This document shows positions 1 to 64,000 of a stretch of DNA of 64,000 nucleotides, piece by piece (the stretch's first letter is position 1; the number at the start of each line of letters is the position of its first letter). Source of the stretch: Bacteroidales bacterium (GTDB taxonomy: Bacteria; Bacteroidota; Bacteroidia; Bacteroidales; UBA12077); contig DAOWGM010000155.1 in the NCBI GenBank assembly GCA_030637515.1, positions 12,532 to 76,531 of the forward strand, given 5' to 3'. Under the pieces are notes generated by a model, which did not search any database, had not been told where the DNA came from, and was given only the letters and a program-made list of their open reading frames with translations. The position numbers and the translations under genes are program-made.

Positions 1-3000
1 GATATTAACGAAATTTCACTAACTGCATCAGAAAGGATTGTGTCAAAGAGTCCGTATTTTGATTCATATCATAACATCACCATGGGTTTTGATCGTTTAT
101 TATGGAAAACAGACGACACCAAAATTTACTTTACAAAACGTCGTGGTGCAGCTATTGGAAATGCTACATACACATCTTCAAATTTCTATGATCTTATAGA
201 ATTTGAAAGAATTATGATGCGCGATGATTTTCACCCACTACTTGTAATTAGAAATTTTTCTAAAAGAATTGGTTCTGAAGAATTTTTTGGTGAAGAATTA
301 GCTCGATTTCTTGGATATGATGATTATCAGATAAAGCAAATGCTTATGTTTTTAAGTGTTGATGGTTTTATTTTTTATGATACAGATGAAGACAGGGTTA
401 AAATAAAAAAGAAACTCTATGACTTTATTGAGGCTCGATTCGGGAATATTGATTACGACGTAATTAAATTTAATTCAGTTACCGAAGACTTAACTCACAA
501 CGGAATTCTAAATCTAAAAACCAAAGACCTTGAAATTTACGGTGTACCTCAAATATTCCTTTCCGATTCTCAAAATGTTGTAATCTATCCTAAAAATCAG
601 AAGATTGTAATGAAAAAGAACCGAGATTTTAATTTTGGTGGTATAATTGATGCAGGATTATTTACATTTTTCGGACAAGAATTTGATTTTAGTTACGACA
701 CTTTTAAAATCAACCTTCATAACATTGATTCATTAAGAATTAGAGTACAAACAGATGAACGCGATATGTACAATAATCCTGTATTAGCACATATTAAAAA
801 TACTGTTGAGATAATTACAGGAGAACTACTTATCGACAATCCAAATAATAAATCAGGACTACTTAAGTATCCTCAATATCCTGTTTTTAAAAGTAATGAA
901 AACTCATTTGTATACTATGATGCTTCTACAATTTTTAATGGAGTGTACAAACGTGACAGCTTCTATTTTGAATTAGATCCGTTTACAATTGATAGTCTTG
1001 ACAACTTTAAACCGGAAGGATTAAGATTTGATGGAAATTTTAGTTCAACAAATATATTCCCACCCTTCGATGATGCAATATATATAAGACCTGACTTCTC
1101 TCTTGGTTTTAGGAGAAGTACTCCTGAAGAAGGATTTCCACTTTATTCAGGAAAAGGAACCTATTATGATATAATTGATTTAAGTAACCGAGGATTAAAA
1201 GGTTCCGGAACACTTGAATATCTTACAACTTCAACAAAAACAGATAGTATTATTTTCTTCCCGGATTCTACCAAGATTCTGGCTACAGATTTTACTATTG
1301 CTCAAAAATCCAGTGGAATTGAATTTCCAAATGTAGCTTCAACCGATGTATATATTACATGGTATCCATATGACGATATTATGAAGGCAGAACCTACAAA
1401 AGGACCATTTAATATGTATGGTAATAATTCGTTATTTTCAGGTGCACTCATAATAAAACCAACAGGATTAAGTGGTGGTGGAATAATGAATCTAGAAAAA
1501 GCAGAGTTACGATCAAATCTATTTAGTTTTGAAGCAAACTCCTTTAGTTCTGATACAACGAGCTTTAGCCTCAAATCACTTAATAAGTCTGATTTTAACT
1601 TTATAACCGAAAATCTTAAAGGCAAAATCGATTTTAGCTCACAATCAGGAAACTTCAGTTCAAACGAATCCTTTACGCTTGCGCAATTTCCAAAAAATCT
1701 TTACGTAAGTTACCTTGATAAATTCGATTGGGATATTACGAAGGATGAATTAGCAATAGTATCAAGCCCTCAGATTGACACAACCGCATCGGAAGAAGTT
1801 CAAAAGCTTGCCGAATTAAAAGATGATGATCTTCCAGGTGCACTGTATATGTCAATTCACCGAAGCCAGGATTCCCTTCGATTTTCTTCAACTAAAGCTG
1901 TTTATAGTTTAAAAGACAGCACTATTTTAGCAACCGAAGTTGAATATATTAAAGTTGCAGATGCACTTGTTTATCCAGATGAGAAAGATGTAACCATTGG
2001 TCATATGGCTAAAATTAGCACTTTACAAAAAGCTGAAATTATTGCTAATTCTGAAAATAGATTTCACAGAATTTTTAATGCAAAAGTAAATGTTAAAGGT
2101 CGATACAATTACACAGGTACAGGAGATTACGATTACGAAGACGAGAATGGTGATATTCAGAATATCCACTATACTGATATTTTTATTGATAGTTCATACC
2201 AAACAGTTGCAAAAGGTAGAATTAATGTAGAAGATAATTTCACATTAAGCCCTGTTTTTCAATTTCAGGGTGAGGCAATTCTGTACGCAAATAGAAAGCA
2301 TTTAACTTTCAAGGGAGGTGTAAACCTGGAACATAATTGTCCTGAAACTGGTAAACATTTTGCATATTTTGAAAGTGAAATAAACCCTGATAGCGTTTAT
2401 ATTCCTATATCAAATACTACGCAAAGCATTACAGGACGCGGTTTATTTGCAGCCTCTTTTATAACAAAAGATTCATCGCATATTTATTCCAGATTTATTG
2501 ATAGACGAAGAGATCCTAATGATGTTGCTTTAATTAGAGCAAGCGGGTTTTTATATTATAATAAGAACTCAAATAAGTACATTGTAGCTGAAAAATCGAA
2601 ACTTGATGATCCTGATACTACAGGTAATCTAGTAAATCTCCATAAAGACTTTTGTATACAACATGCTGAAGGGAAAGTTGATCTTGGAATAGAACTTGGA
2701 CAAGTAAAATTAAATCAAGCAGGATCTGTAAATCATTTACTCGATATAAATGAAATAAAAACAGAACTAATCATAGCACTTGATTTCTTTTTCTCTGAAG
2801 ATGCACTGGATACACTTGTAAGTGAAATACAATCGTCTCGCTTATTACAACCTATGAGCAGCTCATCCAGATTTTTCGAAAAAAACATGAACGAACTTGT
2901 AGGGAATAAAGACTACAAAGAGTTTAATAACCAAATTATGTTGTATGCAAACGAAGCCAAATTGCCTGCATCTACGCAGCATACCTTTGTTCTTGGGAAT

Positions 3001-3507
3001 GTTAAATTGCAATGGCATACCGAAACTGGTTCGTACTTAAATTATGGAAAAATTGGAATTGCAACCATTAATAACAAACCTGTAAACAAGTATGTAGAAG
3101 GATACTTTCAGTTACTTAAGAGGCGAAGTGGTGATTTAATGAAATTCTATTTTGAGTTACCAAACAACGAGTATTACTATTTCACCTACTCACGTGGAGT
3201 AATGCAAACTCTTTCTAATAATCAGGATTTTGTTGATGCAATACAAAATATAAAGAAAAAAGCAAGAAAGCAAAGAACACCAAGAGGAGAAACACCTTAC
3301 AGATACATTATTGCCACCGAACAAAACAAAACGCAGTTTATTCGTAATATGAGATTATTTGAAGAAGCTCAAATTGCAAAAGAAGAAGAACTTAAAGAAC
3401 AAGAACAGCAAGAGGTTCCAGCTGAGAAAATACAAGAACAAGAAATTCCTATGGAAGAAAATAAACAAATTAGCGAAGAAGAAGGTAATAATGAAGAAGG
3501 AACTTAA
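1..3507 (+). CDS. Large beta-rich hypothetical protein, 5'-truncated by the window edge
   Basis: The frame is open from base 1 (GAT ATT AAC...) into the 1155-aa ORF, so the true start is upstream. Acidic C-terminal tail. No catalytic motif recognised. Confidence 0.8.
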   Translation, partial: DINEISLTASERIVSKSPYFDSYHNITMGFDRLLWKTDDTKIYFTKRRGAAIGNATYTSSNFYDLIEFERIMMRDDFHPLLVIRNFSKRIGSEEFFGEELARFLGYDDYQIKQMLMFLSVDGFIFYDTDEDRVKIKKKLYDFIEARFGNIDYDVIKFNSVTEDLTHNGILNLKTKDLEIYGVPQIFLSDSQNVVIYPKNQKIVMKKNRDFNFGGIIDAGLFTFFGQEFDFSYDTFKINLHNIDSLRIRVQTDERDMYNNPVLAHIKNTVEIITGELLIDNPNNKSGLLKYPQYPVFKSNENSFVYYDASTIFNGVYKRDSFYFELDPFTIDSLDNFKPEGLRFDGNFSSTNIFPPFDDAIYIRPDFSLGFRRSTPEEGFPLYSGKGTYYDIIDLSNRGLKGSGTLEYLTTSTKTDSIIFFPDSTKILATDFTIAQKSSGIEFPNVASTDVYITWYPYDDIMKAEPTKGPFNMYGNNSLFSGALIIKPTGLSGGGIMNLEKAELRSNLFSFEANSFSSDTTSFSLKSLNKSDFNFITENLKGKIDFSSQSGNFSSNESFTLAQFPKNLYVSYLDKFDWDITKDELAIVSSPQIDTTASEEVQKLAELKDDDLPGALYMSIHRSQDSLRFSSTKAVYSLKDSTILATEVEYIKVADALVYPDEKDVTIGHMAKISTLQKAEIIANSENRFHRIFNAKVNVKGRYNYTGTGDYDYEDENGDIQNIHYTDIFIDSSYQTVAKGRINVEDNFTLSPVFQFQGEAILYANRKHLTFKGGVNLEHNCPETGKHFAYFESEINPDSVYIPISNTTQSITGRGLFAASFITKDSSHIYSRFIDRRRDPNDVALIRASGFLYYNKNSNKYIVAEKSKLDDPDTTGNLVNLHKDFCIQHAEGKVDLGIELGQVKLNQAGSVNHLLDINEIKTELIIALDFFFSEDALDTLVSEIQSSRLLQPMSSSSRFFEKNMNELVGNKDYKEFNNQIMLYANEAKLPASTQHTFVLGNVKLQWHTETGSYLNYGKIGIATINNKPVNKYVEGYFQLLKRRSGDLMKFYFELPNNEYYYFTYSRGVMQTLSNNQDFVDAIQNIKKKARKQRTPRGETPYRYIIATEQNKTQFIRNMRLFEEAQIAKEEELKEQEQQEVPAEKIQEQEIPMEENKQISEEEGNNEEGT

Positions 3508-3575
3508 ACAGTTTTAAACAAAGGTAATTTACATCAAGGAAATGCCAATGTAATTATGCGAATTGCACGAAAAAT

Positions 3576-4070
3576 CTAATTTCGGTTTATCTCAAACACT
3601 TCTAATTCTTTAATCTCTTTTCCAATAATATTAAAACGAACAGCTGTTTTAACTTTATGCATTCCCGATTTTCCTGCGGCACCCGGATTTATATGTAACA
3701 ACTCGTTCTTATTGTCATAGATTACTTTTAAAATATGTGAGTGCCCCGATATAAAAAGATTCGGTTTCATTTTTTCAATAAGCACTTTCATTTCTTTTTC
3801 ATATTTCCCGGGATAACCACCAATATGTGTCATTAGCACTTTTACTTCTTCACAGTCAAAAGACTGAATCTTAGGGTAAACTGTTCTTACATCCTGACCA
3901 TCAATATTGCCATATACTGCTTTTAGTGGTTTTAAATCCGATATCGTATCTGCAGTTTCAATATTCCCAATATCTCCTGCATGCCATATTTCATCACAAT
4001 CCTTGAAAAAATCCAAAATCTTTTCATCAATAAAAGTATGCGTATCCGACAATAAACCAATTCTTTTCAT
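3576..4070 (-). CDS. Metallophosphoesterase, YfcE/MJ0936 family
   Basis: Motifs SDTH, HAGD, GNID, GHSH and NPG. Confidence 0.9.
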   Translation of the reverse strand: MKRIGLLSDTHTFIDEKILDFFKDCDEIWHAGDIGNIETADTISDLKPLKAVYGNIDGQDVRTVYPKIQSFDCEEVKVLMTHIGGYPGKYEKEMKVLIEKMKPNLFISGHSHILKVIYDNKNELLHINPGAAGKSGMHKVKTAVRFNIIGKEIKELEVFEINRN

Positions 4071-4092
4071 TTAAAAATTCCTTATCAATGAT

Positions 4093-4123
4093 TATATTTG
4101 TTTACGACTAAAATACAAAGATA
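4093..4123. promoter_or_regulatory. Candidate overlapping divergent Bacteroidota sigma70 -7 elements
   Basis: TATATTTG on + (4093-4100, toward rsmE) and TATCTTTG on - (4116-4123, toward the phosphoesterase). Both match TAnnTTTG. Confidence 0.5.
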
Positions 4124-4124
4124 G

Positions 4125-4826
4125 ATGCATTTATTCTACACTCCCGACATTTCTGAAGAAACTTATACTTTAAATGAAATTGAATCGAAACACTGCATTA
4201 AAGTATTGCGACTAAATACAAATGATCAGATTGAATTAATTGATGGAAAAGGCTCGTTTTATAAAGCAAAGATCATTGATCCAAATCCAAAGAAATGCAA
4301 AATTGAAATTACCAAAACCATTCATGAATTTGGTAAAAGAAATCACTATTTACATATAGCAATTGCTCCAACAAAAAATATAGATCGCTTTGAATGGTTT
4401 CTTGAAAAAGCAACGGAAATAGGAATTGACGAAGTAACACCTCTCCTATGCGATCATTCTGAAAGAAAGGGGATTAAGAACGAAAGACTCGAAAAAATAA
4501 TCATTTCCGCCGTTAAACAATCAATAAAAGCGTATAAACCTAAATTGAATCCATTAACGAAGTATGGCGATTTTATAAAACAAAATTTTGATGGAACAAA
4601 ATTCATTGCACATTGTGAAGAAAATGAAAAACAAAGCTTAAAGGCAAATTATAAAACCGGAAGCAATTCATTAATTCTTATTGGTCCAGAAGGAGATTTC
4701 AGTCCTGAAGAAATAAATCTTGCAAAAAAATACGATTTTCTTGAAACTAATCTTGGAGATAGCCGTCTTAGAACGGAAACTGCAGGAATTATTGCCTGCC
4801 ATACTATAAATTTATTAAACGAATAA
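4125..4826 (+). CDS. rsmE: 16S rRNA m3U1498 methyltransferase
   Basis: HCIKVLRL, EKATEIG, IGPEGDF and LRTETA SPOUT motifs. Confidence 0.95.
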   Translation: MHLFYTPDISEETYTLNEIESKHCIKVLRLNTNDQIELIDGKGSFYKAKIIDPNPKKCKIEITKTIHEFGKRNHYLHIAIAPTKNIDRFEWFLEKATEIGIDEVTPLLCDHSERKGIKNERLEKIIISAVKQSIKAYKPKLNPLTKYGDFIKQNFDGTKFIAHCEENEKQSLKANYKTGSNSLILIGPEGDFSPEEINLAKKYDFLETNLGDSRLRTETAGIIACHTINLLNE

Positions 4827-4832
4827 GCAAAA

Positions 4833-4925
4833 CAAGTTAAAAGTTAAAGGTTAAAGGTTAAAAAGTAAAAAACTAAGAGCCAATAGCAAAAGACAAAGGA
4901 CAAAAGAGAAAAGAGAAAAGAAGAA
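4833..4925 (+). repeat. Degenerate tandem heptamer tract
   Basis: CAAGTTA AAAGTTA AAGGTTA AAGGTTA ... AAAGACA AAGGACA AAAGAGA AAAGAGA; 7-nt period. Confidence 0.7.
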
Positions 4926-4964
4926 AAATAAAAATTCAAAAAACAAATCTATAATAACAGTATT

Positions 4965-6779
4965 ATGAAAAAAATTTGGAAAGTATTAAAATACACGATT
5001 TTAGCAGTGTTTTTTGTATTAATAATATTTATTGTAAATCTAATTTGGTTTAAACCCTTTTCTATAAATCATTTTTACGAAAAAGTATTTGTTGAATTCA
5101 TGTTAGAAGAACCTGAATTGGTTTCTTCTATAGGAGTTCCAATTCTTAGCGGAATATATAATGATGAACTTGGAGATATTTCTCTTGAGAAACAACTTGA
5201 ACAGCAAAAAGATCTCGAAAAAAATCTTACCACACTTAAAAGCTATAAAAAAGATAAACAATCTGAGCAACAACTGTTGAGTACAAAAATTCTTGAATGG
5301 TTCTTAGGTGATATGGTAAATTCCAATCCATTTTATCTACACAATTATCCTGTAAACCAGTCGTCTGGAATGCAGAGTGGAATGCTTAGTTTCATGGAAA
5401 GTAGCCATAATATAAATTCTGAGAAAGAAGCAATAGCATATATTAAAAGACTGGAAGCTTTTAAAACAAAATTTGATCAACTTTTGGAAGGATTAAAAGC
5501 TCGCGAAGAGCTGAATATTATCCCTCCTAAATTCGTTATTGAAAAGGTTGTTACAGAAATGACCAACTATGTTAATTCGCCAATGGAAGAAAATATATTG
5601 TATGAATCGTTTAATTCAAAAATTAATAAACTTGATGATTTAGAGGATAAGGAAACATTATTGGAAAATGTAAAAACAGCCATAAACACTTCAGTATTTC
5701 CTGCTTATCAAAGTTTAATTGACTATTTTACTGAATTAGAAGCCAAAGCCACAAACGAAGATGGCGTATGGAAATTCCCTGATGGTGATGAATATTATGC
5801 ATATCAGGTTAGAAGCCATACTACATTGAATATAACACCTGAAGAAGTTCATAACATTGGTATTAACGAAGTTGCACGTATTCAAAAAGAAATGAAAATG
5901 GTATTATACAATTTAGGATATACCGATACTACCGAAAATATTAGTTTCTATATGAATGAGCTTTCCAATAACCCTGAATTTATTTATGAGGATTCTGACG
6001 AAGGCAGAGAACAATGTCTATCTGATTATAACAAAATGATAGATGAAATTAACTTAAAAATTGACGACTATTTTAATGTTAAACCTAAAGCAGAATTAGA
6101 AATTAAGCGAGTTCCGTTATTTAATGAAGCAACTTCACCCGGAGGATATTACTCGATGGCTCCCATGGATGGATCAAGACCAGGAACTTTCTACGTTAAT
6201 TTACACGACATAAAAGGAAGCTTGAAATATGCAATGGCTACTCTGGCATTTCATGAAGGCGTTCCTGGTCATCATTTTCAGATCTCAGTTGCTTCGGAAC
6301 TTACAGGAGTACCTACTTTCCGTAAACTTGTACCGTTTACAGCTTATGCAGAAGGCTGGGCAATGTACTCAGAACAATTAGCATACGAAATGGGATATTA
6401 TACCGATAAACCTTATGCTAATTTAGGTCGTTTGCAATCTGAGCTATTTCGTGCTGTGAGACTAGTTGTTGATAGCGGAATACATTATAAAAGATGGACA
6501 CGCGAAGAAGCCATTGAATATATGAGTACCAATACCGGAATGATTGAAAGCGAAGTAATTTCTGAAATTGAACGTTACATTGTAACACCGGGACAAGCCT
6601 GCGCTTATAAAATTGGAATGATAAAAGTGTTGCAGTTAAGAGAACATGCAATGACAGAATTAAAAGACAAATTCGATATTAAAGAATTTCATGATGTTAT
6701 ACTAAAAAATGGAGCTGTTCCTTTGGATATTTTGGAAGAATTGGTGAATGATTATATTGATTCGAAAAAGGCTTTGTAA
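4965..6779 (+). CDS. DUF885 family protein (putative zinc metallopeptidase), N-terminally anchored
   Basis: HEGVPGHHFQ, EGWAMYSE and PGQACAYKIG motifs; N-terminal hydrophobic segment. Confidence 0.9.
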   Translation: MKKIWKVLKYTILAVFFVLIIFIVNLIWFKPFSINHFYEKVFVEFMLEEPELVSSIGVPILSGIYNDELGDISLEKQLEQQKDLEKNLTTLKSYKKDKQSEQQLLSTKILEWFLGDMVNSNPFYLHNYPVNQSSGMQSGMLSFMESSHNINSEKEAIAYIKRLEAFKTKFDQLLEGLKAREELNIIPPKFVIEKVVTEMTNYVNSPMEENILYESFNSKINKLDDLEDKETLLENVKTAINTSVFPAYQSLIDYFTELEAKATNEDGVWKFPDGDEYYAYQVRSHTTLNITPEEVHNIGINEVARIQKEMKMVLYNLGYTDTTENISFYMNELSNNPEFIYEDSDEGREQCLSDYNKMIDEINLKIDDYFNVKPKAELEIKRVPLFNEATSPGGYYSMAPMDGSRPGTFYVNLHDIKGSLKYAMATLAFHEGVPGHHFQISVASELTGVPTFRKLVPFTAYAEGWAMYSEQLAYEMGYYTDKPYANLGRLQSELFRAVRLVVDSGIHYKRWTREEAIEYMSTNTGMIESEVISEIERYIVTPGQACAYKIGMIKVLQLREHAMTELKDKFDIKEFHDVILKNGAVPLDILEELVNDYIDSKKAL

Positions 6780-6814
6780 GAATAAGTTACAGACAATGTT
6801 TAATTTAAACACAC

Positions 6815-6846
6815 AAATGGCGCAAGCATCTCTGCTTGTGCCATTT
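6815..6846. terminator. Hairpin between convergent genes (terminator or REP-like)
   Basis: AAATGGCGCAAGCA-tctc-TGCTTGTGCCATTT; 14-bp stem with one G-U pair. Confidence 0.65.
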
Positions 6847-6871
6847 TGAGTTTCACTTTGAGATAAAAATT

Positions 6872-7819
6872 TTACTTTTTAATAAACTCAATAATAGAAC
6901 TTACCAAAATACTATTTAAAGGCAATTCAGGATTGCTGTAAGTGGCTATATTCTTAAGTCTGTCAATTTCAACATCTTTAAAAATATGATTCATTCCTTT
7001 AATTATAACAGTTTCAGCATTTGGATTAGCCAGTTTTAAAAGCTCGGCATCCTGCATTCCTATTTGAATATCAGTTGTTCCTTGAACAATTAATACAGGC
7101 TTTTTAAGTTTAGCGATTTCAATTCCAGGATCAATCTTCATCCACGAAATTAAATAAGCTTGAATCGATTCCCTGAAAAGATTATTTAAATACTGTGGAA
7201 CGTTATTTACCATTTCTCCTGCCTTTAAACTGTCAAGTATAGGATCGGCAGCTTCTCTAACAAATAATGGTTGAGCTTTAAACTGTTCCTTTATAAGCTT
7301 ATCAACCGATTTCCCTGCTCCTGCTAAAGAAACATATTTGTCAACATGCTTATTTTGAGAAGCAATCATCCCAATCAGAGAACCTTCACTGTGACCAATT
7401 ACAATAATCTCATTAAATCGCTTATCTTTTCTTAGCTTATTAACCCATAATTTAGCGTCATTAATATAATAATCAAAACGGAGATCTGCTTCTTCAATAG
7501 TATTATTTGAACTTTTACCAACTCCTCTTTTATCATATCGAAGCGAAGCAATACCTTTCTCAGAAAGATTTTTTGCCAGCATTTTATAAGAATTATTATC
7601 ACCTGCTTGACTATTATTTCCATTTCTGTCTGTAGGTCCCGATCCGGCAATAATTAAAGCAATTGGAACTTTGCCAGATACATCCGGAAGCAATAAAGTT
7701 CCTTCAATATTACAACTTTCAGCTTCCAGAGTAACTATTTCTTCTGTTTGCCCGTTGATAATCATACTACTTAAAAAGCAGAATGAAAGTATCAAACAGA
7801 TTCGAAGAAAATTAGTCAT
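6872..7819 (-). CDS. Secreted alpha/beta hydrolase
   Basis: Signal peptide; GSGPTDRNGN, GHSEG nucleophile elbow, D and H (MNH) of the triad. Confidence 0.9.
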   Translation of the reverse strand: MTNFLRICLILSFCFLSSMIINGQTEEIVTLEAESCNIEGTLLLPDVSGKVPIALIIAGSGPTDRNGNNSQAGDNNSYKMLAKNLSEKGIASLRYDKRGVGKSSNNTIEEADLRFDYYINDAKLWVNKLRKDKRFNEIIVIGHSEGSLIGMIASQNKHVDKYVSLAGAGKSVDKLIKEQFKAQPLFVREAADPILDSLKAGEMVNNVPQYLNNLFRESIQAYLISWMKIDPGIEIAKLKKPVLIVQGTTDIQIGMQDAELLKLANPNAETVIIKGMNHIFKDVEIDRLKNIATYSNPELPLNSILVSSIIEFIKK

Positions 7820-7826
7820 ATTATTT

Positions 7827-8786
7827 CTATTTTATGTTTTCAATCTTAATTCTTTTGAAAAAACGTCCTGTTATTAAAACAAAAAGTAATAATAAAAAGT
7901 GAATAACAGTTAAAATCAAAGGATGTGGCATAAAAACAATTGCCAAATTTATAGAAGCGTGAAAAAATATTAGTACCAACACATTTCCGTTTGTTTTATT
8001 ATAAAACCATGTGGCAAAAAAAGAAGCAATAATTGTCCATATAACAACACTTGGGATTTGCTGAACCAAATAATTTTCAACTAACACAAAATATCCAATA
8101 TGCCATATTGTCCACACTATTGAAATGAATATTGTAGCTACGAACGGATTAAATTTTAGCTGCAATTTTTGCAAAGCATATCCGCGCCATCCAATTTCTT
8201 CTCCAATAGCTGCATAAAATATTATTGAAAACAGAAATAGTGGAATAATTGAAATAAAATTAAATTGCGGTAATTCAAAATGAGTTGGAAATAGCTTTGT
8301 TGATAAAAAAACACCAATAAATTTAAGAAGTGGGTAAAGAGCAACTGCTAAAACATACCAAATTATTTTTGTTTTTGGTATATGAATAAGTTTATCAATT
8401 GCTGAATTTCCTTTATTTCTTTTATAACGGAAAACAAAATAAGCAACAACGATTGCAAGTAAAGCAATTATCGACGGATTTGCCAACAACAACTTATCAA
8501 TTCTAATTTCATAGTATGATTTACCGTAAAAAATTGCAATAATCAGAATACAGGCAAAAACAACTATTAAAGGAAGATATGATTGTATCTTTATGTTTTT
8601 GCTATCTGTTTTTAAAACTAAGCTCAGAATTATAGCAACTAAAGCCGGTCCAAAATACCCTAGTTGAGTAAAAAGCATTTTCAAAGTTCCCGATTGCTCT
8701 TTTGCTATAATCCAGCTACTTATTGATATTGCAATAGTAAAAATACTAAACCAAATAAACTGATGCTTCTTAATAACTTTTATCAT
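7827..8786 (-). CDS. CPBP (CAAX/Abi) family intramembrane glutamic protease
   Basis: EEIGWRG, WxxWH and HASIN motifs; many TM helices. ATG at 8786 preferred over the overlapping upstream start. Confidence 0.9.
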   Translation of the reverse strand: MIKVIKKHQFIWFSIFTIAISISSWIIAKEQSGTLKMLFTQLGYFGPALVAIILSLVLKTDSKNIKIQSYLPLIVVFACILIIAIFYGKSYYEIRIDKLLLANPSIIALLAIVVAYFVFRYKRNKGNSAIDKLIHIPKTKIIWYVLAVALYPLLKFIGVFLSTKLFPTHFELPQFNFISIIPLFLFSIIFYAAIGEEIGWRGYALQKLQLKFNPFVATIFISIVWTIWHIGYFVLVENYLVQQIPSVVIWTIIASFFATWFYNKTNGNVLVLIFFHASINLAIVFMPHPLILTVIHFLLLLFVLITGRFFKRIKIENIK

Positions 8787-8799
8787 TACTATATTCCGT

Positions 8800-9012
8800 T
8801 TAGTTAGTAAAGAAATCAACTACATTTCCAAACTTATTACTTGGAGTTTTGTAAAGCTCAGTATATTGACATTTTGAGCAAGTAACAGTGGTAAATTTAA
8901 TATTCTGAATATTAAAAAGTTTCATCATAAAACTTCCCGTAGTGCGTATCTCTCCCACTTCGTACTGGCGACTATTACACTTTGGACATGTGTATTTATA
9001 ATTTTTATACAT
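8800..9012 (-). CDS. Small zinc-ribbon protein (CPKC...CxxCxYTELY type)
   Basis: Two CxxC pairs in 70 aa. Confidence 0.85.
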   Translation of the reverse strand: MYKNYKYTCPKCNSRQYEVGEIRTTGSFMMKLFNIQNIKFTTVTCSKCQYTELYKTPSNKFGNVVDFFTN

Positions 9013-9023
9013 AATTATTTATT

Positions 9024-9614
9024 TTAGTTTAATTTACTGTTCAATAATTCACCTATTTTAAATGTTTTATCAATTAATTTTTTATCAAGCATCCAGCCCA
9101 ATGCCATGAATACAGATAAAAACTTTTTACCCTTCAAATCTTTATTAAAATTCGGATTAATTTCATTGAATCCAATATATCGGCAATCAGTTGAGTTTAG
9201 ATATTCAATAATATTTAATTGAATTTTTGAGCTACTCAGCAACTTATGTGTTTCTATATCATTATTCGTTTCAATAAGAACCTTAGAATCGAAGCTACTG
9301 TTTCCAATTTTAAATCTCAGCCTGTTTTTACGAAAGCTCAACTTATCAAGTGAATGCCTTTTCCGAATCAACAATTTATAATTATCACGTCCCGTAACTG
9401 GAAAAAATACTCCACTGTATAATTTATATTTATCAAAATCATTACCCTGAGCGGAAATAAAATAGGAGTTTTCAATTTGATAATCCCTTATAATTACATG
9501 TCGCTCACTATGTCCATATCGGCTATTTAAAATTTTCTCATCTTTGCTATATTCCCAATTTGCACGCTTGGCAATATCTTTCAATATATCTTCAGAAGAC
9601 TTTTCTTGTTCCAT
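9024..9614 (-). CDS. Hypothetical protein
   Basis: 196-aa ORF co-oriented within the operon; no motif recognised. Confidence 0.7.
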   Translation of the reverse strand: MEQEKSSEDILKDIAKRANWEYSKDEKILNSRYGHSERHVIIRDYQIENSYFISAQGNDFDKYKLYSGVFFPVTGRDNYKLLIRKRHSLDKLSFRKNRLRFKIGNSSFDSKVLIETNNDIETHKLLSSSKIQLNIIEYLNSTDCRYIGFNEINPNFNKDLKGKKFLSVFMALGWMLDKKLIDKTFKIGELLNSKLN

Positions 9615-9626
9615 AGGATCAGTATA

Positions 9627-9806
9627 TTAATCATTTTCAGTATTTGACGAGTCAGTTCTTTTCAATCTTTTTGCATCTTTTAAAGCCTTCGTAATAATCC
9701 ATTCAAGCTGCCCGTTTGTACTCCGGAATTCATCCGCAGCCCATTTTTCCAAAGCTTTCATTTTATCTTCGTTAAGCCGGATTACAAAAGATTTTTTAGC
9801 AGGCAT
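9627..9806 (-). CDS. Arc/ribbon-helix-helix DNA-binding protein (59 aa; absent from the ORF track)
   Basis: Hand translation: MPAKKSFVIRLNEDKMKALEKWAADEFRSTNGQLEWIITKALKDAKRLKRTDSSNTEND*. It shows the RHH beta-strand (KSFVIRL) and RSxNGQ, and starts 5 nt after the SPFH stop. Confidence 0.85.
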   Translation of the reverse strand: MPAKKSFVIRLNEDKMKALEKWAADEFRSTNGQLEWIITKALKDAKRLKRTDSSNTEND

Positions 9807-9811
9807 AGTTT

Positions 9812-10666
9812 TTAATGATTTAGAGTTCCTGTGTTTACTACTGGTCTTGCTGACTCGTCAGAGCATAGAACAACCATTAAGTTACTAACCATTGCAGCTT
9901 TGCTTTCATGGTCCAATTCAATAATTTTTTTACCTGATAGTTGCTCTAAGGCAATTTCCACCATACTTACTGCACCTTCAACAATCTTATGTCGTGCAGC
10001 AACAACAGCGGTAGCTTGCTGGCGACGTAACATTGCACTTGCAATTTCTTCTGAATAAGCAATATAATTTATACGAGCTTCAATAACATGGATTCCTGCA
10101 ATTTCAAGTCTTTCCACAATTTCTTTTTCCAATTCATGATTTACTTCCTCAACGCCAGATCTCAATGTAATCTCAGCTTCCTCATCTTCGAAATTATCAT
10201 AAGGATATTTCATTGCAAGTTTACGTAATGCTGCTTCACTCTGAACAACAACAAAGTGCTCATATTCATCTACTTCAAAAGCAGCTTTATATGTATTCTC
10301 TACTTTCCATACTAAAACAACTCCAATTTTAATAGGGTTACCTACTTTATCGTTAACCTTACTTGGTTCACTATCAAAGTTTCGAGCTCTTAAAGATATT
10401 TTTTTGCGTGTGTAAAATGGATTTATCCAGAAAAACCCGTTTTCCTTAATTGAACCTTTATACGCTCCAAAAAGAACTAAAACCACAGATTCATTTGGAT
10501 TAACAATTACAAGCCCTATTAGCATAAAAATGCCAACTACAATAAAAGCTACAAACCAAGGACTATGTATGAATATTAATCCGAATATTCCTACTCCAAT
10601 AATTATTAATTCCAAAAATAGCATCAAAAAACCTGGTGCTGCAGAAAATACTTTCTCGTTTTTCAT
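9812..10666 (-). CDS. SPFH/band 7 domain membrane protein
   Basis: Two N-terminal TM helices; KVNDKVGNPI, YSEEIASAMLRRQQA and VSNLMVVLC motifs. Confidence 0.9.
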   Translation of the reverse strand: MKNEKVFSAAPGFLMLFLELIIIGVGIFGLIFIHSPWFVAFIVVGIFMLIGLVIVNPNESVVLVLFGAYKGSIKENGFFWINPFYTRKKISLRARNFDSEPSKVNDKVGNPIKIGVVLVWKVENTYKAAFEVDEYEHFVVVQSEAALRKLAMKYPYDNFEDEEAEITLRSGVEEVNHELEKEIVERLEIAGIHVIEARINYIAYSEEIASAMLRRQQATAVVAARHKIVEGAVSMVEIALEQLSGKKIIELDHESKAAMVSNLMVVLCSDESARPVVNTGTLNH

Positions 10667-10688
10667 AATCGTTTATTTAAGTTAATTA

Positions 10689-10709
10689 GTGATATCATTT
10701 TGATATCAC
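10689..10709. promoter_or_regulatory. Perfect palindromic operator candidate upstream of the SPFH-Arc operon
   Basis: GTGATATCA-TTT-TGATATCAC, 22 nt upstream of the SPFH start codon. Confidence 0.65.
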
Positions 10710-10749
10710 AATAATATAACTTTTTTAAACACAAGTCAAGTTTTTTCAC

Positions 10750-10782
10750 AAAAAAAAGAGATGATATTTTATATCATCTCTT
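10750..10782 (-). terminator. Intrinsic terminator after the sigma factor/small ORF
   Basis: AAGAGATGATAT-ttt-ATATCATCTCTT stem followed by a U-tract on the - strand. Confidence 0.75.
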
Positions 10783-10804
10783 CTATACCTTATTAAATCT
10801 AATC

Positions 10805-10996
10805 TTAAGAATAGTTTTTAGCAAATTCAATTACATTATCAACTATTCTATCAGGAATCTTTTTAGTGTTTTCTTCAATAAACTTTATTAAATGATCAAA
10901 TTCACTAAAATCATACTTTTCAATATCAGCTATTGATTCATTTATTTCGTTATAACTAAAAAGATTAATCGGAGTAAAAGTTTTTCCCATACGCAT
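10805..10996 (-). CDS. Small hypothetical protein downstream of the ECF sigma factor
   Basis: 63-aa ORF co-oriented with the sigma gene and followed by a terminator. Confidence 0.6.
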   Translation of the reverse strand: MRMGKTFTPINLFSYNEINESIADIEKYDFSEFDHLIKFIEENTKKIPDRIVDNVIEFAKNYS

Positions 10997-11069
10997 AATT
11001 TAATGTTAATTCAATTAAATAACGCATATGGGAATTTCTTTATTATACTTTACCTATACTTTTTTTTAT

Positions 11070-11660
11070 TTAAGTAAGCGTTAAGCTTAAATTTTTCTCC
11101 TCAACTAATTTTCTTAAATTTATTAATGCGTACCTCATCCTTCCCAAAGCAGTATTAATACTAACATTGGTCTGTTCTGATATTTCTTTAAAACTTAATC
11201 CTAAAAAATGACGCAATAATATAACCTCTTTCTGCTCTTCAGGTAAAAAATCAACCAAAACTCTAACATCTGACAAAATCTGTTCTTTTATTATCTCTTC
11301 TTCAATTGTTATATCCGAAAATTTTGAAGAATTAAAAATATCAGTTTCATAATCATCATTAGATAAGGTTTTCATTTGCTTTTCCTTTCTAAAATGATCA
11401 ATTACAAGATTATGTGCAATCCGTATAACCCAGGAAATAAATTTTCCATTCTCCTGATATTTGCCAGCATGCAACGATTTAACAACTTTAATAAATGTTT
11501 CCTGGAAGATATCCTGAGCTAAATGCTCTTTTTTTACCATCAACAAAATATAAGTAAAAACTTTATCTTTGTGACGACTCATCAGGATTTCGAAACCGGT
11601 TTGATCACCATCAATGAACCTTTTTACAAGATCATGATCGGTAAGTTTTGATTTTTTCAA
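11070..11660 (-). CDS. ECF-type RNA polymerase sigma-70 factor
   Basis: Region 2 DIFQETFIK and WVIRIAHNLVIDHFRK; region 4 SFKEISEQTNVSINTALGRMRYA; TTG start. Confidence 0.92.
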   Translation of the reverse strand: MKKSKLTDHDLVKRFIDGDQTGFEILMSRHKDKVFTYILLMVKKEHLAQDIFQETFIKVVKSLHAGKYQENGKFISWVIRIAHNLVIDHFRKEKQMKTLSNDDYETDIFNSSKFSDITIEEEIIKEQILSDVRVLVDFLPEEQKEVILLRHFLGLSFKEISEQTNVSINTALGRMRYALINLRKLVEEKNLSLTLT

Positions 11661-11837
11661 AACACCTCCTTTTTTACATATTAAAAAAAGGTAGAAGTAT
11701 AATCTATAAACAATCCTCCCGGTTTTGGGTTAGTAATTAATTAAACTAATTTTATGCAATGTAAGGAAAATTTCCTTTTATTTCAAAACCATTTAAGTTT
11801 TGTTAACATTCTTTAAGAGTACTATTTTTCAATTTTC

Positions 11838-14633
11838 ATGCCAAACAAAGAACAATATATTCAAATACAAGGAGCAAAAGTTCATAATTTAAAGAACATT
11901 GATCTAAAAATTACCCGCGACAAATTCATAGTTATCACAGGCGTTTCAGGCTCCGGAAAGTCTTCTCTTGCCTTCGATACTATTTACGCCGAAGGTCAAC
12001 GAAGATATGTCGAAAGTCTGTCTTCTTATGCAAGGCAGTTTTTAGGTAAAATAAATAAACCTGATGTTGATTTCATTCGTGGTATTCCACCAGCAATTGC
12101 AATTGAACAAAAAGTGAATACTCGTAATCCACGTTCAACCGTGGGTACATCTACGGAAGTGTACGACTATCTTAAACTTTTGTTTGCAAGAATAGGAATA
12201 ACTTATTCTCCTGTATCAAATAAACCGGTAATAAGACATTCAATTACAGATGTTGTTGATTACATTACCAGTTGTGGAGAAAAATCAAGACTCATAATAC
12301 TTGCTCCAATCGACTTAAAAAAAGAAAAATCCATTAATGAAAATATAATTTCTCTTCAAAATGAGGGTATTACAAGGATTGAACAAAGTAATGAAATTTA
12401 TAAAATTAATGAACTCTTAGAGGATTCTTCTGCAATTAATAAAGAAAAACCAATTAACATAGTCGTTGACAGAATAAGCGTTAAAACTAATGAAGATTCC
12501 TTAAGTAGGTTTGCTGATTCAGTTCAGCTTGCATTTTCAGAAGGAAACGGATACTGTACAATTAAAGATATTGATGGTAAAAAACCTACTGAAACATTTT
12601 CCAATAAATTTGAAGCAGACGGAATTGAATTTGAAGAACCAAATACACATACCTTTAGTTTTAACAATCCGGTTGGAGCTTGCCCAAGATGCGAAGGCTA
12701 TGGTAAAATAATAGGCATTGACGAAGATTTAGTAATTCCAAATAAAGGATTATCCATTTATGAGGAAGCTGTTGCATGTTGGCGTGGAGAAAAAATGCAG
12801 GAATGGAAAAATCGCTTGGTTTACAATGCAGACAAATTTGATTTCCCAATTCACAAACCTTTTCTTGAATTAACTGAAAAACAAAAACAGCTTCTTTGGA
12901 CTGGGAATAAACATTTTTGGGGATTAAATGCCTTTTTTGAGCATCTTGAAGAGCAGAAATACAAAATACAATATCGTGTAATGCTTTCCAGATATCGTGG
13001 TAAAACAACCTGTCCTGATTGCAGAGGAACAAGATTAAAGAAAGAAGCTTCATATGTAAAAGTTAATAGTAAGTCTCTCCAAGATCTAGTCCTAATGCCC
13101 ATTGACGAATTGCAAATATTCTTTTCAGAACTTAAATTAACAAATTATGAAAAGGACGTATCTAAACGTATTTTAATAGAAATAAATAATCGAATTGATT
13201 TCTTATTGAATGTTGGTTTGGGATATCTCACTTTAAATCGTTTATCATCTACCCTTTCAGGTGGAGAATCTCAGCGAATTAATTTAGCAACTTCGCTTGG
13301 GAGCAGTCTTGTTGGTTCGCTTTATATTCTTGACGAACCAAGCATTGGCTTACACTCAAGAGATAATTATCGCTTAATTAAAGTTCTTAAGGAACTGCAA
13401 AATATTGGAAATACTGTTATAGTTGTTGAACATGATGAAGATATTATTAAATCTGCTGATGAAATAATTGATATCGGTCCTTTTGCCGGCAGATTAGGTG
13501 GAGAAATCATTTTTCAGGGAGATTATAATAAAATAATCAAAAGTAAAGAAAGCTTAACTGCTAAATATCTTACAGGTGAAGAATCTATAAATGTACCATC
13601 GCAAAGGCGAAAATGGAATAATTTTATTGAGATCACCGGTGCAAGCGAAAACAATTTAAAGAATATAAACGTAAAGTTTCCTTTAAATATAATGACCGTT
13701 ATTACAGGTGTTAGTGGATCAGGTAAATCATCGCTTGTAAGAAATATTTTAGCACCAGCTCTTAGTAAAATAATAATGGGGACAGGTGAAAAAACAGGAA
13801 AATTCGATAAAATTAACGGTGATATTCAGAAGCTTAACAGTATTGAATTCGTTGATCAGAATCCAATTGGAAAATCGTCTAGATCGAACCCAGTAACTTA
13901 TTTAAAAGCATATGATGAAATAAGAAAGTTGTATGCTAGTCAACAATTATCTAAAATAAACAATTATAAAGCCTCTCATTATTCATTTAATATTGATGGT
14001 GGTCGTTGTGAAGAATGTCAGGGAGAAGGTGTAATAAAGGTCGAAATGCAATTTATGGCTGATGTTGTTCTTATTTGTGATCATTGTCAGGGAAAACGAT
14101 TTAAAGAGGAAATTTTAGAAGTAAAATACCGTGAAAAGAGCATTTTCGATATATTGGAAATGACCGTAAATGAAGCCATTGAATTTTTCAAAGAAGGATC
14201 TGGCTCCACTGAGAGAAAAATTGTTGATAAACTTTCTCCTCTTGCCGAAGTCGGATTAGGTTATATTAAATTAGGACAATCATCAAGTACATTAAGTGGT
14301 GGCGAAAGTCAACGTGTAAAACTAGCATCGTTTCTTAGCAAGGAAAACTCAAAGCAGAAAACATTATTTATATTCGACGAACCTACTACAGGGCTTCATT
14401 TTCATGATATAAAGAAGCTGCTTGAGGCTTTTAATGCATTAATTTCAAGAGGGAATTCAGTTCTTATTATAGAGCATAATCTCGAAATTGTAAAATCTGC
14501 TGACTGGATTATTGATTTGGGTCCAGAAGGTGGAAAAAATGGAGGAAAAATTATTTTCGAAGGAGTTCCTGAGGAATTAATCAATTGCAAAGAATCTTAT
14601 ACCGGCAAATTTTTAAAAGAGAAGCTTCATTAA
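11838..14633 (+). CDS. uvrA: Excinuclease ABC subunit A
   Basis: Two Walker A motifs (GVSGSGKSS), two LSGGESQR signatures and CxxC zinc motifs. Confidence 0.95.
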
Positions 14634-14643
14634 TAGAAAAAAC

Positions 14644-14670
14644 AAAAGCCTGTAAAATTTACAGGCTTTT
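14644..14670. terminator. Bidirectional intrinsic terminator
   Basis: AAAAGCCTGTAA-aat-TTACAGGCTTTT between convergent genes. Confidence 0.8.
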
Positions 14671-14689
14671 CATATATTAATTATTTAAA

Positions 14690-15136
14690 CTAATCTGTTT
14701 CATCCTTAATACCAAACATAATTGCCACACAACCACTTATTAATTCATCTGTTTCTTCTATACTATTCTTTACCCTTAATGAAATAATAAGTTGCTGGCT
14801 CGATTGCAGTTTAAAATCCCACAATCTTGAATAATCATTCTTTCTATTATCATATAAAACATTTCTGTTTACGTCTAATACCTGAAATTCAATGTCAGGC
14901 AAAGCATCAGAACCGCAAATATATATTCTATAATTTTGACCGGCATAAAATGTTTTATACAACTCAGCATCCTCGCCTTCAGTTAATACGGCTGCATTAA
15001 AATTACCATCATGTATATATGGTGTTAATTCTAACTTACAAACCTTTTTAGCAAAACTTTTACACTGAGCATTACCGTAAAAAGGTATTAAAGCCAATAT
15101 TGTCAATATAATTAATGTCTGGTATATTCTTTTCAT
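14690..15136 (-). CDS. Secreted hypothetical protein
   Basis: Signal peptide; four Cys; co-oriented with the adjacent lipoprotein gene. Confidence 0.75.
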   Translation of the reverse strand: MKRIYQTLIILTILALIPFYGNAQCKSFAKKVCKLELTPYIHDGNFNAAVLTEGEDAELYKTFYAGQNYRIYICGSDALPDIEFQVLDVNRNVLYDNRKNDYSRLWDFKLQSSQQLIISLRVKNSIEETDELISGCVAIMFGIKDETD

Positions 15137-15150
15137 AACAGAGGATATTT

Positions 15151-16083
15151 TTATAATATATAATTACTTCGGATTACCTTAACTTTTTCTTTAAGCTCAT
15201 TATATGTAGCCGTACTCATAGAAATTGTTGTCTGTGATTTTAGCGTTGTTACGTTTGTTTCTTCATCAGTAACAGGTTCTATTTTTGATGATGTAATTTC
15301 TATCTTATCAAAAATTTTCTTTAGTTCATTCACATTAACCATTACCATTTGTACGTCTTCATTATCTGAATTTTCGTTTAACAAACTTATTACGGTACTC
15401 AAAGTAAGTTTTTGATCGATAATACGATTTACCAATTCATTATTATTAAAATCGGCGTCGGGTTCTACTAAATTAGTCGCAATATATAAACCTTCAATCC
15501 AACCACCAACTAAAACAATGGTAGACAATGCCTGTCTGTCATTCTCTTCAAAGAACGAACTGGAGTTCATAATGGTTTCCGAAATAATATCCATTATTTC
15601 ATCACGGTTATTAATATTCGCTTCTAATCTTTCAATAATGTCTTCATCAATAGCATTCAAAATTCCTAAGCCTTCTGCCATTTTCTTAGAAGCATTCATA
15701 TAATTAATGGTAGCCTGTGTCTGATCAAATAAACTTGCATAACTAAGGTCTGTGGTATAAATTCCTAAATTTAAAGCCATACTTTTATTAGTAACATACC
15801 TTGAAGTATTATCGGTCGGATTTAATAATTCTTCGTTATATTTTGCACCTGCCTGCTTTAATATCATTGCAGTTTCGAGAGGCGAAGGCAATGAATAAAA
15901 AATTTCCTTAACGGCTTTAACATCCTGAATTAATTGCTCATCAATTTCCAAAGAATCAATTGTTATCAGGTCGTCAGAATCCGTGCTTTTATCTTTATCA
16001 GAAGAACATCCGGCGATTAAACCAAATACGATCAAAAGTGCTAAAAAAGATAAAGTCTTACGATGTAATAATTTAATATTCAT
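15151..16083 (-). CDS. Hypothetical lipoprotein (helical)
   Basis: Lipobox LIAGC; LPSPLE and ALNLGIYxxDLSY motifs. Confidence 0.8.
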   Translation of the reverse strand: MNIKLLHRKTLSFLALLIVFGLIAGCSSDKDKSTDSDDLITIDSLEIDEQLIQDVKAVKEIFYSLPSPLETAMILKQAGAKYNEELLNPTDNTSRYVTNKSMALNLGIYTTDLSYASLFDQTQATINYMNASKKMAEGLGILNAIDEDIIERLEANINNRDEIMDIISETIMNSSSFFEENDRQALSTIVLVGGWIEGLYIATNLVEPDADFNNNELVNRIIDQKLTLSTVISLLNENSDNEDVQMVMVNVNELKKIFDKIEITSSKIEPVTDEETNVTTLKSQTTISMSTATYNELKEKVKVIRSNYIL

Positions 16084-16352
16084 AATTAGCTATCAGTTTA
16101 TTGTTACCTATTTTAAAACAATATGTAGTAAAATTAACACTTTTTTTTAAAAAACAAAATATCTATTTTACGCTAACACCTGAAAATACAAGTTTTTTTA
16201 CGTTCAGCTAATAAATATTGTTCGAAAAAAAAGAGCTTATTTTTGATGTAATATAGGAAATATTAAGATGATTAACCAATTAATAGAGAGAATTGTTCTA
16301 ATTTTGTTCTGTGTAAATTGAGTTTATTTTAAGAATATCAGAACTTCAAATC

Positions 16353-16868
16353 ATGAGTAGCAAGGAAATTATTAAAAATCTAAAATCTGGGAACAATGTT
16401 CTTCAGATGGAAACACTACAATACATAACAAAAGAAGGTAATAAAGATATTTTACCCGAAGTAATTAGTTTATTAAACATTACTGACGAGACTGAAATAC
16501 GAGATGAAATAATAAAAATTTTAGAAAACCTAAAAGGACAGGAATGTGCTTTGGATATAGTAAACGCAATTGGAAATAAAGATTACAAAAAAATATTGCC
16601 TATTTTGGTTTCTGTATCTTGGAAAAACGGCTTAAACTATAGTAATCATTTAGAAATCTTTACGGACGTTTTTATTCAATCCGATTTTCAACTTTCATTC
16701 GATGCTTTCACAGTTATTGATACTATTGAAACAATTGATCAGGCAGTAGCAGATAAATGCTTACTGCGACTGGAAAACGCTGTTGAAGATATTAAAGAAG
16801 ATAAAAGACCTTTATATTTCGAGTTAATTAATATAATAGATGATAAAAAGGAAAATCCCGCTGAATAG
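16353..16868 (+). CDS. HEAT-repeat-like hypothetical protein
   Basis: Amphipathic helical repeats, 171 aa. Confidence 0.7.
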   Translation: MSSKEIIKNLKSGNNVLQMETLQYITKEGNKDILPEVISLLNITDETEIRDEIIKILENLKGQECALDIVNAIGNKDYKKILPILVSVSWKNGLNYSNHLEIFTDVFIQSDFQLSFDAFTVIDTIETIDQAVADKCLLRLENAVEDIKEDKRPLYFELINIIDDKKENPAE

Positions 16869-16880
16869 CGGGATTTTTTT
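16852..16880. terminator. Bidirectional terminator overlapping the stop codons of convergent genes
   Basis: AAAATCCCGCT-gaat-AGCGGGATTTT. Confidence 0.75.
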
Positions 16881-17847
16881 ATTGTATACTCGAGAAGTAT
16901 TTCATAAACTGAGATCTCTCGTAAACCAAAGGATCTTCAATTTTATCGTAACTCATCTTACCTTTAAATTCGTTGATATTATTAAAACCTTTCTTACTCA
17001 TCCACTCTTCCACTTCTTTAATAATATTTTCAAGATGATCGATACCATTTTTATATAAGGTAGAACAAACCTGAACTGCACTTGCACCTGCTAAAATTTG
17101 TTTAACCACTGCTTTACCATCATGCACACCTGTTGAAGCTGCAATATCTAAATCAGATATTTTTGACGACATAATACCTACCCAACGTAGAGAGGTTCTT
17201 ATATCTGCTGGCGTACTAAATACATCAGATGAAGTAAATTTCATTTCATCAATATCAATATCTGGGGCGTAAAAACGATTGAATAATACAACACCAGGAA
17301 CATTCAATTTTTGAACAAATCCAACTAAATTTGAAAAGTGAGATCCTAATTTAAATGCAAATGGAATTTTTAATGTATTTTTTAACTTTTCTGCTAAGTC
17401 GAAATAAACATTTTCATATTTCTCTGCAGGAGCATTTTTATCGTTAGGTAGTACAAAAACATTAACTTCTAAAGCATCAGCACCAGCTTCTTCTATACTT
17501 TTAGCAAAACCGGTCCATTCTTTTGATGAAACACAATTTATACTGGCAATAACAGGAATTTTCACTTCTTCTTTTGCTTTTTTAATCAAATCAAGATATT
17601 CCTGAAGAGTATTGTTTTTAACATAATAATTCACATAATCCAATGCTTCAGGAGAATCTGATCCATTTGCCATTTTACCTGCTTCGTACTTTATTTGCTC
17701 TTCGAAAATTGATTTTAAAACAATTGCTCCAGCACCAGCTTTTTCAATCTTTTTAATCTTTTCAATTGAACTGGTAAGACCTGAACTTCCTACTATTACA
17801 GGATTTTTAAGTTTTAATCCTAAATAAGTGGTTTCTAATTGACTCAT
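16879..17847 (-). CDS. Dihydroorotate dehydrogenase-like flavoprotein
   Basis: YLGLKLKNPV, VLKSIFEEQI, VLFNRFY and FERxQ-like C-terminus (YERSQFMK). Confidence 0.85.
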   Translation of the reverse strand: MSQLETTYLGLKLKNPVIVGSSGLTSSIEKIKKIEKAGAGAIVLKSIFEEQIKYEAGKMANGSDSPEALDYVNYYVKNNTLQEYLDLIKKAKEEVKIPVIASINCVSSKEWTGFAKSIEEAGADALEVNVFVLPNDKNAPAEKYENVYFDLAEKLKNTLKIPFAFKLGSHFSNLVGFVQKLNVPGVVLFNRFYAPDIDIDEMKFTSSDVFSTPADIRTSLRWVGIMSSKISDLDIAASTGVHDGKAVVKQILAGASAVQVCSTLYKNGIDHLENIIKEVEEWMSKKGFNNINEFKGKMSYDKIEDPLVYERSQFMKYFSSIQ

Positions 17848-17869
17848 AATTAATATTTATTAATATTAT

Positions 17870-18544
17870 CTACTTATTATAATTTCGTGCTCCAAACAGC
17901 AAACTACCAATACGAACCATAGTAGCTCCTTCTTCAATCGCTATTTTATAATCACCTGACATTCCCATGGAAATTTCCTTAAAATCACTATCAGTTAAAT
18001 ATGATTGTTTTAATTCATTAAAGATATGAACTAATTCCTTAAATTCAGAACGAATTGCATCTTCATTTTCGGTATAAGTTGCCATTCCCATTACGCCACA
18101 AAGATTCACGTTTTTAAGACTTTGGAAATCTTCTGATTTAATGAATTCAATTGCTTCGTTTAGATCCAATCCAAATTTGGTTTCTTCCGTTGCAATATGA
18201 AATTGTAAAAGACAATTTATTTTTCGATTACTCTTCTCTCCTTCTTTGTTTATTACTTTCAATAGTTTGAAGCTATCAACACCATGAATTAGTGAAACAA
18301 AAGGTGCAATATATTTTACTTTATTTGTTTGCATATGCCCAATCATATGCCATTCAATATCTTTTGGTAAAGCTTCGTGTTTCCCAGCTAATTCCTGAGC
18401 TTTATTCTCACCATAAATTCTGTGTCCTGATTGATATGCTTCTTCTATTAGCTCAATTGGCTTGGTTTTAGAAACAGCAATCAATTTCACATTTGATGGA
18501 ATCTCAGTGGAAAGGAAATGTTTAATGTTTTCAGAAACGCCCAT
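17870..18544 (-). CDS. yggS: PLP homeostasis protein, YggS/PLPBP family
   Basis: AVSKT, GENKAQE, WHMIG and SMGMSGD motifs. Confidence 0.93.
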   Translation of the reverse strand: MGVSENIKHFLSTEIPSNVKLIAVSKTKPIELIEEAYQSGHRIYGENKAQELAGKHEALPKDIEWHMIGHMQTNKVKYIAPFVSLIHGVDSFKLLKVINKEGEKSNRKINCLLQFHIATEETKFGLDLNEAIEFIKSEDFQSLKNVNLCGVMGMATYTENEDAIRSEFKELVHIFNELKQSYLTDSDFKEISMGMSGDYKIAIEEGATMVRIGSLLFGARNYNK

Positions 18545-18581
18545 TAAGACTGCTTTTTAATTGTGTAATTTATTGTGAATT

Positions 18582-18589
18582 CAAATGTA
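18582..18589 (-). promoter_or_regulatory. Candidate -7 element for yggS
   Basis: TACATTTG on the - strand, 37 nt upstream of the start. Confidence 0.45.
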
Positions 18590-18711
18590 ATAAAAAAGTT
18601 CTTTCTTAAAAAAGATAACAATCAGGTTTAATAAAAGTTTATAAAAAAATAGGAAAATCTTTTATCAATTTCCCTATTCTAATAATAAAAATGATACTTT
18701 CTATTTCATCA

Positions 18712-19959
18712 TTATATTTTATGTATTACTAAACCACTTCTTAACTTAGGCTCAAACCATGTTGTTTTTGGTGGCATAATATTACCTGTATCAGCAATAT
18801 CAATTAATTGTTGTAATGAGCAAGCATATAAAGCAAAAGCAACTTTCATACTTCCATTATCAACACGTTTTGATAATTCGCCTAATCCACGAATTCCACC
18901 TACGAAATCAATACGATTTGATGTTCTTAAATCTTTAATATCAAATATTGGCTCTAAAACTTGCTTTGATAAAATTGTTACATCTAAAACTCCGATAGGA
19001 TCTTTATCATCGTATGTTCCTTCTTTAGCAGTCATTTTATACCAATCACCAGCTAAGTACATACTAAACTCATGAAGTTTAGCAGGCTTGTAAATCTCTT
19101 TACCAATTTTTTCAATTTCGAAAGAAGCTGATAATTTTTCAACTACTTCTTCTTCTGATAATCCATTTAAATCTTTTACAACACGATTGTAATCAATAAT
19201 TTTTAGTTGATTATCAGGAAAATGAACTGCCATAAAGAAGTTATATTCTTCGTTGCCTGTATGATTTGGGTTTTGATCTTCTTTTTCAATTCCAATACGA
19301 GCAGCAGCTGCTGTTCTATGATGACCATCAGCTACATAAGTGTAAGGAACTTTTGTATTGAAAAGCTCTTCTAATGTATTATTTACATCAGTATCGTTAA
19401 CTGCCCAAAAATGATGACCGAAACCATCTTCAGCAACGAAATCGTAATCTGCTTCCTGAGCTTTTACAATATTCTCAACAATAGCGTCAATTTCTGGAAC
19501 TGCTTTATATGAAAAGAAAACAGGTTCTATATTTGCGTTTGTATAACGGGTTAATATCATTCTATCATCTTCCTTTTCAGGACGAGTTAACTCATGTTTC
19601 TTGATAATTCCGTTATGATAATCTGCACAAGCAGCAGCACCAACAATACCGTATTGTGTACGTCCGTCCATTGTTTGAGCGTAAATGTAAAATTTAGCTT
19701 CATCATCTTGAACTAACCATCCTTTATCCTGGAACATATTTAAGTTCTCAACAGCTTTGTTATAAACTGTTTCAGAATGAATATCTGTTCCTGCAGGACA
19801 ATCTATTTCTGCTTTTGTAATATGTAATAAAGAACAATCCTTTCCTTGTGCCATAACAGCAGCTTCTTCACTATTCATTACATCATAAGGCAAACATGCT
19901 AAATCTTTTGATATTGCCTTTGGAGGTCTTAATCCCTTAAATGGTTTTATTATTGCCAT
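18712..19959 (-). CDS. DUF1015 family protein
   Basis: PYDV, KKHELT, ADGHHR and MPPKTTWFEPKLRSG motifs; usual partner of serC/serA. Confidence 0.92.
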   Translation of the reverse strand: MAIIKPFKGLRPPKAISKDLACLPYDVMNSEEAAVMAQGKDCSLLHITKAEIDCPAGTDIHSETVYNKAVENLNMFQDKGWLVQDDEAKFYIYAQTMDGRTQYGIVGAAACADYHNGIIKKHELTRPEKEDDRMILTRYTNANIEPVFFSYKAVPEIDAIVENIVKAQEADYDFVAEDGFGHHFWAVNDTDVNNTLEELFNTKVPYTYVADGHHRTAAAARIGIEKEDQNPNHTGNEEYNFFMAVHFPDNQLKIIDYNRVVKDLNGLSEEEVVEKLSASFEIEKIGKEIYKPAKLHEFSMYLAGDWYKMTAKEGTYDDKDPIGVLDVTILSKQVLEPIFDIKDLRTSNRIDFVGGIRGLGELSKRVDNGSMKVAFALYACSLQQLIDIADTGNIMPPKTTWFEPKLRSGLVIHKI

Positions 19960-19965
19960 CTTTTT

Positions 19966-20063
19966 ATAGTTTATAGTTAAAAGTTTAATGTTAAAAGTTT
20001 CTGCTCTTATTACTTGATCACAATTTTAAAACTCGCGACCTTGAACCTGAAACTTTGAACTCG
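19966..20063. repeat. Inverted pair of heptamer arrays with a short spacer ('empty' element)
   Basis: mRNA strand: CGAGTTC AAAGTTT CAGGTTC AAGGTCG CGAGTTT, then about 28 nt, then AAACTTT TAACATT AAACTTT TAACTAT AAACTAT. Confidence 0.75.
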
Positions 20064-20065
20064 TT

Positions 20066-20989
20066 TTATTTATTTACTTTAAAAGTTATATTTCCGTTTT
20101 CAATGAAATCAATAATTTGATTTGCACCTGCAACACCTGCATTAATATTTGCTTCAGCTGTTTGTGCACCCATTTTCTTTGGTGTAAAGAAATATCTTCC
20201 TTCATATTTCTCAATAATTTCTTCTTTACATTCAGGAGTTAAATCAGAAACGTATTTAAAATCTTCTCTTTCAGCAAAAACCTTTAATAATCCTTCTTCG
20301 TTAATTACTTCTTTTCGAGCAGTATTTACCAATGTACCATTCTTTGGCAATTTGTTCAACAAATCAAATCCAACTGATTTTTTTGTTTTATCATTAGCAG
20401 GAATATGTAAAGAAATATACTGACATGTTGAATATAATTCTCCAACAGAATCAAGCAGAACCACTCCATCTTTATTAACCAAATCCTTATCAGTATATGG
20501 ATCATAAGCATAGACATCCATTCCAAATCCTTTAGCTATATGAGCAACAAATCTTCCAACATTTCCATAAGCATGAATACCTAGTTTTTTTCCACGTAAT
20601 TCAGTGCCAGCTTTACCATTATAGTTTCCACGAGCAATGCTAATCATCATCCCAATAGCAAGTTCTGCCACTGCATTTGAATTTTGACCTGGAGTGTTCA
20701 TTGCTACAACATTTCCTGCTGTACAAGCTTCCAAATCAAGATTGTCGTATCCTGCACCTGCGCGAACAACAATCTTTAAATTCTTAGCAGCATCAATAAC
20801 TTCCTTAGTTACTTTATCGGAACGTACTATCATTCCATCAACGTTCTCTACTGCTTTTAATAACTCTGATGTTTCTGTATATTTTTCTAATAAAACCAAT
20901 TCGTAATTCGCCTTATTTAAAACTTCTTTTATTTGAGCTACTGCTGCTGGAGCAAATGGCTTTTCAGTTGCAACAAGTACTTTTTTCAT
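20066..20989 (-). CDS. serA: D-3-phosphoglycerate dehydrogenase (short form, no ACT domain)
   Basis: RAGAGYDN, NTPGQN, AYGNVG and NTAR motifs; context next to serC. Confidence 0.82.
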   Translation of the reverse strand: MKKVLVATEKPFAPAAVAQIKEVLNKANYELVLLEKYTETSELLKAVENVDGMIVRSDKVTKEVIDAAKNLKIVVRAGAGYDNLDLEACTAGNVVAMNTPGQNSNAVAELAIGMMISIARGNYNGKAGTELRGKKLGIHAYGNVGRFVAHIAKGFGMDVYAYDPYTDKDLVNKDGVVLLDSVGELYSTCQYISLHIPANDKTKKSVGFDLLNKLPKNGTLVNTARKEVINEEGLLKVFAEREDFKYVSDLTPECKEEIIEKYEGRYFFTPKKMGAQTAEANINAGVAGANQIIDFIENGNITFKVNK

Positions 20990-20996
20990 AATATAA

Positions 20997-21048
20997 ATAG
21001 TTTAAAGTTAATGGTTAATAGTTTAAAGTTATTTCCGGGTTAAAAAGT
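20997..21048. repeat. Heptamer array, downstream arm of the four-helix-bundle gene
   Basis: + strand: ATAGTTT AAAGTTA ATGGTTA ATAGTTT AAAGTTA. Confidence 0.75.
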
Positions 21049-21423
21049 TCAATTATTAATATGATTCTCAAGATACTTTATTAATGATGAAATCATTTTT
21101 GCAAGTTCAGTGCATTTAGTTTTTAAATTAATAGATAAATCATCTTCAATAAATTTCAAACGATCTAATAAAAACACCATACTTCTTAATTCACCTAACG
21201 AACCTTTTGCAATAAAAAGAAATCTTACAAATTGTTTGTTACTTCCATATTCAAATCCTTCGGCAATATTGTTAGAAACTGAAACTGCAGCTCTTTTTAT
21301 TTGATCGCATAAAGAATAATCCTTTGAAAGAGGTTCTTTTTTTACAAGTGAATAAAAGTCAATTGCAAGGTCTATAGATTTTTGCCAAATCTCAAGTTCT
21401 TCAAAACTTTTTGCTTTTGCCAT
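21049..21423 (-). CDS. Four helix bundle protein (23S rRNA IVP / TIGR02436-like family)
   Basis: FEELEIWQKS, DQIKRAAVSVSNNIAEG and FLFIAKGSLGE motifs. Confidence 0.92.
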   Translation of the reverse strand: MAKAKSFEELEIWQKSIDLAIDFYSLVKKEPLSKDYSLCDQIKRAAVSVSNNIAEGFEYGSNKQFVRFLFIAKGSLGELRSMVFLLDRLKFIEDDLSINLKTKCTELAKMISSLIKYLENHINN

Positions 21424-21424
21424 C

Positions 21425-21459
21425 GACTTTTAACTTTTAAACTTTCAACCTGTAACTTA
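21425..21459. repeat. Heptamer array, upstream arm of the four-helix-bundle gene (inverted relative to the downstream arm)
   Basis: + strand: GACTTTT AACTTTT AAACTTT CAACCTG TAACTTA. Confidence 0.75.
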
Positions 21460-21462
21460 GGT

Positions 21463-22536
21463 TTATGCGTTTTTAGCTTCGAAATCTTTCATTGCTTGAA
21501 CTAATGCTTGAACATCTTCTATTGTAGAAGCATTGTAAGTAGAAGCACGGAAACCACCAACTGAACGGTGACCTTTAATTCCAACACAATTTCTTTCAGC
21601 AGCAAAAGCAACAAAATCAGCTTCTTTTTCTTTGTATTCATCTTTCATAACAAATACAATATTCATTAAAGAACGATCTTCTTTTACAACCGGGCAAACA
21701 AACATATTGCTTTCATCAATAGCAGAATATAATAAATCAGCTCTTTCTTTTGCTATTTTTTCCATTGCTGCAACACCACCCATTGCTTTAACCCACTTAA
21801 GAGTTTCGCGAACAGCAAATATATTTACTACAGGAGGAGTATTGTACATTGAACCATTATCAGCGTAAGTCTTATATTGCAACATAGTAGGAATTGGACG
21901 ATCGGCTACCATTTCTTCCATAAAACTATCTTTAATGATAACGAAAGTTACACCTGCAGGTCCTAAGTTCTTTTGAGCTCCACCATAAATCATGTCATAT
22001 TTAGCAATATCAACCGGGCGACTTAAAAAGTCAGAAGACATATCGGCAATTAATGGAATATTAACATCTAAATCTTCGAAAATTTCTGTACCACGAATTG
22101 TGTTATTTGTAGTTATATGAAGATAATCCATATCATTAGGAACGTCATATCCTTTTGGATAATAAGTGAAGTCTTTATCTTTAGAAGATACTTCAAGTAC
22201 TTCGCCCCAAAATTTAGCTTCTTTAATTGCCTTTGATGACCAAGTTCCTGTATTAATATACATTGCTTTTGATTTCATAAAGTTATAAGCAATCATGGCA
22301 AATTGCATACTTGCACCACCACCTAAGAATAATACAGAATATCCTTCAGGAATGCTTAGTACTTCTTTCATTAAAGAAACAGCTTCATCCATTACTGCTT
22401 GAAATTCTTTTCCTCGGTGAGAAACTTCTAAGATAGATTGTCCCATTCCGTTCCAATCAAGAACAGCTTCAGATGTGTTTTTTAATAATGAATCTGATAA
22501 TTTACATGGACCAGCGTTAAAAATATGCTTTCTCAT
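21463..22536 (-). CDS. serC: Phosphoserine aminotransferase
   Basis: [26 protein letters not shown] (PLP Lys) and [11 protein letters not shown]. Confidence 0.95.
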
Positions 22537-22692
22537 AATTTATTGTTTTTTAAATTGTTAACTATTCTCAAAATCAGACTGCAAGATGTAAAAAATATTT
22601 AAATAATAACATCAAATTTATATGATGTTCAACACCTTTTTTGATTTAGAAAATGGAAGATAAAATTAAGAATAAACTGGCAAATAAAAAAC

Positions 22693-23418
22693 TCAGAATT
22701 GTGGTATTTTCTTTAAATCAATAATATAATCACCCTTTAGCACAGGAATCACTTCTGCAACATCTATTTTGAAACAATAACCAATTATTTTTTCCATACC
22801 CAAAGTCATTAATCTTTTATATTGATACATCGTTTTTATGTATTCTGAAAGATCTTTTTTAGCTAAGTTCCATAATTCAATAGAAGAATTCACAGAGTCA
22901 CTGTTTGATATAAAGTTATTTTGCAATAATTTTTCTGAAAGGGCTCCTGCGAATATTGAATCTTCCGTACAAAAATCTCCTTGCCACCCTGAACATAGAA
23001 TTAGAACATCTTTTTGTTCATGCGATAGATAATTGCTTACTTCCGTTATGTTTAAAAATGAGGCTAAAATTACACTTTTCGCTTTTTTAGCTAAATTAAT
23101 GGTATTTGTCCCATTTGTAGTACTATAAACTAAAGTTTTCCCTCCGATTTTTTCAGGAGTAAAAGTATAAGGTGAATTATCAAAATCGGCAAAATCAACT
23201 TTCTTACCATTTCGTTCAGCAGCAACTAAAAATCCTTTTTCCTTTAATTCTTTTGCTTCATCGAGAGTTTTTACTGGAATTAGCTTATAAAGTCCGTTTT
23301 GAAACATAGTAGTTATAATAGTTGTAGCTCGAAGTACATCCACAATAACAACTATTTTGTTTTCTAATGTATAATTATCAAACAGTTTGGGACTTAAGCA
23401 AACTTCAATTTTATTCAT
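22693..23418 (-). CDS. comB: 2-phosphosulfolactate phosphatase (ComB) family protein
   Basis: VDVLRATT, DNSP, TTNGT and EDxxxAG motifs. Confidence 0.88.
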   Translation of the reverse strand: MNKIEVCLSPKLFDNYTLENKIVVIVDVLRATTIITTMFQNGLYKLIPVKTLDEAKELKEKGFLVAAERNGKKVDFADFDNSPYTFTPEKIGGKTLVYSTTNGTNTINLAKKAKSVILASFLNITEVSNYLSHEQKDVLILCSGWQGDFCTEDSIFAGALSEKLLQNNFISNSDSVNSSIELWNLAKKDLSEYIKTMYQYKRLMTLGMEKIIGYCFKIDVAEVIPVLKGDYIIDLKKIPQF

Positions 23419-23445
23419 AAATTAAAATTAAAAAACAAAGTTAAT

Positions 23446-23471
23446 AAAAAACCCTACTAAAATTAGTAGGG
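23446..23471 (-). terminator. Intrinsic terminator after gcvT
   Basis: CCCTACTAA-aa-TTAGTAGGG with a U-tract on the - strand. Confidence 0.7.
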
Positions 23472-23496
23472 CACTTTGTATATCTATGTAATAGAA

Positions 23497-24603
23497 TTAT
23501 TTACTTTCATGAAATGGAGCGCGAGCAACCTTTGCTTTTATTTTTTTGTTTCGAATTTCAATAAAGATTTCAGTTCCTACTTTCCAAAATCCTTTATTCA
23601 AGTATGCCATACCAACACCTTGTTTTAAAATTGGTGACATTGTTCCTGAAGTTACTTCACCAATTTCGTTTCCTTCAGCATCAACAACTTTATAATGCTG
23701 ACGTGGAATTCCACGTTCTTCCATAATAAAACCTTTTAATCGCGGAGAAACTCCTTCTTCCTTTTGCTTTTCCCATTTTTCACGATCGATAAAATCATTT
23801 CCTTCAACAAATTTGGTTATCCAGCCTAAACCTGCTTGAATTGCAGAAGTTTCATCGTTAATATCGTTACCATATAAGCAAAACCCTGATTCTAAACGTA
23901 AAGTATCACGAGCAGCTAATCCTATAGGCTTAATTCCAAATTCTTCTCCAGCTTCAAATACAGCTTTCCATAATTTTGCAGCATCTTCGTTAGCGACATA
24001 TATTTCACAACCACCAGAACCAGTATATCCTGTTGTTGAGAAAATCACATCTTTAATTCCTGCAATTTCACACTTTTGAAAAGTGTAATATTCCATATCA
24101 ACAACATTTGCAGAGGTTAGCTTTTGCATTGCTTTTAATGCTAAAGGACCTTGAACTGCCAATTGAGCAATTTCATCAGATGCATTATAAACATCTTTGC
24201 CAATTTCCAATCCCATTTCTTGTGCATTCTTAGTTACCCAAGCCCAATCTTTATCAATATTTGCAGCATTAACAACTAACAAGTAAGTTTCATCATCAAA
24301 TTTATAAACTAATAAATCATCAACAATTCCACCTTTTCCATTTGGAAAACACGAATATTGAACCTTACCATTATATAAATCAGCAACATCATTTGATGTC
24401 ACTTTCTGAACTAAATCATAAGCTTTAGGACCTTTAACCCAAAACTCACCCATATGAGAAACATCAAAAACTCCGATTTTCTCACGAGTAGTCATATGTT
24501 CATCATTAATTCCTGAATACTCAATTGGCATATTAAAACCACAAAAAGGGAGCATTTTAGCTCCTAAATCAATATGAAATTGTGTGAATGCTGTATTTTT
24601 CAT
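23497..24603 (-). CDS. gcvT: Glycine cleavage system aminomethyltransferase T
   Basis: [24 protein letters not shown] and GEVTSGT motifs. Confidence 0.96.
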
Positions 24604-24638
24604 TTATATGTTTTTAAAGAATAATTTTAAACGTGGTA

Positions 24639-24646
24639 CAAAGCTA
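24639..24646 (-). promoter_or_regulatory. Candidate -7 element for gcvT
   Basis: TAGCTTTG on the - strand, 35 nt upstream of the ATG. Confidence 0.5.
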
Positions 24647-24697
24647 TAAAATTTTAATAAAATAATTTATGTTTTAAATACATATCCGTTTACAAAG

Positions 24698-24729
24698 AAA
24701 TGGATGATTATATTCATAACCATCCATTT
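24698..24729 (-). terminator. Hairpin after the OmpA-family gene
   Basis: AAATGGATG...CATCCATTT inverted repeat. Confidence 0.5.
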
Positions 24730-24749
24730 GTATAATAGTTTTAAATTTT

Positions 24750-26825
24750 CTATTTACTTATTACTTTAAATTCAACTCTACGATTCTGTGCTCTTCCTTC
24801 TGCAGTATTATTGTCTGCAACAGGCTGATTAAATGCATATCCTTTATATTCTAAACGACTACTTCCAACTCCTTTAATAACAAGGTATTCAACTACACTT
24901 TTTGCACGGGATTCAGAAAGTTTTTGATTAACACGATATGATCCAACATTATCTGTATGTCCAGAAATCTCTAATCGAATAGTTGGATTTTCTATTAATA
25001 GATTTGCTAAAAGCTCAAGTTCACCTTCTGATTCTGGTTTTATAGTTGCTTTATTAGTTTCAAAGAAGATGTTATTTAATACCATTTTCGCTCCTACGTC
25101 GATTTTATCAAGTTGGAAATTTGCTCGAACTTTACTATCAACAACCTGCTTTTGAGATAAGTAGACTATTTCAACAAAGAATAAATAATCTTTAGCAGTT
25201 ACCTCTACTCCATAATCCTTCTTTTTCGGAATCTTTATCTTATAAGCACCAGAAGTATCGGCAAGTCCGGTTGCAATAACCTGACTTAACTCAAGATCTA
25301 TAACCTCTATTTTAGCTAATTCAATTTTTTCTGCAGTTTTTGAATCTGTTACCAAACCAATCATGTATAAAGCAGTATCAACTTTTGTTTCTTCAGGAAT
25401 ATGATAGAATAATTTTTCAATTGGTTTATGATTCCATACAAGTAGATTATCTTCCTGACTTAATTTCAGTTCTTTTTCTTCTCCAAGGAAAATAATTTTA
25501 TATAAATCTTTGCCTCCAAAACCATTATCTCGAACAGATGAATAATAAGCTTGTTTGCCATTCTCATCCATTTTAAAGAAAATATCATCATTCGGAGTAT
25601 TAATAGGATAGCCCAAATTTTCTGGATTTGACCACATACCTGATGCGTCTCTTTCAATTACAAAAACATCAAATTCTCCCATAGAATTATGTCCCTGAGA
25701 ACTAAAATAGACTTTATCTTCTTTAGGATGCCAGAATACGCCTTCTTCATCATAAATTGTATTAATAGCTGCTCCCATATTCACAGGCTCTGACCATTTA
25801 TCCTTTTCGTTCAATTTACTGTAGAAAATATCCAATCCACCAATAGTTCCTTTTTGATTTGACACAAAAAATATCTCAGAACCATCCGGACTAAATGTAA
25901 TAGTAGTTTCCTGATCTTTTGAAAGAATTTTACCTGATATTCCTTTAGGTGATTTCCAATTCCCCTTTTTCAGTTCGCTAACCATAATATCTCCGCCACC
26001 TTCTTTACCATTATATAAGTAAATATAGTTTCCATCCGCCGAAATTGCTACTACTGATTCATTGTTTTTTGAATCTATTTTATTTTCAAGCACCTTAGGC
26101 TTTCTCCATAATTCACCTGCCTGCTCTGAAACAAATATATTTTCATAGTATTTATTATCACCCTCGTATACTTTATCTTTTTTATCTATTTCTCTTCGTG
26201 AAGTAAAATAAAGTTGATCCTGATTTGGATGCAATACTGGATTATAATCGTCATATTCCGAATTAATTCTTTCACCCAAATTATTTATAATAACTCTTAC
26301 AGGTTCGTTTACTAGCTCTTTACCATATTTACATTGCCTAATATAATTATCGACACCAACCTCAAAATCTTCCAATTCTTTTACTGAAAATGAACTGTAA
26401 TAAGCCTTATACTGCTCAATAGCATTGTCGAAATCTAAATTTAAATGATACCCACGAGCTAACATATAATGAATATCATCAGCTACATTATTGTCCTTTA
26501 AATATGCTTTTTCAAGAAATTCTGTTGCATAATAAAACTTATCTGTAACCAGATAACATACTCCAATCTTATAATTAAGTTCGGCACAATCCGAATTGTA
26601 CTTTGCAGCTCTTAAATAATGCTTAAGTGCATCAGGAAATGTTCCAATACCTGCAGTAAAAAGCTTTTCACCTTCTTTAACTTCTTTCCAGGCTTCTTTA
26701 AGACCTACTTCTTTTATATCAATTTGAAAATCGCTTTTCTTAATTTTTATATTCTCCTGAGCTGATATGGAAAAACTTATAATCAGGATTATAAATGATA
26801 AAGCGGTTGATTTTATTATTCTCAT
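24750..26825 (-). CDS. TPR / PD40 beta-propeller / OmpA C-terminal domain protein (PorE-like architecture)
   Basis: Signal peptide, TPR, PD40 repeats (NLGYPINTPNDD, GFGGKDLY), and GHTD...LSESRA...NRRVEF peptidoglycan-binding domain. Confidence 0.9.
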   Translation of the reverse strand: MRIIKSTALSFIILIISFSISAQENIKIKKSDFQIDIKEVGLKEAWKEVKEGEKLFTAGIGTFPDALKHYLRAAKYNSDCAELNYKIGVCYLVTDKFYYATEFLEKAYLKDNNVADDIHYMLARGYHLNLDFDNAIEQYKAYYSSFSVKELEDFEVGVDNYIRQCKYGKELVNEPVRVIINNLGERINSEYDDYNPVLHPNQDQLYFTSRREIDKKDKVYEGDNKYYENIFVSEQAGELWRKPKVLENKIDSKNNESVVAISADGNYIYLYNGKEGGGDIMVSELKKGNWKSPKGISGKILSKDQETTITFSPDGSEIFFVSNQKGTIGGLDIFYSKLNEKDKWSEPVNMGAAINTIYDEEGVFWHPKEDKVYFSSQGHNSMGEFDVFVIERDASGMWSNPENLGYPINTPNDDIFFKMDENGKQAYYSSVRDNGFGGKDLYKIIFLGEEKELKLSQEDNLLVWNHKPIEKLFYHIPEETKVDTALYMIGLVTDSKTAEKIELAKIEVIDLELSQVIATGLADTSGAYKIKIPKKKDYGVEVTAKDYLFFVEIVYLSQKQVVDSKVRANFQLDKIDVGAKMVLNNIFFETNKATIKPESEGELELLANLLIENPTIRLEISGHTDNVGSYRVNQKLSESRAKSVVEYLVIKGVGSSRLEYKGYAFNQPVADNNTAEGRAQNRRVEFKVISK

Positions 26826-26843
26826 TTTATTGTCAATGTTTGG

Positions 26844-27896
26844 TTATTCACATTCAGTCATATATTTCGCTGCTTCTTCAATGCCAAGCTCAAATGCCAT
26901 TTTCCAATCGGAACATGCTCCTGAAAATTTTCCCAGAAACTCTTTAGCATACCCACGATTCATATAGGCTTCTGCATATTCTGGATTTAATTCGAGAGCT
27001 TTATCCAAGTCTTTTTCAGCACCTAAATAATTTTCCATTTTAATTTTTGCAATACCACTATTATTATATGCCTGAGCATATTCCTTATTTATTTCAATTA
27101 CACGTTCAAAATCTTTTAAAGCAGCTTCAAAATTCCCCATTTGATAATGAGTGCAACCTCTATTATTCAATGCATTATAGTATTCATTATCTTTTTGAAA
27201 GGCTTTTGTATAATCTTTGAGTGCTCCCTGAAAATCACCTGTTTTTATCTTACAACTACCCCTATTATCATATGCAATAACAATGGTTGAATCGTATGAT
27301 AAAGTCTGCTCATAATCATGAATTGCACCATGGTAATCGCCTAACATTCTTTTTGAACTTCCTCGTTCATTGTATGCATAAGCAAAGTCATATTTTTTGT
27401 CTATTGCAAGAGTAAAGTCAATAAGCGCACTATTAAAATCACTTAACTCAAAATACATTAATCCTCTAAAATAATATGCTTCAGGTTTTGCATAACCCTT
27501 TTGTATAGCATGCGTGAAATCTGTTAATGCATTCTGATAATCCTTCATCAGCAACTTCATATAACCTCTAACATAAAAAGCTTCACCCTGCCCCTCATTT
27601 ATTTCAATAGCTTTAGCTATATCATTCATTGCCAGATCGAATTCTTGATTTAAGATTTTGATTTTTGCTCTTTCAAGATACGGAAGATCATACTCGGGTA
27701 AAAAAAATAATGCTTTATCAAACTTTAAATGTGCTTCAGTATACTTTTCATCAATTGTAAATCTGACACCTTCGTTAAAAGTTAATTTTGCTTTTTTCTG
27801 GAGTTCTTTAATCTCATCTTCAAGTGAATCAGAAGATTGAGCAATCAAGCTTAAAGAAGCCAAAATAACCGAAAATGTAAATAAGGTTTTTTTCAT
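26844..27896 (-). CDS. Secreted tetratricopeptide repeat protein
   Basis: Multiple AYxxRG...AxxDFxxA repeats; ACSDW C-terminal cap. Confidence 0.92.
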   Translation of the reverse strand: MKKTLFTFSVILASLSLIAQSSDSLEDEIKELQKKAKLTFNEGVRFTIDEKYTEAHLKFDKALFFLPEYDLPYLERAKIKILNQEFDLAMNDIAKAIEINEGQGEAFYVRGYMKLLMKDYQNALTDFTHAIQKGYAKPEAYYFRGLMYFELSDFNSALIDFTLAIDKKYDFAYAYNERGSSKRMLGDYHGAIHDYEQTLSYDSTIVIAYDNRGSCKIKTGDFQGALKDYTKAFQKDNEYYNALNNRGCTHYQMGNFEAALKDFERVIEINKEYAQAYNNSGIAKIKMENYLGAEKDLDKALELNPEYAEAYMNRGYAKEFLGKFSGACSDWKMAFELGIEEAAKYMTECE

Positions 27897-28085
27897 AGAA
27901 TTTTGATAAATTTTATCTTTACTAAAAGTTTAACTTTAAACAATTAAAATTGTTTAATAAAAAAAAGCATTGTAAATATAAAAATTTATATTTCGTAATT
28001 CTAAAATCGCTATCATAAAATTTTTGAATCTCGTAAAAGTTTATTTTATTGCATTAAATATTGTTAATTTATTATTACTCAAAAA

Positions 28086-28445
28086 ATGTCTGCCAAACTA
28101 AAACTTATTAATCTTGAATATTTAAATGAGATAAGTAACGGTAATACTGATTTTATTATTGATTTAATAGATATGTTTTTTGAACAAATTCCAGAATATC
28201 AGATAACTTTATCAGATTTATACGATAAAAAAGATTGGATTAATCTTGGAAAATTAGCTCACAAAGCCAAATCGGCTATACTTATGGTTGGAATGAAAGG
28301 GCTTGCAGATGATCTTAAGAAATTAGAAGAAAATGCAAAAGAGGGCATAAATATTAATGAATATCACGAAATAATTGTTAAATTTGTAAGAGAAAGTGAT
28401 CTTGCGATTGAAGAATTAAAAGAAGTACGAAAAAATTATAACTGA
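28086..28445 (+). CDS. Stand-alone Hpt phosphotransfer protein
   Basis: LAHKAKS...G Hpt motif. Confidence 0.85.
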   Translation: MSAKLKLINLEYLNEISNGNTDFIIDLIDMFFEQIPEYQITLSDLYDKKDWINLGKLAHKAKSAILMVGMKGLADDLKKLEENAKEGININEYHEIIVKFVRESDLAIEELKEVRKNYN

Positions 28446-28471
28446 AAATATTAACTTAAAAACCGGAATCT

Positions 28472-28810
28472 ATGTTAAAACATGAATCGAACAACGGTGT
28501 TGAGATACTTGAATTTGATAATGTAAGTAAATTAAATATCTTAATTGCCCAATCTTTAAAAGAAGAAGTTGCTCAATATTTAACAAAGGCAAATACCAAA
28601 CTTATTCTTAACCTGAAAGGTGTTGAATATGTTGATAGTTCTGGTTTTGGAGCTTTGCTTTCAATTTTAAGAAATGCAAAGAATAATGACAGCCAGTTCA
28701 AGATTTGCAATATTTCATCAGATGTTATGGAGTTGGTTAAATTACTACAATTACATAATGTTTTTGATATTTGCGCAGATATTGATAAATGTTTTGAATC
28801 TTTTGAATAG
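28472..28810 (+). CDS. STAS domain anti-sigma factor antagonist
   Basis: LNLKGVEYVDSSGFGAL motif with the phosphorylatable Ser. Confidence 0.9.
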   Translation: MLKHESNNGVEILEFDNVSKLNILIAQSLKEEVAQYLTKANTKLILNLKGVEYVDSSGFGALLSILRNAKNNDSQFKICNISSDVMELVKLLQLHNVFDICADIDKCFESFE

Positions 28811-28822
28811 AAAATATGCAAT

Positions 28823-28860
28823 CTAATAAAAAGGCCGGTTTAACCGGCCTTTTTTATTAG
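28823..28860 (+). terminator. Intrinsic terminator
   Basis: AAAAAGGCCGGTT-t-AACCGGCCTTTTTT. Confidence 0.85.
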
Positions 28861-28962
28861 TATCAATAATCTTTAAAAAAATGTTCGCATATATTCATTT
28901 CATTTTTTAATGTTTAAAGCAAATTTGATTAGTTTTAATCAATAAAAACATTTTCCGAAAAC

Positions 28963-29736
28963 ATGAATTATTTTCAATTAAAGATGGAGATTATTAATGA
29001 GAAAAATGGGATCTATACCATTTCAATTTTTCATGATAATTCAAGTTGTAGGATTTGCTTTTCGCCTGAGACTAAAGAGTTACAATATTCTGAAAATAAT
29101 GACTTAACTCAATTTCTTAAATTAAAAGAATTTCAACTAAGAAAATTGTTACATAACAAAAGACCAAACAGCTTTTTTATTGGCTTTAAATTAAACTTCG
29201 TTTTGCATGATGGTTTACCGGATACAAGCTATTATGATCTGACAAAAATTACGGTTTTAGATAATTTGAATAATGAGTTTAACGTAAGTAAAACGAGGAA
29301 AAAAACTCCAAAAATCCCTGAACTCTTTACAGATGGATCATTTAATCATGTGAAAAATACTGGTGGCTTTGCTATATTAATTAAAACTATTCAAAACGAG
29401 TATTTAATGAATCAGGTTAAAACAAAACGAAAAGGGAATAACCTGATTGAACTTTTAGCTGTAATTGAAGGTCTTAAATATTTAAAAAAAGAAAAGAAAA
29501 TAAGGATTGTAACCGATAGCCAATATGTAATTAAAGGAATTACAGAATGGCTACCACTTTGGAAGCTGAATGAATTTTATACTGCCAATGGCAGTAAAGC
29601 AAAGAATATCACGGAATGGAAAAAGATCGATGCACTTATAAAAAATAAATATCTGGAATTTGAATGGGTAAAGGCTCATTCTGATCATTTTGAAAATACA
29701 ATTTGTGATATGAAAGCAAAATCCATATCTAAATAA
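28963..29736 (+). CDS. rnhA: Ribonuclease HI with N-terminal extension
   Basis: TDGS, NxxELLA, TDSQY, WVKAH and ENxxCD catalytic motifs in the C-terminal half. Confidence 0.82.
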   Translation: MNYFQLKMEIINEKNGIYTISIFHDNSSCRICFSPETKELQYSENNDLTQFLKLKEFQLRKLLHNKRPNSFFIGFKLNFVLHDGLPDTSYYDLTKITVLDNLNNEFNVSKTRKKTPKIPELFTDGSFNHVKNTGGFAILIKTIQNEYLMNQVKTKRKGNNLIELLAVIEGLKYLKKEKKIRIVTDSQYVIKGITEWLPLWKLNEFYTANGSKAKNITEWKKIDALIKNKYLEFEWVKAHSDHFENTICDMKAKSISK

Positions 29737-29743
29737 ATATAAG

Positions 29744-30313
29744 ATGAAAAAAATAAGTAAGAAACCAACACCTCTAATTTATCCTGTACCAGCTACAATG
29801 GTTAGCTGTGGGTCAAGTTCTGAGGATTTTAATATAATTACAATTGCCTGGACAGGAACCATTAATTCTATACCGCCAATGTGTTATGTCTCAATTCGAA
29901 AAGAAAGACATTCGCATGCAATTATTGCAAAAAATATGGAATTTGTAATAAACTACTCTACAAAAGATTTAGTAAGAGCTACCGATTTCTGCGGAAGAGT
30001 TTCAGGTAAGGATTTCAATAAATTCAAAGAGATGAATCTAACAGTCGGTAAAGGAGAAAAAGTAAGTGCTCCAATTATTGTTGAATCTCCTATAAACATT
30101 GAATGTAAAGTAACAGAAATTAAAGAATTAGGTTCGCACGACATGTTTTTAGCCGAGGTTGTAAACATCCAAGTATCAGAGAATTATATTGATGAGACTA
30201 ATGGCACTATTAATATGCAACATAATGATTTAATGGCATATTCCCATGGGAAATATGTGCAATTAGGAACTATTCTTGAACAAGCTGGATTCAGTGTGAA
30301 AAAAAATCAATAA
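29744..30313 (+). CDS. Flavin reductase family protein
   Basis: YPVPATMVS, NIITIAW, DFCG, IECKV and LGSHDMF motifs. Confidence 0.9.
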   Translation: MKKISKKPTPLIYPVPATMVSCGSSSEDFNIITIAWTGTINSIPPMCYVSIRKERHSHAIIAKNMEFVINYSTKDLVRATDFCGRVSGKDFNKFKEMNLTVGKGEKVSAPIIVESPINIECKVTEIKELGSHDMFLAEVVNIQVSENYIDETNGTINMQHNDLMAYSHGKYVQLGTILEQAGFSVKKNQ

Positions 30314-30319
30314 ATCTGT

Positions 30320-30327
30320 TATCTTTG
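30320..30327 (+). promoter_or_regulatory. Candidate -7 element for the TonB receptor
   Basis: TATCTTTG, 32 nt upstream of the ATG. Confidence 0.5.
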
Positions 30328-30359
30328 TTCAACTTGTTAAAACGGTACTCAAAAAATTA

Positions 30360-32711
30360 ATGAAGCAACGAGTTTTATTACTATTATTTTTAAGTTTACT
30401 TATCTCACCTTTTTCCTATTCTCAAGAAAATCTGAGTCAGACTTTACGTGGTGTTGTTGTGGACCATGAATCACAAATTCCATTGCCCGGAGTAAACATT
30501 ATTGTTACTAATTCAAGTCCTCAACAAGGAACAATTAGTAATGAGGAAGGTGTTTTTAGGTTTGATAAAGTACATATTGGCAGAATATCTATTCAAGCAA
30601 GTTTTGTTGGATACAAAACAAAAACTATAGATAATATTGTAATAAGCTCTGCAAAAGAAACCATTCTTAAAATAGCGTTAGAAGAATCTATCACGGAATT
30701 AGATGAAGTAATTATTAAAGCAAGCATTGAAAAAGACAAAGCGATCAATAAGATGGCAACCATAAGTGCTCGTTCTTTTACTGTTGATGAGACCAATCGT
30801 TATCCAGGGAGTTATGGTGATCCGGCAAGAATGGCTGCCAATTATGCGGGAGTAATGTCTGTACGTGATAATAGAAATGATATTATTATTCGTGGAAATT
30901 CATCGACAGGATTGCTTTGGCGACTTGATGGAATTGAAATTCCTAATCCCAATCATTTTGCTGCATCGGGAACAACCGGTGGACCAATAACCATTTTAAA
31001 TAATAATCTACTAACAAATTCAGATTTTTTAACTGGAGCATTTCCTGCTGAATATGGCAATGCACTTGCTGGTGTATTTGACTTAAAGATGCGAACCGGT
31101 AATAATGAAAAGAGAGAATATTGGGCTGAATTTGGTTATAACGGGCTTGAGTTTGGTGCCGAAGGACCTTTTTCTAAAAATACGAATGCTTCTTATTTGA
31201 TTACATACAGATATTCACTCGTTGACATTATTGACCTTTTAGGTGCAGAAGTGGAAACAACCAAATATCAGGATTTGACTTTTAAACTTAACTTCCCCTT
31301 GAAAAAAGGACGTTTAAGTTTCATCGGAATGGGTGGAAAAAGCTACATTGAAATGTTTGACTCCAACGATGATCTGAAAGACTGGACATTTGAAAGCTGG
31401 GGTGAAGATTTGAGTAATGGATCAGATATAGGAACTCTTTCGCTTTCGCACGTTCATTTCTTTGGTACAAAGACCAGATTACAAACAGCACTTTCTGTTT
31501 TTGGATCGCGTGTTACAACAAAAATTGACACTTTAAGCATTTGGAATCCTAACCCTTACAATTGGGCTGGAGAAGAATCTTCTGAAGTAAAAGCAAGTTT
31601 TACTACACATTTGAATTCAAAAATCAATAGTAGAAATATATTCAATTTTGGTTTAAAAGCTGACCGATATTTTGTGAATTTTATGGATAGTAGCATTACA
31701 AATGGTCAGTATAAAGTTGATACAGATGTAAGTGAAGCTTTTGATTTATTCCAGTTATACGTACAATATAAACATAAATTCTCGGACAAAACTGAAATCT
31801 ACTCCGGATTGCATACTCAATATCTTGATTTAAATAATTCATGGTCGTTAGAACCCAGATTTGGTTTTAATTGGAATATGAATGATAAGAACTCAGTGAA
31901 AATTGGTTACGGACTTCATAGCCAGACTCAACTTCGAATTTTATATTTTACACAAACTCAGTTAGCTGATGGATCATCAATATACACAAATAAAAACCTT
32001 GACTTTTCTAAGAGCCATCAGATAATTGCCGGATATGATCATTTATTCAGCGATAATTTGAGATTAAAACTGGAAGTATATTATCAGAATCTGTTTGATA
32101 TTCCTGTTAAGGAAAATCTTCCTGAGTATTCTGTTTTAAATTACGGTGCAGAGTATTTCATTGAACGAATAGATAGCCTATCAAATAATGGAACCGGAGA
32201 AAATTATGGTTTAGAACTTACTCTGGAAAGATTTTTGCAAAATAATTTCTACTTTTTAATTACTGCATCTCTTTACGAATCAACTTATAAAGGATACGAC
32301 GGAGTTAAAAGGAATACCGCGTTCAATGGAAATTTTGCAATAAATGCATTAGGAGGTTATGAAATTCCTATTAGAAAAACCAAAGCAATTTCGATTGGTC
32401 TTAGAACAACATATGCTGGAGGAAGACCATATGTTCCCTATGATGTAAATGCTACTATAAATCATCAATCCGAAGTACTCGATTGGGATAATGCGTATGA
32501 TACACAACAAGATAATTATTTCAGAATAAACCTAAGAATTGGATTTAAACGAAATAAGCCCAAATTTAATGTTGAGCTTGCGATGGATTTACAATACAGA
32601 ACAAATTACACCAGTGTTTATGAATACAGAATAGATCCATTAACAGGCAAAATATATCATAATTACGAAATGGCATTGTATCCAATGGCAAGTTATCGAA
32701 TCCAATTTTAA
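30360..32711 (+). CDS. TonB-dependent receptor with carboxypeptidase-like N-domain
   Basis: Signal peptide, plug motifs (NDIIIRGNS, DGIEIPNPNHF, GAFPAEYGN) and C-terminal YRIQF. Confidence 0.92.
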   Translation: MKQRVLLLLFLSLLISPFSYSQENLSQTLRGVVVDHESQIPLPGVNIIVTNSSPQQGTISNEEGVFRFDKVHIGRISIQASFVGYKTKTIDNIVISSAKETILKIALEESITELDEVIIKASIEKDKAINKMATISARSFTVDETNRYPGSYGDPARMAANYAGVMSVRDNRNDIIIRGNSSTGLLWRLDGIEIPNPNHFAASGTTGGPITILNNNLLTNSDFLTGAFPAEYGNALAGVFDLKMRTGNNEKREYWAEFGYNGLEFGAEGPFSKNTNASYLITYRYSLVDIIDLLGAEVETTKYQDLTFKLNFPLKKGRLSFIGMGGKSYIEMFDSNDDLKDWTFESWGEDLSNGSDIGTLSLSHVHFFGTKTRLQTALSVFGSRVTTKIDTLSIWNPNPYNWAGEESSEVKASFTTHLNSKINSRNIFNFGLKADRYFVNFMDSSITNGQYKVDTDVSEAFDLFQLYVQYKHKFSDKTEIYSGLHTQYLDLNNSWSLEPRFGFNWNMNDKNSVKIGYGLHSQTQLRILYFTQTQLADGSSIYTNKNLDFSKSHQIIAGYDHLFSDNLRLKLEVYYQNLFDIPVKENLPEYSVLNYGAEYFIERIDSLSNNGTGENYGLELTLERFLQNNFYFLITASLYESTYKGYDGVKRNTAFNGNFAINALGGYEIPIRKTKAISIGLRTTYAGGRPYVPYDVNATINHQSEVLDWDNAYDTQQDNYFRINLRIGFKRNKPKFNVELAMDLQYRTNYTSVYEYRIDPLTGKIYHNYEMALYPMASYRIQF

Positions 32712-32845
32712 GAGATTCTTATACTTTTAATCATTTAAAAATACATTTTACGAGCCACTCAGTAATACGAGCGATTTTCTTTTTCTTAATAAATCCGAAA
32801 CTTTTTATATCTTCGCAAACATTAGAATTTGTATAGGTTTAATAT

Positions 32846-34183
32846 ATGAAAATACTCCTGATAAATACTCCCCGCTCACCACATAACATGATTCTTAAAT
32901 CGGCTCCAGAAGAAGCTAAAAAATATATTCATAAAAGACTCATTGGACCTCCATTAGGATTATTAACTGTTGCAAAAGCTGTTGAAGATCATGATGTTGT
33001 TGTATTTGACACAAAAGGAGAATATGATTTACATCCTGACACACCACCTCTCGACAAACTGGTATTAAAATTGTTAAAAGAACATAAACCTGATGTTGTT
33101 GGAACAACTATAATTGCATCAGAATTTGATTATGCTATTGAAATATTACAGACGGTAAAATCATATAATCCGGAGATTTTAACAGTGGCAGGAGGATTGC
33201 ATGCAACAATTTCACCACATGACTTTACTGATAATGCTGTTGATCTTATTTTACCGGGACAATCGGCACATATTTTCCGAAATGTAATTGAAGCAAAAGA
33301 AAAAGGGGTCGCCTTTGAAAAAGTAAATGGAATTATTATTAATAATGATGGTGTACTAAATAAAACATCTCCCGCAACTGAATATGATTCAGCAGCCGAC
33401 AGCTTTCTAATGCCTGACAGAAAACATCTCGAGAGATGGATTGAAACCTACAAAGTTGGAGGAAATCCTTTTCCATCTACTTATTTATTTACATCCTTAG
33501 GCTGCCCTTACAAATGTACTTTTTGCTCAATATGGTGCCAGTTTAACGGACAATACCTTAAACGAAATATTGAAAGCATTATTGATGAATTAAAACAGGT
33601 AGATGAATATCCTGTTGTACGTTTTGCCGATGCAAATACTATTGTTGATATAAACATGATCGACAAACTCTTTGATAGAATTAATGAGGAAAAAATTAAT
33701 AAAACCTATGTAATGGATATCAGAACCGATACTGCGGTTAAATATCCAAAGCTCATAGAAAAACTTGCAAAAGCAGGATTAAAAGTTGTAATCTGTGGTT
33801 TTGAATCGTTCCGCGAAGAAGAACTTAAAAGATACAATAAGAGTTCTGATGCAAAATTAATACATGAGGCTATAAATATCTTTCATCAAAACGGAATTAT
33901 GCTCCGTGGTAATTATGTTATTCCAAACGATTATGATGAAGATGATTTTAAAGCACTTTCAGATTATACATCATCACACAAAGTTAGCTACGCCGGATAT
34001 ACTATCCTCACTCCTATGCCCGGAACTCCTTTTTATAAAGAAGTTGAAGATCAGATTATCGATTTCGATCTTACAAAATATAACTTCTTTAACAGTGTCT
34101 TGAAAACAAAATTACCACTGGAAAAGTTCTATGAGAATGTGGGTAAATTATGGCTCATAAAAAAAGGAACTGACGTAATTTAG
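32846..34183 (+). CDS. B12-binding radical SAM protein (class B methylase-like)
   Basis: PPLGL and GGLHAT cobalamin domain, GCPYKCTFC, and TPMPGT. Confidence 0.9.
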   Translation: MKILLINTPRSPHNMILKSAPEEAKKYIHKRLIGPPLGLLTVAKAVEDHDVVVFDTKGEYDLHPDTPPLDKLVLKLLKEHKPDVVGTTIIASEFDYAIEILQTVKSYNPEILTVAGGLHATISPHDFTDNAVDLILPGQSAHIFRNVIEAKEKGVAFEKVNGIIINNDGVLNKTSPATEYDSAADSFLMPDRKHLERWIETYKVGGNPFPSTYLFTSLGCPYKCTFCSIWCQFNGQYLKRNIESIIDELKQVDEYPVVRFADANTIVDINMIDKLFDRINEEKINKTYVMDIRTDTAVKYPKLIEKLAKAGLKVVICGFESFREEELKRYNKSSDAKLIHEAINIFHQNGIMLRGNYVIPNDYDEDDFKALSDYTSSHKVSYAGYTILTPMPGTPFYKEVEDQIIDFDLTKYNFFNSVLKTKLPLEKFYENVGKLWLIKKGTDVI

Positions 34184-34222
34184 TTTCAGCTCCTTTTTCC
34201 AATATTTTTCTTTACTTAATTA

Positions 34223-34810
34223 TTAGTAAGCGTCCATTACATGGTCAATTTCACCTTTGTAAGAGCCAGTTACTTCTTTGCCATTATCTAATTGAAAAGT
34301 GTATTCAATTGTGTAAACTAAACCTGTTTTTGTAACATTCAATTCACCTCCGGTAACTTCCAGATAAGTTCCTATGTCTTCGTCGGAATCCATATCCACA
34401 TCAATCTCAACTGATGCATCGTAAAAATAATCTGAATCACCATCAAATGAATATTTATGTTCAGGAAGACTATCTGTTACCATATTTGCTTCAAGATATA
34501 TTTGCAACAAGTCTCCTTTCCCTGATATAATAGGGTCGCCATCATTTGCAACGTAAGTAATTGAAGAAGAATAAAATGACACTTCAAACTCTGTTACATT
34601 ATCTTCCATTTCCCCATAATTTAAGATCAATGCTTCAGGAGTTTCATATTCGTTTCCGTTATATATAAATAAGTTTTCTATGATCTCTTCTTCTACAATT
34701 TCTTCTTCAATTTCTTTAACTTCATCGACTTTTTCGCAAGACACATTTATTAAAGCTAAACCCAACAATATCATTAATAAAAGCTTGTTAAACTCAGTAA
34801 TTTTTCTCAT
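34223..34810 (-). CDS. Acidic hypothetical lipoprotein
   Basis: Lipobox NVSC; beta-rich. Confidence 0.75.
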   Translation of the reverse strand: MRKITEFNKLLLMILLGLALINVSCEKVDEVKEIEEEIVEEEIIENLFIYNGNEYETPEALILNYGEMEDNVTEFEVSFYSSSITYVANDGDPIISGKGDLLQIYLEANMVTDSLPEHKYSFDGDSDYFYDASVEIDVDMDSDEDIGTYLEVTGGELNVTKTGLVYTIEYTFQLDNGKEVTGSYKGEIDHVMDAY

Positions 34811-34991
34811 TCTTTTTTTTTAATTTAGTAATGAATAATTAAGATTAAATTCTCAAAATAATTCTTTCACAAGCAATTTAATCCTGTTTTTAAAATTATT
34901 TGCCAAAAATATACTTTATATTCAAAGATTATAAAATCAATATCTCTTTTTTTATTAAATTAGCTTAATCAATAAAAAATGGAGGTATAAA

Positions 34992-35372
34992 ATGAAAAGT
35001 AAATTCAGAATTACAAGTACAATTACATTAGTATTCTTTCTTTTTCTTTCTCTTGGTAGTTTTGCCAATAAAACATCAGTAAAAATAGTTGCACCCGAAA
35101 CAGTAGATGCAGGAACAGAAGTAACAGTTAAAATTGAAGTTACACATATTGGAAATACAAAAGCTCATTATACCGATTGGGTTGTTGTAAAAGTAAATGG
35201 TGAAGAGTATAAAAAGTGGGAATACACAAAAGACAATTTACCAGACAATCAAAACTTTACATTAGAATTTAAAATTACAGCAAAAACTAATCTTGAAATT
35301 ATTGTAGAAGGAAATTGCAACAAGCATGGCTCAAAAGGAGAAGATAAAGTGAGTATTAAAGTTGAACAATAA
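34992..35372 (+). CDS. Secreted superoxide-reductase-like (desulfoferrodoxin/SORL) domain protein
   Basis: Signal peptide; H-x6-HYxxW and CNKHG metal ligands. Confidence 0.7.
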   Translation: MKSKFRITSTITLVFFLFLSLGSFANKTSVKIVAPETVDAGTEVTVKIEVTHIGNTKAHYTDWVVVKVNGEEYKKWEYTKDNLPDNQNFTLEFKITAKTNLEIIVEGNCNKHGSKGEDKVSIKVEQ

Positions 35373-35424
35373 CACGATAATAATTAATTATATTTAAATA
35401 AAACCAACTATTAAAATTTAAATT

Positions 35425-36036
35425 ATGAAAATTATTAAAACTGTATTTGTTGCACTATTAGTGATGAGTATAACTGCTACGCAGGCTCAAAAAATCAAAG
35501 TTACTAAAGGTGATTTAGCATTTCTAAAAGGTCAGACTGAAGTATTATTAGAATATGATTACAGTAATATGGCTGTTGGTAAATTCGATAAAGAAGCTGA
35601 TTATGTTGCTAAAAAAACAGCTGAATATAATAAGAAGAATGCAGGTACTGGTGATGAGTGGGCTGTAAAATGGGAAGCAGACAGAGAAGGTCGATTCCAC
35701 CCTAAATTTGAAGAATTATTGAATAATTACACTAAAAAAGCTGATTGTAATTTCGATCAAACAAATATTAAAGCTAAATACACATTAATTGTAAAAACAA
35801 CTTTTACTGAACCAGGATTCAATATTGGTATTGTGAAAAAAGATGCCATGATTAATCTTGAAGTAAAATTTGTTGAAACTGAGAATAAAGAAAATGTTTT
35901 AGCTGTTATTACACTGATAAACGTTCCAGGTCGTGGTATGGGAAATGATTATGATACTGGATACAGAATTCAAGAAGCATATGCAAAAGGGGGAAAATCT
36001 CTTGGAGCATACTTGGTTAAAAAAGCTTTTAAATAA
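35425..36036 (+). CDS. Secreted hypothetical protein
   Basis: Signal peptide ending ATQA; 203 aa. Confidence 0.75.
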   Translation: MKIIKTVFVALLVMSITATQAQKIKVTKGDLAFLKGQTEVLLEYDYSNMAVGKFDKEADYVAKKTAEYNKKNAGTGDEWAVKWEADREGRFHPKFEELLNNYTKKADCNFDQTNIKAKYTLIVKTTFTEPGFNIGIVKKDAMINLEVKFVETENKENVLAVITLINVPGRGMGNDYDTGYRIQEAYAKGGKSLGAYLVKKAFK

Positions 36037-36056
36037 TAATTTATAGCTTACATAAT

Positions 36057-36086
36057 AAAAAAGGGATCTTTTAAAGATTCCTTTTT
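36057..36086. terminator. Bidirectional intrinsic terminator
   Basis: AAAAAGGGATCTT...AAGATTCCTTTTT. Confidence 0.75.
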
Positions 36087-36131
36087 CTATTTTATTTTAT
36101 TTGTTTTCAGATCTACGAATATTTTTTCATT

Positions 36132-36256
36132 TTAAAATACTCCTGGAATTATTGCCCGTTTAGCAGCCAGATAATCAGAAATTTACTCTTATACCATTTA
36201 TGATGATCTACTGCACAAGGAACTAAATTTATAAATGTCCAAACAAAGAAAGCTAA
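36132..36256 (-). pseudogene. C-terminal remnant of a steroid 5-alpha-reductase (3-oxo-5-alpha-steroid 4-dehydrogenase)-family gene
   Basis: Hand translation: LAFFVWTFINLVPCAVDHHKWYKSKF, frameshift, DYLAAKRAIIPGVF*. This resembles the family C-terminus NLxPRAxxHHxWYxxKFxDYPxxRKAxIP. No start codon or 5' portion. Confidence 0.7.
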
Positions 36257-36294
36257 AAAAACCACTCTTAAATTATAACTTTTATACTTTTCAC

Positions 36295-37194
36295 TTATAT
36301 TTTATGTACTAATTTCAGTTGATAATTACCGCAAATAAAACGAGATATTTTTTTCAAATCCTTTCCTGCCCCACATTCATAAAATTCAGTTACATTCTTT
36401 TCAATTATTATTTGCATCGTTCCAAACCAGTTAATTTTTCTTGTTAAGTTAAAAACCAACTCTTTTTTTAACTCAGCAGCTTCTGTAATTTCTCTTTGAT
36501 CAAATGTTGAGATTATTGGACAACGTGGAGTTTTTATCTGTAAAGAATCTACAAATGAGGCAAATTCATCAGAATATTTCAACATATATTCAGAATGATA
36601 AGGTGTATTTACGGTTAATTCTGTCGTAGAAAGTGCTCCTTCATTCTTAGCTTCTCTTAGTATTTTTTTGATCTCCCTTTTTTTACCTGCAACAACTAAA
36701 GAATACTCATTATTGATATTAATTATTTCTGTTGTATGGTTCGTATTATTAATTAGAATATTAACATCATCTATTGATAATCCTATAATTGATCCCATTC
36801 CATAATCTTCAGACACTCTTAATTCTTCGGTCAGATCAAATGCGGACTTAATAATTCTTATGCCATCAGAAAAAGAAATAGCTCCAGTAGAATATAAAGC
36901 AGCGTAAATACCCATGCTGTATCCAGCAACAAAATTTGGTTTTAGGTCCTTTAATAAAAGAATATCACTTATTGAACAACTAAAAATATAAGCAAGTAGC
37001 TGAGATAGAAATTCATTATTCTGGTATTCGTTGTTTTCGTAGGCAAATTCGGGTAAGTTATAGCCAATAAGCTCAGAAGCTTTATTAATATAGCTTGATA
37101 AACTGAGATTATTTCTTTGTATAAAATCAAGCTCTTTACCGGTAAATTCAGTAATAAATGCAGGAAATACGAATGCTGTTTTATTACTCATCAC
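36295..37194 (-). CDS. FabD-like ACP acyltransferase (atypical)
   Basis: AFVFP, GYSMG (catalytic Ser) and PYHS. Lacks GQG and the malonyl-binding Arg. Confidence 0.82.
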   Translation of the reverse strand: MMSNKTAFVFPAFITEFTGKELDFIQRNNLSLSSYINKASELIGYNLPEFAYENNEYQNNEFLSQLLAYIFSCSISDILLLKDLKPNFVAGYSMGIYAALYSTGAISFSDGIRIIKSAFDLTEELRVSEDYGMGSIIGLSIDDVNILINNTNHTTEIININNEYSLVVAGKKREIKKILREAKNEGALSTTELTVNTPYHSEYMLKYSDEFASFVDSLQIKTPRCPIISTFDQREITEAAELKKELVFNLTRKINWFGTMQIIIEKNVTEFYECGAGKDLKKISRFICGNYQLKLVHKI

Positions 37195-37567
37195 CGTTCT
37201 TTTTTATTAACAAAACGCAGACAACTGCATATTTATCAGCTTGTTGAATATCAGCTTTAATATCTATTATTTTCAAATCATTAAATATGCCATCGATTTT
37301 TTTTGATGTATATATTTTAAAATCAGTTGGTCCTTCAAAAATGATTTCAACATCTTTAAAATCAAAATCGGAATTATTAAGTGCTTTATAAAAAGCTTCT
37401 TTAAAACAAAAGCCTTTTAAAAAGGCTTCTTTACCAAAAACTGAAAAATTTTCAATTTCTTTCGATGTAAAAAGATCATAAATAAGATCCGATAATATTC
37501 CGTTTTCGAAGTAATGCTTATCGAAACGATGAATTTCTTCAATATCGATTCCGCAACCGAATATCAT
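37184..37567 (-). CDS. 4'-phosphopantetheinyl transferase, AcpS type
   Basis: GCGIDIE, FTxxE and FxxKEAFYKAL motifs. Confidence 0.85.
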   Translation of the reverse strand: MIFGCGIDIEEIHRFDKHYFENGILSDLIYDLFTSKEIENFSVFGKEAFLKGFCFKEAFYKALNNSDFDFKDVEIIFEGPTDFKIYTSKKIDGIFNDLKIIDIKADIQQADKYAVVCVLLIKKNGDE

Positions 37568-37578
37568 TTAAATCTATT

Positions 37579-37881
37579 TTATAAGTCTAAAATACTATTC
37601 TCATGTTCAATTATAAGCAATTGCATTTTAATTAATTCACCAATAGTTTTTACCGGATTTTTAACTGCATATTTGCCTATTGTTTTTAGTTCAATATTGA
37701 GACTGTATTTCTTTTTAAAAATTTCTATTAGTTCAAGAAACATTAATGAATCGCCATCTAAATCACCAATAATATTAGAATTCTCCGATATTTCATCAAT
37801 CTCCATTTCACATTCTTCAGCAAAAAATTCAAGAATCACTTCTTTTACTTCTTCGCGCATTTTATCAGTAATCTGAGCCAT
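37579..37881 (-). CDS. Acyl carrier protein (atypical, 100 aa)
   Basis: DLDGDSLMFLEL Ppant site; acidic helices. Confidence 0.85.
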   Translation of the reverse strand: MAQITDKMREEVKEVILEFFAEECEMEIDEISENSNIIGDLDGDSLMFLELIEIFKKKYSLNIELKTIGKYAVKNPVKTIGELIKMQLLIIEHENSILDL

Positions 37882-37890
37882 ATAATTTAT

Positions 37891-38268
37891 TTATTCTGTT
37901 ATCAATTTATTAACTTCTTCTTTTGAAATTTCCTTCCATTTCGGATTTTCAAACTTATCATTGTCAATGTCAAACTCAACTATATAGAACGACTCTTGAT
38001 TAAAGGATAGTTTCGTTTTCTTATTAGGTGTATGCTCAATATAAATTAAACGTTTATAGTCTATTTCATATTTATCACAAAGTTCTTTAGCAAGTTTTGT
38101 GTTCCATTCTGTAATTGATGTACCTGGATTTTCATCAAATAAATCAGTTGCAATTACAATGGTTTCATCTTGTTTCTTTACAATTTTCAAACCACAAATT
38201 GATGGAACATCCCACAAACCATTGAAATTATATATCTGATCCTGATATTTACTAATTTTTGATTCCAT
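37891..38268 (-). CDS. Hypothetical protein within the lipid operon
   Basis: 125-aa ORF tightly packed in the operon; NPGTSIT and IEH motifs. Confidence 0.75.
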   Translation of the reverse strand: MESKISKYQDQIYNFNGLWDVPSICGLKIVKKQDETIVIATDLFDENPGTSITEWNTKLAKELCDKYEIDYKRLIYIEHTPNKKTKLSFNQESFYIVEFDIDNDKFENPKWKEISKEEVNKLITE

Positions 38269-38281
38269 TTTTAAATATCAA

Positions 38282-39556
38282 TTAAGCAATTTTACTTTTT
38301 ACACTTTTACCAAAACTCATTTTTGATAAATCTTTTACTGGTTTTCTGAAAGTACCATCGTCAATCTCACGAGAAACTACTTTTTTCAAAAGCTTAAACA
38401 TTTTTTCTTCCTGTGTTTCATCTTTATAGAAAGTATCCCATGCATATTGATACATTTCTTGCAATCTTTCAGGGCTCATATGCTTTGGTTGATACACAAC
38501 CTGACCGGCATTATAATCGTCCCAATTTTTATTAAAAATTCGGTCTTGTTTTATTAAATCATTATAAGCCTTAGTATGTGGGAATGGAGCCAATACTGTA
38601 AACTCAGCTAAGTCAAGATCAATCTCTAATAAGAAATCTATTAATCTCTTAATATCATCTTCTGTCTGATTATCAAGACCTAACAAAATAGTTCCTTCAA
38701 CACCAATACCATAATCATGATATCTTTTTACTCTTTCTCTTATATAATCAGAAGTATCGAATACTGCTTGATAAACATACCAAGCACCAGCCTGAGCAGC
38801 TAAATCCAGAACTTCCGGTTTATCTTCAATTGTATGACTACACCATTTCTTTTTTAACGGGATCATTGCCTTAAATAAATCTTTTTCCCATTGTGTATCT
38901 TGAGCTAAGGAGTTATCAACTATAAACAGTCTGTTATTATCGATGGTTTCTAGCTCTTCGATAGCCTTATCAATTGGTCTTGGACGAAAATTCCTACCTC
39001 CCAAATATGATACAGCACAAGGATAACAACTATATTTACAACCGCGCGAAGCATGAAATAAATCAACCATCTGCACTCCTTTATGATAGTATAGATCACG
39101 GTTGTAAATTTCTCTACGTGCCGGACCAACTATTTCAATCGGTGGTAAATCATTCATATGATTGTACACTTTTTTCAATTGACCATTTCTAAAATCTTGA
39201 AAAACCTGTTCTATATGCCCTTCAGCCTCACCAAGAAATACAGAATCAGCGTGAAGTATAGTTTCTTCGGCATGCAACATAGTAGAAATACCTCCAAAAA
39301 TTACTTTTTTACCTCTTTTTCTATACTCGTCTGCAATTGCCCAACCACTTTTAATCTGAGTAGTTAACAACATAGAGATACCTACAAAATCCACGTCATC
39401 ATCATAACGCATTTCTTCAAGATTCTGATCTATAAACTCTACCTCTACATCATCAGGAATAGTTGCTGCAAATACTGCTGCTCCGTGAGGTGGCAAATTA
39501 AAAGTTGTTTGCCCTTCCAGCTTTCTCCACTTTGGAAATATTAATTGAAATTTCAT
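38282..39556 (-). CDS. B12-binding radical SAM protein
   Basis: Cobalamin-domain GG and GEAE motifs, SRGCKYSCYPC, and APFPHT. Confidence 0.9.
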   Translation of the reverse strand: MKFQLIFPKWRKLEGQTTFNLPPHGAAVFAATIPDDVEVEFIDQNLEEMRYDDDVDFVGISMLLTTQIKSGWAIADEYRKRGKKVIFGGISTMLHAEETILHADSVFLGEAEGHIEQVFQDFRNGQLKKVYNHMNDLPPIEIVGPARREIYNRDLYYHKGVQMVDLFHASRGCKYSCYPCAVSYLGGRNFRPRPIDKAIEELETIDNNRLFIVDNSLAQDTQWEKDLFKAMIPLKKKWCSHTIEDKPEVLDLAAQAGAWYVYQAVFDTSDYIRERVKRYHDYGIGVEGTILLGLDNQTEDDIKRLIDFLLEIDLDLAEFTVLAPFPHTKAYNDLIKQDRIFNKNWDDYNAGQVVYQPKHMSPERLQEMYQYAWDTFYKDETQEEKMFKLLKKVVSREIDDGTFRKPVKDLSKMSFGKSVKSKIA

Positions 39557-39607
39557 ATGTTTTGTTTTGTCTGCTGTACAAGCTGATAAAATTATTAAAA
39601 AAAAATA

Positions 39608-40696
39608 CTAATGCAAACTATATTCCTTCTCTGTCATCCACGACTTTAGGATGTTATTGATTTCCAGCTTGTCGCTTTCTGGCATTGTATATTTATTTTT
39701 TTGGTATTCCTTTACCGAAATCAAAAAATCACTTATTTGTTTCTCAAATCCTTCCAAAAATTCAACATTCAACTGCTTGTATATTGATTTAATTTCTTTT
39801 GTAGGATTCTTTTCTAAATCCTCAAATTTTAATTCGTAGAATCTTTCCTTAGGAAGCTTCTTTACATCTTCATCAATTTTTTTAAGCATTTTAAATAACA
39901 AAGAACTAGTGTCCTGAATATTAGGTTTTACCCATTTTCCATTCATTGCATTTTGCTTACCAACAATATCCCACATTCTTATTGTTGAAGGAACAACCTT
40001 GTGTGGATGTCGCATAATATGAATATACCTCGCTTTTGGAAAGATTTCATTTAAAATATCAATACGAAAAGAATGAAACGGACTCTTTATCAGTATAGTA
40101 TTATTATTCTCGAGAGTCAATTTTTTGTAAAAATATTTTACAGCTTCTTTCCATTCTTCTAATTTCTTTCCTTCAGGTAAAAAATCAGGAAATTGATCTA
40201 AGAAATATTCTTTTGATTTTGGAAAAATTAAGCGCTCCAATGGTGAATAACTACACAATCTAAAAAGTGCGTATTCATCTTCCAAAGGCTCATCCATACT
40301 GAGTTTCACCTGATCCATTGGTCGAGTTCCCTTTAATGCTCGACCCATAATAGGTTCATATGACTTTCGGGAAGTTAGAAAACTATCGGGTATTGATCCT
40401 TGAAATACATTAGTAGTTACCAAATTAGCGTCAAGAGCCAACAGTTGATGTAAAAATGTACTTCCTGTTCTCCAGTGTCCAATAATTATTATTGGATCTT
40501 CAGGTAATTTATGAGTTTTAATTTTATTGGCATAAACCGACTTTTCTTTTCTGTAAAATATAGAAGCCCACACTCCATTTTGAAAAAGAAATAAGAACCT
40601 TACCAGATATTTTGGATACAACGACATTCCATTTTTCATAATAAGTTTTATGAACCTGGATAGTCTCATCCCTGCTATCAGGTAAGCACTCTTCAT
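39608..40696 (-). CDS. PAPS-dependent sulfotransferase (Sulfotransfer_3 type)
   Basis: 5'-PSB loop GHWRTGSTFL, RPMD, PxEDE, KSPxH, RHP and FEDL motifs. Confidence 0.9.
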   Translation of the reverse strand: MKSAYLIAGMRLSRFIKLIMKNGMSLYPKYLVRFLFLFQNGVWASIFYRKEKSVYANKIKTHKLPEDPIIIIGHWRTGSTFLHQLLALDANLVTTNVFQGSIPDSFLTSRKSYEPIMGRALKGTRPMDQVKLSMDEPLEDEYALFRLCSYSPLERLIFPKSKEYFLDQFPDFLPEGKKLEEWKEAVKYFYKKLTLENNNTILIKSPFHSFRIDILNEIFPKARYIHIMRHPHKVVPSTIRMWDIVGKQNAMNGKWVKPNIQDTSSLLFKMLKKIDEDVKKLPKERFYELKFEDLEKNPTKEIKSIYKQLNVEFLEGFEKQISDFLISVKEYQKNKYTMPESDKLEINNILKSWMTEKEYSLH

Positions 40697-40733
40697 ATTC
40701 AGTTTGATTTGAATTAATTACTTAAAAGAGATT

Positions 40734-41009
40734 TTATTCCGATTTGCTTTTAATAAAATCAGCAATCGAATTTACATCTTTTAGTACCTCACGAGCCAAA
40801 TTTTGATCATCAATGCGTACTTTAAAATCTCTCTGAATTGCCATAACAAGTTCTATTGCATCGATTGAATCTAATCCTAAAGTATTGTCTCCTCCGAAAA
40901 GTGGTAGGTCATCTTCAATATCCTGCGGAGTTATATCCTGTATATTTAATGTATCAATAATCATTTTTTTAATATCCGCCTTCAAATCTGTTCCAATATT
41001 TTCTCCCAT
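40734..41009 (-). CDS. Acyl carrier protein (aryl-polyene type)
   Basis: PLFGGDNTLGLDSIDAIEL; paralogous to 55382-55636. Confidence 0.92.
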   Translation of the reverse strand: MGENIGTDLKADIKKMIIDTLNIQDITPQDIEDDLPLFGGDNTLGLDSIDAIELVMAIQRDFKVRIDDQNLAREVLKDVNSIADFIKSKSE

Positions 41010-41022
41010 TCTATCTTAAATA

Positions 41023-42036
41023 TTAAATATTACTAACTACTGTTTTTAATTCATTATAAAAAGCTTCCTCAGAATCAGCTCTTTCATTAATCATTTGACC
41101 TAGTTCCTGAAGTTTTTCAGGTCCAAGATCTCTGTTTTTTCCAATTTTGGCTGCAAAGTAAGAAATATTTCTCCAACCATCTCCTATTTCCATCATCTTT
41201 TTTGACATATCTTCTAATTCTTTATTCTGTAGAATTTCAGATGCTTGACGAAGAAATGTGGCATATAAAAAACGGAATCCACCCCCACCTGTTCCTTGAT
41301 CTTCAAGAAAAACATTTATTTTCATCACCTCATGCGATAAATGATCAATATCTCTTGTTAATTTTGGCCATCCTTGTAGTTTCTTAGCAAAAGTTCGAAT
41401 ACCTCGCACACCAATAAACGGAGGTTGAACACCCACCATATTATTAACAGTATTTTTTATTGCAACAGGAATTAGCTTCTTATAATCAACTGTTTCAGGC
41501 ACAGATTCTATATAATATCTAAATCCTTTTGGAGCTAAATATCCACCAGCAAAACGAGCCTTTCTTAAATTATCTTTATGAATTCGAGCAAATTTGGGGT
41601 AATAGCTATCACTAACAATATATTCATCACCTTCTTTTCCAACTATAGTAATAAAGTGAATATTAGCATGAACTCTTTCCCATTGAGGAATATAATCCAT
41701 ATAATAAAAGTCTACTTGACAAGCAACAGGTATGTTATTCTCTAAAAGACTGTCAAGTTCTTGCTCAGCTTCATCTTGATTTTTAAATCGTTGAGTATTA
41801 AATTTAATATCAGTTCTCTTTGCAATTTTCTTTCTTAATTTCCCTGGTTTTGTTCTTAAAATAAACATAGGAAAATTAAGATTTGGTGTTCGGCTTAAAT
41901 AGCCAAAATATAAACCACTACCCAAACCAAAAATCATTGGTTCAGTAATTTCCAGACCCTGATGTTTTAGTAATGCTGTTAATGAGCCAGACTCACAATG
42001 AGCTGCCATATTGTGTTTAAAAGATTCTATTATCAT
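41023..42036 (-). CDS. BtrH N-terminal domain / DUF4872 protein (papain-like acyltransferase or peptidase), copy 1
   Basis: HCESG, EPMIFGLGSG, H and SD triad residues, and EDQGTGGGGFRFLYA. Confidence 0.85.
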   Translation of the reverse strand: MIIESFKHNMAAHCESGSLTALLKHQGLEITEPMIFGLGSGLYFGYLSRTPNLNFPMFILRTKPGKLRKKIAKRTDIKFNTQRFKNQDEAEQELDSLLENNIPVACQVDFYYMDYIPQWERVHANIHFITIVGKEGDEYIVSDSYYPKFARIHKDNLRKARFAGGYLAPKGFRYYIESVPETVDYKKLIPVAIKNTVNNMVGVQPPFIGVRGIRTFAKKLQGWPKLTRDIDHLSHEVMKINVFLEDQGTGGGGFRFLYATFLRQASEILQNKELEDMSKKMMEIGDGWRNISYFAAKIGKNRDLGPEKLQELGQMINERADSEEAFYNELKTVVSNI

Positions 42037-42533
42037 TTTTTGTTTAATTCTATTTTTGTGATAACTACGAAAGGATTTTCTGTTCTTGTTTGTTTAACCA
42101 GTATTGGTTGCTTCTGTTTATCTGACTCCGCTTTGGTCTCATTATCTTCAACTACAATAGCTTGAAATAAATTAGAAACCGGTATGTCAAAAGCATATGC
42201 ATATTTATATAAGTCTGCCAATTTTGCTTTTCTGAATGATTTTACTTTTTGATGTTGTTTCACCTTAAATACAGGAATCCCGGTTCTTCGAGATAATTCA
42301 ACATCATTAAAATCATGAATTAGCTTATAAAAATAAACTGGGGTAATTTCATTTTTTTTGAGTTTCTCTAGTAATGAATTTCTTAATTTCATCATTTTCT
42401 CCCAGAAATCGTCAAGATAATTTTTGGTTATATACGAGCCTGTCTGAATCGGACCAAATGTTCCATCTTCCTTTTCAACATACATTATAAGTTGTTGAGG
42501 TTCGTAATCAATATAAGCATCTTTTTCTTTCAT
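42033..42533 (-). CDS. Hypothetical protein with C-terminal HTH-like region, copy 1
   Basis: Paralog of 49529-49933; stop overlaps the BtrH start by 4 nt. Confidence 0.75.
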   Translation of the reverse strand: MKEKDAYIDYEPQQLIMYVEKEDGTFGPIQTGSYITKNYLDDFWEKMMKLRNSLLEKLKKNEITPVYFYKLIHDFNDVELSRRTGIPVFKVKQHQKVKSFRKAKLADLYKYAYAFDIPVSNLFQAIVVEDNETKAESDKQKQPILVKQTRTENPFVVITKIELNKK

Positions 42534-42838
42534 GTAAATTATATTTCAATCCGATTCAAAAATTATGTTTTCGGCCGATGATTTAGATTCTTACAGCAAT
42601 GTAGTAAAAACTATGCCATTTTTTTGGTCTACTAAATTAATTCAAATTAAATTATTGCCAAAATTAATACAAACAAACAATTTGAAATTTAAATGATTTA
42701 ACCACTATTTATAAGCATTATAGAAGTATTTACAAATTAATATTTCATAAAATAATCTGTTCATGTAACCATATTGATATTTGATAAAAAATATTGACTA
42801 AAAGGATTCGTAATCTAAGGAATATTAAAAGTATTTAT

Positions 42839-42846
42839 TAAATTTG
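42839..42846 (+). promoter_or_regulatory. Candidate -7 element for the TAL-PKS operon
   Basis: TAAATTTG within the 384-bp divergent intergenic region. Confidence 0.45.
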
Positions 42847-42917
42847 CATACTTACAAAATGACAGATGAACTAAACGGCTAATTATTAGCTACTTTAACG
42901 TATAACGAAGAATAAAA

Positions 42918-44459
42918 ATGATAATTATAGGGGGTGAGAATCTTAATCTTAATGATTTTTACAAAATTCTTTTTGAAAGTGAAAAGATTGATTTAGATAA
43001 AAACGCACTAAAAAAAGTACAAGAAAGTTACAATTTTTTAGATGATTTTTCGAAGAACAAAGTAATATATGGCATAAATACGTGCTTTGGTCCAATGGCA
43101 CAATATAAGATTAGCGACGACGACCAAAAAACACTTCAATACAACCTCATTCGCAGTCACGCTGCTGGTTCAGGAAATACCTTACCAAACATTTATGTGA
43201 AAGCATTAATGATTGGTCGTTTAAATACTTTCATGAAAGGGTTTTCAGGAGTACATGAAGAAGCTATTTTTCTATTAAAAGAATTTATTAATAAAGATAT
43301 TTATCCTAAAATATTTGAACACGGTGGTGTTGGAGCAAGTGGAGATTTAGTTCAATTAGCACATTTAGCTCTTAATCTTATTGGTGAAGGAGAAATATGC
43401 TTCGATGGTGAATTTAGACCTGCACAAGAAGTTTTTAAAGCAAATAACTTAGAACCTTTAAAAGTTCATTTAAGAGAAGGCTTAGCTTTAATAAACGGAA
43501 CTTCATGCATGACAGGTATAAGCATTATCAATCTAATTCATGCAAAGAATCTATTAAACTGGTCTTTAATTTCTTCCAGTTTAATTAACGAAGTTGTTGA
43601 ATCTGCCGACGATCATTTTTCAGAAGAACTAAATCAGGTTAAACTGCACGAAGGACAAAACCTTATTGCTGAAGAAATACGAAAAATAGTTGACTCAAGT
43701 AAGCTCATTAAGAAAAGATCGGACTTATTTTATAACAACCATCACGATGTTGGAGTAATCAAAGTTAAAGTTCAGGAATATTATTCGCTTCGTTGTGTAC
43801 CTCAAGTATTAGGTCCTATATACGAAACTATAGCAAATGCTGAAAAGGTTATTATAAATGAAGTAAATTCTGTTAATGATAATCCTATAATTGATAAAGA
43901 GAATGGTGATGTGCTTCATGGTGGTAATTTCCATGGAGATTATATTTCTCTTGAAATGGACAAACTAAAAATTGTAACAACGAAGTTGTCTATGTTGGTT
44001 GAACGCCAAATTAACTATTTGTTCAATGAAAAGATAAACGAGAAATTCCCTCCATTTGCAAACCTTGGAACAATTGGTTTAGATTTAGGATTACAAGCAG
44101 CACAGTTTACAGCAACATCAACAACTGCAGAAAATCAGACCTTATCTAATCCAATGTATGTTCATAGCATTCCTAACAATGGCGATAATCAAGACATTGT
44201 GAGTATGGGTACTAATTCTGCATTAATCACAAAGAAAGTAATTGAAAACTCGTTTGAAATATTATCAATCAAATACATGAGTTTACTTCAGGTAATCGAT
44301 TATATGGAATTCCAAGAAAGATTATCGGATATAGGAAAGAAACTTTATAAGGAAATGAGAGCAATTGTTCCTAAAATTGTAAAAGACGTTCCATTGTATC
44401 CACATATTGAAAACATCAAACAATATTTAATAAAAACCAGACCAAATCTAATAAACTAA
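42918..44459 (+). CDS. Aromatic amino acid ammonia-lyase, probably tyrosine ammonia-lyase
   Basis: MIO-forming GASGDL; LQYNLIRSH, YSLRCVPQ, NDNP and GGNFHG. Closely resembles my recollection of the Flavobacterium johnsoniae TAL, and the PKS context fits. Confidence 0.88.
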   Translation: MIIIGGENLNLNDFYKILFESEKIDLDKNALKKVQESYNFLDDFSKNKVIYGINTCFGPMAQYKISDDDQKTLQYNLIRSHAAGSGNTLPNIYVKALMIGRLNTFMKGFSGVHEEAIFLLKEFINKDIYPKIFEHGGVGASGDLVQLAHLALNLIGEGEICFDGEFRPAQEVFKANNLEPLKVHLREGLALINGTSCMTGISIINLIHAKNLLNWSLISSSLINEVVESADDHFSEELNQVKLHEGQNLIAEEIRKIVDSSKLIKKRSDLFYNNHHDVGVIKVKVQEYYSLRCVPQVLGPIYETIANAEKVIINEVNSVNDNPIIDKENGDVLHGGNFHGDYISLEMDKLKIVTTKLSMLVERQINYLFNEKINEKFPPFANLGTIGLDLGLQAAQFTATSTTAENQTLSNPMYVHSIPNNGDNQDIVSMGTNSALITKKVIENSFEILSIKYMSLLQVIDYMEFQERLSDIGKKLYKEMRAIVPKIVKDVPLYPHIENIKQYLIKTRPNLIN

Positions 44460-44464
44460 TTAAA

Positions 44465-45193
44465 ATGAAATTTGCTTTAGTAACAGGAGGTTCAAGAGGA
44501 ATTGGAAAAGCAATATGTTTAAAAATTGCTGAATTAGGATATCATATTTTAGTTAATTACAGAAGTAATAATCAAGAAGCAGAAGATACACTAAATCAGA
44601 TTAAAACATTAGGAGGTTCAGGTGAACTGATGAAATTTGATGTTTCTAATTCTGATGAAATTAGAGCTTCATTAGACAAATGGAAAGAGAACAATCCTGA
44701 ATCAGTTATTGAAGTGTTAATTAATAACGCTGGCATAAGAAAAGATGCCTTAATTGTGTGGATGAAAGACGAAGATTGGAAGGATGTTTTAAACACAAAT
44801 CTGGATAGTTTTTATTATATTACAAAACATTTAGTACAAGATATGATTGTTAACAGATATGGGAGAATTGTTAACGTTGTTTCATTATCTGGTATTAAAG
44901 GTTTGCCCGGACAAACAAATTATTCGGCAGCTAAAGGTGGCGTAATTGCTGCAAGCAAAGCTTTAGCTCAAGAAATTGCAAAAAAGAACGTAACTGTAAA
45001 TTGTGTTGCTCCTGGTTTTATTAAAACAGATATGACACAAGAATTGGAAGAGAAAGATTTAAAACGTCTTATTCCAATGAGTCGATTTGGTAATGCTGAA
45101 GAAGTTGCTGATGTTGTTGCTTTTCTTGCTTCACCGAAAGCATCTTATGTAACAGGAGAAGTAGTTTCTATAAACGGAGGACTTTATACATAA
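44465..45193 (+). CDS. fabG: 3-oxoacyl-ACP reductase
   Basis: TGGSRGIG, NNAG, YSAAK and VAPGFIKT motifs. Confidence 0.93.
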   Translation: MKFALVTGGSRGIGKAICLKIAELGYHILVNYRSNNQEAEDTLNQIKTLGGSGELMKFDVSNSDEIRASLDKWKENNPESVIEVLINNAGIRKDALIVWMKDEDWKDVLNTNLDSFYYITKHLVQDMIVNRYGRIVNVVSLSGIKGLPGQTNYSAAKGGVIAASKALAQEIAKKNVTVNCVAPGFIKTDMTQELEEKDLKRLIPMSRFGNAEEVADVVAFLASPKASYVTGEVVSINGGLYT

Positions 45194-45219
45194 TTATAAA
45201 AACGCTGTAATACGAGCCT

Positions 45220-46443
45220 ATGAATAGAGTGGTGATAACAGGTATGGGAATTTATTCCACTATTGGTAAAAATATTGAAGAAGTAAACAATTCACTTTAT
45301 GCCGGAAAATCAGGAATTGGTTTTGAGCAAATAAGAAAAGATTTTGGATTTCGCTCTGCATTAACTGGAATTTTAGAACAACCAAGCTTAAAAGGTCAAT
45401 TAAAAAGAAGACAACGAGTTGGATTGGCAGAAGAAGGCGAATATGCCTATGTTGCAACGGTTGAAGCTTTAAAACAAGCTGAAATTGATGAAGATTTCTT
45501 AGATAATAATGAAATTGGAATATTATATGGGAATGACAGTTCTGCAAGATCTGTTGTGGAATCTTATGATGTGCTTAAAGAAAAAAAGGATACTGCGCTA
45601 TTAGGCTCAGGAGCTATATTTCAATCGATGAATTCTACAATAACCATGAATTTATCGACTATATTCAGATTAAAAGGAATAAACTTAACTATAAGTGCAG
45701 CTTGTGCGAGTGGATCACATTCGATAGGAATGGGTTATTATCTTATTCGCAGTGGTTTGCAAAATATGATTGTTTGTGGTGGTGGTCAAGAAATTAACTA
45801 CCATTCAATGGGAAGTTTCGATGGATTAGGCGCTTTCTCAGTACGTGAAAATGAACCTCAAAAAGCTAGTCGTCCTTTTGATCGCGATCGTGATGGATTA
45901 GTTCCAAGTGGTGGTGCTGCAACGGTAATTTTGGAAAGCTATGAATCAGCAAAAAAGCGTGGTGCTAATATTATTGCAGAAGTAATTGGTTATGGGTTTT
46001 CATCAAACGGTGATCATATCTCAGTTCCTAACGTAGAAGGTCCGGCAAGATCTCTTGAAATGGCAATAAAAGATGCTAATTTACAAGCATCTCAAATTGA
46101 TTATATTAACGCTCATGCAACAGCAACACCCGTTGGAGATTTAAATGAGGCTCAGGCAATTAGCAAGGTTTTTGGCGCAAAAACCCCATATGTTAGTTCA
46201 ACCAAATCAATGACAGGACATGAAATGTGGATGGGTGGTGCCAGCGAAATTATTTATTCTGTATTAATGATGCAAAATTCGTATGTTGCTCCTAATATTA
46301 ATTTCGAAAACCCTGATGAACACTCAGCAAAATTAAATATTGCTGTAGAAACTATTAAAAATCATAATATTGATATATTTTTGTCAAACTCATTTGGATT
46401 TGGAGGAACAAATTCCTCTTTAATTGTGAAAAAGATAAAATAA
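45220..46443 (+). CDS. Beta-ketoacyl-ACP synthase (FabB/F type)
   Basis: ACASG (Cys), NAHAT and TGHE (two His), SNSFGFGG. Confidence 0.93.
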   Translation: MNRVVITGMGIYSTIGKNIEEVNNSLYAGKSGIGFEQIRKDFGFRSALTGILEQPSLKGQLKRRQRVGLAEEGEYAYVATVEALKQAEIDEDFLDNNEIGILYGNDSSARSVVESYDVLKEKKDTALLGSGAIFQSMNSTITMNLSTIFRLKGINLTISAACASGSHSIGMGYYLIRSGLQNMIVCGGGQEINYHSMGSFDGLGAFSVRENEPQKASRPFDRDRDGLVPSGGAATVILESYESAKKRGANIIAEVIGYGFSSNGDHISVPNVEGPARSLEMAIKDANLQASQIDYINAHATATPVGDLNEAQAISKVFGAKTPYVSSTKSMTGHEMWMGGASEIIYSVLMMQNSYVAPNINFENPDEHSAKLNIAVETIKNHNIDIFLSNSFGFGGTNSSLIVKKIK

Positions 46444-46471
46444 ATTTATTAACCGGGAGACATTATAAGAC

Positions 46472-46720
46472 ATGGAGAATAAGGAAATTATTAGTAAGGT
46501 AAATGATTTTCTAATTGATGAGTTTGAGATTGAAGAAGATCAGTTGATCCCTACAGCCAGCTTAAAGGAAACACTTGAGATTGATAGTTTAGACTATGTT
46601 GATCTTGTTGTAATTATTGAAAGAAATTTTGGATTTAAAGTAAAAGGTGAAGATTTTGCTACTATAAAAACTCTTCAGGATTTTTATGATTATATCATAA
46701 GCCGGGTTAATTCTAACTAA
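46472..46720 (+). CDS. Acyl carrier protein
   Basis: LEIDSLDYVDL Ppant motif. Confidence 0.93.
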   Translation: MENKEIISKVNDFLIDEFEIEEDQLIPTASLKETLEIDSLDYVDLVVIIERNFGFKVKGEDFATIKTLQDFYDYIISRVNSN

Positions 46721-46752
46721 TCCCGGGATAGAAAGAAATTGGAGGTTTTTAG

Positions 46753-47649
46753 ATGCCATCATGGAAAGGACAATCCCGCGGAAATGTATTAGGCTATAAA
46801 ATATTTGTATTTACGCTTAAATATTTAGGACTTTATTTCGCATATTTCATTCTACTCTTTGTTGCTTTCTATTTTTTCCTTTTTTCACGTAAAAGTTCAA
46901 AATTCACTTACCATTATTTTCGCCATATTTTAAAGTATTCTTGGCTAAAGACCAAATGGAATATTTACAGAAACTATTTTACATTTGGACAAGTACTGCT
47001 CGATAAGTTTGCAATTCTCGGTGGCTTAAAAGGCAAATTCAGTTACAATTTTGATGGTGAACATCATCTTCGCAGTATGGTTGAAAATAAAACCGGAGGA
47101 ATCATTGTAAATGCTCACATTGGAAATTTTGAGATTGCAGGACAACTGCTGGAACGATTAAATTCCAGAATAAATGTTCTGATGTTAGATGCAGAACATC
47201 AAAGAATAAAAAATTTAGTATCAGATGTTTTAGTTAACAAGGATGTGAATATTATTCCCATTCAAAGCGATTATTCTCATATTATACCAATTAGTGATGC
47301 TTTAATAAATAAAGAATTAATTGCAATGGCTGGTGATCGTTTTATTCAGGAAAGCAAAGTTTTCGAAGTTGATTTCATGGGAGAAAAAGCATTATTTCCT
47401 TCAGGACCATTTTACTTAGCTGCCCGTTTTGGAGTTCCTGTTACTTTCGCATTTGCAATGAAAGAATCAAAAACACATTATCATTTCTATGCTACGGCTC
47501 CAGAAATGGTGAAAAGATATAAGAATCCTGAAGAGCAGGAACAGGAACTTAATAAGTTTGTTATAAAATATGTAAAGGAATTTGAGCGAATTTTAAAAAT
47601 GTATCCATTGCAATGGTTTAATTACTACCAGTTTTGGAAAGCAGAATAA
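46753..47649 (+). CDS. LpxL/LpxP-family acyltransferase (ApeE-like)
   Basis: AHIGNFE (HxxxxE), GDR, FPSGPF and YPLQWFNYY motifs. Confidence 0.9.
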   Translation: MPSWKGQSRGNVLGYKIFVFTLKYLGLYFAYFILLFVAFYFFLFSRKSSKFTYHYFRHILKYSWLKTKWNIYRNYFTFGQVLLDKFAILGGLKGKFSYNFDGEHHLRSMVENKTGGIIVNAHIGNFEIAGQLLERLNSRINVLMLDAEHQRIKNLVSDVLVNKDVNIIPIQSDYSHIIPISDALINKELIAMAGDRFIQESKVFEVDFMGEKALFPSGPFYLAARFGVPVTFAFAMKESKTHYHFYATAPEMVKRYKNPEEQEQELNKFVIKYVKEFERILKMYPLQWFNYYQFWKAE

Positions 47650-47654
47650 TTCAT

Positions 47655-49013
47655 ATGAAAGAAAATAAAATATTATTCATATCAGCAAATCAACATAAAG
47701 TTCCATATCCGGTTTATCCTATCGGACTTTCCTATATTACAACTTATTTGCAGGAAAATATACCAGAATACGATTCAATGATGGTGGATTTAAATTTCAG
47801 CACCATTGAAGAATTAAAAGAAATTACAACAAAATACAATCCTAAATTTATAGGAATATCATTCCGAAATATTGACGATGTTAACTCTTACAACAGAGAA
47901 GAATTTGTTACACATTATAAAAATGTTATCGATAATCTTCGCACAGTTTCAGATGCAAAAATAATTGTTGGAGGTTCGGGATTCTCAATCTTTCCTGAAT
48001 TGATGTTTAAAAGATTAAATCCTGATTTTGGCGTTTACGGAGAAGGTGAAGAAACAATTCTAAAGCTTATCAATAGTATTGACAATAATGAAGATTATAC
48101 AGGATTAAGCCGCCTTATTTATAATAAGAATGGACAATGTGTTTTTAATAAAAATGAAAGTTATTTCAGTGATTTAAACTTAGATTTCGATAAAGATCTA
48201 ATAGATTTTTATTGGGAAAAAAGTGGAATGCTAAATATACAAACTAAGCGAGGTTGTCCTTACAATTGCATCTATTGTACATATCCATTAATTGAAGGAA
48301 GCAAGGTTCGTACCTTAAATACAGATAAAATAGTTGATACTTTAAAGAAACTATACTATCAAAAAGGAATTGATTATGTTTTCTTTACCGACTCAGTTTT
48401 TAATATTAATAATGCATATAATTATGAACTTGCTGAGAAAATCATAGCAAGTGGTATAAAAATTCACTGGGGAGGTTATTTTACATTTAAAAATCTTGAT
48501 GAAAATCTTTTAAAAGTATTAAAGAAATCAGGTTTGCAACATGTGGAATTTGGAACTGAAGCAATATCTGAGAAATGTTTAAAAACTTACGGTAAAAACT
48601 TTACTGTTAATGATGTTTTAGAAAAATCAGCACTTTGTAACAAACTTGATATTCCTTTTGCACATTTTCTTATTACCGGAGGATATGGAGAAACTGATTC
48701 AACTGTTGATGAAACTTTTGCAAACTCAAAACTAATTGATAATACAGTTTTCTTTACTTTTGTAGGAATGCGTATTTATCCTGGAACAAAATTACAGGAA
48801 TACGCTATAAAAGAAGGTGTAATTGATAAAAATGACGATTTACTTGAACCTAAGTATTATCTTTCAAAAGATGTAAATTACGATACATTAAAAGAAAGGG
48901 CACTTAAGACTAGAAAACGTTGGATTTTCCCTGATGAAGACACAGCAACAATTACAAATAAATTAAGACAAAGAAATAAAAAAGGTCCGTTATGGGAATA
49001 TATGACAATGTAA
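47655..49013 (+). CDS. Lipid-biosynthesis B12-binding/radical SAM protein (TIGR04072-like)
   Basis: ISAN...PYPVYPIG N-terminus, RNIDD, GGSGFS, QTKRGCPYNCIYCTY and RIYPGT. ATG at 47655 preferred over the TTG. Confidence 0.85.
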   Translation: MKENKILFISANQHKVPYPVYPIGLSYITTYLQENIPEYDSMMVDLNFSTIEELKEITTKYNPKFIGISFRNIDDVNSYNREEFVTHYKNVIDNLRTVSDAKIIVGGSGFSIFPELMFKRLNPDFGVYGEGEETILKLINSIDNNEDYTGLSRLIYNKNGQCVFNKNESYFSDLNLDFDKDLIDFYWEKSGMLNIQTKRGCPYNCIYCTYPLIEGSKVRTLNTDKIVDTLKKLYYQKGIDYVFFTDSVFNINNAYNYELAEKIIASGIKIHWGGYFTFKNLDENLLKVLKKSGLQHVEFGTEAISEKCLKTYGKNFTVNDVLEKSALCNKLDIPFAHFLITGGYGETDSTVDETFANSKLIDNTVFFTFVGMRIYPGTKLQEYAIKEGVIDKNDDLLEPKYYLSKDVNYDTLKERALKTRKRWIFPDEDTATITNKLRQRNKKGPLWEYMTM

Positions 49014-49438
49014 TTGCAGACGGAAAAACTATATTGCAGTTTATTCCTCAAAGAGAACCAATGGTTATGGTCGAAAAACTTCATAAAGCTGAAGGAGGGC
49101 AAACCATAGGAAGTTTACAAATAAACGAAAGCAATATTTTTTGTAAAGATGGATTTTTACAAGAACCGGGCTTAATTGAAAACATAGCACAAACAGCAGC
49201 TGTTGGAGTTGGATTTGAATATAGAAATGAGAATAAGGATGTGCCAACAGGTTATATTGGAGCGGTTCAGAAACTTACCATTCATAGTTTACCCGAAATA
49301 GGTAAAACAATATTTACAGAAATAAATGTTGAACATAAAGTATTTAATACAACATTAATTAATGGTAAGATTTCCTGCGATGGTAATATAATCGCAGAAT
49401 GCTCAATGAAAATCTTTTTAGACGAAAAAGGAAATTAG
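48992..49438 (+). CDS. Hotdog-fold 3-hydroxyacyl-ACP dehydratase subunit (ApeP-like)
   Basis: IPQREPMVMV, LIENIAQT and GYIG motifs. Confidence 0.85.
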   Translation: MGIYDNVIADGKTILQFIPQREPMVMVEKLHKAEGGQTIGSLQINESNIFCKDGFLQEPGLIENIAQTAAVGVGFEYRNENKDVPTGYIGAVQKLTIHSLPEIGKTIFTEINVEHKVFNTTLINGKISCDGNIIAECSMKIFLDEKGN

Positions 49439-49525
49439 TATTTAGTAATAAGATATAAGTATTAAGACATTGGAATTAAATTATTGATTTTAACTTTGAA
49501 CTTGAAACATTAAACCTGAAACTAA
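49439..49525 (+). repeat. Degenerate heptamer tracts of two types
   Basis: TTAGTAA TAAGATA TAAGTAT TAAGACA ... TAACTTT GAACTTG AAACATT AAACCTG AAACTAA. Confidence 0.65.
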
Positions 49526-49528
49526 ATT

Positions 49529-49933
49529 ATGGAAAAAGACAAAGTACCACAAGATGAAGGAATAACAGGAGGTGTATCACGTGAAGTGCAATATGCAATT
49601 GACGAAAATGGAAAATACGTAAAAGTAATGAGCACCGGATGGGAGCCTAAGAATATTGTTAACGATCTTGCGTGGGAAGATATTCAAGAAATGGTTGAAA
49701 TTGCCAATGAAAAAATAAAATCAGGAAAAGCAAGTCCAATTATGCACTTTATGGCAAAAACCCAAATGGATGTTACTTTACTTTCTGATTATATTGAATT
49801 ACCCAAATGGAAAGTAAAAAGGCATCTAAAACCCAAATGTTTTAAAAAATTGAAACAAGAACAAATAGAAAAATACGCCAAAATATTTGAAATCAACGTA
49901 GACGAATTAGTAAATTTTAATCCTGAAAAATAA
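49529..49933 (+). CDS. Hypothetical protein with HTH-like C-terminus, copy 2
   Basis: YAIDENGKY...STGWE, SPI and VKRHLKP...YAxxF; precedes the BtrH-like gene. Confidence 0.8.
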   Translation: MEKDKVPQDEGITGGVSREVQYAIDENGKYVKVMSTGWEPKNIVNDLAWEDIQEMVEIANEKIKSGKASPIMHFMAKTQMDVTLLSDYIELPKWKVKRHLKPKCFKKLKQEQIEKYAKIFEINVDELVNFNPEK

Positions 49934-49935
49934 AT

Positions 49936-50940
49936 ATGAAATTAGATTTCGAACATATACCTGCCGGACATTGTGAAAATGGAGTAATTTCCAGTTTATT
50001 AAAATATCACGGTTTAAATTTAAGCGAAGCTATGATCTTTGGTATCGGTAGCGGATACTTTTTTGCATACATGCCATTTGTAAAAGTGAATGGAATTCCA
50101 TTAGCATCATTCAGACCAGTTCCCGGAATGATATTCACAAAAGCAGCGAAACGATTAGGAATAAAAATGAAAAAACAAACTTTTAGGAAACAACCTAAAA
50201 GAGCAATGGATGAACTTGATAAAGTATTAGAAAAGAAATTACCCGTTGGAATTCAATCAGGAGTTTATCATTTATCATACTTCCCTCCTGCATATCGTTT
50301 TCATTTCAACGCTCATAATCTTACTGTTTACGGAAAAGAAAATGACACTTACCTTATTAGTGATCCGGTTATGGAATATCCAACAACCCTCACTTATAAT
50401 GAATTAAAGAAATCGAGGTTTGCTAAAGGTCCTTTAAGTCCAAATGGCAAAATGTATTATCCAATAAACATTCCTGAGAAGATTGATTTAAAACCAGCTA
50501 TCATCAAAGGAATTAAACAAACAGCTGATTGGATGTTAACAATACCTGTTCCTTTGTTTGGTGTTAAAGGAATTCGTTATTTATCAAAAAGAGTAAGAAA
50601 TTGGCCTGATAAACTTGGTCCTAAAAAAGCGGCATCTTATTTGGCACAATTAGTGCGTATGCTTGAAGAAATCGGAACCGGAGGTGCAGGATTTAGATTT
50701 ATTTATGCAGCATTTTTGCAGGAAGTAGCAGAAGTAATGCAAGACGACAGATACAATGAGATGTCAAAAGAAATGACGAAAATTGGCGATAAATGGAGAA
50801 ATTTTTCTTCTAAAGCTGCTCAGACTTGTAAAGGTCGATCCGCTGATCCTGACGGATACAATACTGTTGCAAATCTAATGCTTGAAATTGCCGATGATGA
50901 AGAAAAGTTTTTTACTGAATTAAAGAAACTAATAAAATAA
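49936..50940 (+). CDS. BtrH N-terminal domain / DUF4872 protein, copy 2
   Basis: HCENG, EAMIFGIGSG, FNAHN, ISDP and EEIGTGGAGFRFIYAAFL motifs. Confidence 0.88.
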   Translation: MKLDFEHIPAGHCENGVISSLLKYHGLNLSEAMIFGIGSGYFFAYMPFVKVNGIPLASFRPVPGMIFTKAAKRLGIKMKKQTFRKQPKRAMDELDKVLEKKLPVGIQSGVYHLSYFPPAYRFHFNAHNLTVYGKENDTYLISDPVMEYPTTLTYNELKKSRFAKGPLSPNGKMYYPINIPEKIDLKPAIIKGIKQTADWMLTIPVPLFGVKGIRYLSKRVRNWPDKLGPKKAASYLAQLVRMLEEIGTGGAGFRFIYAAFLQEVAEVMQDDRYNEMSKEMTKIGDKWRNFSSKAAQTCKGRSADPDGYNTVANLMLEIADDEEKFFTELKKLIK

Positions 50941-51698
50941 TGCAGGAAAATAATCATATTATTGAATTAAAATATTTAACCAAATATTATAAAGGTTTAA
51001 ATGTTCCTGCCATCGATAATATTAGTCTGAATATAAATAGAGGCGAAATTTATGGTTTGCTTGGTCCAAATGGTGCAGGAAAAACAACCACAATTTCTAT
51101 CCTATGTGGTTTATTCGGACCAACTTCAGGAAATGTATTTATTGATGGAATGGAATACCAGCATTCAGCTGAAAAAATAAAAAACATTATTGGCGTAGTT
51201 CCTCAAGATATAGCACTTTACCCATCGCTTACAGCCAAAGAAAATCTCACTTTCTTTGGCCGCATGTATGGACTTAAGGGTAAGCACTTAAAAACCCGAA
51301 TCGAGGAATGCCTTGAACTATTTGGTTTAGAGAAGAATGCTAACCGACGTATCAAAACCTTTTCAGGAGGTATGAAACGCAGGATTAATTTAATAGCTGG
51401 AATTCTTCATAAACCAAAAATCATTTATCTTGATGAACCAACCGTAGGTATTGATGTTCAATCCAGAAATGTAATTCTTGATCACCTTCGAAATATTAAT
51501 AAAGAAGGAACAACGATAATTTACACTTCTCATTATATGGAAGAAGCAGAAAATTTCTGCTCGAAAGTTGCTATTATTGATAAAGGGCATATTTTAATAG
51601 AAGGTAAGCCTAAAGATCTTATAAATAGTAAGGAAGAATACACTGATTTAGAAAGCATTTTCTTAAACATTACAGGTAGAGCTTTACGCGACGAATAA
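50940..51698 (+). CDS. ABC transporter ATP-binding protein
   Basis: GPNGAGKT, FSGGMKRR, LDEPT and SH motifs. Confidence 0.95.
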   Translation: MQENNHIIELKYLTKYYKGLNVPAIDNISLNINRGEIYGLLGPNGAGKTTTISILCGLFGPTSGNVFIDGMEYQHSAEKIKNIIGVVPQDIALYPSLTAKENLTFFGRMYGLKGKHLKTRIEECLELFGLEKNANRRIKTFSGGMKRRINLIAGILHKPKIIYLDEPTVGIDVQSRNVILDHLRNINKEGTTIIYTSHYMEEAENFCSKVAIIDKGHILIEGKPKDLINSKEEYTDLESIFLNITGRALRDE

Positions 51699-51709
51699 AT
51701 TAGATTAAT

Positions 51710-52993
51710 ATGCATAGATTATTATCATCGATATATAAAGAATTATTAGTACTTATAAGAGACAAAGCCGGTCTGGCAATATTATTTATAATGCCTTTGG
51801 CTCTAATCCTTATTATGACAGTAATTCAGGATGCAACTTTCAGAACCGTTAAGGAAGTTAACATTTCAATGATTCTTGTAAATAATGACAAGGATAGCTT
51901 AGGAGAAGCAATTAGCGAAGGATTATATGCTTCAGAATTTTTTCAGATTGTTGAAGAAATAGATGGCAAAGAAATCACTAAAGAAATGGCTAAGGAATTA
52001 GTTGCAACAGGAAATTATAAAATCGGAATTATTATTCCTGAAAGAGCAACCGATGCAATACGCGGAAATGTTAATGCCTTGATTAATAAGTCTTTTAAAT
52101 CATTCAATATTGCAGGAGTTAAAAAAAGAACTAAAAAAAGCACTATTGATATAACCATCTTTATTGATCCGGCAACAAGCCAATCTTTTAAAAATATGGT
52201 GATGAGCTCTTTAAAAGAGTTTACATCACAACTGGAGATAGAAATGTTCTTTAAGAATTTTTCCGAAGCTATTGCACAAATAATGCCTAGCCAAAAACCA
52301 ATCAAGTTTGAAAGTTTCGAAACAATAAAATACAAGGAAGTTTATGCTTCAACAACTGAAAATGAGATACTTCCGAACTCAGTTCAACATAATGTCCCGG
52401 CATGGACTATGTTTGCCATGTTTTTTATTGTACTTCCACTTGCCGGAAATATTATTAAAGAACGTGACGACGGTAGCGCATTCAGGTTGAAAACGATGCC
52501 AGGATCATTTATAACAGTTATGTTTAGTAAAATTTTTGTTTTTCTGAGTGTTTCATTCCTGCACTTTATTTTAATGTTATTGGTAGGAGTTTACATTATG
52601 CCTACTCTTGGATTGCCTCAACTGGAAATTGGACCACATAAGATAGCATTAGGTGTAATGGCTATCGCTTCAGGATTAGCTGCAACTGGATATGGTGTAG
52701 CAATTGGAACTATTGCAACAACACATGAGCAAGCAGCAACCTTTGGAGCAGTATCAATAATTATTTTTGCTGCATTAGGTGGCATCTGGGTTCCGGTTTA
52801 TGTTATGCCGCATGCAGTAAAAATTATTAGTCAATTCTCTCCATTACATTGGGGATTAAATGGCTTCTATGATATTTTTCTTCGAGGTGGTGATTTATGG
52901 GTAATTGCAGCGGAAGCAGGAAAGCTTCTTATTTTCTTTGTCTTAATGCTATTTATAGCAGTAGTTTATAACAACTATAACAAAACAAAATAA
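51710..52993 (+). CDS. ABC-2 type transporter permease
   Basis: KELLVLIRD, QHNVPAW, ER motif, GGIWVP; multiple TM helices. Confidence 0.93.
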   Translation: MHRLLSSIYKELLVLIRDKAGLAILFIMPLALILIMTVIQDATFRTVKEVNISMILVNNDKDSLGEAISEGLYASEFFQIVEEIDGKEITKEMAKELVATGNYKIGIIIPERATDAIRGNVNALINKSFKSFNIAGVKKRTKKSTIDITIFIDPATSQSFKNMVMSSLKEFTSQLEIEMFFKNFSEAIAQIMPSQKPIKFESFETIKYKEVYASTTENEILPNSVQHNVPAWTMFAMFFIVLPLAGNIIKERDDGSAFRLKTMPGSFITVMFSKIFVFLSVSFLHFILMLLVGVYIMPTLGLPQLEIGPHKIALGVMAIASGLAATGYGVAIGTIATTHEQAATFGAVSIIIFAALGGIWVPVYVMPHAVKIISQFSPLHWGLNGFYDIFLRGGDLWVIAAEAGKLLIFFVLMLFIAVVYNNYNKTK

Positions 52994-53003
52994 TTTAATA
53001 CTG

Positions 53004-53038
53004 GGAATTGGTAATTGATAATTGTTAATTGATAATTG
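53004..53038 (+). repeat. Tandem heptamer tract NNAATTG x5
   Basis: GGAATTG GTAATTG ATAATTG TTAATTG ATAATTG. Confidence 0.75.
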
Positions 53039-53048
53039 AAAAATAAAA

Positions 53049-53477
53049 TTGGAAACAAAACCTCTCATTCATAGAACAGAAATTATTGTAAGATTTAGTG
53101 AAGTAGATTCAATGGGAATCGTTTGGCACGGAAATTATGCAAAATATTTTGAAGACGGACGCGAAGCATTTGGTAAAGCTTTAGGTTTAAGTTATCTTGT
53201 TGTATATGCTAATAAGTATTTAACTCCACTTGTTAAATTGAATTTCGAATACAAGACTCCACTTGAATACGGCGATTCTGCAATAATTGAGACAAAATAT
53301 ATTGACCACGATGCTGCAAAAATTCATTTTAAATATACCATTTACAATAAGAAGAATAATCAAGTAGCTGCTACAGGTGAAAGTATTCAGGTATTTTTAA
53401 ATCTCGATCGTGAATTAGAACTTTTTTGTCCTGATTTCTTTCTTGATTGGAAAAGAAAAATGGGATTAATAAAGTAA
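53049..53477 (+). CDS. Acyl-CoA/ACP thioesterase (4HBT/YbgC family, ApeK-like)
   Basis: VRFSEVDSMGIVWHGNYxxYFEDGRE motif; TTG start. Confidence 0.9.
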   Translation: METKPLIHRTEIIVRFSEVDSMGIVWHGNYAKYFEDGREAFGKALGLSYLVVYANKYLTPLVKLNFEYKTPLEYGDSAIIETKYIDHDAAKIHFKYTIYNKKNNQVAATGESIQVFLNLDRELELFCPDFFLDWKRKMGLIK

Positions 53478-53494
53478 AAAAAACATTCTCATTT

Positions 53495-54655
53495 ATGGAC
53501 TATATATATGCAATTGCAGACAATATTATAACATCATTAGGTTTTACAAGTAAGGAAAACTTTGATAATTTAAAGCTTGGCAAATCCGGAATTAAGCAAA
53601 CAGTTGATCCTAAAATCACTCAGGTTCCAATGTATTGCTCACAGGTTGACTCAGAAAGATTAAATGCTGAATTTAAGAAACATGGTAATCCTGATGACTA
53701 TACTCGTCTTGAAAAGATGATGATTTTATCAATCTATGATTCATTACAGCAAACTAATATTGATCCTTCAAACCCAGATACTTTATTTGTTTTTTCATCA
53801 GTAAAAGGAAATATTGATTTAATTGAAGATGAAAATCATCCTTTTGATAAAGAGAGAATGAATCTTTGGGCAATTTCTGATCAGGTATGTAAGTTCTTCA
53901 ATTCCACTGCAAAACCAGTCTTTGTTTCAAATGCCTGTATTTCAGGATTAACTTCAATAATTGTTGGTGCTGAATATTTGAAAAAGGGGAAATATAAAAA
54001 TGTAATTGTTTGTGGCGGAGATGTAGTTTCTGAATTTACGCCATCAGGTTTTCAATCATTCAAAGCAGTAAGTGACCAACCTTGCAAACCATTTGATGCA
54101 AACAGAACAGGTATTACTTTAGGCGAAGGAGTTGGGACAATCATCCTATCTTCAGATAAAGATTTGGTTCAGGAAGAAAATCCAGTAGTTTTTCGAGGTG
54201 GTGCAAATACAAATGATGCGAATCATATTTCAGGACCCTCACGTACTGGAGACGGATTATATTATGCTATCAGAAATACATTAATCGAAGCAGGTAAAAC
54301 AAACACTGAAATTGATTATATATCTGGTCACGGAACAGCTACTCCATACAACGATGAAATGGAATCAAAAGCAATAAAATGGGCTGAACTTGATCATGTT
54401 CCGGTAAATAGCTTAAAATCTTATTGGGGACATACACTTGGTGCTGCTGGTATTATTGAGTGTATTGCAGGTGTACATTCCATTATAGAAAACTGTTTAA
54501 TAGAAACATTGGGGTATGCAGAACACGGTGTTAGCGAACCAATTAATGTTATAAAAGAATTTAAGGAAACAGAAGTTAAAAACTTTTTAAAAACAGCATC
54601 AGGTTTTGGAGGTAGTAATGCTGCTGCTTACTTTTCTGAATTAAATGCAGACTAA
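53495..54655 (+). CDS. Beta-ketoacyl synthase
   Basis: SNACISG, GHGTAT, GHTLGAAG and SGFGG; ATG at 53495 preferred. Confidence 0.9.
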   Translation: MDYIYAIADNIITSLGFTSKENFDNLKLGKSGIKQTVDPKITQVPMYCSQVDSERLNAEFKKHGNPDDYTRLEKMMILSIYDSLQQTNIDPSNPDTLFVFSSVKGNIDLIEDENHPFDKERMNLWAISDQVCKFFNSTAKPVFVSNACISGLTSIIVGAEYLKKGKYKNVIVCGGDVVSEFTPSGFQSFKAVSDQPCKPFDANRTGITLGEGVGTIILSSDKDLVQEENPVVFRGGANTNDANHISGPSRTGDGLYYAIRNTLIEAGKTNTEIDYISGHGTATPYNDEMESKAIKWAELDHVPVNSLKSYWGHTLGAAGIIECIAGVHSIIENCLIETLGYAEHGVSEPINVIKEFKETEVKNFLKTASGFGGSNAAAYFSELNAD

Positions 54656-54746
54656 CAGTCAATGACTGAAATAAATATTGAGAAACTCCTGAATATATTG
54701 CATATTTAGTAGCACAATATTAAAGTCAGTTGAAATAAGATAAGCA

Positions 54747-55379
54747 ATGGAAAATAGTATATCAAAATATTGTATCATAAAACCTCACGAAGTTATTGTT
54801 GACGGTAAATCTGAATTTATCGATCAAGAAAAAAATGATTTCGGCCCTTTTATGAAATCTGTATACAAACATTACGAAGTAAAATATCCAAAATATTTCA
54901 AAATGGATAATCTTTGTAAAGTAGCTTTTTTAGCATCTGAAATTGTTTTAAAAGGAAACGAACACATTAAGGAAATTGATCCTGTAAAAGTTGGTGTTAT
55001 TCTGCAAAATTCACATTCCTCATTAGACACAGATACAAAGTACAACGATACAATAAAAGATAAATCGAATTATTTTCCAAGTCCTGCTGTTTTTGTTTAT
55101 ACATTACCGAATGTAATGATTGGTGAAATATGCATTCGTAATAAATTTCAAGGAGAAAACACCTGCTTTATTGCTAAAGAATTTGATGTAGATTTTATCT
55201 CTGATCATGTTAACGAACTGTTAGATTCTGGAAAGTTAGATGCCTGCATTACAGGTTGGGCAGATTACATTGATGGTGAATATAGCGCAATCATGTTTTT
55301 AGTTGAAAAAAACAAGGAAAATAAAAAAGATAATATTAGTTTTAAACCCGAATTCATAAATCGATTAATAAGTAAATAG
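54747..55379 (+). CDS. Short KS-like chain-length-factor subunit
   Basis: YPKYFKMD and PSPAVFVYTLPN motifs; no complete catalytic triad. Confidence 0.78.
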   Translation: MENSISKYCIIKPHEVIVDGKSEFIDQEKNDFGPFMKSVYKHYEVKYPKYFKMDNLCKVAFLASEIVLKGNEHIKEIDPVKVGVILQNSHSSLDTDTKYNDTIKDKSNYFPSPAVFVYTLPNVMIGEICIRNKFQGENTCFIAKEFDVDFISDHVNELLDSGKLDACITGWADYIDGEYSAIMFLVEKNKENKKDNISFKPEFINRLISK

Positions 55380-55381
55380 AA

Positions 55382-55636
55382 ATGGAAGAGTTAATAATAA
55401 AAATCAAGCAACAGGTAATTGAGGTTTTAAATTTAGAAGATGTTGAACCTGCTGATATAGATACAGATTCACCTCTTTTTGGTGATGGTTTGGGACTTGA
55501 TTCGATTGATGCATTAGAGTTAATAGTTTTGTTAGAAAAACAATATGGAATAAAAATTGAAGATCCAAAAGATGGTAAAAAGATTTTCTATTCAATAAGA
55601 ACCATAGCAGAATATATCGAAGAAAAAAAGAAGTAA
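55382..55636 (+). CDS. Acyl carrier protein (aryl-polyene type)
   Basis: PLFGDGLGLDSIDALEL motif. Confidence 0.94.
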   Translation: MEELIIKIKQQVIEVLNLEDVEPADIDTDSPLFGDGLGLDSIDALELIVLLEKQYGIKIEDPKDGKKIFYSIRTIAEYIEEKKK

Positions 55637-55661
55637 CACAATTTAGTTGAAGGGTTAGTAG

Positions 55662-56861
55662 ATGTCACAAAGGATTTTTGTAACCGGCATAGGTATAATA
55701 ACAGGTATTGGAAATAACATTGACGAAACACTTGAGTCAATAAAGCAGAAGAAGTCGGGAGTTGCTGAAATAAAATATCTTAAGACAAATCATAAAGGGT
55801 CTATTCCTGTATCCGAAGTTAAACTTTCGGAAGATGAATTAATTGAAAGAGCAGGACTGGATAAAAACGAACCTTTTACCAGATCAACTTTAATTGGCAT
55901 AATTGCAGCTGACGAAGCTGTTAAAAATGCAGGAATTGAAGATATCAAAGAATACCGAACTGGATTGATTTCAGGCACTACAGTTGGTGGAATGGACAAA
56001 AGTGAACTTTACTACCGAGATCTTTTAGAAACAACAAACCATATTGAATACATCGAAACACATGATTGCGGAGATAGTACAGAACGTATTGCTGATTACG
56101 TTGGTGTAAAAGATTTTGTTTCAACAACGAGCACAGCTTGTTCTTCTGCAGCTAATTCAATGATTTTAGGAGCACGAATGATAAAAAATGGACTTCTTGA
56201 TCGCGTTGTTGCCGGAGGAATTGAATCATTAACAAAATACCATATGAATGGTTTCAATACCCTTATGATTCTTGATAAGGAGCAATGTAAACCATTTGAT
56301 GATAACCGCATGGGATTAAATTTAGGTGAAGGAGCAGCATTTCTTGTTCTTGAATCTGAAGAATTGGTTAAAAAAACAGGCAAAAAAGTACTTGCAGAAT
56401 TAACAGGTTATGGAAATTCATGTGAGGCTTTCCATCAAACAGCATCAACACCGGAAGGTAAAGGTGCATTTAGGGCTATGAAAGAAGCTTTAGACAGAAG
56501 TGGTTTAAAACCTGAACAAATTGATTACATCAATGCTCACGGAACAGGAACAGACAATAATGATCTTTCTGAAGGCAGAGCAATTGAAACTCTTTTCGGA
56601 ACTAATCCACCAAAAGTAAGTTCAACCAAGGCGTATACAGGACACACAACAAGCGCTGCAGGTGGTGTTGAAGCCGTACTCTCAATTTTAGCTATTCAGA
56701 ATAATATGATTTTCCCGAACCTGAATTTTAAAACACAAATGAAAGAGTTGAGTTTTAGTCCTGTTACTGAACTTTTAGAAAATGTGAAGGTTGATCATGT
56801 ATTATCAAACTCATTTGGTTTCGGTGGAAATAACTCTGCGTTAATTTTTTCAAGATATTAG
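55662..56861 (+). CDS. Aryl-polyene-type beta-ketoacyl synthase
   Basis: STACSSAAN, NAHGTGT, GHT and SNSFGFGGNN motifs. Confidence 0.93.
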   Translation: MSQRIFVTGIGIITGIGNNIDETLESIKQKKSGVAEIKYLKTNHKGSIPVSEVKLSEDELIERAGLDKNEPFTRSTLIGIIAADEAVKNAGIEDIKEYRTGLISGTTVGGMDKSELYYRDLLETTNHIEYIETHDCGDSTERIADYVGVKDFVSTTSTACSSAANSMILGARMIKNGLLDRVVAGGIESLTKYHMNGFNTLMILDKEQCKPFDDNRMGLNLGEGAAFLVLESEELVKKTGKKVLAELTGYGNSCEAFHQTASTPEGKGAFRAMKEALDRSGLKPEQIDYINAHGTGTDNNDLSEGRAIETLFGTNPPKVSSTKAYTGHTTSAAGGVEAVLSILAIQNNMIFPNLNFKTQMKELSFSPVTELLENVKVDHVLSNSFGFGGNNSALIFSRY

Positions 56862-56862
56862 T

Positions 56863-57927
56863 ATGGAAGTTTATATACAAGGTATAGGTAATATATCTCC
56901 TCAAAATACTGTGGACAGTAACATTTTTTTAGATGATGTTGTTAGTCACGAAACAGAATTTATTTTATCTATTGCTCCTAATTACAAAGAATTTATAAAT
57001 CCTATTCAACTTCGCCGTATGAGTAAGTTGATAAAAATGGGAATAAGTGCCTCAAAAATTTGTTTAGCTGATGCTGGAATTGAAAACCCGGGAGCAATTA
57101 TTACAGGAACCGGTTTAGGTCTTGTTGGCGATACAGAGAAGTTCCTGAATATGGTAATTGATAATGACGAAGAGCTTCTTGCTCCTACTGCATTTATTCA
57201 ATCTACTCATAATACAATTAGTGGACAGGTAGCAATTGCACTTAAATGTTTTAACTATAACAATACCTATTCTCATCGTGGATTTTCTTTTGAAAGTGCT
57301 CTACTTGACGGAATGCTTTTAATAAATGATAAAGATGCTGAAAATGTATTAGTTGGTGGTTTTGACGAGATTACACCTGAGCATCATCAAATTATTAAAA
57401 AAACGCGTTGGGTAAAAAATGAGACAATTAAAAGTTTAGAACTTTTAGATCATAAAACTCAGGGTACAGTTGTTGGCGAAGGTGTTGGATTCTTTTCTTT
57501 AACTGGAAAAAAAGATGAAAACACGTATGCCAGGTTAAAAAATATAAAAACCATATATAAGCCTGAAAGTAAAGAAGAAATTGAAACTAAAATAGATCAG
57601 TTTCTTACTGAAAATGGTTTATCAAAAGATGATATTGATTTAGTTGTATTAGGATTAAATGGAAATGTTGATACAGATGATATTTATTATCATTTAGCTG
57701 ATAATTATTTTAACACCAATTATGCTTATTTCAAGCATCTTTCTGGTGATTATCATACAGTTGGAACATTTGCTTTGTGGTTTGCTGCAAATACTATAAA
57801 ACATCAGAAAGTACCTGAAGTTGCTCGTTTCAGAAAAGAAAACTTTACTGAAAAGCCAATAAAAAATGTATTGGTATATAATCATTTTAGAGAAGTTGAT
57901 CACTCCATATTTTTATTAGCTCAATGA
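56863..57927 (+). CDS. Beta-ketoacyl synthase chain-length factor
   Basis: RRMS, PTAFIQSTHN and GEG motifs; lacks the catalytic Cys. Confidence 0.88.
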   Translation: MEVYIQGIGNISPQNTVDSNIFLDDVVSHETEFILSIAPNYKEFINPIQLRRMSKLIKMGISASKICLADAGIENPGAIITGTGLGLVGDTEKFLNMVIDNDEELLAPTAFIQSTHNTISGQVAIALKCFNYNNTYSHRGFSFESALLDGMLLINDKDAENVLVGGFDEITPEHHQIIKKTRWVKNETIKSLELLDHKTQGTVVGEGVGFFSLTGKKDENTYARLKNIKTIYKPESKEEIETKIDQFLTENGLSKDDIDLVVLGLNGNVDTDDIYYHLADNYFNTNYAYFKHLSGDYHTVGTFALWFAANTIKHQKVPEVARFRKENFTEKPIKNVLVYNHFREVDHSIFLLAQ

Positions 57928-58685
57928 TAAAACCAGGAACAACATTCGTTCTTTACATCGTTGTTTTAATCCAAGTTTATCTCTTTCTTCCTTGGAAAGG
58001 GATATTTTTTATTATAATAAGCCTGCTATTTCTAATTTATTTAATTAGCTGCTCTGCAAATATTTGCTCTCAGGCATATATAAAAACTCTTTGCAAAGCA
58101 GATACAAATCAAAAGAAAATAGCTATTACTTTTGATGATGGACCTGATCCAAAAATCACTCCGCAAGTACTCAGCATTCTTGATAAATACAATGCTAAAG
58201 CAACATTCTTCTGCATTGGAAAGCACATAGAAGATAATAAAGAACTATTAAAAGAGATTGATAAAAAAGGTCACATTATTGGTAATCATACTTGGTCGCA
58301 CGATCTATGGTTTGATTTATTCTCATATAAAAGAATGCAAGCGGATATTGAAAAAACAAATGGTCTGATATTTGAAATAATCAATAAAAAGGCAAAACTG
58401 TTTCGTCCACCTTATGGAGTTACGAATCCTGCTTTAAAAAGAGCTCTGAAAAGATTAAATTTTCAGACAATTGGATGGAGCATTCGTTCTTTAGATACTA
58501 TTAAAAGTACTGAAAAAACGCTGAAAAGAATAAAGAAAGGATTATCAACGGGCGATATTATTTTATTTCATGATAATCGAGAGCATATTGTTGATATTTT
58601 AGAATCATTTTTAGAATATGCAAAGAGCGAAAATTATGAGATTGTTACTCTTGATGAACTATTAAATATAAAAGCATATGAGTAA
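57924..58685 (+). CDS. Membrane-anchored polysaccharide deacetylase (NodB family)
   Basis: TFDDGP, HTWSH, FRPPYG and LFHD motifs. Confidence 0.92.
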   Translation: MIKPGTTFVLYIVVLIQVYLFLPWKGIFFIIISLLFLIYLISCSANICSQAYIKTLCKADTNQKKIAITFDDGPDPKITPQVLSILDKYNAKATFFCIGKHIEDNKELLKEIDKKGHIIGNHTWSHDLWFDLFSYKRMQADIEKTNGLIFEIINKKAKLFRPPYGVTNPALKRALKRLNFQTIGWSIRSLDTIKSTEKTLKRIKKGLSTGDIILFHDNREHIVDILESFLEYAKSENYEIVTLDELLNIKAYE

Positions 58686-59451
58686 AATATATAAAACGGA
58701 TTGTCATCCTGAGTTTATCGAAGGGTGGCAAGAAAGGTTTGGCAAAAAAAATAACAATGTTTATGCTTCGCATGAGAAAAGTTCGACAAGGCTCAACATG
58801 AAAGTTATTTTTTTTAGCAAAATTTTATTAATGGTTATTTTCTTTTTTAGTGCTGGAATATTACATGCACAGGAAACCGGTTTTAAGCAAGTTCAGGATA
58901 TTACCAAAGCACAAACTGAATTAGCTAAACTATCAGAGAACACGCAATCAATTCAGAGTAAGTTTGTACAAGAAAAGCATTTAAGCTTTTTAACCGAAAA
59001 TATTATATCTAAAGGAGAATTTTCTTTTAAAAGTCCAAATCAATTACGATGGGAATATTCAGAACCATTTGAATATATTATCGTTTTTAATGATAAAAAT
59101 ATTTACATAAAAGATGAAGATAAGATTAGTACATTCGATACTGAATCAAATAAAATGTTCGCCGAAATAAATAACATGATGATTGGATCCATACAAGGAG
59201 ATTTATTTACTGATACGGAGCGGTTTTCAGTACAATATTTTGAAAGCTCTACGCAATACTTATTAGAGCTTGATCCTAAGTTGCCGGAAATGAAAAGCAT
59301 GCTTAAAACCATTAAAATCTATATTGATAAATCGGATATCTCTGTTTCAAAAATTAAAATGATCGAAAGCTCCGATGATTATACCAGCATCGATTTCATA
59401 AATAAAAAATTGAATCAGCCAATTGATAATGAGAAATTTAATCTCAAATAA
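58678..59451 (+). CDS. LolA-like outer-membrane lipoprotein carrier protein
   Basis: FVQEK, SKG and LRWEY motifs. The start is uncertain (58678, 58798 or 58831) because of a palindromic insert. Confidence 0.85.
   Translation: MSKIYKTDCHPEFIEGWQERFGKKNNNVYASHEKSSTRLNMKVIFFSKILLMVIFFFSAGILHAQETGFKQVQDITKAQTELAKLSENTQSIQSKFVQEKHLSFLTENIISKGEFSFKSPNQLRWEYSEPFEYIIVFNDKNIYIKDEDKISTFDTESNKMFAEINNMMIGSIQGDLFTDTERFSVQYFESSTQYLLELDPKLPEMKSMLKTIKIYIDKSDISVSKIKMIESSDDYTSIDFINKKLNQPIDNEKFNLK
58703..58801. repeat. REP-like imperfect inverted-repeat element in the lolA-like 5' region
   Basis: Arms GTCATCCTGAGTTTATCGAA and TTCGACAAGGCTCAACATGA. Confidence 0.65.
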
Positions 59452-60169
59452 AATCCACATCAATATAATTTCCCCTTGGAGAAGGGGATTAAGGGGATCG
59501 ATAAATAGCTTTCAAACAAATCCCCCTAACCCCCTTTTAATAAAAGGGGGAATATTATTATTGGCAATTGTGATTTTCATTTCCAGTTGTTCTGCTCCCT
59601 ATAAAAACTTAAATAAAATTGAGTATTCTCCCGATCACATAAAAAATATACCTTATGCTCTTCCCTTTTCTGAAAAAACCTTAATTTATAAAACTGACAT
59701 CAGCTTTTATAAGAATGATATCAGTGGATTGTTAATCATTAAGAAAATGGATGAAAGCATTTATCGCATTGCTTTAACTACACAGTTTGGATTAAAGATT
59801 TTTGATTTTGAGCTGAATCATGGCATTCTCAATGTAAAATACTGTGTCGAATATTTAAATAAACAGCTTATCATAAATACCTTCCAGAATGATTTCAATT
59901 TGCTTTTAATGCAAAATAAATCAGAAGCTCAGTATTTGATCGATAATTCGATACAAAATCAAAAAATATGGCAATTTACATCAGGTAAATTAAACTATAA
60001 TTACATTCAAAACACTGATTCAGAAAAGATTGAAATCATTAATCTTAAAAAACGAAATTCTGAAAAAATATCTGTAGGTTTGCAAAATTACACTGATGAT
60101 ATTCCCAGAAATATTACTTTGGAACATCATAATATTAAATTGAAAATGAATTTAAAATTGATACAATAA
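59429..60169 (+). CDS. Hypothetical lipoprotein of the cluster
   Basis: Lipobox ISSC; SGLLIIKK and FGLKIFDFE motifs; overlaps the lolA-like stop. Confidence 0.78.
   Translation: MRNLISNKIHINIISPWRRGLRGSINSFQTNPPNPLLIKGGILLLAIVIFISSCSAPYKNLNKIEYSPDHIKNIPYALPFSEKTLIYKTDISFYKNDISGLLIIKKMDESIYRIALTTQFGLKIFDFELNHGILNVKYCVEYLNKQLIINTFQNDFNLLLMQNKSEAQYLIDNSIQNQKIWQFTSGKLNYNYIQNTDSEKIEIINLKKRNSEKISVGLQNYTDDIPRNITLEHHNIKLKMNLKLIQ
59470..59552. repeat. GC-rich nested palindromic (REP-like) element
   Basis: TCCCCTT-ggag-AAGGGGA-TTAAGGGGAT ... ATCCCCCTAA-CCCCCTTTT-aat-AAAAGGGGG. Confidence 0.75.
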
Positions 60170-60173
60170 GACC

Positions 60174-60548
60174 ATGCTTTTAAAAAATTTCTATACCATA
60201 GTTGAATTAGATTATAGCGATAAGGAAAATGTAAAAGCAATTATCGACTTAAATAAAGAACATGAGGTTTATGAAGGTCACTTCCCAGGGAATCCTGTAG
60301 TTCCAGGAGTTTGCCTTACTCAATTAATCAAGGAAGTAATGGAAAACGTCGAAGGCATGGATCTTAGTTTAGTTTATGCAAGTAATATTAAATTTATGGC
60401 TGTTGTTAATCCTGAAATTAATAGCCGACTTCAAATTGATCTTAAAGTTAAATATGATACTGAGCAAAACATTATAAAAGTTGATAGTATTACACATTTT
60501 AACGATCAGGTTTTTTACAAATTTAAGGGTAACTTTAAGGCAAAATAA
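60174..60548 (+). CDS. 3-hydroxyacyl-ACP dehydratase (FabZ/ApeI-like)
   Basis: GHFPGNPVVPGV and NIKF motifs. Confidence 0.9.
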   Translation: MLLKNFYTIVELDYSDKENVKAIIDLNKEHEVYEGHFPGNPVVPGVCLTQLIKEVMENVEGMDLSLVYASNIKFMAVVNPEINSRLQIDLKVKYDTEQNIIKVDSITHFNDQVFYKFKGNFKAK

Positions 60549-60560
60549 ATAACCGGAAAA

Positions 60561-61775
60561 ATGGCTGCGGATAAATACAAAGAATTATTCAGGGAGAAAA
60601 AGTGTTGTGTAATTATTCCAACTTATAATAATCATCAAACCATTGAGCAGGTTATTAATGATGTATTAGAATACACCGATCAAGTTGTTGTAGTTAACGA
60701 CGGATCAACAGATAATACAACTGAAATACTTAGGAAATTCACTCAGATTGATATTGTTAGCTATGCAAAGAATAAAGGAAAAGGGTACGCTCTAAGACAA
60801 GGATTCAAGTTCGCATGGTCAAAAGATTATCAATATGCCATTACAATTGACTCTGACGGTCAACACTTTGCCACAGATTTGCCAAACTTTGTTGAAGCGA
60901 TTGAAAAGAATCCTAATGCGATAATTATTGGAAATCGAAATATGGAGCAGGAAGGGATTCCCGGAAAGAGTAGTTTCGGAAATCGTTTTTCCAATTTTTG
61001 GTTTAAGTTCGAGACAGGGATAAAAATGCCCGACACGCAATCTGGTTATAGGTTATATCCACTCAAGCCACTAAGTAAAATGTTCTTTTTTACTCGTAAA
61101 TATGAGTTTGAAATTGAAGTAATAGTTCGTGCTGCATGGAAAGGTGTTGATGTTACAGATGTTCCAATTCAAATATATTATGCGCCCATTGAAACTCGTG
61201 TTTCTCATTTCAGACCATTTCGTGATTTCTCAAGAGTAAGTATTCTAAACACAATTCTGGTTATTTATGCTTTGCTTATTGTAAAGCCATTTGAGTTTAT
61301 ACGCAAACTGAATAAAAAAAATATTCAGGCATTTTTTCGCGATCAGATTCTTCAAAACAAAGAACCCAATATTAAAATCACTTTAGCAGTAATGCTTGGT
61401 TTATTTATGGGAGTTGCTCCTGTGTGGGGTTATCAGATGCTAATTGCATTTGCTTTGGCTCATCTTTTAAAACTGAATAAAATTATTGTTTTGGTAACTT
61501 CAAATATTAGTATTCCTCCAATGATTCCTGTTATCATATTTGCCAGTTTCAGAATTGGCGGATTATTTATTGAATCAAATAGGCTTAATGTAATATTTGA
61601 CAGAGGATTAAGTCTTGATTTAATTAAAGACAATATAGTTCAATACCTTGTAGGAAGCCTTGTATTTGGTATTATTTTAGCTGTTGTATTTGGTATTATA
61701 ACGTATATTCTACTTCTGATTTTCAGAAAAAAACCTGTACTTCAGAAAGAATTTGCAAAATCTTATCAGGATTAA
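60561..61775 (+). CDS. GT2 glycosyltransferase fused to a DUF2062 membrane domain
   Basis: IPTYNN, VNDGSTD, DSDGQH, DTQSGYR and SHFRP; hydrophobic C-terminal domain. Confidence 0.92.
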   Translation: MAADKYKELFREKKCCVIIPTYNNHQTIEQVINDVLEYTDQVVVVNDGSTDNTTEILRKFTQIDIVSYAKNKGKGYALRQGFKFAWSKDYQYAITIDSDGQHFATDLPNFVEAIEKNPNAIIIGNRNMEQEGIPGKSSFGNRFSNFWFKFETGIKMPDTQSGYRLYPLKPLSKMFFFTRKYEFEIEVIVRAAWKGVDVTDVPIQIYYAPIETRVSHFRPFRDFSRVSILNTILVIYALLIVKPFEFIRKLNKKNIQAFFRDQILQNKEPNIKITLAVMLGLFMGVAPVWGYQMLIAFALAHLLKLNKIIVLVTSNISIPPMIPVIIFASFRIGGLFIESNRLNVIFDRGLSLDLIKDNIVQYLVGSLVFGIILAVVFGIITYILLLIFRKKPVLQKEFAKSYQD

Positions 61776-61786
61776 TCTAAAAAAGA

Positions 61787-64000
61787 ATGTCTAATTTATT
61801 TAATGCTCTATACGAACTCTTTCAAAAATTTAGAATCTCATTCATATTTCTGATCCTGATTATTTTTGGATCTTCAGCATACCTTGTTACAAAAATCAAG
61901 TTCGAAGAAGATATTACCAGAATGCTTCCTTCGGATGAGAATATTCAGAGAATAAGTATGGTTTCACAGAATATCAACTTTATGGATAAGTTGATAATAA
62001 ACATTGCTTTAAGCGATACTACTCTGAATTCTGATCCACAAAAATTAATTGATTTTGCCGATCAGTTAAATGCTAAAATTTCGATTTATCAACCAGAATT
62101 AATTAAAGATATAAACTATCAGGTTTCAGATAAAATCATGTACGATGTATATGATACTTTCTTTGAAAATTTGCCTGTATTTCTTGAAGATAAGGATTAC
62201 AAAAGAATTGATAGTTTAATTCTACAATCTGCAGTTGAAAGCTCTGTAAGAAACAATTTCAAAACGCTTATTTCTCCCGCAAGTATGGTAATGAAGCAGT
62301 TCATTATGAAAGATCCGCTTCACTTTACTCCTATTATATTAGATAAGTTGAATACTTTTCAAATTGGCGATAATTATGAAATTTATAATAGCAGGATCTT
62401 TACTAAGGATAAAAAGAACCTGAGCATTTTTATTACATCAGCATTCCCATCAGGAGAAACTCAGAAAAACGGAAAACTAATTGAAATTCTTGATCAAACC
62501 ATTGATAGCCTCGAAATACAGTTTAATCAGGAAATAAACGCACAATATTATGGTGCTGCTGCAGTAGCTGTTGGAAATGCAAATCGCATTAAAAAAGACA
62601 TAAAACTTACAGTTACCATTGCATTAATTGTGCTTTTGGTATTTATGAGTTTGTTTTTCAGGAAGAAAAGCATTTTTCTTATTCTATTTCTTCCTGCAAT
62701 TTTTGGAGGGAGCTTATCTCTCGCAATTCTTTATTTGATAAAGGGTTCCATTTCAGCAATATCGCTGGGAATAGGATCTGTACTTCTTGGAATTACGGTT
62801 GATTATTCTTTACACCTATTCACACATTACCGAAGTGTAGGCGATGTAAAGAAAGTAATGAAAGATATTGCAACTCCTGTCTTAATGAGCACCTTAACAA
62901 CAGCTTCTGCATTCTTATGTTTGCTATTTGTTAGCTCAAAAGCATTGCAAGATTTAGGAATGTTTGCAGCAATTAGTGTAGTTGTGGCTGCTCTTTTTTC
63001 ATTAATTGTGCTTCCTCACTTTCTTAAGAAAAGAGATTTTGATAAAGCTCAAAAAGACAACAGGAAATCAATCATCGAAAAAATCACATCTTACCCTTAC
63101 GAAAAAAATAAATATTTAATTCTTGGAATTGTAGCATTTACAATTGTTTCCATGTTTTTCTCTGGAAAAACGTCATTTGATGGTGATATGGATAAAATGA
63201 GCTATTTGTCCGAAGATTTAAAAGCAGCTGAAAATAATCTGAATAAAATAGCTAATGTCACACTTAAATCAGTTTATCTTATAAGTACTGGAGATAATCT
63301 GCAAGAGGCATTAATGAATAACGAAAAAGCTATTCCTGAGCTTGAGAAGTTAAAGCAAGAAAACATCATTAATCAATATACTTCGGTAAGTAAAATTCTA
63401 ATTTCAGATTCACTTCAAGAAGAAAGAATCAAGAAGTGGAATTCTTTCTGGACTACCGAAAAAGTAAATAAATTGAAATTAAATCTTCAGAATGTAGGAG
63501 GAAAGTATAAGTTCAAGCCAGAAGCTTTTTCATCGTTTTATCAGTTATTAGAAAAAGACTTTGAGACTATCAATCAAGAAGACTTAGGTGAATTAAGAAA
63601 AATGTTTTTAAATGAATATATAACCGAACATGATGATATCACTACAGTTGTGAGCATATTAAAAGCAGATGAGAAAAATAAACCAATCATATACGAATCA
63701 TTTAAAAATAATGAAAGCTTAGTTGTTTTTGATAAGAAATATATGACCGATAATTTGGTGCGTGTTCTGAAAGATGATTTCAATTTACTAGTAAAACTTT
63801 CGTTGGGAATTGTTTTCTTAATCCTGCTGTTATCATTTGGAAGAATTGAATTAGCATTATTAACTTTTATTCCTATGGCTATTTCGTGGATTTGGACTTT
63901 AGGTTTAATGGGAATATTCGGAATAAAGTTCACAATCTTTAACATCATTATTTCGACTTTCATATTTGGATTAGGAATCGATTACTCGATTTTCATTATG
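61787..64000 (+). CDS. MMPL/RND-family lipid exporter, 3'-truncated (absent from the ORF track)
   Basis: Starts ATG TCT AAT (MSNLFNALY...KFEEDITRMLP); GITVDYSLH and terminal GLGIDYSIF MMPL motifs; runs off the window end. Confidence 0.9.
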   Translation, partial: MSNLFNALYELFQKFRISFIFLILIIFGSSAYLVTKIKFEEDITRMLPSDENIQRISMVSQNINFMDKLIINIALSDTTLNSDPQKLIDFADQLNAKISIYQPELIKDINYQVSDKIMYDVYDTFFENLPVFLEDKDYKRIDSLILQSAVESSVRNNFKTLISPASMVMKQFIMKDPLHFTPIILDKLNTFQIGDNYEIYNSRIFTKDKKNLSIFITSAFPSGETQKNGKLIEILDQTIDSLEIQFNQEINAQYYGAAAVAVGNANRIKKDIKLTVTIALIVLLVFMSLFFRKKSIFLILFLPAIFGGSLSLAILYLIKGSISAISLGIGSVLLGITVDYSLHLFTHYRSVGDVKKVMKDIATPVLMSTLTTASAFLCLLFVSSKALQDLGMFAAISVVVAALFSLIVLPHFLKKRDFDKAQKDNRKSIIEKITSYPYEKNKYLILGIVAFTIVSMFFSGKTSFDGDMDKMSYLSEDLKAAENNLNKIANVTLKSVYLISTGDNLQEALMNNEKAIPELEKLKQENIINQYTSVSKILISDSLQEERIKKWNSFWTTEKVNKLKLNLQNVGGKYKFKPEAFSSFYQLLEKDFETINQEDLGELRKMFLNEYITEHDDITTVVSILKADEKNKPIIYESFKNNESLVVFDKKYMTDNLVRVLKDDFNLLVKLSLGIVFLILLLSFGRIELALLTFIPMAISWIWTLGLMGIFGIKFTIFNIIISTFIFGLGIDYSIFIM

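Follow-up and report, generated by a model that had tools for sequence, protein, structure and literature searches.

Whether the two divergent gene arms found in the genome of an uncultured sediment Bacteroidales bacterium form a single biosynthetic pathway, and what their many additional genes contribute to its product, are the questions raised by the 64000-nucleotide stretch of DNA analysed here (the window). The genome is a bin, 91% complete and 7.7% contaminated; the best record holding this DNA is labelled as a cold-seep metagenome. It is likely that the interval from position 30360 to the CoA ligase gene flxY, about 9 kb beyond the window, is one flexirubin-type aryl-polyene pigment/lipid cluster of about 43 kb, with a conserved accessory set that modifies the product.

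Nine minus-strand open reading frames (ORFs; 36295-42533) and 23 plus-strand ORFs (42918-64000), the last still open at the window end, are tightly packed on either side of a 384-bp gap, bearing out the count of at least 32 diverging genes in a preliminary description of this DNA; intergenic gaps reach at most 51 bp within the left arm and 91 bp within the right (Table 1). TAnnTTTG motifs occur in the gap at 42839 (plus strand) and 42659 (minus strand), though reading them as promoters is only suggestive because such motifs occur at a background rate of 1.36 per kb, counting both strands. The domain calls of the preliminary description were all reproduced with Pfam and NCBIfam, but two BtrH-like/DUF4872 genes (DarH paralogs), two DarG-family genes and a third B12-radical SAM gene had escaped it. 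Its bounds, 36295-64000, lie inside the cluster and yet understate it, given that the cluster starts near 30360 and extends beyond the window.

Table 1. Features of the cluster in the window and its downstream flank (window-equivalent positions beyond 64000).
Feature	Position	Strand	Evidence or remark
U0, 783-aa outer-membrane TonB-dependent-receptor-like protein	30360..32711	+	Pfam CarboxypepD_reg and weak Plug
U1, third B12-binding radical SAM, weakly HpnR/BchE-like	32846..34183	+	Pfam B12-binding 55.7 bits, Radical_SAM 62.3 bits
U4, 203-aa exported protein, no known family	35425..36036	+	N-terminal hydrophobic segment
L9, divergent FabD/MdcH-like acyl (malonyl) transferase	36295..37194	-	Pfam Acyl_transf_1 42 bits
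L8, AcpS-type 4'-phosphopantetheinyl transferase (PPTase)	37184..37567	-	Pfam ACPS 40.9 bits; NCBIfam
L7, acyl carrier protein (DSL motif)	37579..37881	-	Pfam PP-binding
L6, 125-aa protein, no named family, predicted L5 partner	37891..38268	-	follows L5 in 44/49 loci
L5, radical SAM enzyme with marginal B12-binding-like N-terminal domain	38282..39556	-	CKYSCYPC at residue 173
L4, PAPS-type sulfotransferase (Sulfotransfer_3)	39608..40696	-	Pfam 109 bits
L3, acyl carrier protein (DSI motif)	40734..41009	-	Pfam; NF006617-type
L2, DarH2, second BtrH-like (papain-fold) acyltransferase	41023..42036	-	NF053550, 326 bits (cut-off 300)
L1, DarG2, distant DarG-family protein	42033..42533	-	NF053545 48.6 bits, NF053536 45.8 bits, both sub-cut-off
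Divergent intergenic region	42534..42917	.	one TAnnTTTG (Bacteroidota -7-like) motif toward each arm
FlxA, tyrosine ammonia-lyase (TAL)	42918..44459	+	NF053541, 820 bits (cut-off 700)
FlxB, FabG-type SDR ketoreductase	44465..45193	+	NF053542, 408 bits (cut-off 340)
Ketosynthase (Cys-His-His), ACP, LpxL-type acyltransferase	45220..47649	+	domain and motif calls
R06, TIGR04072 'lipid biosynthesis B12-binding/radical SAM protein'	47634..49013	+	420 bits (cut-off 360)
FabZ-like dehydratase, DarG, DarH	48992..50940	+	DarG_fam 161 bits (cut-off 70); DarH 468 bits (cut-off 300)
ABC ATPase and permease, 4HBT thioesterase, ketosynthase, 210-aa KS-fragment-like protein, ACP, ketosynthase, CLF-like protein	50940..57927	+	
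Polysaccharide deacetylase, LolA2, LolB2, FabA/ApeI-like dehydratase, GT2-DUF2062	57924..61775	+	Pfam/NCBIfam; LolA2 230 bits (cut-off 125), LolB2 140 bits (cut-off 60)
MMPL exporter fusion with PlsC-type acyltransferase and SAM methyltransferase domains	61787..64000, continuing to 65650	+	runs beyond window end; full product 1287 aa
FlxY CoA ligase	71877-73181		about 8 kb past window end; NF053551, 711 bits (cut-off 520)

As had been proposed, the right arm belongs to the flexirubin-type clusters. FlxA, FlxB, both copies of DarH, LolA2, LolB2, FlxY, DarB and the TIGR04072 protein all score above their NCBIfam cut-offs, and the arm is collinear with a canonical locus (genome G123) in the order FlxA-FlxB-KS-ACP-LpxL-[slot]-FabZ-DarG-DarH-ABC-ABC-TE-KS-R14-ACP-KS-CLF-PDA-LolA2-LolB2-DH-GT2, where the slot holds darA-darB in canonical clusters but the TIGR04072 gene R06 in the window. 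Three ketosynthases retain Cys-His-His (45220, 53447 and 55662), two CLF-like proteins lack the Cys (56863 and 54747), two dehydratases are encoded at 48992 and 60174, and all four ACPs of the cluster keep the DS(L/I) serine motif. Past the window, the MMPL fusion is followed by CrtD-like, C45, CrtI-like and TPR genes and flxY. The CoA ligase and darAB that the preliminary description had suggested might lie downstream are thus both accounted for, flxY in this flank and darA-darB on another contig. For the DarA candidate, all 30 of 30 atlas matches by feature fall in DarA-named clusters (best score 0.98); the darAB contig (GC 0.309 versus 0.312) is assigned to the same organism by composition only.

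Flexirubin clusters have been described from Chitinophaga pinensis (flxA-flxY plus darAB) and Flavobacterium johnsoniae, and in the available part of that account they share with the present locus FlxA, FlxY, FlxB, type II KS/CLF, ACPs, dehydratases, a thioesterase, a polysaccharide deacetylase, an acyltransferase, LolA, a glycosyltransferase and an exporter (Schoener et al. 2014; PMC3992019). From family membership and published work on FlxA and FlxY, we infer a core pathway in which FlxA would deaminate tyrosine to 4-coumarate, FlxY would form its CoA thioester, and the KS/CLF pairs would lengthen it, with FlxB, both dehydratases and the ACPs, into an aryl-polyene acyl-ACP. Off-loading of the chain would fall to DarH, a papain-fold ACP-dependent acyltransferase, together with DarG; DarA and DarB would supply a dialkylresorcinol, and the product would reach the outer membrane via the ABC transporter, LolA2/LolB2 and the MMPL fusion. 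In a sample of 121 genomes of the order, DarB was found in three of the seven sulfotransferase-positive and 11 of the 30 FlxA-positive genomes, so the dialkylresorcinol is not a constant partner and the acceptor used by DarH is uncertain.

Compared with the flexirubin clusters as they appear in the available part of PMC3992019, the present locus has its DarA and DarB displaced to another contig and carries 13 extra conserved genes. These encode DarG2, DarH2, two ACPs, the sulfotransferase, L5, L6, the PPTase, the acyltransferase, the third B12-radical SAM enzyme, an outer-membrane barrel, U4 and an exported desulfoferrodoxin-like protein. None of the accessory genes occurs in eight canonical FlxA loci (40 kb each), confirming them as real additions, although U4 also occurs near one canonical cluster (close to FlxA in G123); elsewhere its homolog adjoins FlxY in type-B loci. 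A literature search returned no paper describing the present flexirubin variant with its accessory set. The right-arm gene order has a partial parallel in the arcuflavin dar cluster of Azoarcus sp. BH72, where darD (conserved hypothetical), the BtrH-like darE, an ABC transporter, an ACP and a ketosynthase stand beside darAB, the same DarG-DarH-ABC-ABC-...-ACP-KS module order as in the window (PMC3949708, available part). That cluster is, however, proteobacterial and xanthomonadin-type, draws its polyene starter from chorismate rather than TAL, and in the same part of its description includes neither a sulfotransferase nor a radical SAM gene (PMC3949708).

The accessory set is conserved and co-occurs with flexirubin genes. 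L4 has 622 relatives, and 159 genome loci encode a relative, of which 80 loci were fetched; 70 had at least 2 kb of upstream flank and 49 were well flanked (at least 5 kb on both sides). DarG2-DarH2-ACP flank the sulfotransferase in 69 of the 70. Among the 49, L5 is present in 45, L6 in 44, U4 in 32 and U1 in 24, and in 41 the sulfotransferase has a U0 homolog within 10 kb; a strict flexirubin marker occurs in 37 and some flexirubin-type gene in 44; U0, U1 and U4 co-vary with the cluster in other genomes' loci. Co-occurrence of the two arms, on which the preliminary description had staked its reading, was upheld: three layouts were seen, the two-armed one in 24 of 80 related loci, with the core left-arm module set amid flexirubin-type genes in the other two. 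Within the order sample, FlxA was found in 30 genomes and the sulfotransferase in seven, all seven positive for both FlxA and L5; L5 and TIGR04072 were each found in 12, 11 of them FlxA-positive in either case. In a sample of 301 genomes across the phylum, a sulfotransferase ortholog or TIGR04072 protein occurs only in the present genome. Five further genomes each carry FlxA, canonical DarH and DarH2, but three of them have the sulfotransferase module on a different contig or at a distance from FlxA and canonical DarH, so physical linkage is not universal. The near-complete genome G359 has a DarH2-type gene and no sulfotransferase at E <= 1e-60.

Within the left arm, DarG2 is 29% identical to DarG, its stop overlapping the DarH2 start, and DarH2 is 39% identical to DarH; an H-C-E motif and His, Asn and Asp columns are invariant across 69 DarH2 and three DarH sequences. 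With their own ACP (L3, closest to the right-arm ACP at 55382 at 39% identity), DarG2 and DarH2 may carry out a second acyl transfer that depends on ACP. The PPTase, the FabD-like transferase L9 (FabD model 156 bits against a cut-off of 261, with GYSMG replacing GHSLG) and the fourth ACP could constitute the pathway's own loading system. L4 shares the Sulfotransfer_3 fold and conserved PAPS-binding columns with the free-standing lipid sulfotransferases 2z6v and 2zq5 and with the activating, PKS-embedded CurM (4gbm) and OLS (4gox) domains, but its family profile matches them only distantly (E ~1e-12 for the first two and ~1e-7 for CurM and OLS); unlike them, it bears a conserved N-terminal extension of 65 residues, and its gene is constantly paired with those of an ACP and a BtrH-like enzyme. 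GHWRTGST and RHPxxxxxS columns are invariant in its alignment, and an APS kinase gene adjoining a CysD-like gene on another contig (C117) provides for PAPS supply. L4 would sulfate a hydroxyl of the product or of an ACP-bound intermediate.

All three radical SAM enzymes keep CX3CX2C (at residue 220 in U1, which exceeds no NCBIfam cut-off). The two named in the preliminary description were both recovered with this motif, but the left-arm one, L5, is marginal as a B12 enzyme (B12-binding model 33.6 bits versus 32.1; Radical_SAM 28.8, just under the gathering score of 29.5) and may not bind B12 at all. L5 is nevertheless the best conserved accessory gene, with a mean column identity of 82%, and is 68-93% identical across loci whose sulfotransferases show only 42-91% identity. 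Its nearest solved chain is 6fd2 (AprD4; E 1.3e-6), which we take to be a dehydratase rather than a methylase; that of R06 is TsrM (6wte; E 2.7e-28). L6 has no match in Pfam or NCBIfam and no clear fold match, as U4 has none in Pfam or NCBIfam, and the L6 model has a pLDDT of 85. L5 and L6 are predicted to act as a complex: the model scored 0.78 (0.78, 0.78 and 0.80 across runs) against 0.00 for the best control, a mark that 58 of 80 solved complexes and two of 110 mismatched pairs attain. At least 73% of contacts agree between runs, partner pLDDT is at least 86, and the modelled interface includes L5 residues 176-178, within the cluster-binding motif. L5-L6, the TIGR04072 enzyme and the third B12-radical SAM would provide oxygen-independent radical tailoring, most likely C-methylation by class precedent, since most characterised B12-radical SAM enzymes are methylases. 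The available part of a further source agrees on this predominance (PMC13142503).

The same genes admit other readings of the left arm. The sulfotransferase might activate an ACP-bound beta-hydroxyacyl intermediate as in CurM and OLS, with DarH2 as an off-loading hydrolase or transferase; the sulfate would then leave on elimination or decarboxylation, giving an alkene or a shortened chain and a product free of sulfate. The position of L4 beside an ACP and a thioester-cleaving papain-fold enzyme in nearly all loci and its profile match to CurM and OLS speak for such transient sulfation, but DarH2, which itself requires a carrier, would explain the adjacency just as well, the best PDB matches are the free-standing enzymes rather than CurM, L4 is fused to neither an ACP nor a thioesterase, unlike CurM, and JGI names several of its relatives after a lipid-alcohol sulfotransferase. 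We regard this as a serious alternative, although an unlikely one. Rather less probable still is that the left arm constitutes a pathway of its own, for instance to a sulfated acyl lipid, that merely shares promoter space with its neighbour. Its own ACPs, PPTase and acyltransferase, the three genomes with a distant module and the 12 of 49 well-flanked loci with no strict flexirubin marker within 10 kb would fit separation. Yet every sulfotransferase-positive genome of the order sample has FlxA, against a quarter overall, DarG2 and DarH2 are paralogs of flexirubin-cluster genes, other layouts flank the module with FlxY, C45, CrtD-like, GT2, MMPL and KS/CLF genes, and the left arm, which has no ketosynthase of its own, is thereby unable to build a chain alone.

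A role for the radical SAM enzymes in cyclising a polyunsaturated chain into ladderane-like or other carbocycles, rather than methylating it, is suggested by R06, whose family is named after the anammox 'ladder' lipid clusters. The FASII-like 'ladderane/PUHC' clusters of anammox bacteria and Desulfotalea, in the available parts of their descriptions, share with the window a TIGR04072-family enzyme, additional ACPs, a variant FabZ, FabF paralogs whose active sites are altered, a pair of phytoene-desaturase-like genes, a polysaccharide deacetylase and a SAM methyltransferase (PMC2649909; PMC13459092). TIGR04072 has no established function, however; Desulfotalea, syntenic with the anammox clusters, produced polyunsaturated hydrocarbons but not ladderanes according to the available part of PMC2649909, and cyclobutane formation by B12-dependent radical SAM enzymes is a proposed role given without experimental support in that of PMC13459092. 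Together with the methylase precedent, this makes cyclisation very improbable. Unlike in those organisms, the present genes sit inside a flexirubin cluster primed by tyrosine, in a Bacteroidales bacterium; the comparison with Kuenenia was by gene family, and no ladderane product is expected.

A single flexirubin-type cluster with a modifying accessory set thus remains our preferred reading. The preliminary interpretation holds in its flexirubin-type right arm and its genuine additions, whereas the product chemistry (sulfation, radical tailoring by methylation or cyclisation) is something we infer. Production under anoxic, B12-dependent conditions is plausible in view of the radical SAM enzymes, the cold-seep label and the CobS encoded in the genome. 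Because the sulfotransferase, the second acyl-transfer pair and the three radical SAM enzymes are conserved additions to a flexirubin cluster, this bacterium probably makes a modified version of a known membrane pigment.

The gene call places nine minus-strand and 23 plus-strand ORFs on either side of a 384-bp gap, with intergenic distances of at most 51 bp in the left arm and 91 bp in the right and several overlapping genes. All of the domains listed for these genes in the preliminary description are reproduced by Pfam and NCBIfam scans. When aligned with housekeeping FabF, three of the ketosynthases have Cys-His-His, while the catalytic Cys is gone from the 354-aa CLF-like protein and from the 210-aa KS-fragment-like protein (R14). 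The serine motif is kept in all four ACPs, CX3CX2C is retained by all radical SAM proteins and GYSMG is present in the FabD-like transferase. For expression, no RNA source is listed over window positions 38000-47999, and for promoters a motif count gave a weak result.

Coordinates of the cluster, its surroundings and related features (unprefixed positions, the window; L001, flank retrieved past the window end)
Feature	Position	Strand	Remarks
ComB-type 2-phosphosulfolactate phosphatase	22693-23418	-	233 bits; ~7 kb upstream of cluster
Flavin reductase-like gene	29744-30313	+	Flavin_Reduct, 95 bits; directly upstream of first cluster-associated gene
U0, outer-membrane barrel	30360-32711
U1, third B12-radical SAM	32846-34183
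126-aa protein	34992-35372	+	N-terminal hydrophobic signal-like segment; weak desulfoferrodoxin-domain match (34.6 bits)
U4	35425-36036
Left arm	36295-42533	-
Divergent gap	42534-42917
Right arm	42918-64000	+
Right-arm ACP closest to L3 ACP	55382
MMPL exporter fusion	L001:319-4182 (window-equivalent 61787-65650)		1287 aa
FlxY, 4-coumarate-CoA ligase	L001:10409-11713		~8 kb past window end
Near-canonical FabF	L001:14540-15760	-	3 kb downstream of FlxY, opposite strand
Two canonical DarH in tandem	G305, contig C2:217274-219696		beside TIGR04072 gene

The right arm is a flexirubin-type cluster. NCBIfam models identify the tyrosine ammonia-lyase FlxA (NF053541; 820 bits against a cut-off of 700), FlxB (408 against 340), DarH (468 against 300), a member of the DarG family (161 against 70), LolA2 (230 against 125) and LolB2 (140 against 60). 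The CoA ligase that the preliminary description had suggested seeking downstream is present in 20 kb of sequence retrieved past the window end, as FlxY (NF053551; 711 bits against 520), preceded after the MMPL gene by CrtD-like, C45, CrtI-like and TPR genes. The available text of Schoener et al. (2014; PMC3992019) defines flxA-flxY and demonstrates the activities of FlxA and FlxY. Canonical clusters were compared across 40 kb around FlxA in each of eight FlxA-positive genomes of a phylum sample. One of these, G123, has the order FlxA-FlxB-KS-ACP-LpxL-DarA-DarB-FabZ-FabZ-DarG-DarH-ABC-ABC-TE-KS-R14-ACP-KS-CLF-PDA-LolA2-LolB2-DH-GT2, and the window shares this order except that a TIGR04072 gene replaces DarA-DarB and one FabZ. 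The set of KS/CLF, ACP, ketoreductase and dehydratase genes is collinear with G123 and with two further genomes (G211 and G159). A single protein that runs from the window into the flank combines the MMPL exporter with PlsC-type acyltransferase and SAM methyltransferase domains, whereas in Chitinophaga pinensis the acyltransferase and exporter are described as separate genes in the available text (PMC3992019). The FabF encoded beyond FlxY scores 463 bits, just below the TIGR03150 cut-off of 494 and above that of PRK07314.

The darAB genes, also proposed for the downstream flank, are both present in the bin, but lie outside the cluster on another contig (C5). DarB exceeds its cut-off (NF053539; 609 bits against 550), and all 30 atlas matches of the 309-aa ORF directly upstream are to clusters named DarA (best score 0.98). 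This DarA candidate has no NCBIfam match and is identified by atlas features only; NF053537 and NF053538, considered as DarA models, were rejected as both represent unrelated families. The GC content of the darAB contig (0.309) is consistent with that of the bin (0.313 +/- 0.009), the contamination of which is 7.7%. In Azoarcus, the neighbours of darAB include a conserved hypothetical gene and one that resembles BtrH, according to the part of the source available (PMC3949708), and the origin of the names DarG and DarH was not found in the literature searched.

The left arm and the genes upstream of it form a conserved, lineage-restricted accessory module on this flexirubin-type cluster, a module absent from canonical clusters. 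Relatives of the sulfotransferase number 622 in a large protein collection, and a genome search with a profile built from 16 relatives yielded 159 loci, the best 80 of which were retrieved with 10-kb flanks. Nearly all of these 80 are from MAGs labelled Bacteroidales, Marinilabiliales, Prolixibacteraceae, Draconibacterium, Rikenellaceae or Lentimicrobiaceae. Forty-two proteins of the window and flank were compared with the fetched loci by tblastn, and at both these and the canonical loci, matches were kept only if they spanned at least 40% of the query and did not overlap a better match. Upstream flank of 2 kb or more is available at 70 of these best 80 loci, and at 69 of the 70 DarG2, DarH2 and ACP genes precede the sulfotransferase, the sole exception being a Fibrobacterota-labelled contig. 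Linkage extends to further genes at the 49 well-flanked loci (5 kb or more on either side, within the same best 80): the radical SAM gene L5 is found in 45, the small protein L6 in 44, U0 in 41, U4 in 32 and U1 in 24, with a strict flexirubin marker in 37 and any flexirubin-type gene in 44. Three layouts recur: the divergent two-armed arrangement of the window (24 of the best 80 of 159 loci), C45-L5-L6-U0-ABC permease-DarG2-DarH2-ACP-sulfotransferase-FlxY-U4 (seen in MAGs labelled Draconibacterium and Prolixibacteraceae), and U1(-)/DarG2-DarH2-ACP-sulfotransferase-L5-L6-U0-U4 or MMPL. A cluster look-up of eight proteins gave no informative names.

These results revise the extent of the cluster. 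Its start had been placed at 36295, but since U0, U1 and U4 recur with the sulfotransferase module, it begins near 30360. The cluster is thus larger than first reported, gaining a third B12-radical SAM enzyme, outer-membrane proteins and FlxY downstream, with darAB elsewhere. The earlier interpretation as an aryl-polyene-like cluster expanded towards a different product was largely right in kind, in that a flexirubin-type cluster carries an accessory module. The 126-aa protein encoded between U1 and U4 is conserved beside accessory genes at many related loci and, being presumably exported, is probably not a classical superoxide reductase. Outside the cluster, the phosphatase gene has a class-V aminotransferase, a 2-hydroxyacid dehydrogenase and a DUF1015 gene as neighbours, and may belong to a sulfolactate or cysteate-related operon.

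At the genome level, FlxA exceeds its cut-off in 18 genomes of the 301-genome phylum sample, where the window's genome is the only one with a sulfotransferase ortholog (next best 238 bits against 657) and the only one with TIGR04072. A second sample comprised 121 genomes of the window's order, essentially one per family. FlxA is present in 30 of these and the sulfotransferase in seven, all of which encode FlxA and L5 and six of which encode TIGR04072. L5 and TIGR04072 each occur in 12 genomes, 11 of them FlxA-positive, with the same 730-contig bin as the exception in both cases. DarH2-type proteins occur in ten genomes (seven sulfotransferase-positive), and DarB in 13, including 11 of the 30 FlxA-positive and three of the seven sulfotransferase-positive genomes. 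No P value is attached to these counts because related genomes are not independent. Five further genomes reached via the loci each encode FlxA, canonical DarH and DarH2, and three of them carry the sulfotransferase module away from FlxA. In G305, the genome of one of the loci, which has two canonical DarH genes in tandem, no DarB is found at E <= 1e-80, and across the order sample six genomes have canonical DarH without DarB. Given such genomes, DarH may not require a dialkylresorcinol acceptor.

As to what the accessory genes would do chemically, a product that is both sulfated and radically C-tailored is rated the most likely outcome of the pathway. The sulfotransferase matches Sulfotransfer_3 at 109 bits (Pfam gathering score 27), and 16 aligned sequences share the invariant columns G73-H74-W75-R76-G78-T80 and R229-P231-S237, which we take to be the PAPS-binding 5'-PSB and 3'-PB loops respectively. 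For cofactor supply, the bin encodes an APS kinase next to a CysD-like gene, as well as CobS. The main rival explanation is that sulfation is transient, activating an ACP-bound intermediate in the manner of CurM. The sulfotransferase profile does match the activating domains of CurM (4gbm) and OLS (4gox) at E ~1e-7, though more weakly than the free-standing chains 2z6v and 2zq5, themselves distant (E ~1e-12). In CurM and OLS, ACP, ST and TE are joined in one PKS polypeptide, whereas in the window the sulfotransferase is a free-standing 362-aa gene product with its ACP encoded separately, and a Pfam scan of the left arm finds no alpha/beta-hydrolase thioesterase beside it.

Upstream of the sulfotransferase, DarH2 has 39% identity to DarH, and its H-C-E motif is intact, as are the His, Asn and Asp columns. 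BtrH is a papain-fold protein that catalyzes ACP-dependent acyl transfer, and judged from these residues DarH2 would fit an enzyme of this kind. A sequence search of the PDB with DarH2 gave no relevant match. DarG2 is distant from DarG (29% identity) and its stop overlaps the DarH2 start, while the L3 ACP is closest to a right-arm ACP (39%).

The TIGR04072 enzyme of the right arm (R06) scores 420 bits against a cut-off of 360, with B12-binding (48 bits) and Radical_SAM (71 bits) domains and the motif CPYNCIYC; its nearest solved relative is TsrM. A role as functional replacement of DarAB, for which slot occupancy looked exclusive in six genomes, is rejected by the order sample: among FlxA-positive genomes, DarB occurs in 4 of 11 with TIGR04072 and 7 of 19 without it, and one genome (G350) has both, 4 kb apart. 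For the B12-radical SAM enzymes that anammox bacteria and Desulfotalea encode in FASII-like clusters, the accessible portions of two papers (Rattray et al. 2009, PMC2649909; 2026 review, PMC13459092) give no proven function.

L5 scores marginally against both domain models (B12-binding 33.6 bits against 32.1; Radical_SAM 28.8 against 29.5). Its CX3CX2C is invariant in the alignment, and among solved structures AprD4 is closest to it. No other accessory gene is as well conserved, the mean column identity of L5 being 82% at loci where the sulfotransferases are 42-50% identical to the query. L6 belongs to no named family: the window's protein has no Pfam or NCBIfam match, the best Foldseek hit of its fold in the PDB is poor (E 8e-3, TM 0.32), the best hit of a VIA wide search (Z 5.9, half of a histidine racemase) falls in what the tool itself gives as noise, and the best atlas match (0.78) is labelled 'hypothetical'. 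Its profile retrieves 1447 cluster representatives at E <= 1e-3, 371 at E <= 1e-10 and 14 at E <= 1e-30, mostly of 110-150 aa and in some cases the C-terminal part of 250-380-aa proteins; because representatives are many and few reach the strictest threshold, L6 belongs to a wider, sizeable unnamed family. Modelling with alignments made in this analysis gives the L5-L6 complex a score of 0.78 (best control 0.00), a mark that 58 of 80 solved complexes attain, as do 2 of 110 mismatched pairs, with inter-run contact agreement of at least 73% and partner pLDDT of at least 86. The model places conserved L6 residues on the L5 loop bearing CX3CX2C and supports binding between the two proteins; the predicted pair would join a radical SAM enzyme to a small, dedicated partner of an unnamed family.

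Flexirubins are a chemotaxonomic marker and are regarded as pigments of aerobic Bacteroidota. An incomplete search, which is not proof of absence, found no literature linking flexirubin or aryl polyene to a sulfotransferase, radical SAM or Draconibacterium. As a tentative and on balance rather doubtful proposal, sediment-dwelling anaerobic Bacteroidales might make an undescribed class of outer-membrane pigment lipids, namely flexirubin-type aryl polyenes with a sulfate ester and carbon modifications installed by radical SAM enzymes. These would be built by a portable module (DarG2-DarH2-ACP-sulfotransferase plus the L5-L6 radical SAM heterodimer), with TIGR04072 acting not as a ladderane-specific enzyme but as one that tailors ACP-bound polyunsaturated chains in general. 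If true, this would bring to three the cases in which radical SAM enzymes modify ketoacyl-type lipids. The variant, which has a sulfotransferase of its own, a second pair of acyl-transfer proteins and as many as three radical SAM enzymes, is widespread in uncultured Bacteroidales of anoxic sediments, with a sulfotransferase relative in 159 species-level genomes and in 7 of the 30 FlxA-positive families of the order sample. Should its product prove sulfated or radically alkylated, it would represent a new class of lipid that might serve as a biomarker in sediments, and would offer a tractable non-anammox context for the function of TIGR04072-family radical SAM enzymes.

Follow-up and report, generated by a model that had tools for sequence, protein, structure and literature searches.

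A nine-gene operon with a sulfotransferase and a second DarG-DarH pair beside the flexirubin-type cluster of an uncultured Bacteroidales bacterium

The reference clusters for flexirubin and dialkylresorcinol biosynthesis are those of Chitinophaga pinensis (flxA-flxY, darA-darJ) and Flavobacterium johnsoniae, as far as the two source papers describe them (PMC3992019; PMC12968099). The window analyzed here, a stretch of 64,000 nucleotides from an uncultured Bacteroidales bacterium, resembles these clusters in its FlxA, FlxB, DarG, DarH, ABC/ABC-2, LolA2 and LolB2 genes and, beyond its end, FlxY. It differs from them in an operon adjoining the pigment genes: a sulfotransferase, B12 radical SAM enzymes, a dedicated acyltransferase (AT) and phosphopantetheinyl transferase (PPTase) and a second DarG-DarH pair are all present here but are not listed in the gene tables of those two papers (PMC3992019; PMC12968099). 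A literature search joining flexirubin and sulfotransferase found no publication, in agreement with an earlier sequence-only reading that did not recognize the module from described APE or flexirubin clusters.

BtrH of butirosin biosynthesis is an ACP:aminoglycoside acyltransferase. DarH2 of the present operon likewise has a BtrH_N domain (E = 1.1e-40) and adjoins a dedicated ACP, but the operon's setting offers neither an aminoglycoside pathway nor an ATP-grasp ligase or BtrG-type partner, and DarH2 differs further in having a DUF4872 domain (1.2e-46) and in traveling with a DarG-type protein and a sulfotransferase (ST). The CurM and OLS terminal modules have the order KS-AT-KR-ACP-ST-TE and form alkenes by sulfate-activated decarboxylation. 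Here too the ST directly follows a carrier protein, and its co-occurring genes include those for a KS, an AT and a beta-hydroxy-forming reductase. Unlike in those multidomain synthases, however, the proteins are discrete, and a papain-fold acyltransferase rather than a TE stands beside the ACP. Finally, a distal KS III-like gene has StlD/DarB as its best family match, recalling the chain-joining pathways to dialkylresorcinols, cyclohexanediones and stilbenes, although its score (111.6 bits) is far under the cut-off of 450 and no DarA-type aromatase was identified here.

Layout of the operon and its surroundings

Nine co-directional minus-strand ORFs exactly fill positions 36295-42533. They and their neighbors are:

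30360..32711, plus: TonB-dependent-receptor-like outer-membrane protein (TBDR; CarboxypepD_reg and Plug)
32846..34183, plus: rSAM0, a further B12-binding radical SAM enzyme, HpnR/BchE-like (Pfam, NCBIfam)
34992..36036, plus: desulfoferrodoxin-like 126-aa gene (Dfx; Pfam) and h203 (203 aa, no family)
36295..37194, minus: AT, atypical FabD-like acyltransferase, 299 aa (Acyl_transf_1, 42.1 bits)
37184..37567, minus: AcpS-type PPTase, 127 aa (PF01648, ACPS, 40.9 bits; cut-off 25)
37579..37881, minus: ACP2, carrier protein, 100 aa (PP-binding, 4.6e-07)
37891..38268, minus: unk125, 125 aa, no recognized family or fold, neighbor of rSAM_L
38282..39556, minus: rSAM_L, B12-binding radical SAM enzyme, 424 aa (Pfam, NCBIfam)
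39608..40696, minus: ST, Sulfotransfer_3 family, 362 aa (Pfam, E = 4.7e-31)
40734..41009, minus: ACP1, cassette carrier protein, 91 aa (PP-binding, 2.5e-08)
41023..42036, minus: DarH2, BtrH-related papain-fold acyltransferase, 337 aa (Pfam, NCBIfam)
42033..42533, minus: DarG2, DarG-family small protein, 166 aa (sub-threshold DarG match)
42534..42917, no strand: divergent intergenic region of 384 nt common to the operon and flxA (tyrosine ammonia-lyase) (ORF map)
42918..64000, plus: right arm, flexirubin-type core (NCBIfam equivalogs)

From DarG2 to AT, successive ORFs are spaced by -4, 13, 37, 51, 13, 9, 11 and -11 nt (range -11 to 51), so that the tight packing and overlaps noted in the sequence-only reading are real. 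Pfam and NCBIfam also matched the domains named there (BtrH, two ACPs, sulfotransferase, B12-binding radical SAM, PPTase and AT), and a family scan of the nine ORFs found no ketosynthase (KS) among them, as had been claimed. The order of the nine genes is identical in 17 of 24 loci from close relatives, and the remaining seven end at contig edges without rearrangement. Among the loci examined, this fusion is limited to those whose ST is at least 62% identical, which correspond to the genus; outside it, ACP2-PPTase-AT follows unk125 in none of the 20 loci in which rSAM_L directly follows ST. A strong ST ortholog is lacking from 7 of the 24 genomes of the genus, including two with a completeness of 96-98%, and the branch is therefore dispensable.

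The right arm runs in the order FlxA, FlxB, KS, ACP, LpxL-like, TIGR04072 rSAM, DH, DarG, DarH, ABC, ABC-2 and TE, and after TE continues with KS, ACP, KS/CLF, deacetylase, LolA2, LolB2, FabA-like, GT2 and MMPL. Beyond the window it extends to FlxY (NCBIfam score 711) and then to a block of KSx, 3-hydroxyacyl dehydrogenase (HCDH), KS III-like and crotonase genes. Scores above NCBIfam cut-offs for FlxA (820), FlxB (408), DarH (468), LolA2 (230) and LolB2 (140) support the claimed attachment to a flexirubin-type cluster; DarB is encoded on a different contig of this genome. The 384-nt divergent region is presumably the promoter region of both arms. A sigma-70 pattern, which is not informative for Bacteroidota, did not score above shuffled sequence in it.

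We divide the operon into block 1 (42533-39608), block 2 (39556-37891) and block 3 (37881-36295), a structure that was observed or computed, as were gene content, conservation, co-occurrence and active-site residues. All three blocks belong to a flexirubin-type supercluster of roughly 65-70 kb.

A cassette around a carrier protein and a sulfotransferase

DarG2 consists of an N-terminal domain, a putative Cro/C1-like HTH-type region and a tail of about 40 aa, and its last 4 nt lie within the beginning of DarH2. It stays below the NCBIfam cut-offs, with 45.8 bits for DarG_fam (70 required) and 48.6 for flexirubin_DarG (170 required), and a full-length alignment with the right-arm DarG shows 28% identity. 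The description of this first gene as HTH-like fared less well than the other assignments: of 27 proteins of the DarG2/DarG family, 15 have sub-threshold Cro/C1 HTH_26 matches (best E = 3.5e-4), but not even a match at E ≤ 1 is seen in the copy of the window. DarH2 reaches 326 bits against NCBIfam DarH (cut-off 300) and is 39% identical to the right-arm DarH, from which its clade is distinct in a tree with support of 100/100 (22 rows versus 11). It is an ancient paralog of that protein, and DarG2 and DarH2 repeat the two-gene unit that DarG and DarH make up in flexirubin clusters. Residues H13, C14, H123 and H127 of DarH2 are invariant in an alignment of 25 sequences, and among solved structures its profile gives weak matches to proteins with a BtrH_N domain (9qvj, E = 0.002); we predict it to be a BtrH-related, carrier-protein-dependent cysteine acyltransferase.

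ACP1 is nearest to the right-arm (polyene-arm) ACP at 55382-55636 (38% identity), and the PP-binding domains of ACP1 and ACP2 each have the Ser of a DS(I/L) motif. The ST, of PAPS type, carries an N-terminal extension of about 65 aa, and all 16 sequences compared share its GHWRTGST loop, RPxD, P-E-D-E and H..R.P..V.PS residues. An APS kinase is encoded in the genome.

For block 1, an anchored scan of species-level genomes found 241 stretches, nearly all from uncultured Bacteroidota. The non-genus survey comprised 52 ST-anchored loci. Among those with room, DarG2 lies upstream of DarH2 in 39/41, DarH2 is present in 44/45 and ACP1 is directly upstream of ST in 44/47, while rSAM_L is directly downstream of ST in just 20/47. 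Even in locus L152, where rSAM_L is inserted between DarH2 and ACP1, the ACP1-ST adjacency is kept. Judged by this conservation, DarG2-DarH2-ACP1-ST is a near-invariant four-gene cassette, and the BtrH-like acyltransferase with its own ACP is the operon's conserved heart. For such a core, in which a BtrH-like acyltransferase and a sulfotransferase are combined with a carrier protein, no description in print was found.

The tightness of the ACP1-ST pair raises the possibility of a dissociated CurM/OLS-like logic in which sulfate is a leaving group: the ST would sulfate a beta-hydroxyacyl chain, made by KSx and the 3-hydroxyacyl dehydrogenase, on ACP1, and DarH2 would replace the thioesterase and release the chain by elimination, decarboxylation or cyclization, leaving a sulfate-free product. 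A condensing KS, this dehydrogenase, the AT and carrier proteins all co-occur with ST, and in a profile search just four PDB sulfotransferases reach E < 1e-8, two of which are OLS ST (4gox, 1.1e-9) and CurM ST (4gbm, 3.3e-9). The better matches, however, are 2z6v (1.3e-17) and 2zq5 (2.3e-14), which at low identity cover the PAPS loop and some of the N-terminal extension. We take these entries, named 'putative uncharacterized protein' in the PDB table, to be mycobacterial Stf9 and Stf1, and we know of no carrier-protein or acyltransferase context for Stf-type sulfotransferases. Because these closest solved relatives are listed in the search results without an assigned substrate, the similarity is silent on whether the substrate is carrier-bound or free. 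Moreover, the ST aligns with CurM ST over its C-terminal half only, which falls short of comparing catalytic residues, no alpha/beta-hydrolase thioesterase follows the ST, and the KS and dehydrogenase adjoin it in no locus examined. We therefore consider a leaving-group role unlikely.

Other neighbors of the cassette point to the aryl starter end of the pathway, and so away from a second lipid. The next recognized gene after ST is the FlxY ligase in 24 of the 52 non-genus loci, the cassette shares its divergent region with flxA, and in L135 and L137 it directly follows TAL-KR-KS-LpxL. In L137 a 363-aa ORF between ACP1 and ST is, by eye, a candidate COMT-like phenol O-methyltransferase. ACP1 might accordingly hold a 4-coumaroyl (aryl) starter from FlxA and FlxY, with ST sulfating its phenol as protection or permanent charge and DarH2 shuttling it between CoA, ACP1 and the polyene synthase; the resemblance of ACP1 to the polyene-arm ACP would fit. 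Against this, canonical flexirubin producers, as far as the source describes them, begin the polyene without such a cassette (PMC3992019), the solved ST relatives are not phenol sulfotransferases, and the cassette co-occurs with an entire second chain-building set that would be superfluous for a starter. A starter-unit role thus seems quite improbable.

The radical SAM pair and the second chain-building set

rSAM_L scores 33.6 bits for B12-binding (cut-off 32.1) and 28.8 for Radical_SAM, just below the cut-off of 29.5, and its CxxxCxxC motif is invariant. It is the most conserved protein of the operon (84-93% identity in the genus and 68-80% in other families), with orthologs in Tannerella, Prevotellaceae, Muribaculaceae, Rikenellaceae and others and relatives encoded on 569 stretches of species-level genomes. 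Its neighbor unk125 has no Pfam or NCBIfam match; an AF2 model (pLDDT 78.3) gave no Foldseek match at E ≤ 1e-3 and a best VIA Z of 5.5 in structure comparison. Of 71 non-genus loci with room, 60 have unk125 as the gene right after rSAM_L, yet the pair occurs without a sulfotransferase in 33 of the 50 non-genus genomes examined (ST in only 17). In rumen and gut MAGs it lies between FlxU/FlxV-type genes and a FlxY-type ligase, and in other families it is followed by the TBDR (L073-L077, L135, L140 and L147). The pair is therefore a general accessory of anaerobe aryl-polyene/flexirubin clusters rather than a branch-specific one. It may carry out oxygen-independent C-H functionalization, with C-methylation as the default guess. 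Dfx and h203 are kept in the flank of genus loci and lie near TBDR or FlxY in non-genus loci.

In block 3, the AT reaches 156 bits for FabD and 156.6 for MdcH, below the NCBIfam cut-offs of 260.9 and 297.9, respectively; its closest PDB entry is PksC (2.5e-28). The Ser-His dyad is kept in 38/38 sequences, but at the position of the malonyl-binding FabD Arg117, 34 have Ala, 3 have Val and 1 has Ile, that of His91 is Tyr in 34/38, and FPAF replaces FPGQGSQ. With these malonyl-binding residues missing, the AT is predicted not to be a normal malonyl loader.

In other families ACP2-PPTase-AT directly adjoins a condensing KS, a 3-hydroxyacyl dehydrogenase, two crotonases and a KS III-like enzyme, in the order ECH, PPTase, ECH, KS III-like, (rSAM), HCDH, KSx, ACP2, (PPT), AT, rSAM0 (L153, L155-L163, L166 and L168). 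ACP2 there is 61-75% identical (46% in G456) and lies between the condensing KS and PPTase/AT, and a PPTase homolog stands between ACP2 and AT in several non-genus loci. rSAM0 adjoins AT in L155, L158-L161, L165, L168 and L170 (62-68% identity) and so travels with the ACP2/AT block. In the window's genome the partner genes (condensing KS, 3-hydroxyacyl dehydrogenase, two crotonases, StlD/DarB-like KS III and a second PPTase) are about 50 kb from block 3, at the opposite end of the same cluster; KSx (60% identical, Cys-His-His triad motifs present) and HCDH are at C168:88.6-91.3 kb. The KS III-like gene is on the contig of ST in 4 of 5 genus genomes, 35-57 kb away. Its top PDB matches include StlD, 4v2p and 4yuc (CorB), the last two presumably chain-joining ketosynthases. 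It is 25% identical to the genome's own DarB, whose His and Asn positions are Asn and Tyr in it (pairwise alignment). The enzymes flanking it could provide beta-keto and enoyl partners. Block 3 thus amounts to the loading end, carrier protein included, of a second set of chain-building genes.

These results bear on the proposal that the operon is self-contained, i.e. that with no need of other genes its AT, PPTase and ACPs load a second acyl unit, its rSAM and ST tailor it and its BtrH-like enzyme transfers it to the product of the right arm. The nine genes can indeed be co-transcribed in a conserved order and encode carrier, priming, loading and transfer functions. But their fusion is confined to the genus, the rSAM_L-unk125 pair is general, the AT is atypical and the partners of ACP2-PPTase-AT, contiguous with it elsewhere and co-occurring with the cassette, lie far off. 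Self-containment is thus very unlikely, and we abandon this part of the sequence-only reading. That reading held that scattering of the genes in relatives would speak against it; the blocks are indeed separated there, but a shared genome nonetheless unites blocks 1 and 3.

Co-occurrence and a proposed branch

Among the 50 non-genus genomes, an AT ortholog is present in 17/17 with ST (that of G452 as fragments) versus 1/33 without it, and a KS III-like ortholog in 16/17 versus 1/33, although these are related MAGs, so that the counts are not independent events and incompleteness blurs absences. Since blocks 1 and 3 have one phyletic pattern, we read them as one extra 'dar-like' branch. DarB occurs in just 9 of the 17 genomes with ST, and the acceptor therefore cannot always be a DarB-made dialkylresorcinol.

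On balance, the nine genes form one operon that is a genus-specific fusion of three conserved, separable blocks, of which blocks 1 and 3 probably constitute an extra branch for making a second lipid moiety, sulfating it and attaching it. All substrates, the sequence of the reactions and any sulfate on the finished product are what we infer. A hydroxyl-bearing acyl intermediate would sit on ACP1, the ST would O-sulfate it there or once transferred, and DarH2 would carry the acyl group from ACP1 onto an acceptor on the pigment lipid. The likely product of the branch would be a lipid moiety that is attached to the pigment and is either sulfated or activated by sulfate.

Gene content and conservation of the nine-gene operon

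The ORF map places nine co-directional minus-strand genes at positions 36295-42533 of the window, with products of 166, 337, 91, 362, 424, 125, 100, 127 and 299 aa and intergenic spacings, in the same order, of -4, 13, 37, 51, 13, 9, 11 and -11 nt. Searches against Pfam and NCBIfam agree with the gene list drawn up in the sequence-only reading, including the absence of a ketosynthase (KS) from the operon.

Products of the operon at 36295-42533 (minus strand), in order
DarG2, 166 aa, minus strand: Pfam/NCBIfam match to DarG only, below threshold
DarH2, 337 aa, minus strand: BtrH_N and DUF4872; above the NCBIfam DarH cut-off (326 vs 300 bits)
ACP1, 91 aa, minus strand: PP-binding carrier protein
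ST, 362 aa, minus strand: sulfotransferase, Sulfotransfer_3
rSAM_L, 424 aa, minus strand: B12-binding radical SAM protein
unk125, 125 aa, minus strand: no Pfam or NCBIfam family
ACP2, 100 aa, minus strand: PP-binding carrier protein
PPTase, 127 aa, minus strand: AcpS-type
AT, 299 aa, minus strand: acyltransferase, Acyl_transf_1

The description of the 166-aa protein as HTH-like is weakly supported: a sub-threshold Cro/C1 HTH_26 match is present in 15 of 27 family members and absent from the window's own copy.

Close relatives provided 24 loci, of which 17 keep the nine-gene order and seven are interrupted by contig ends. Also kept across the loci of the source organism's genus, which consists of uncultured Bacteroidales represented by MAGs only, is a flank with a TonB-dependent receptor, a third B12 radical SAM gene (rSAM0; 32846..34183, plus strand), a desulfoferrodoxin-like gene and a gene for a 203-aa protein. 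Median identity within the genus is uneven (rSAM_L 89%, DarH2 88%, ST 77%, AT 53%). Strong ST orthologs occur in 17 of the 24 genomes of the genus; because the other seven lack one, and two of these are 96-98% complete, we regard the branch as accessory. Sigma-70 promoter and terminator patterns were no more frequent than in shuffled sequence, the sigma-70 pattern being uninformative for Bacteroidota, and an Rfam search of the window returned no family.

The operon had also been read as a self-contained module. This was rejected, since outside the genus it falls into three blocks (DarG2 to ST, rSAM_L with unk125, and ACP2 to AT), and the partners of the third lie about 50 kb away in the source genome.

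The DarG2-DarH2-ACP1-sulfotransferase cassette

We used an ST-profile-anchored scan to recover 241 encoding stretches, almost all from uncultured Bacteroidota, and took neighbourhoods from the 52 loci outside the genus that ranked among the best 80. Within this set (non-genus loci among the best 80 of 241), DarH2 is present in 44 of 45 loci and DarG2 in 39 of 41, and ACP1 lies directly upstream of ST in 44 of the 47 with room for it. In the same set rSAM_L follows ST directly in just 20 of 47 loci, and FlxY, the flexirubin-type ligase, is the next recognised gene after ST in 24 of 52.

DarH2 scores 326.1 bits against a cut-off of 300 for NF053550 (DarH) and has both BtrH_N and DUF4872, yet it is only 39% identical to DarH of the right arm (the plus-strand flexirubin-type core) and falls in a clade apart from right-arm-type DarH. 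This clade is supported at 100/100 (22 rows vs 11) and set off by a long stem, in a tree whose groups were set by best BLAST hit, so that the labels are not independent of similarity. H13, C14, H123 and H127 are invariant across 25 aligned DarH2/DarH sequences and, judging from the clan, would be the catalytic Cys/His residues of a papain-like fold. DarG2 remains below the DarG cut-offs (45.8 bits vs 70 for NF053536 and 48.6 vs 170 for the flexirubin equivalog), but it aligns with right-arm DarG over the full DarG length at 28% identity and keeps its position upstream of a DarH-type gene. Judged from its sequence, DarG2 is a diverged relative of DarG and not a family member by score.

The PAPS-loop and the other family motifs of ST are kept in 16 of 16 aligned orthologs. 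By profile, two Stf-type entries from mycobacteria (1e-17 and 1e-14) come closest to it among solved proteins, and the carrier-protein-linked sulfotransferases of OLS and CurM match it at about 1e-9 over the C-terminal half only. In the CurM/OLS system a sulfotransferase that comes after a carrier protein and before a thioesterase acts on a beta-hydroxyacyl-ACP. Here carrier protein and ST are adjacent (the 44 of 47 non-genus loci among the best 80 of 241), and no thioesterase follows ST. A sulfated-lipid product is a plausible proposal for the operon; the sulfate may be a permanent decoration or, by analogy with CurM/OLS, a leaving group. The neighbourhood of a distant sulfotransferase in another family (24-25% identical), which has a PEMT-LGT fusion and an ABC transporter next to it, was uninformative.

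The placement of the cassette next to FlxY and FlxA suggests that the unit bound to ACP1 may be the aryl starter, as does a 363-aa ORF adjoining ST in one locus (L137), which by eye from its translation resembles a COMT-type O-methyltransferase. That ORF is one of two genes inserted between ACP1 and ST there (L137:7048-8909), the other encoding a 204-aa signal-peptide protein.

Two further loci depart from the common layout. A Bacteroidota MAG (L152, 8473-12921) has the order DarG2, DarH2, rSAM_L, ACP1, ST, with the radical SAM gene within the cassette and no adjoining unk125 match. In L121 (7333-8847) DarH2 and ACP1 are apparently in pieces, and ORFs of 96 and 118 aa between ACP1 and ST resemble, by eye, a nucleotidyltransferase/HEPN pair.

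The rSAM_L-unk125 pair and the acyltransferase block

rSAM_L reaches 33.6 bits for the B12-binding domain (cut-off 32.1) and 28.8 bits for Radical_SAM, slightly below 29.5. With an N-terminal B12-binding domain and a CxxxCxxC core, whose C173, C177 and C180 are invariant among 14 orthologs, it fits the class B (cobalamin-binding) radical SAM enzymes, and it reaches no NCBIfam equivalog (best TIGR04013, 58.8 bits vs 251). The lack of any ortholog in a 400-genome phylum-wide sample (best match 35% identical) proved to be a sampling miss: the protein database contains very many orthologs at 74-82% identity, and a contig scan limited to a single genome for each species gave 569 encoding stretches, from which we took the neighbourhoods of 73 non-genus loci among the best 80.

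In those loci (non-genus, among the best 80 of 569), unk125 directly follows rSAM_L in 60 of the 71 with room, and ST directly precedes it in just 10 of 73 and occurs anywhere in the locus in 13. Among the non-genus loci are those of Tannerella forsythia, Prevotellaceae, Muribaculaceae, Rikenellaceae and rumen MAGs. MAGs from rumen and gut have MMPL/acyltransferase or flavoprotein genes on one side of the pair and a FlxY-type ligase on the other. From its placement across loci, the pair is therefore a general accessory of anaerobe aryl-polyene/flexirubin clusters, and on its gene neighbourhoods it is not a tailoring step peculiar to the nine-gene operon.

In Tannerella forsythia ATCC 43037 (L126) and OH1426 (L102), an rSAM_L of 72-73% identity is followed directly by DarG, DarH, ABC and ABC-2 genes with no adjoining unk125 match, and the genome of the latter locus (G466) has two DarB-like genes slightly below cut-off.

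For unk125, which matches no Pfam or NCBIfam family, the best ESM Atlas score was 0.78, under the level of a lead; Foldseek against the PDB gave nothing at E<=1e-3, and the best Z in a wide VIA-align search was 5.5, within the noise range of the tool. Longer or fused forms did not turn up either, though this is weak evidence. Model pLDDT was 78.3 when alignment-based and 67 from the single sequence.

AT is an atypical member of its family. It scores 156.1 bits against FabD, not reaching the cut-off of 260.9, and reads GYSMG and FPAF where FabD has GHSxG and FPGQGSQ. The marks of FabD are GHSxG, Arg117 and a GQGSQ near the N-terminus; they were cross-checked, and their positions read, on alignments with PksC, the nearest solved protein, and 3ezo. 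In each of 38 family sequences Ala, Val or Ile stands in the place of Arg117, and the dyad Ser93 and His200 is kept in all 38. From these residues we infer that AT probably loads a non-malonyl acyl group or shuttles acyl groups between carriers; it may also be a hydrolase.

In other families ACP2, often the PPTase, and AT adjoin a condensing KS (KSx), a protein of the 3-hydroxyacyl-CoA dehydrogenase (HCDH) family, a KS III-like protein and two crotonases, together with another AcpS-type PPTase, further B12 radical SAM proteins and an ortholog of rSAM0. In the source genome a distance of about 50 kb separates AT from KSx, the dehydrogenase, the KS III-like gene, crotonases and a PPTase, which lie at the opposite end of the cluster. 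In four of five genus genomes the KS III-like gene shares a contig with ST, 35-57 kb from it. The second AcpS-type PPTase (127 aa; L065:18683-19066 on the window's own contig, past the window) lies between the two crotonase genes of this distal block, and the supercluster therefore has two dedicated PPTases.

KSx of the source genome is 60% identical to the copy of a Rikenellaceae MAG and keeps the Cys-His-His motifs, including the Cys of ACSSS. The KS III-like protein has its best family match in StlD/DarB, far under cut-off, and its top PDB matches are FabH, StlD, 4v2p and 4yuc (CorB), of which we take the last two to be chain-joining ketosynthases. With the genome's DarB it shares 25% identity, and in the pairwise alignment it has Asn and Tyr at the positions of DarB's His and Asn. 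The set of AT, ACP, KS, KS III-like protein and two crotonases could be read as an HCS beta-branching cassette, with which it shares the two crotonases, AT and ACP; however, the decarboxylating KS of such cassettes, in which the Cys is replaced, and their HMGS enzyme are not matched here. This reading is out, as the Cys of KSx is intact and the KS III-like protein scores very weakly against the HMG-CoA synthase model (36.8 bits, cut-off 244).

Beside the HCDH-KSx-ACP2-PPTase-AT row of a Rikenellaceae MAG, and divergently oriented, are two further B12-binding radical SAM genes with DUF4070 (528 and 477 aa; L153:11599-14820), to which nothing corresponds in the genome region of the window. One KS III-like ortholog (G443:C14:52229-53239) contains one in-frame TGA, and a second, broken copy in another genome (G442:C4:2178419-2179281) contains one TAA and three TGA.

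We examined the co-occurrence of the blocks in 50 of the 73 non-genus rSAM-bearing genomes, 17 of which have an ST ortholog. An atypical AT, called at 159 bits or more (housekeeping FabD reaching 113 at most), is present in 17 of 17 genomes with ST, in one as fragments only, vs 1 of 33 without, and the KS III-like ortholog in 16 of 17 vs 1 of 33; as the genomes are related and incomplete, these counts describe a shared pattern and not independent events. In many of them 12-26 kb separate the AT set from the ST cassette, or the two are on separate contigs. Since AT and the KS III-like gene co-occur with ST, we argue that the first and third blocks probably serve one pathway, and that the rSAM_L-unk125 block appears independent of both. 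DarB is present in 9 of 17 genomes with ST vs 2 of 33 without, and is lacking in 8 of the 17. We rejected, as a general rule, the idea of the cassette standing in for DarA/DarB, since the source genome and those nine have DarB.

Flexirubin-type context and a candidate route

NCBIfam equivalogs define a flexirubin-type cluster from position 42918 (plus strand), with FlxA (tyrosine ammonia-lyase; 820.2 bits, cut-off 700), FlxB (reductase; 408 bits, cut-off 340), DarG, DarH, LolA2 and LolB2. Past the window, the same contig encodes an MMPL/acyltransferase/methyltransferase fusion, CrtI-like flavoproteins, a C45 Ntn hydrolase and FlxY (711.3 bits, cut-off 520). DarB (609.2 bits, cut-off 550) is on another contig (C5), unlinked to the cluster, and the ORF upstream of it there matched no NCBIfam model. 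The genome also encodes APS kinase.

Beside DarB, a 390-aa ORF (L070:1914-3086) with adenylate kinase matches in two stretches is an apparent tandem double adenylate kinase. Within the window, a 2-phosphosulfolactate phosphatase gene (22693-23418, minus strand; ComB-type, PF04029, 3.8e-69) among serine and one-carbon metabolism genes is a further sulfur-organic-acid gene, about 13 kb from the operon, and a 1155-aa ORF (40-3507, plus strand) has no Pfam family at E<=1e-5.

In the published gene tables and passages covered, DarG and DarH are described only as hypothetical and BtrH-like proteins, and neither a sulfotransferase nor a B12 radical SAM protein is listed for the described clusters (PMC3949708, PMC12968099, PMC3992019). 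A literature search for flexirubin with sulfotransferase found no paper naming both, and one on DarH, BtrH, flexirubin, sulfotransferase and sulfated resorcinols, which covered listings and text passages, found no account of the cassette. The operon is a real, conserved feature for which we found no description in that literature, and we would class it with the flexirubin/dar cluster, as a variant and not as a new kind of system.

In the route we propose, an acyl intermediate on ACP1 would be sulfated and then moved by DarH2, whose tie to this carrier is gene adjacency. ACP2, AT and the distal enzymes would build the partner chain, and the radical SAM proteins would carry out oxygen-free C-H chemistry. 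To a bolder reading we give only a small chance. In it, the cassette would be a free-standing counterpart of sulfate activation on a carrier protein: a hydroxyacyl or aryl intermediate tethered to ACP1 would be sulfated by ST, and DarH2, with its papain fold, would use the resulting sulfated thioester in a release or transfer step. Combined with several B12 radical SAM proteins and the Cys-only, StlD/DarB-like ketosynthase set, the cassette would allow Bacteroidota living without oxygen to make a C-alkylated ring lipid, sulfated or sulfate-processed, by a route that needs no oxygen. This lipid would take the place of the dialkylresorcinol half of flexirubin or decorate it.

The block analysis shows which genes would need to be co-expressed: for the nine-gene operon to function, the distal block of KS, dehydrogenase and KS III-like genes is probably required as well. 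The rSAM_L-unk125 pair, which Bacteroidales of the gut, rumen and mouth share, Tannerella forsythia among them, poses a question of its own. Flexirubin and aryl-polyene clusters rank with the most common biosynthetic gene clusters in Bacteroidota. A second, anciently diverged DarG-DarH pair tied to its own carrier protein and sulfotransferase offers a direct handle on the putative role of the pair, which we propose to be carrier-dependent acyl transfer, and the cassette predicts an undescribed sulfated or sulfate-processed pigment lipid.
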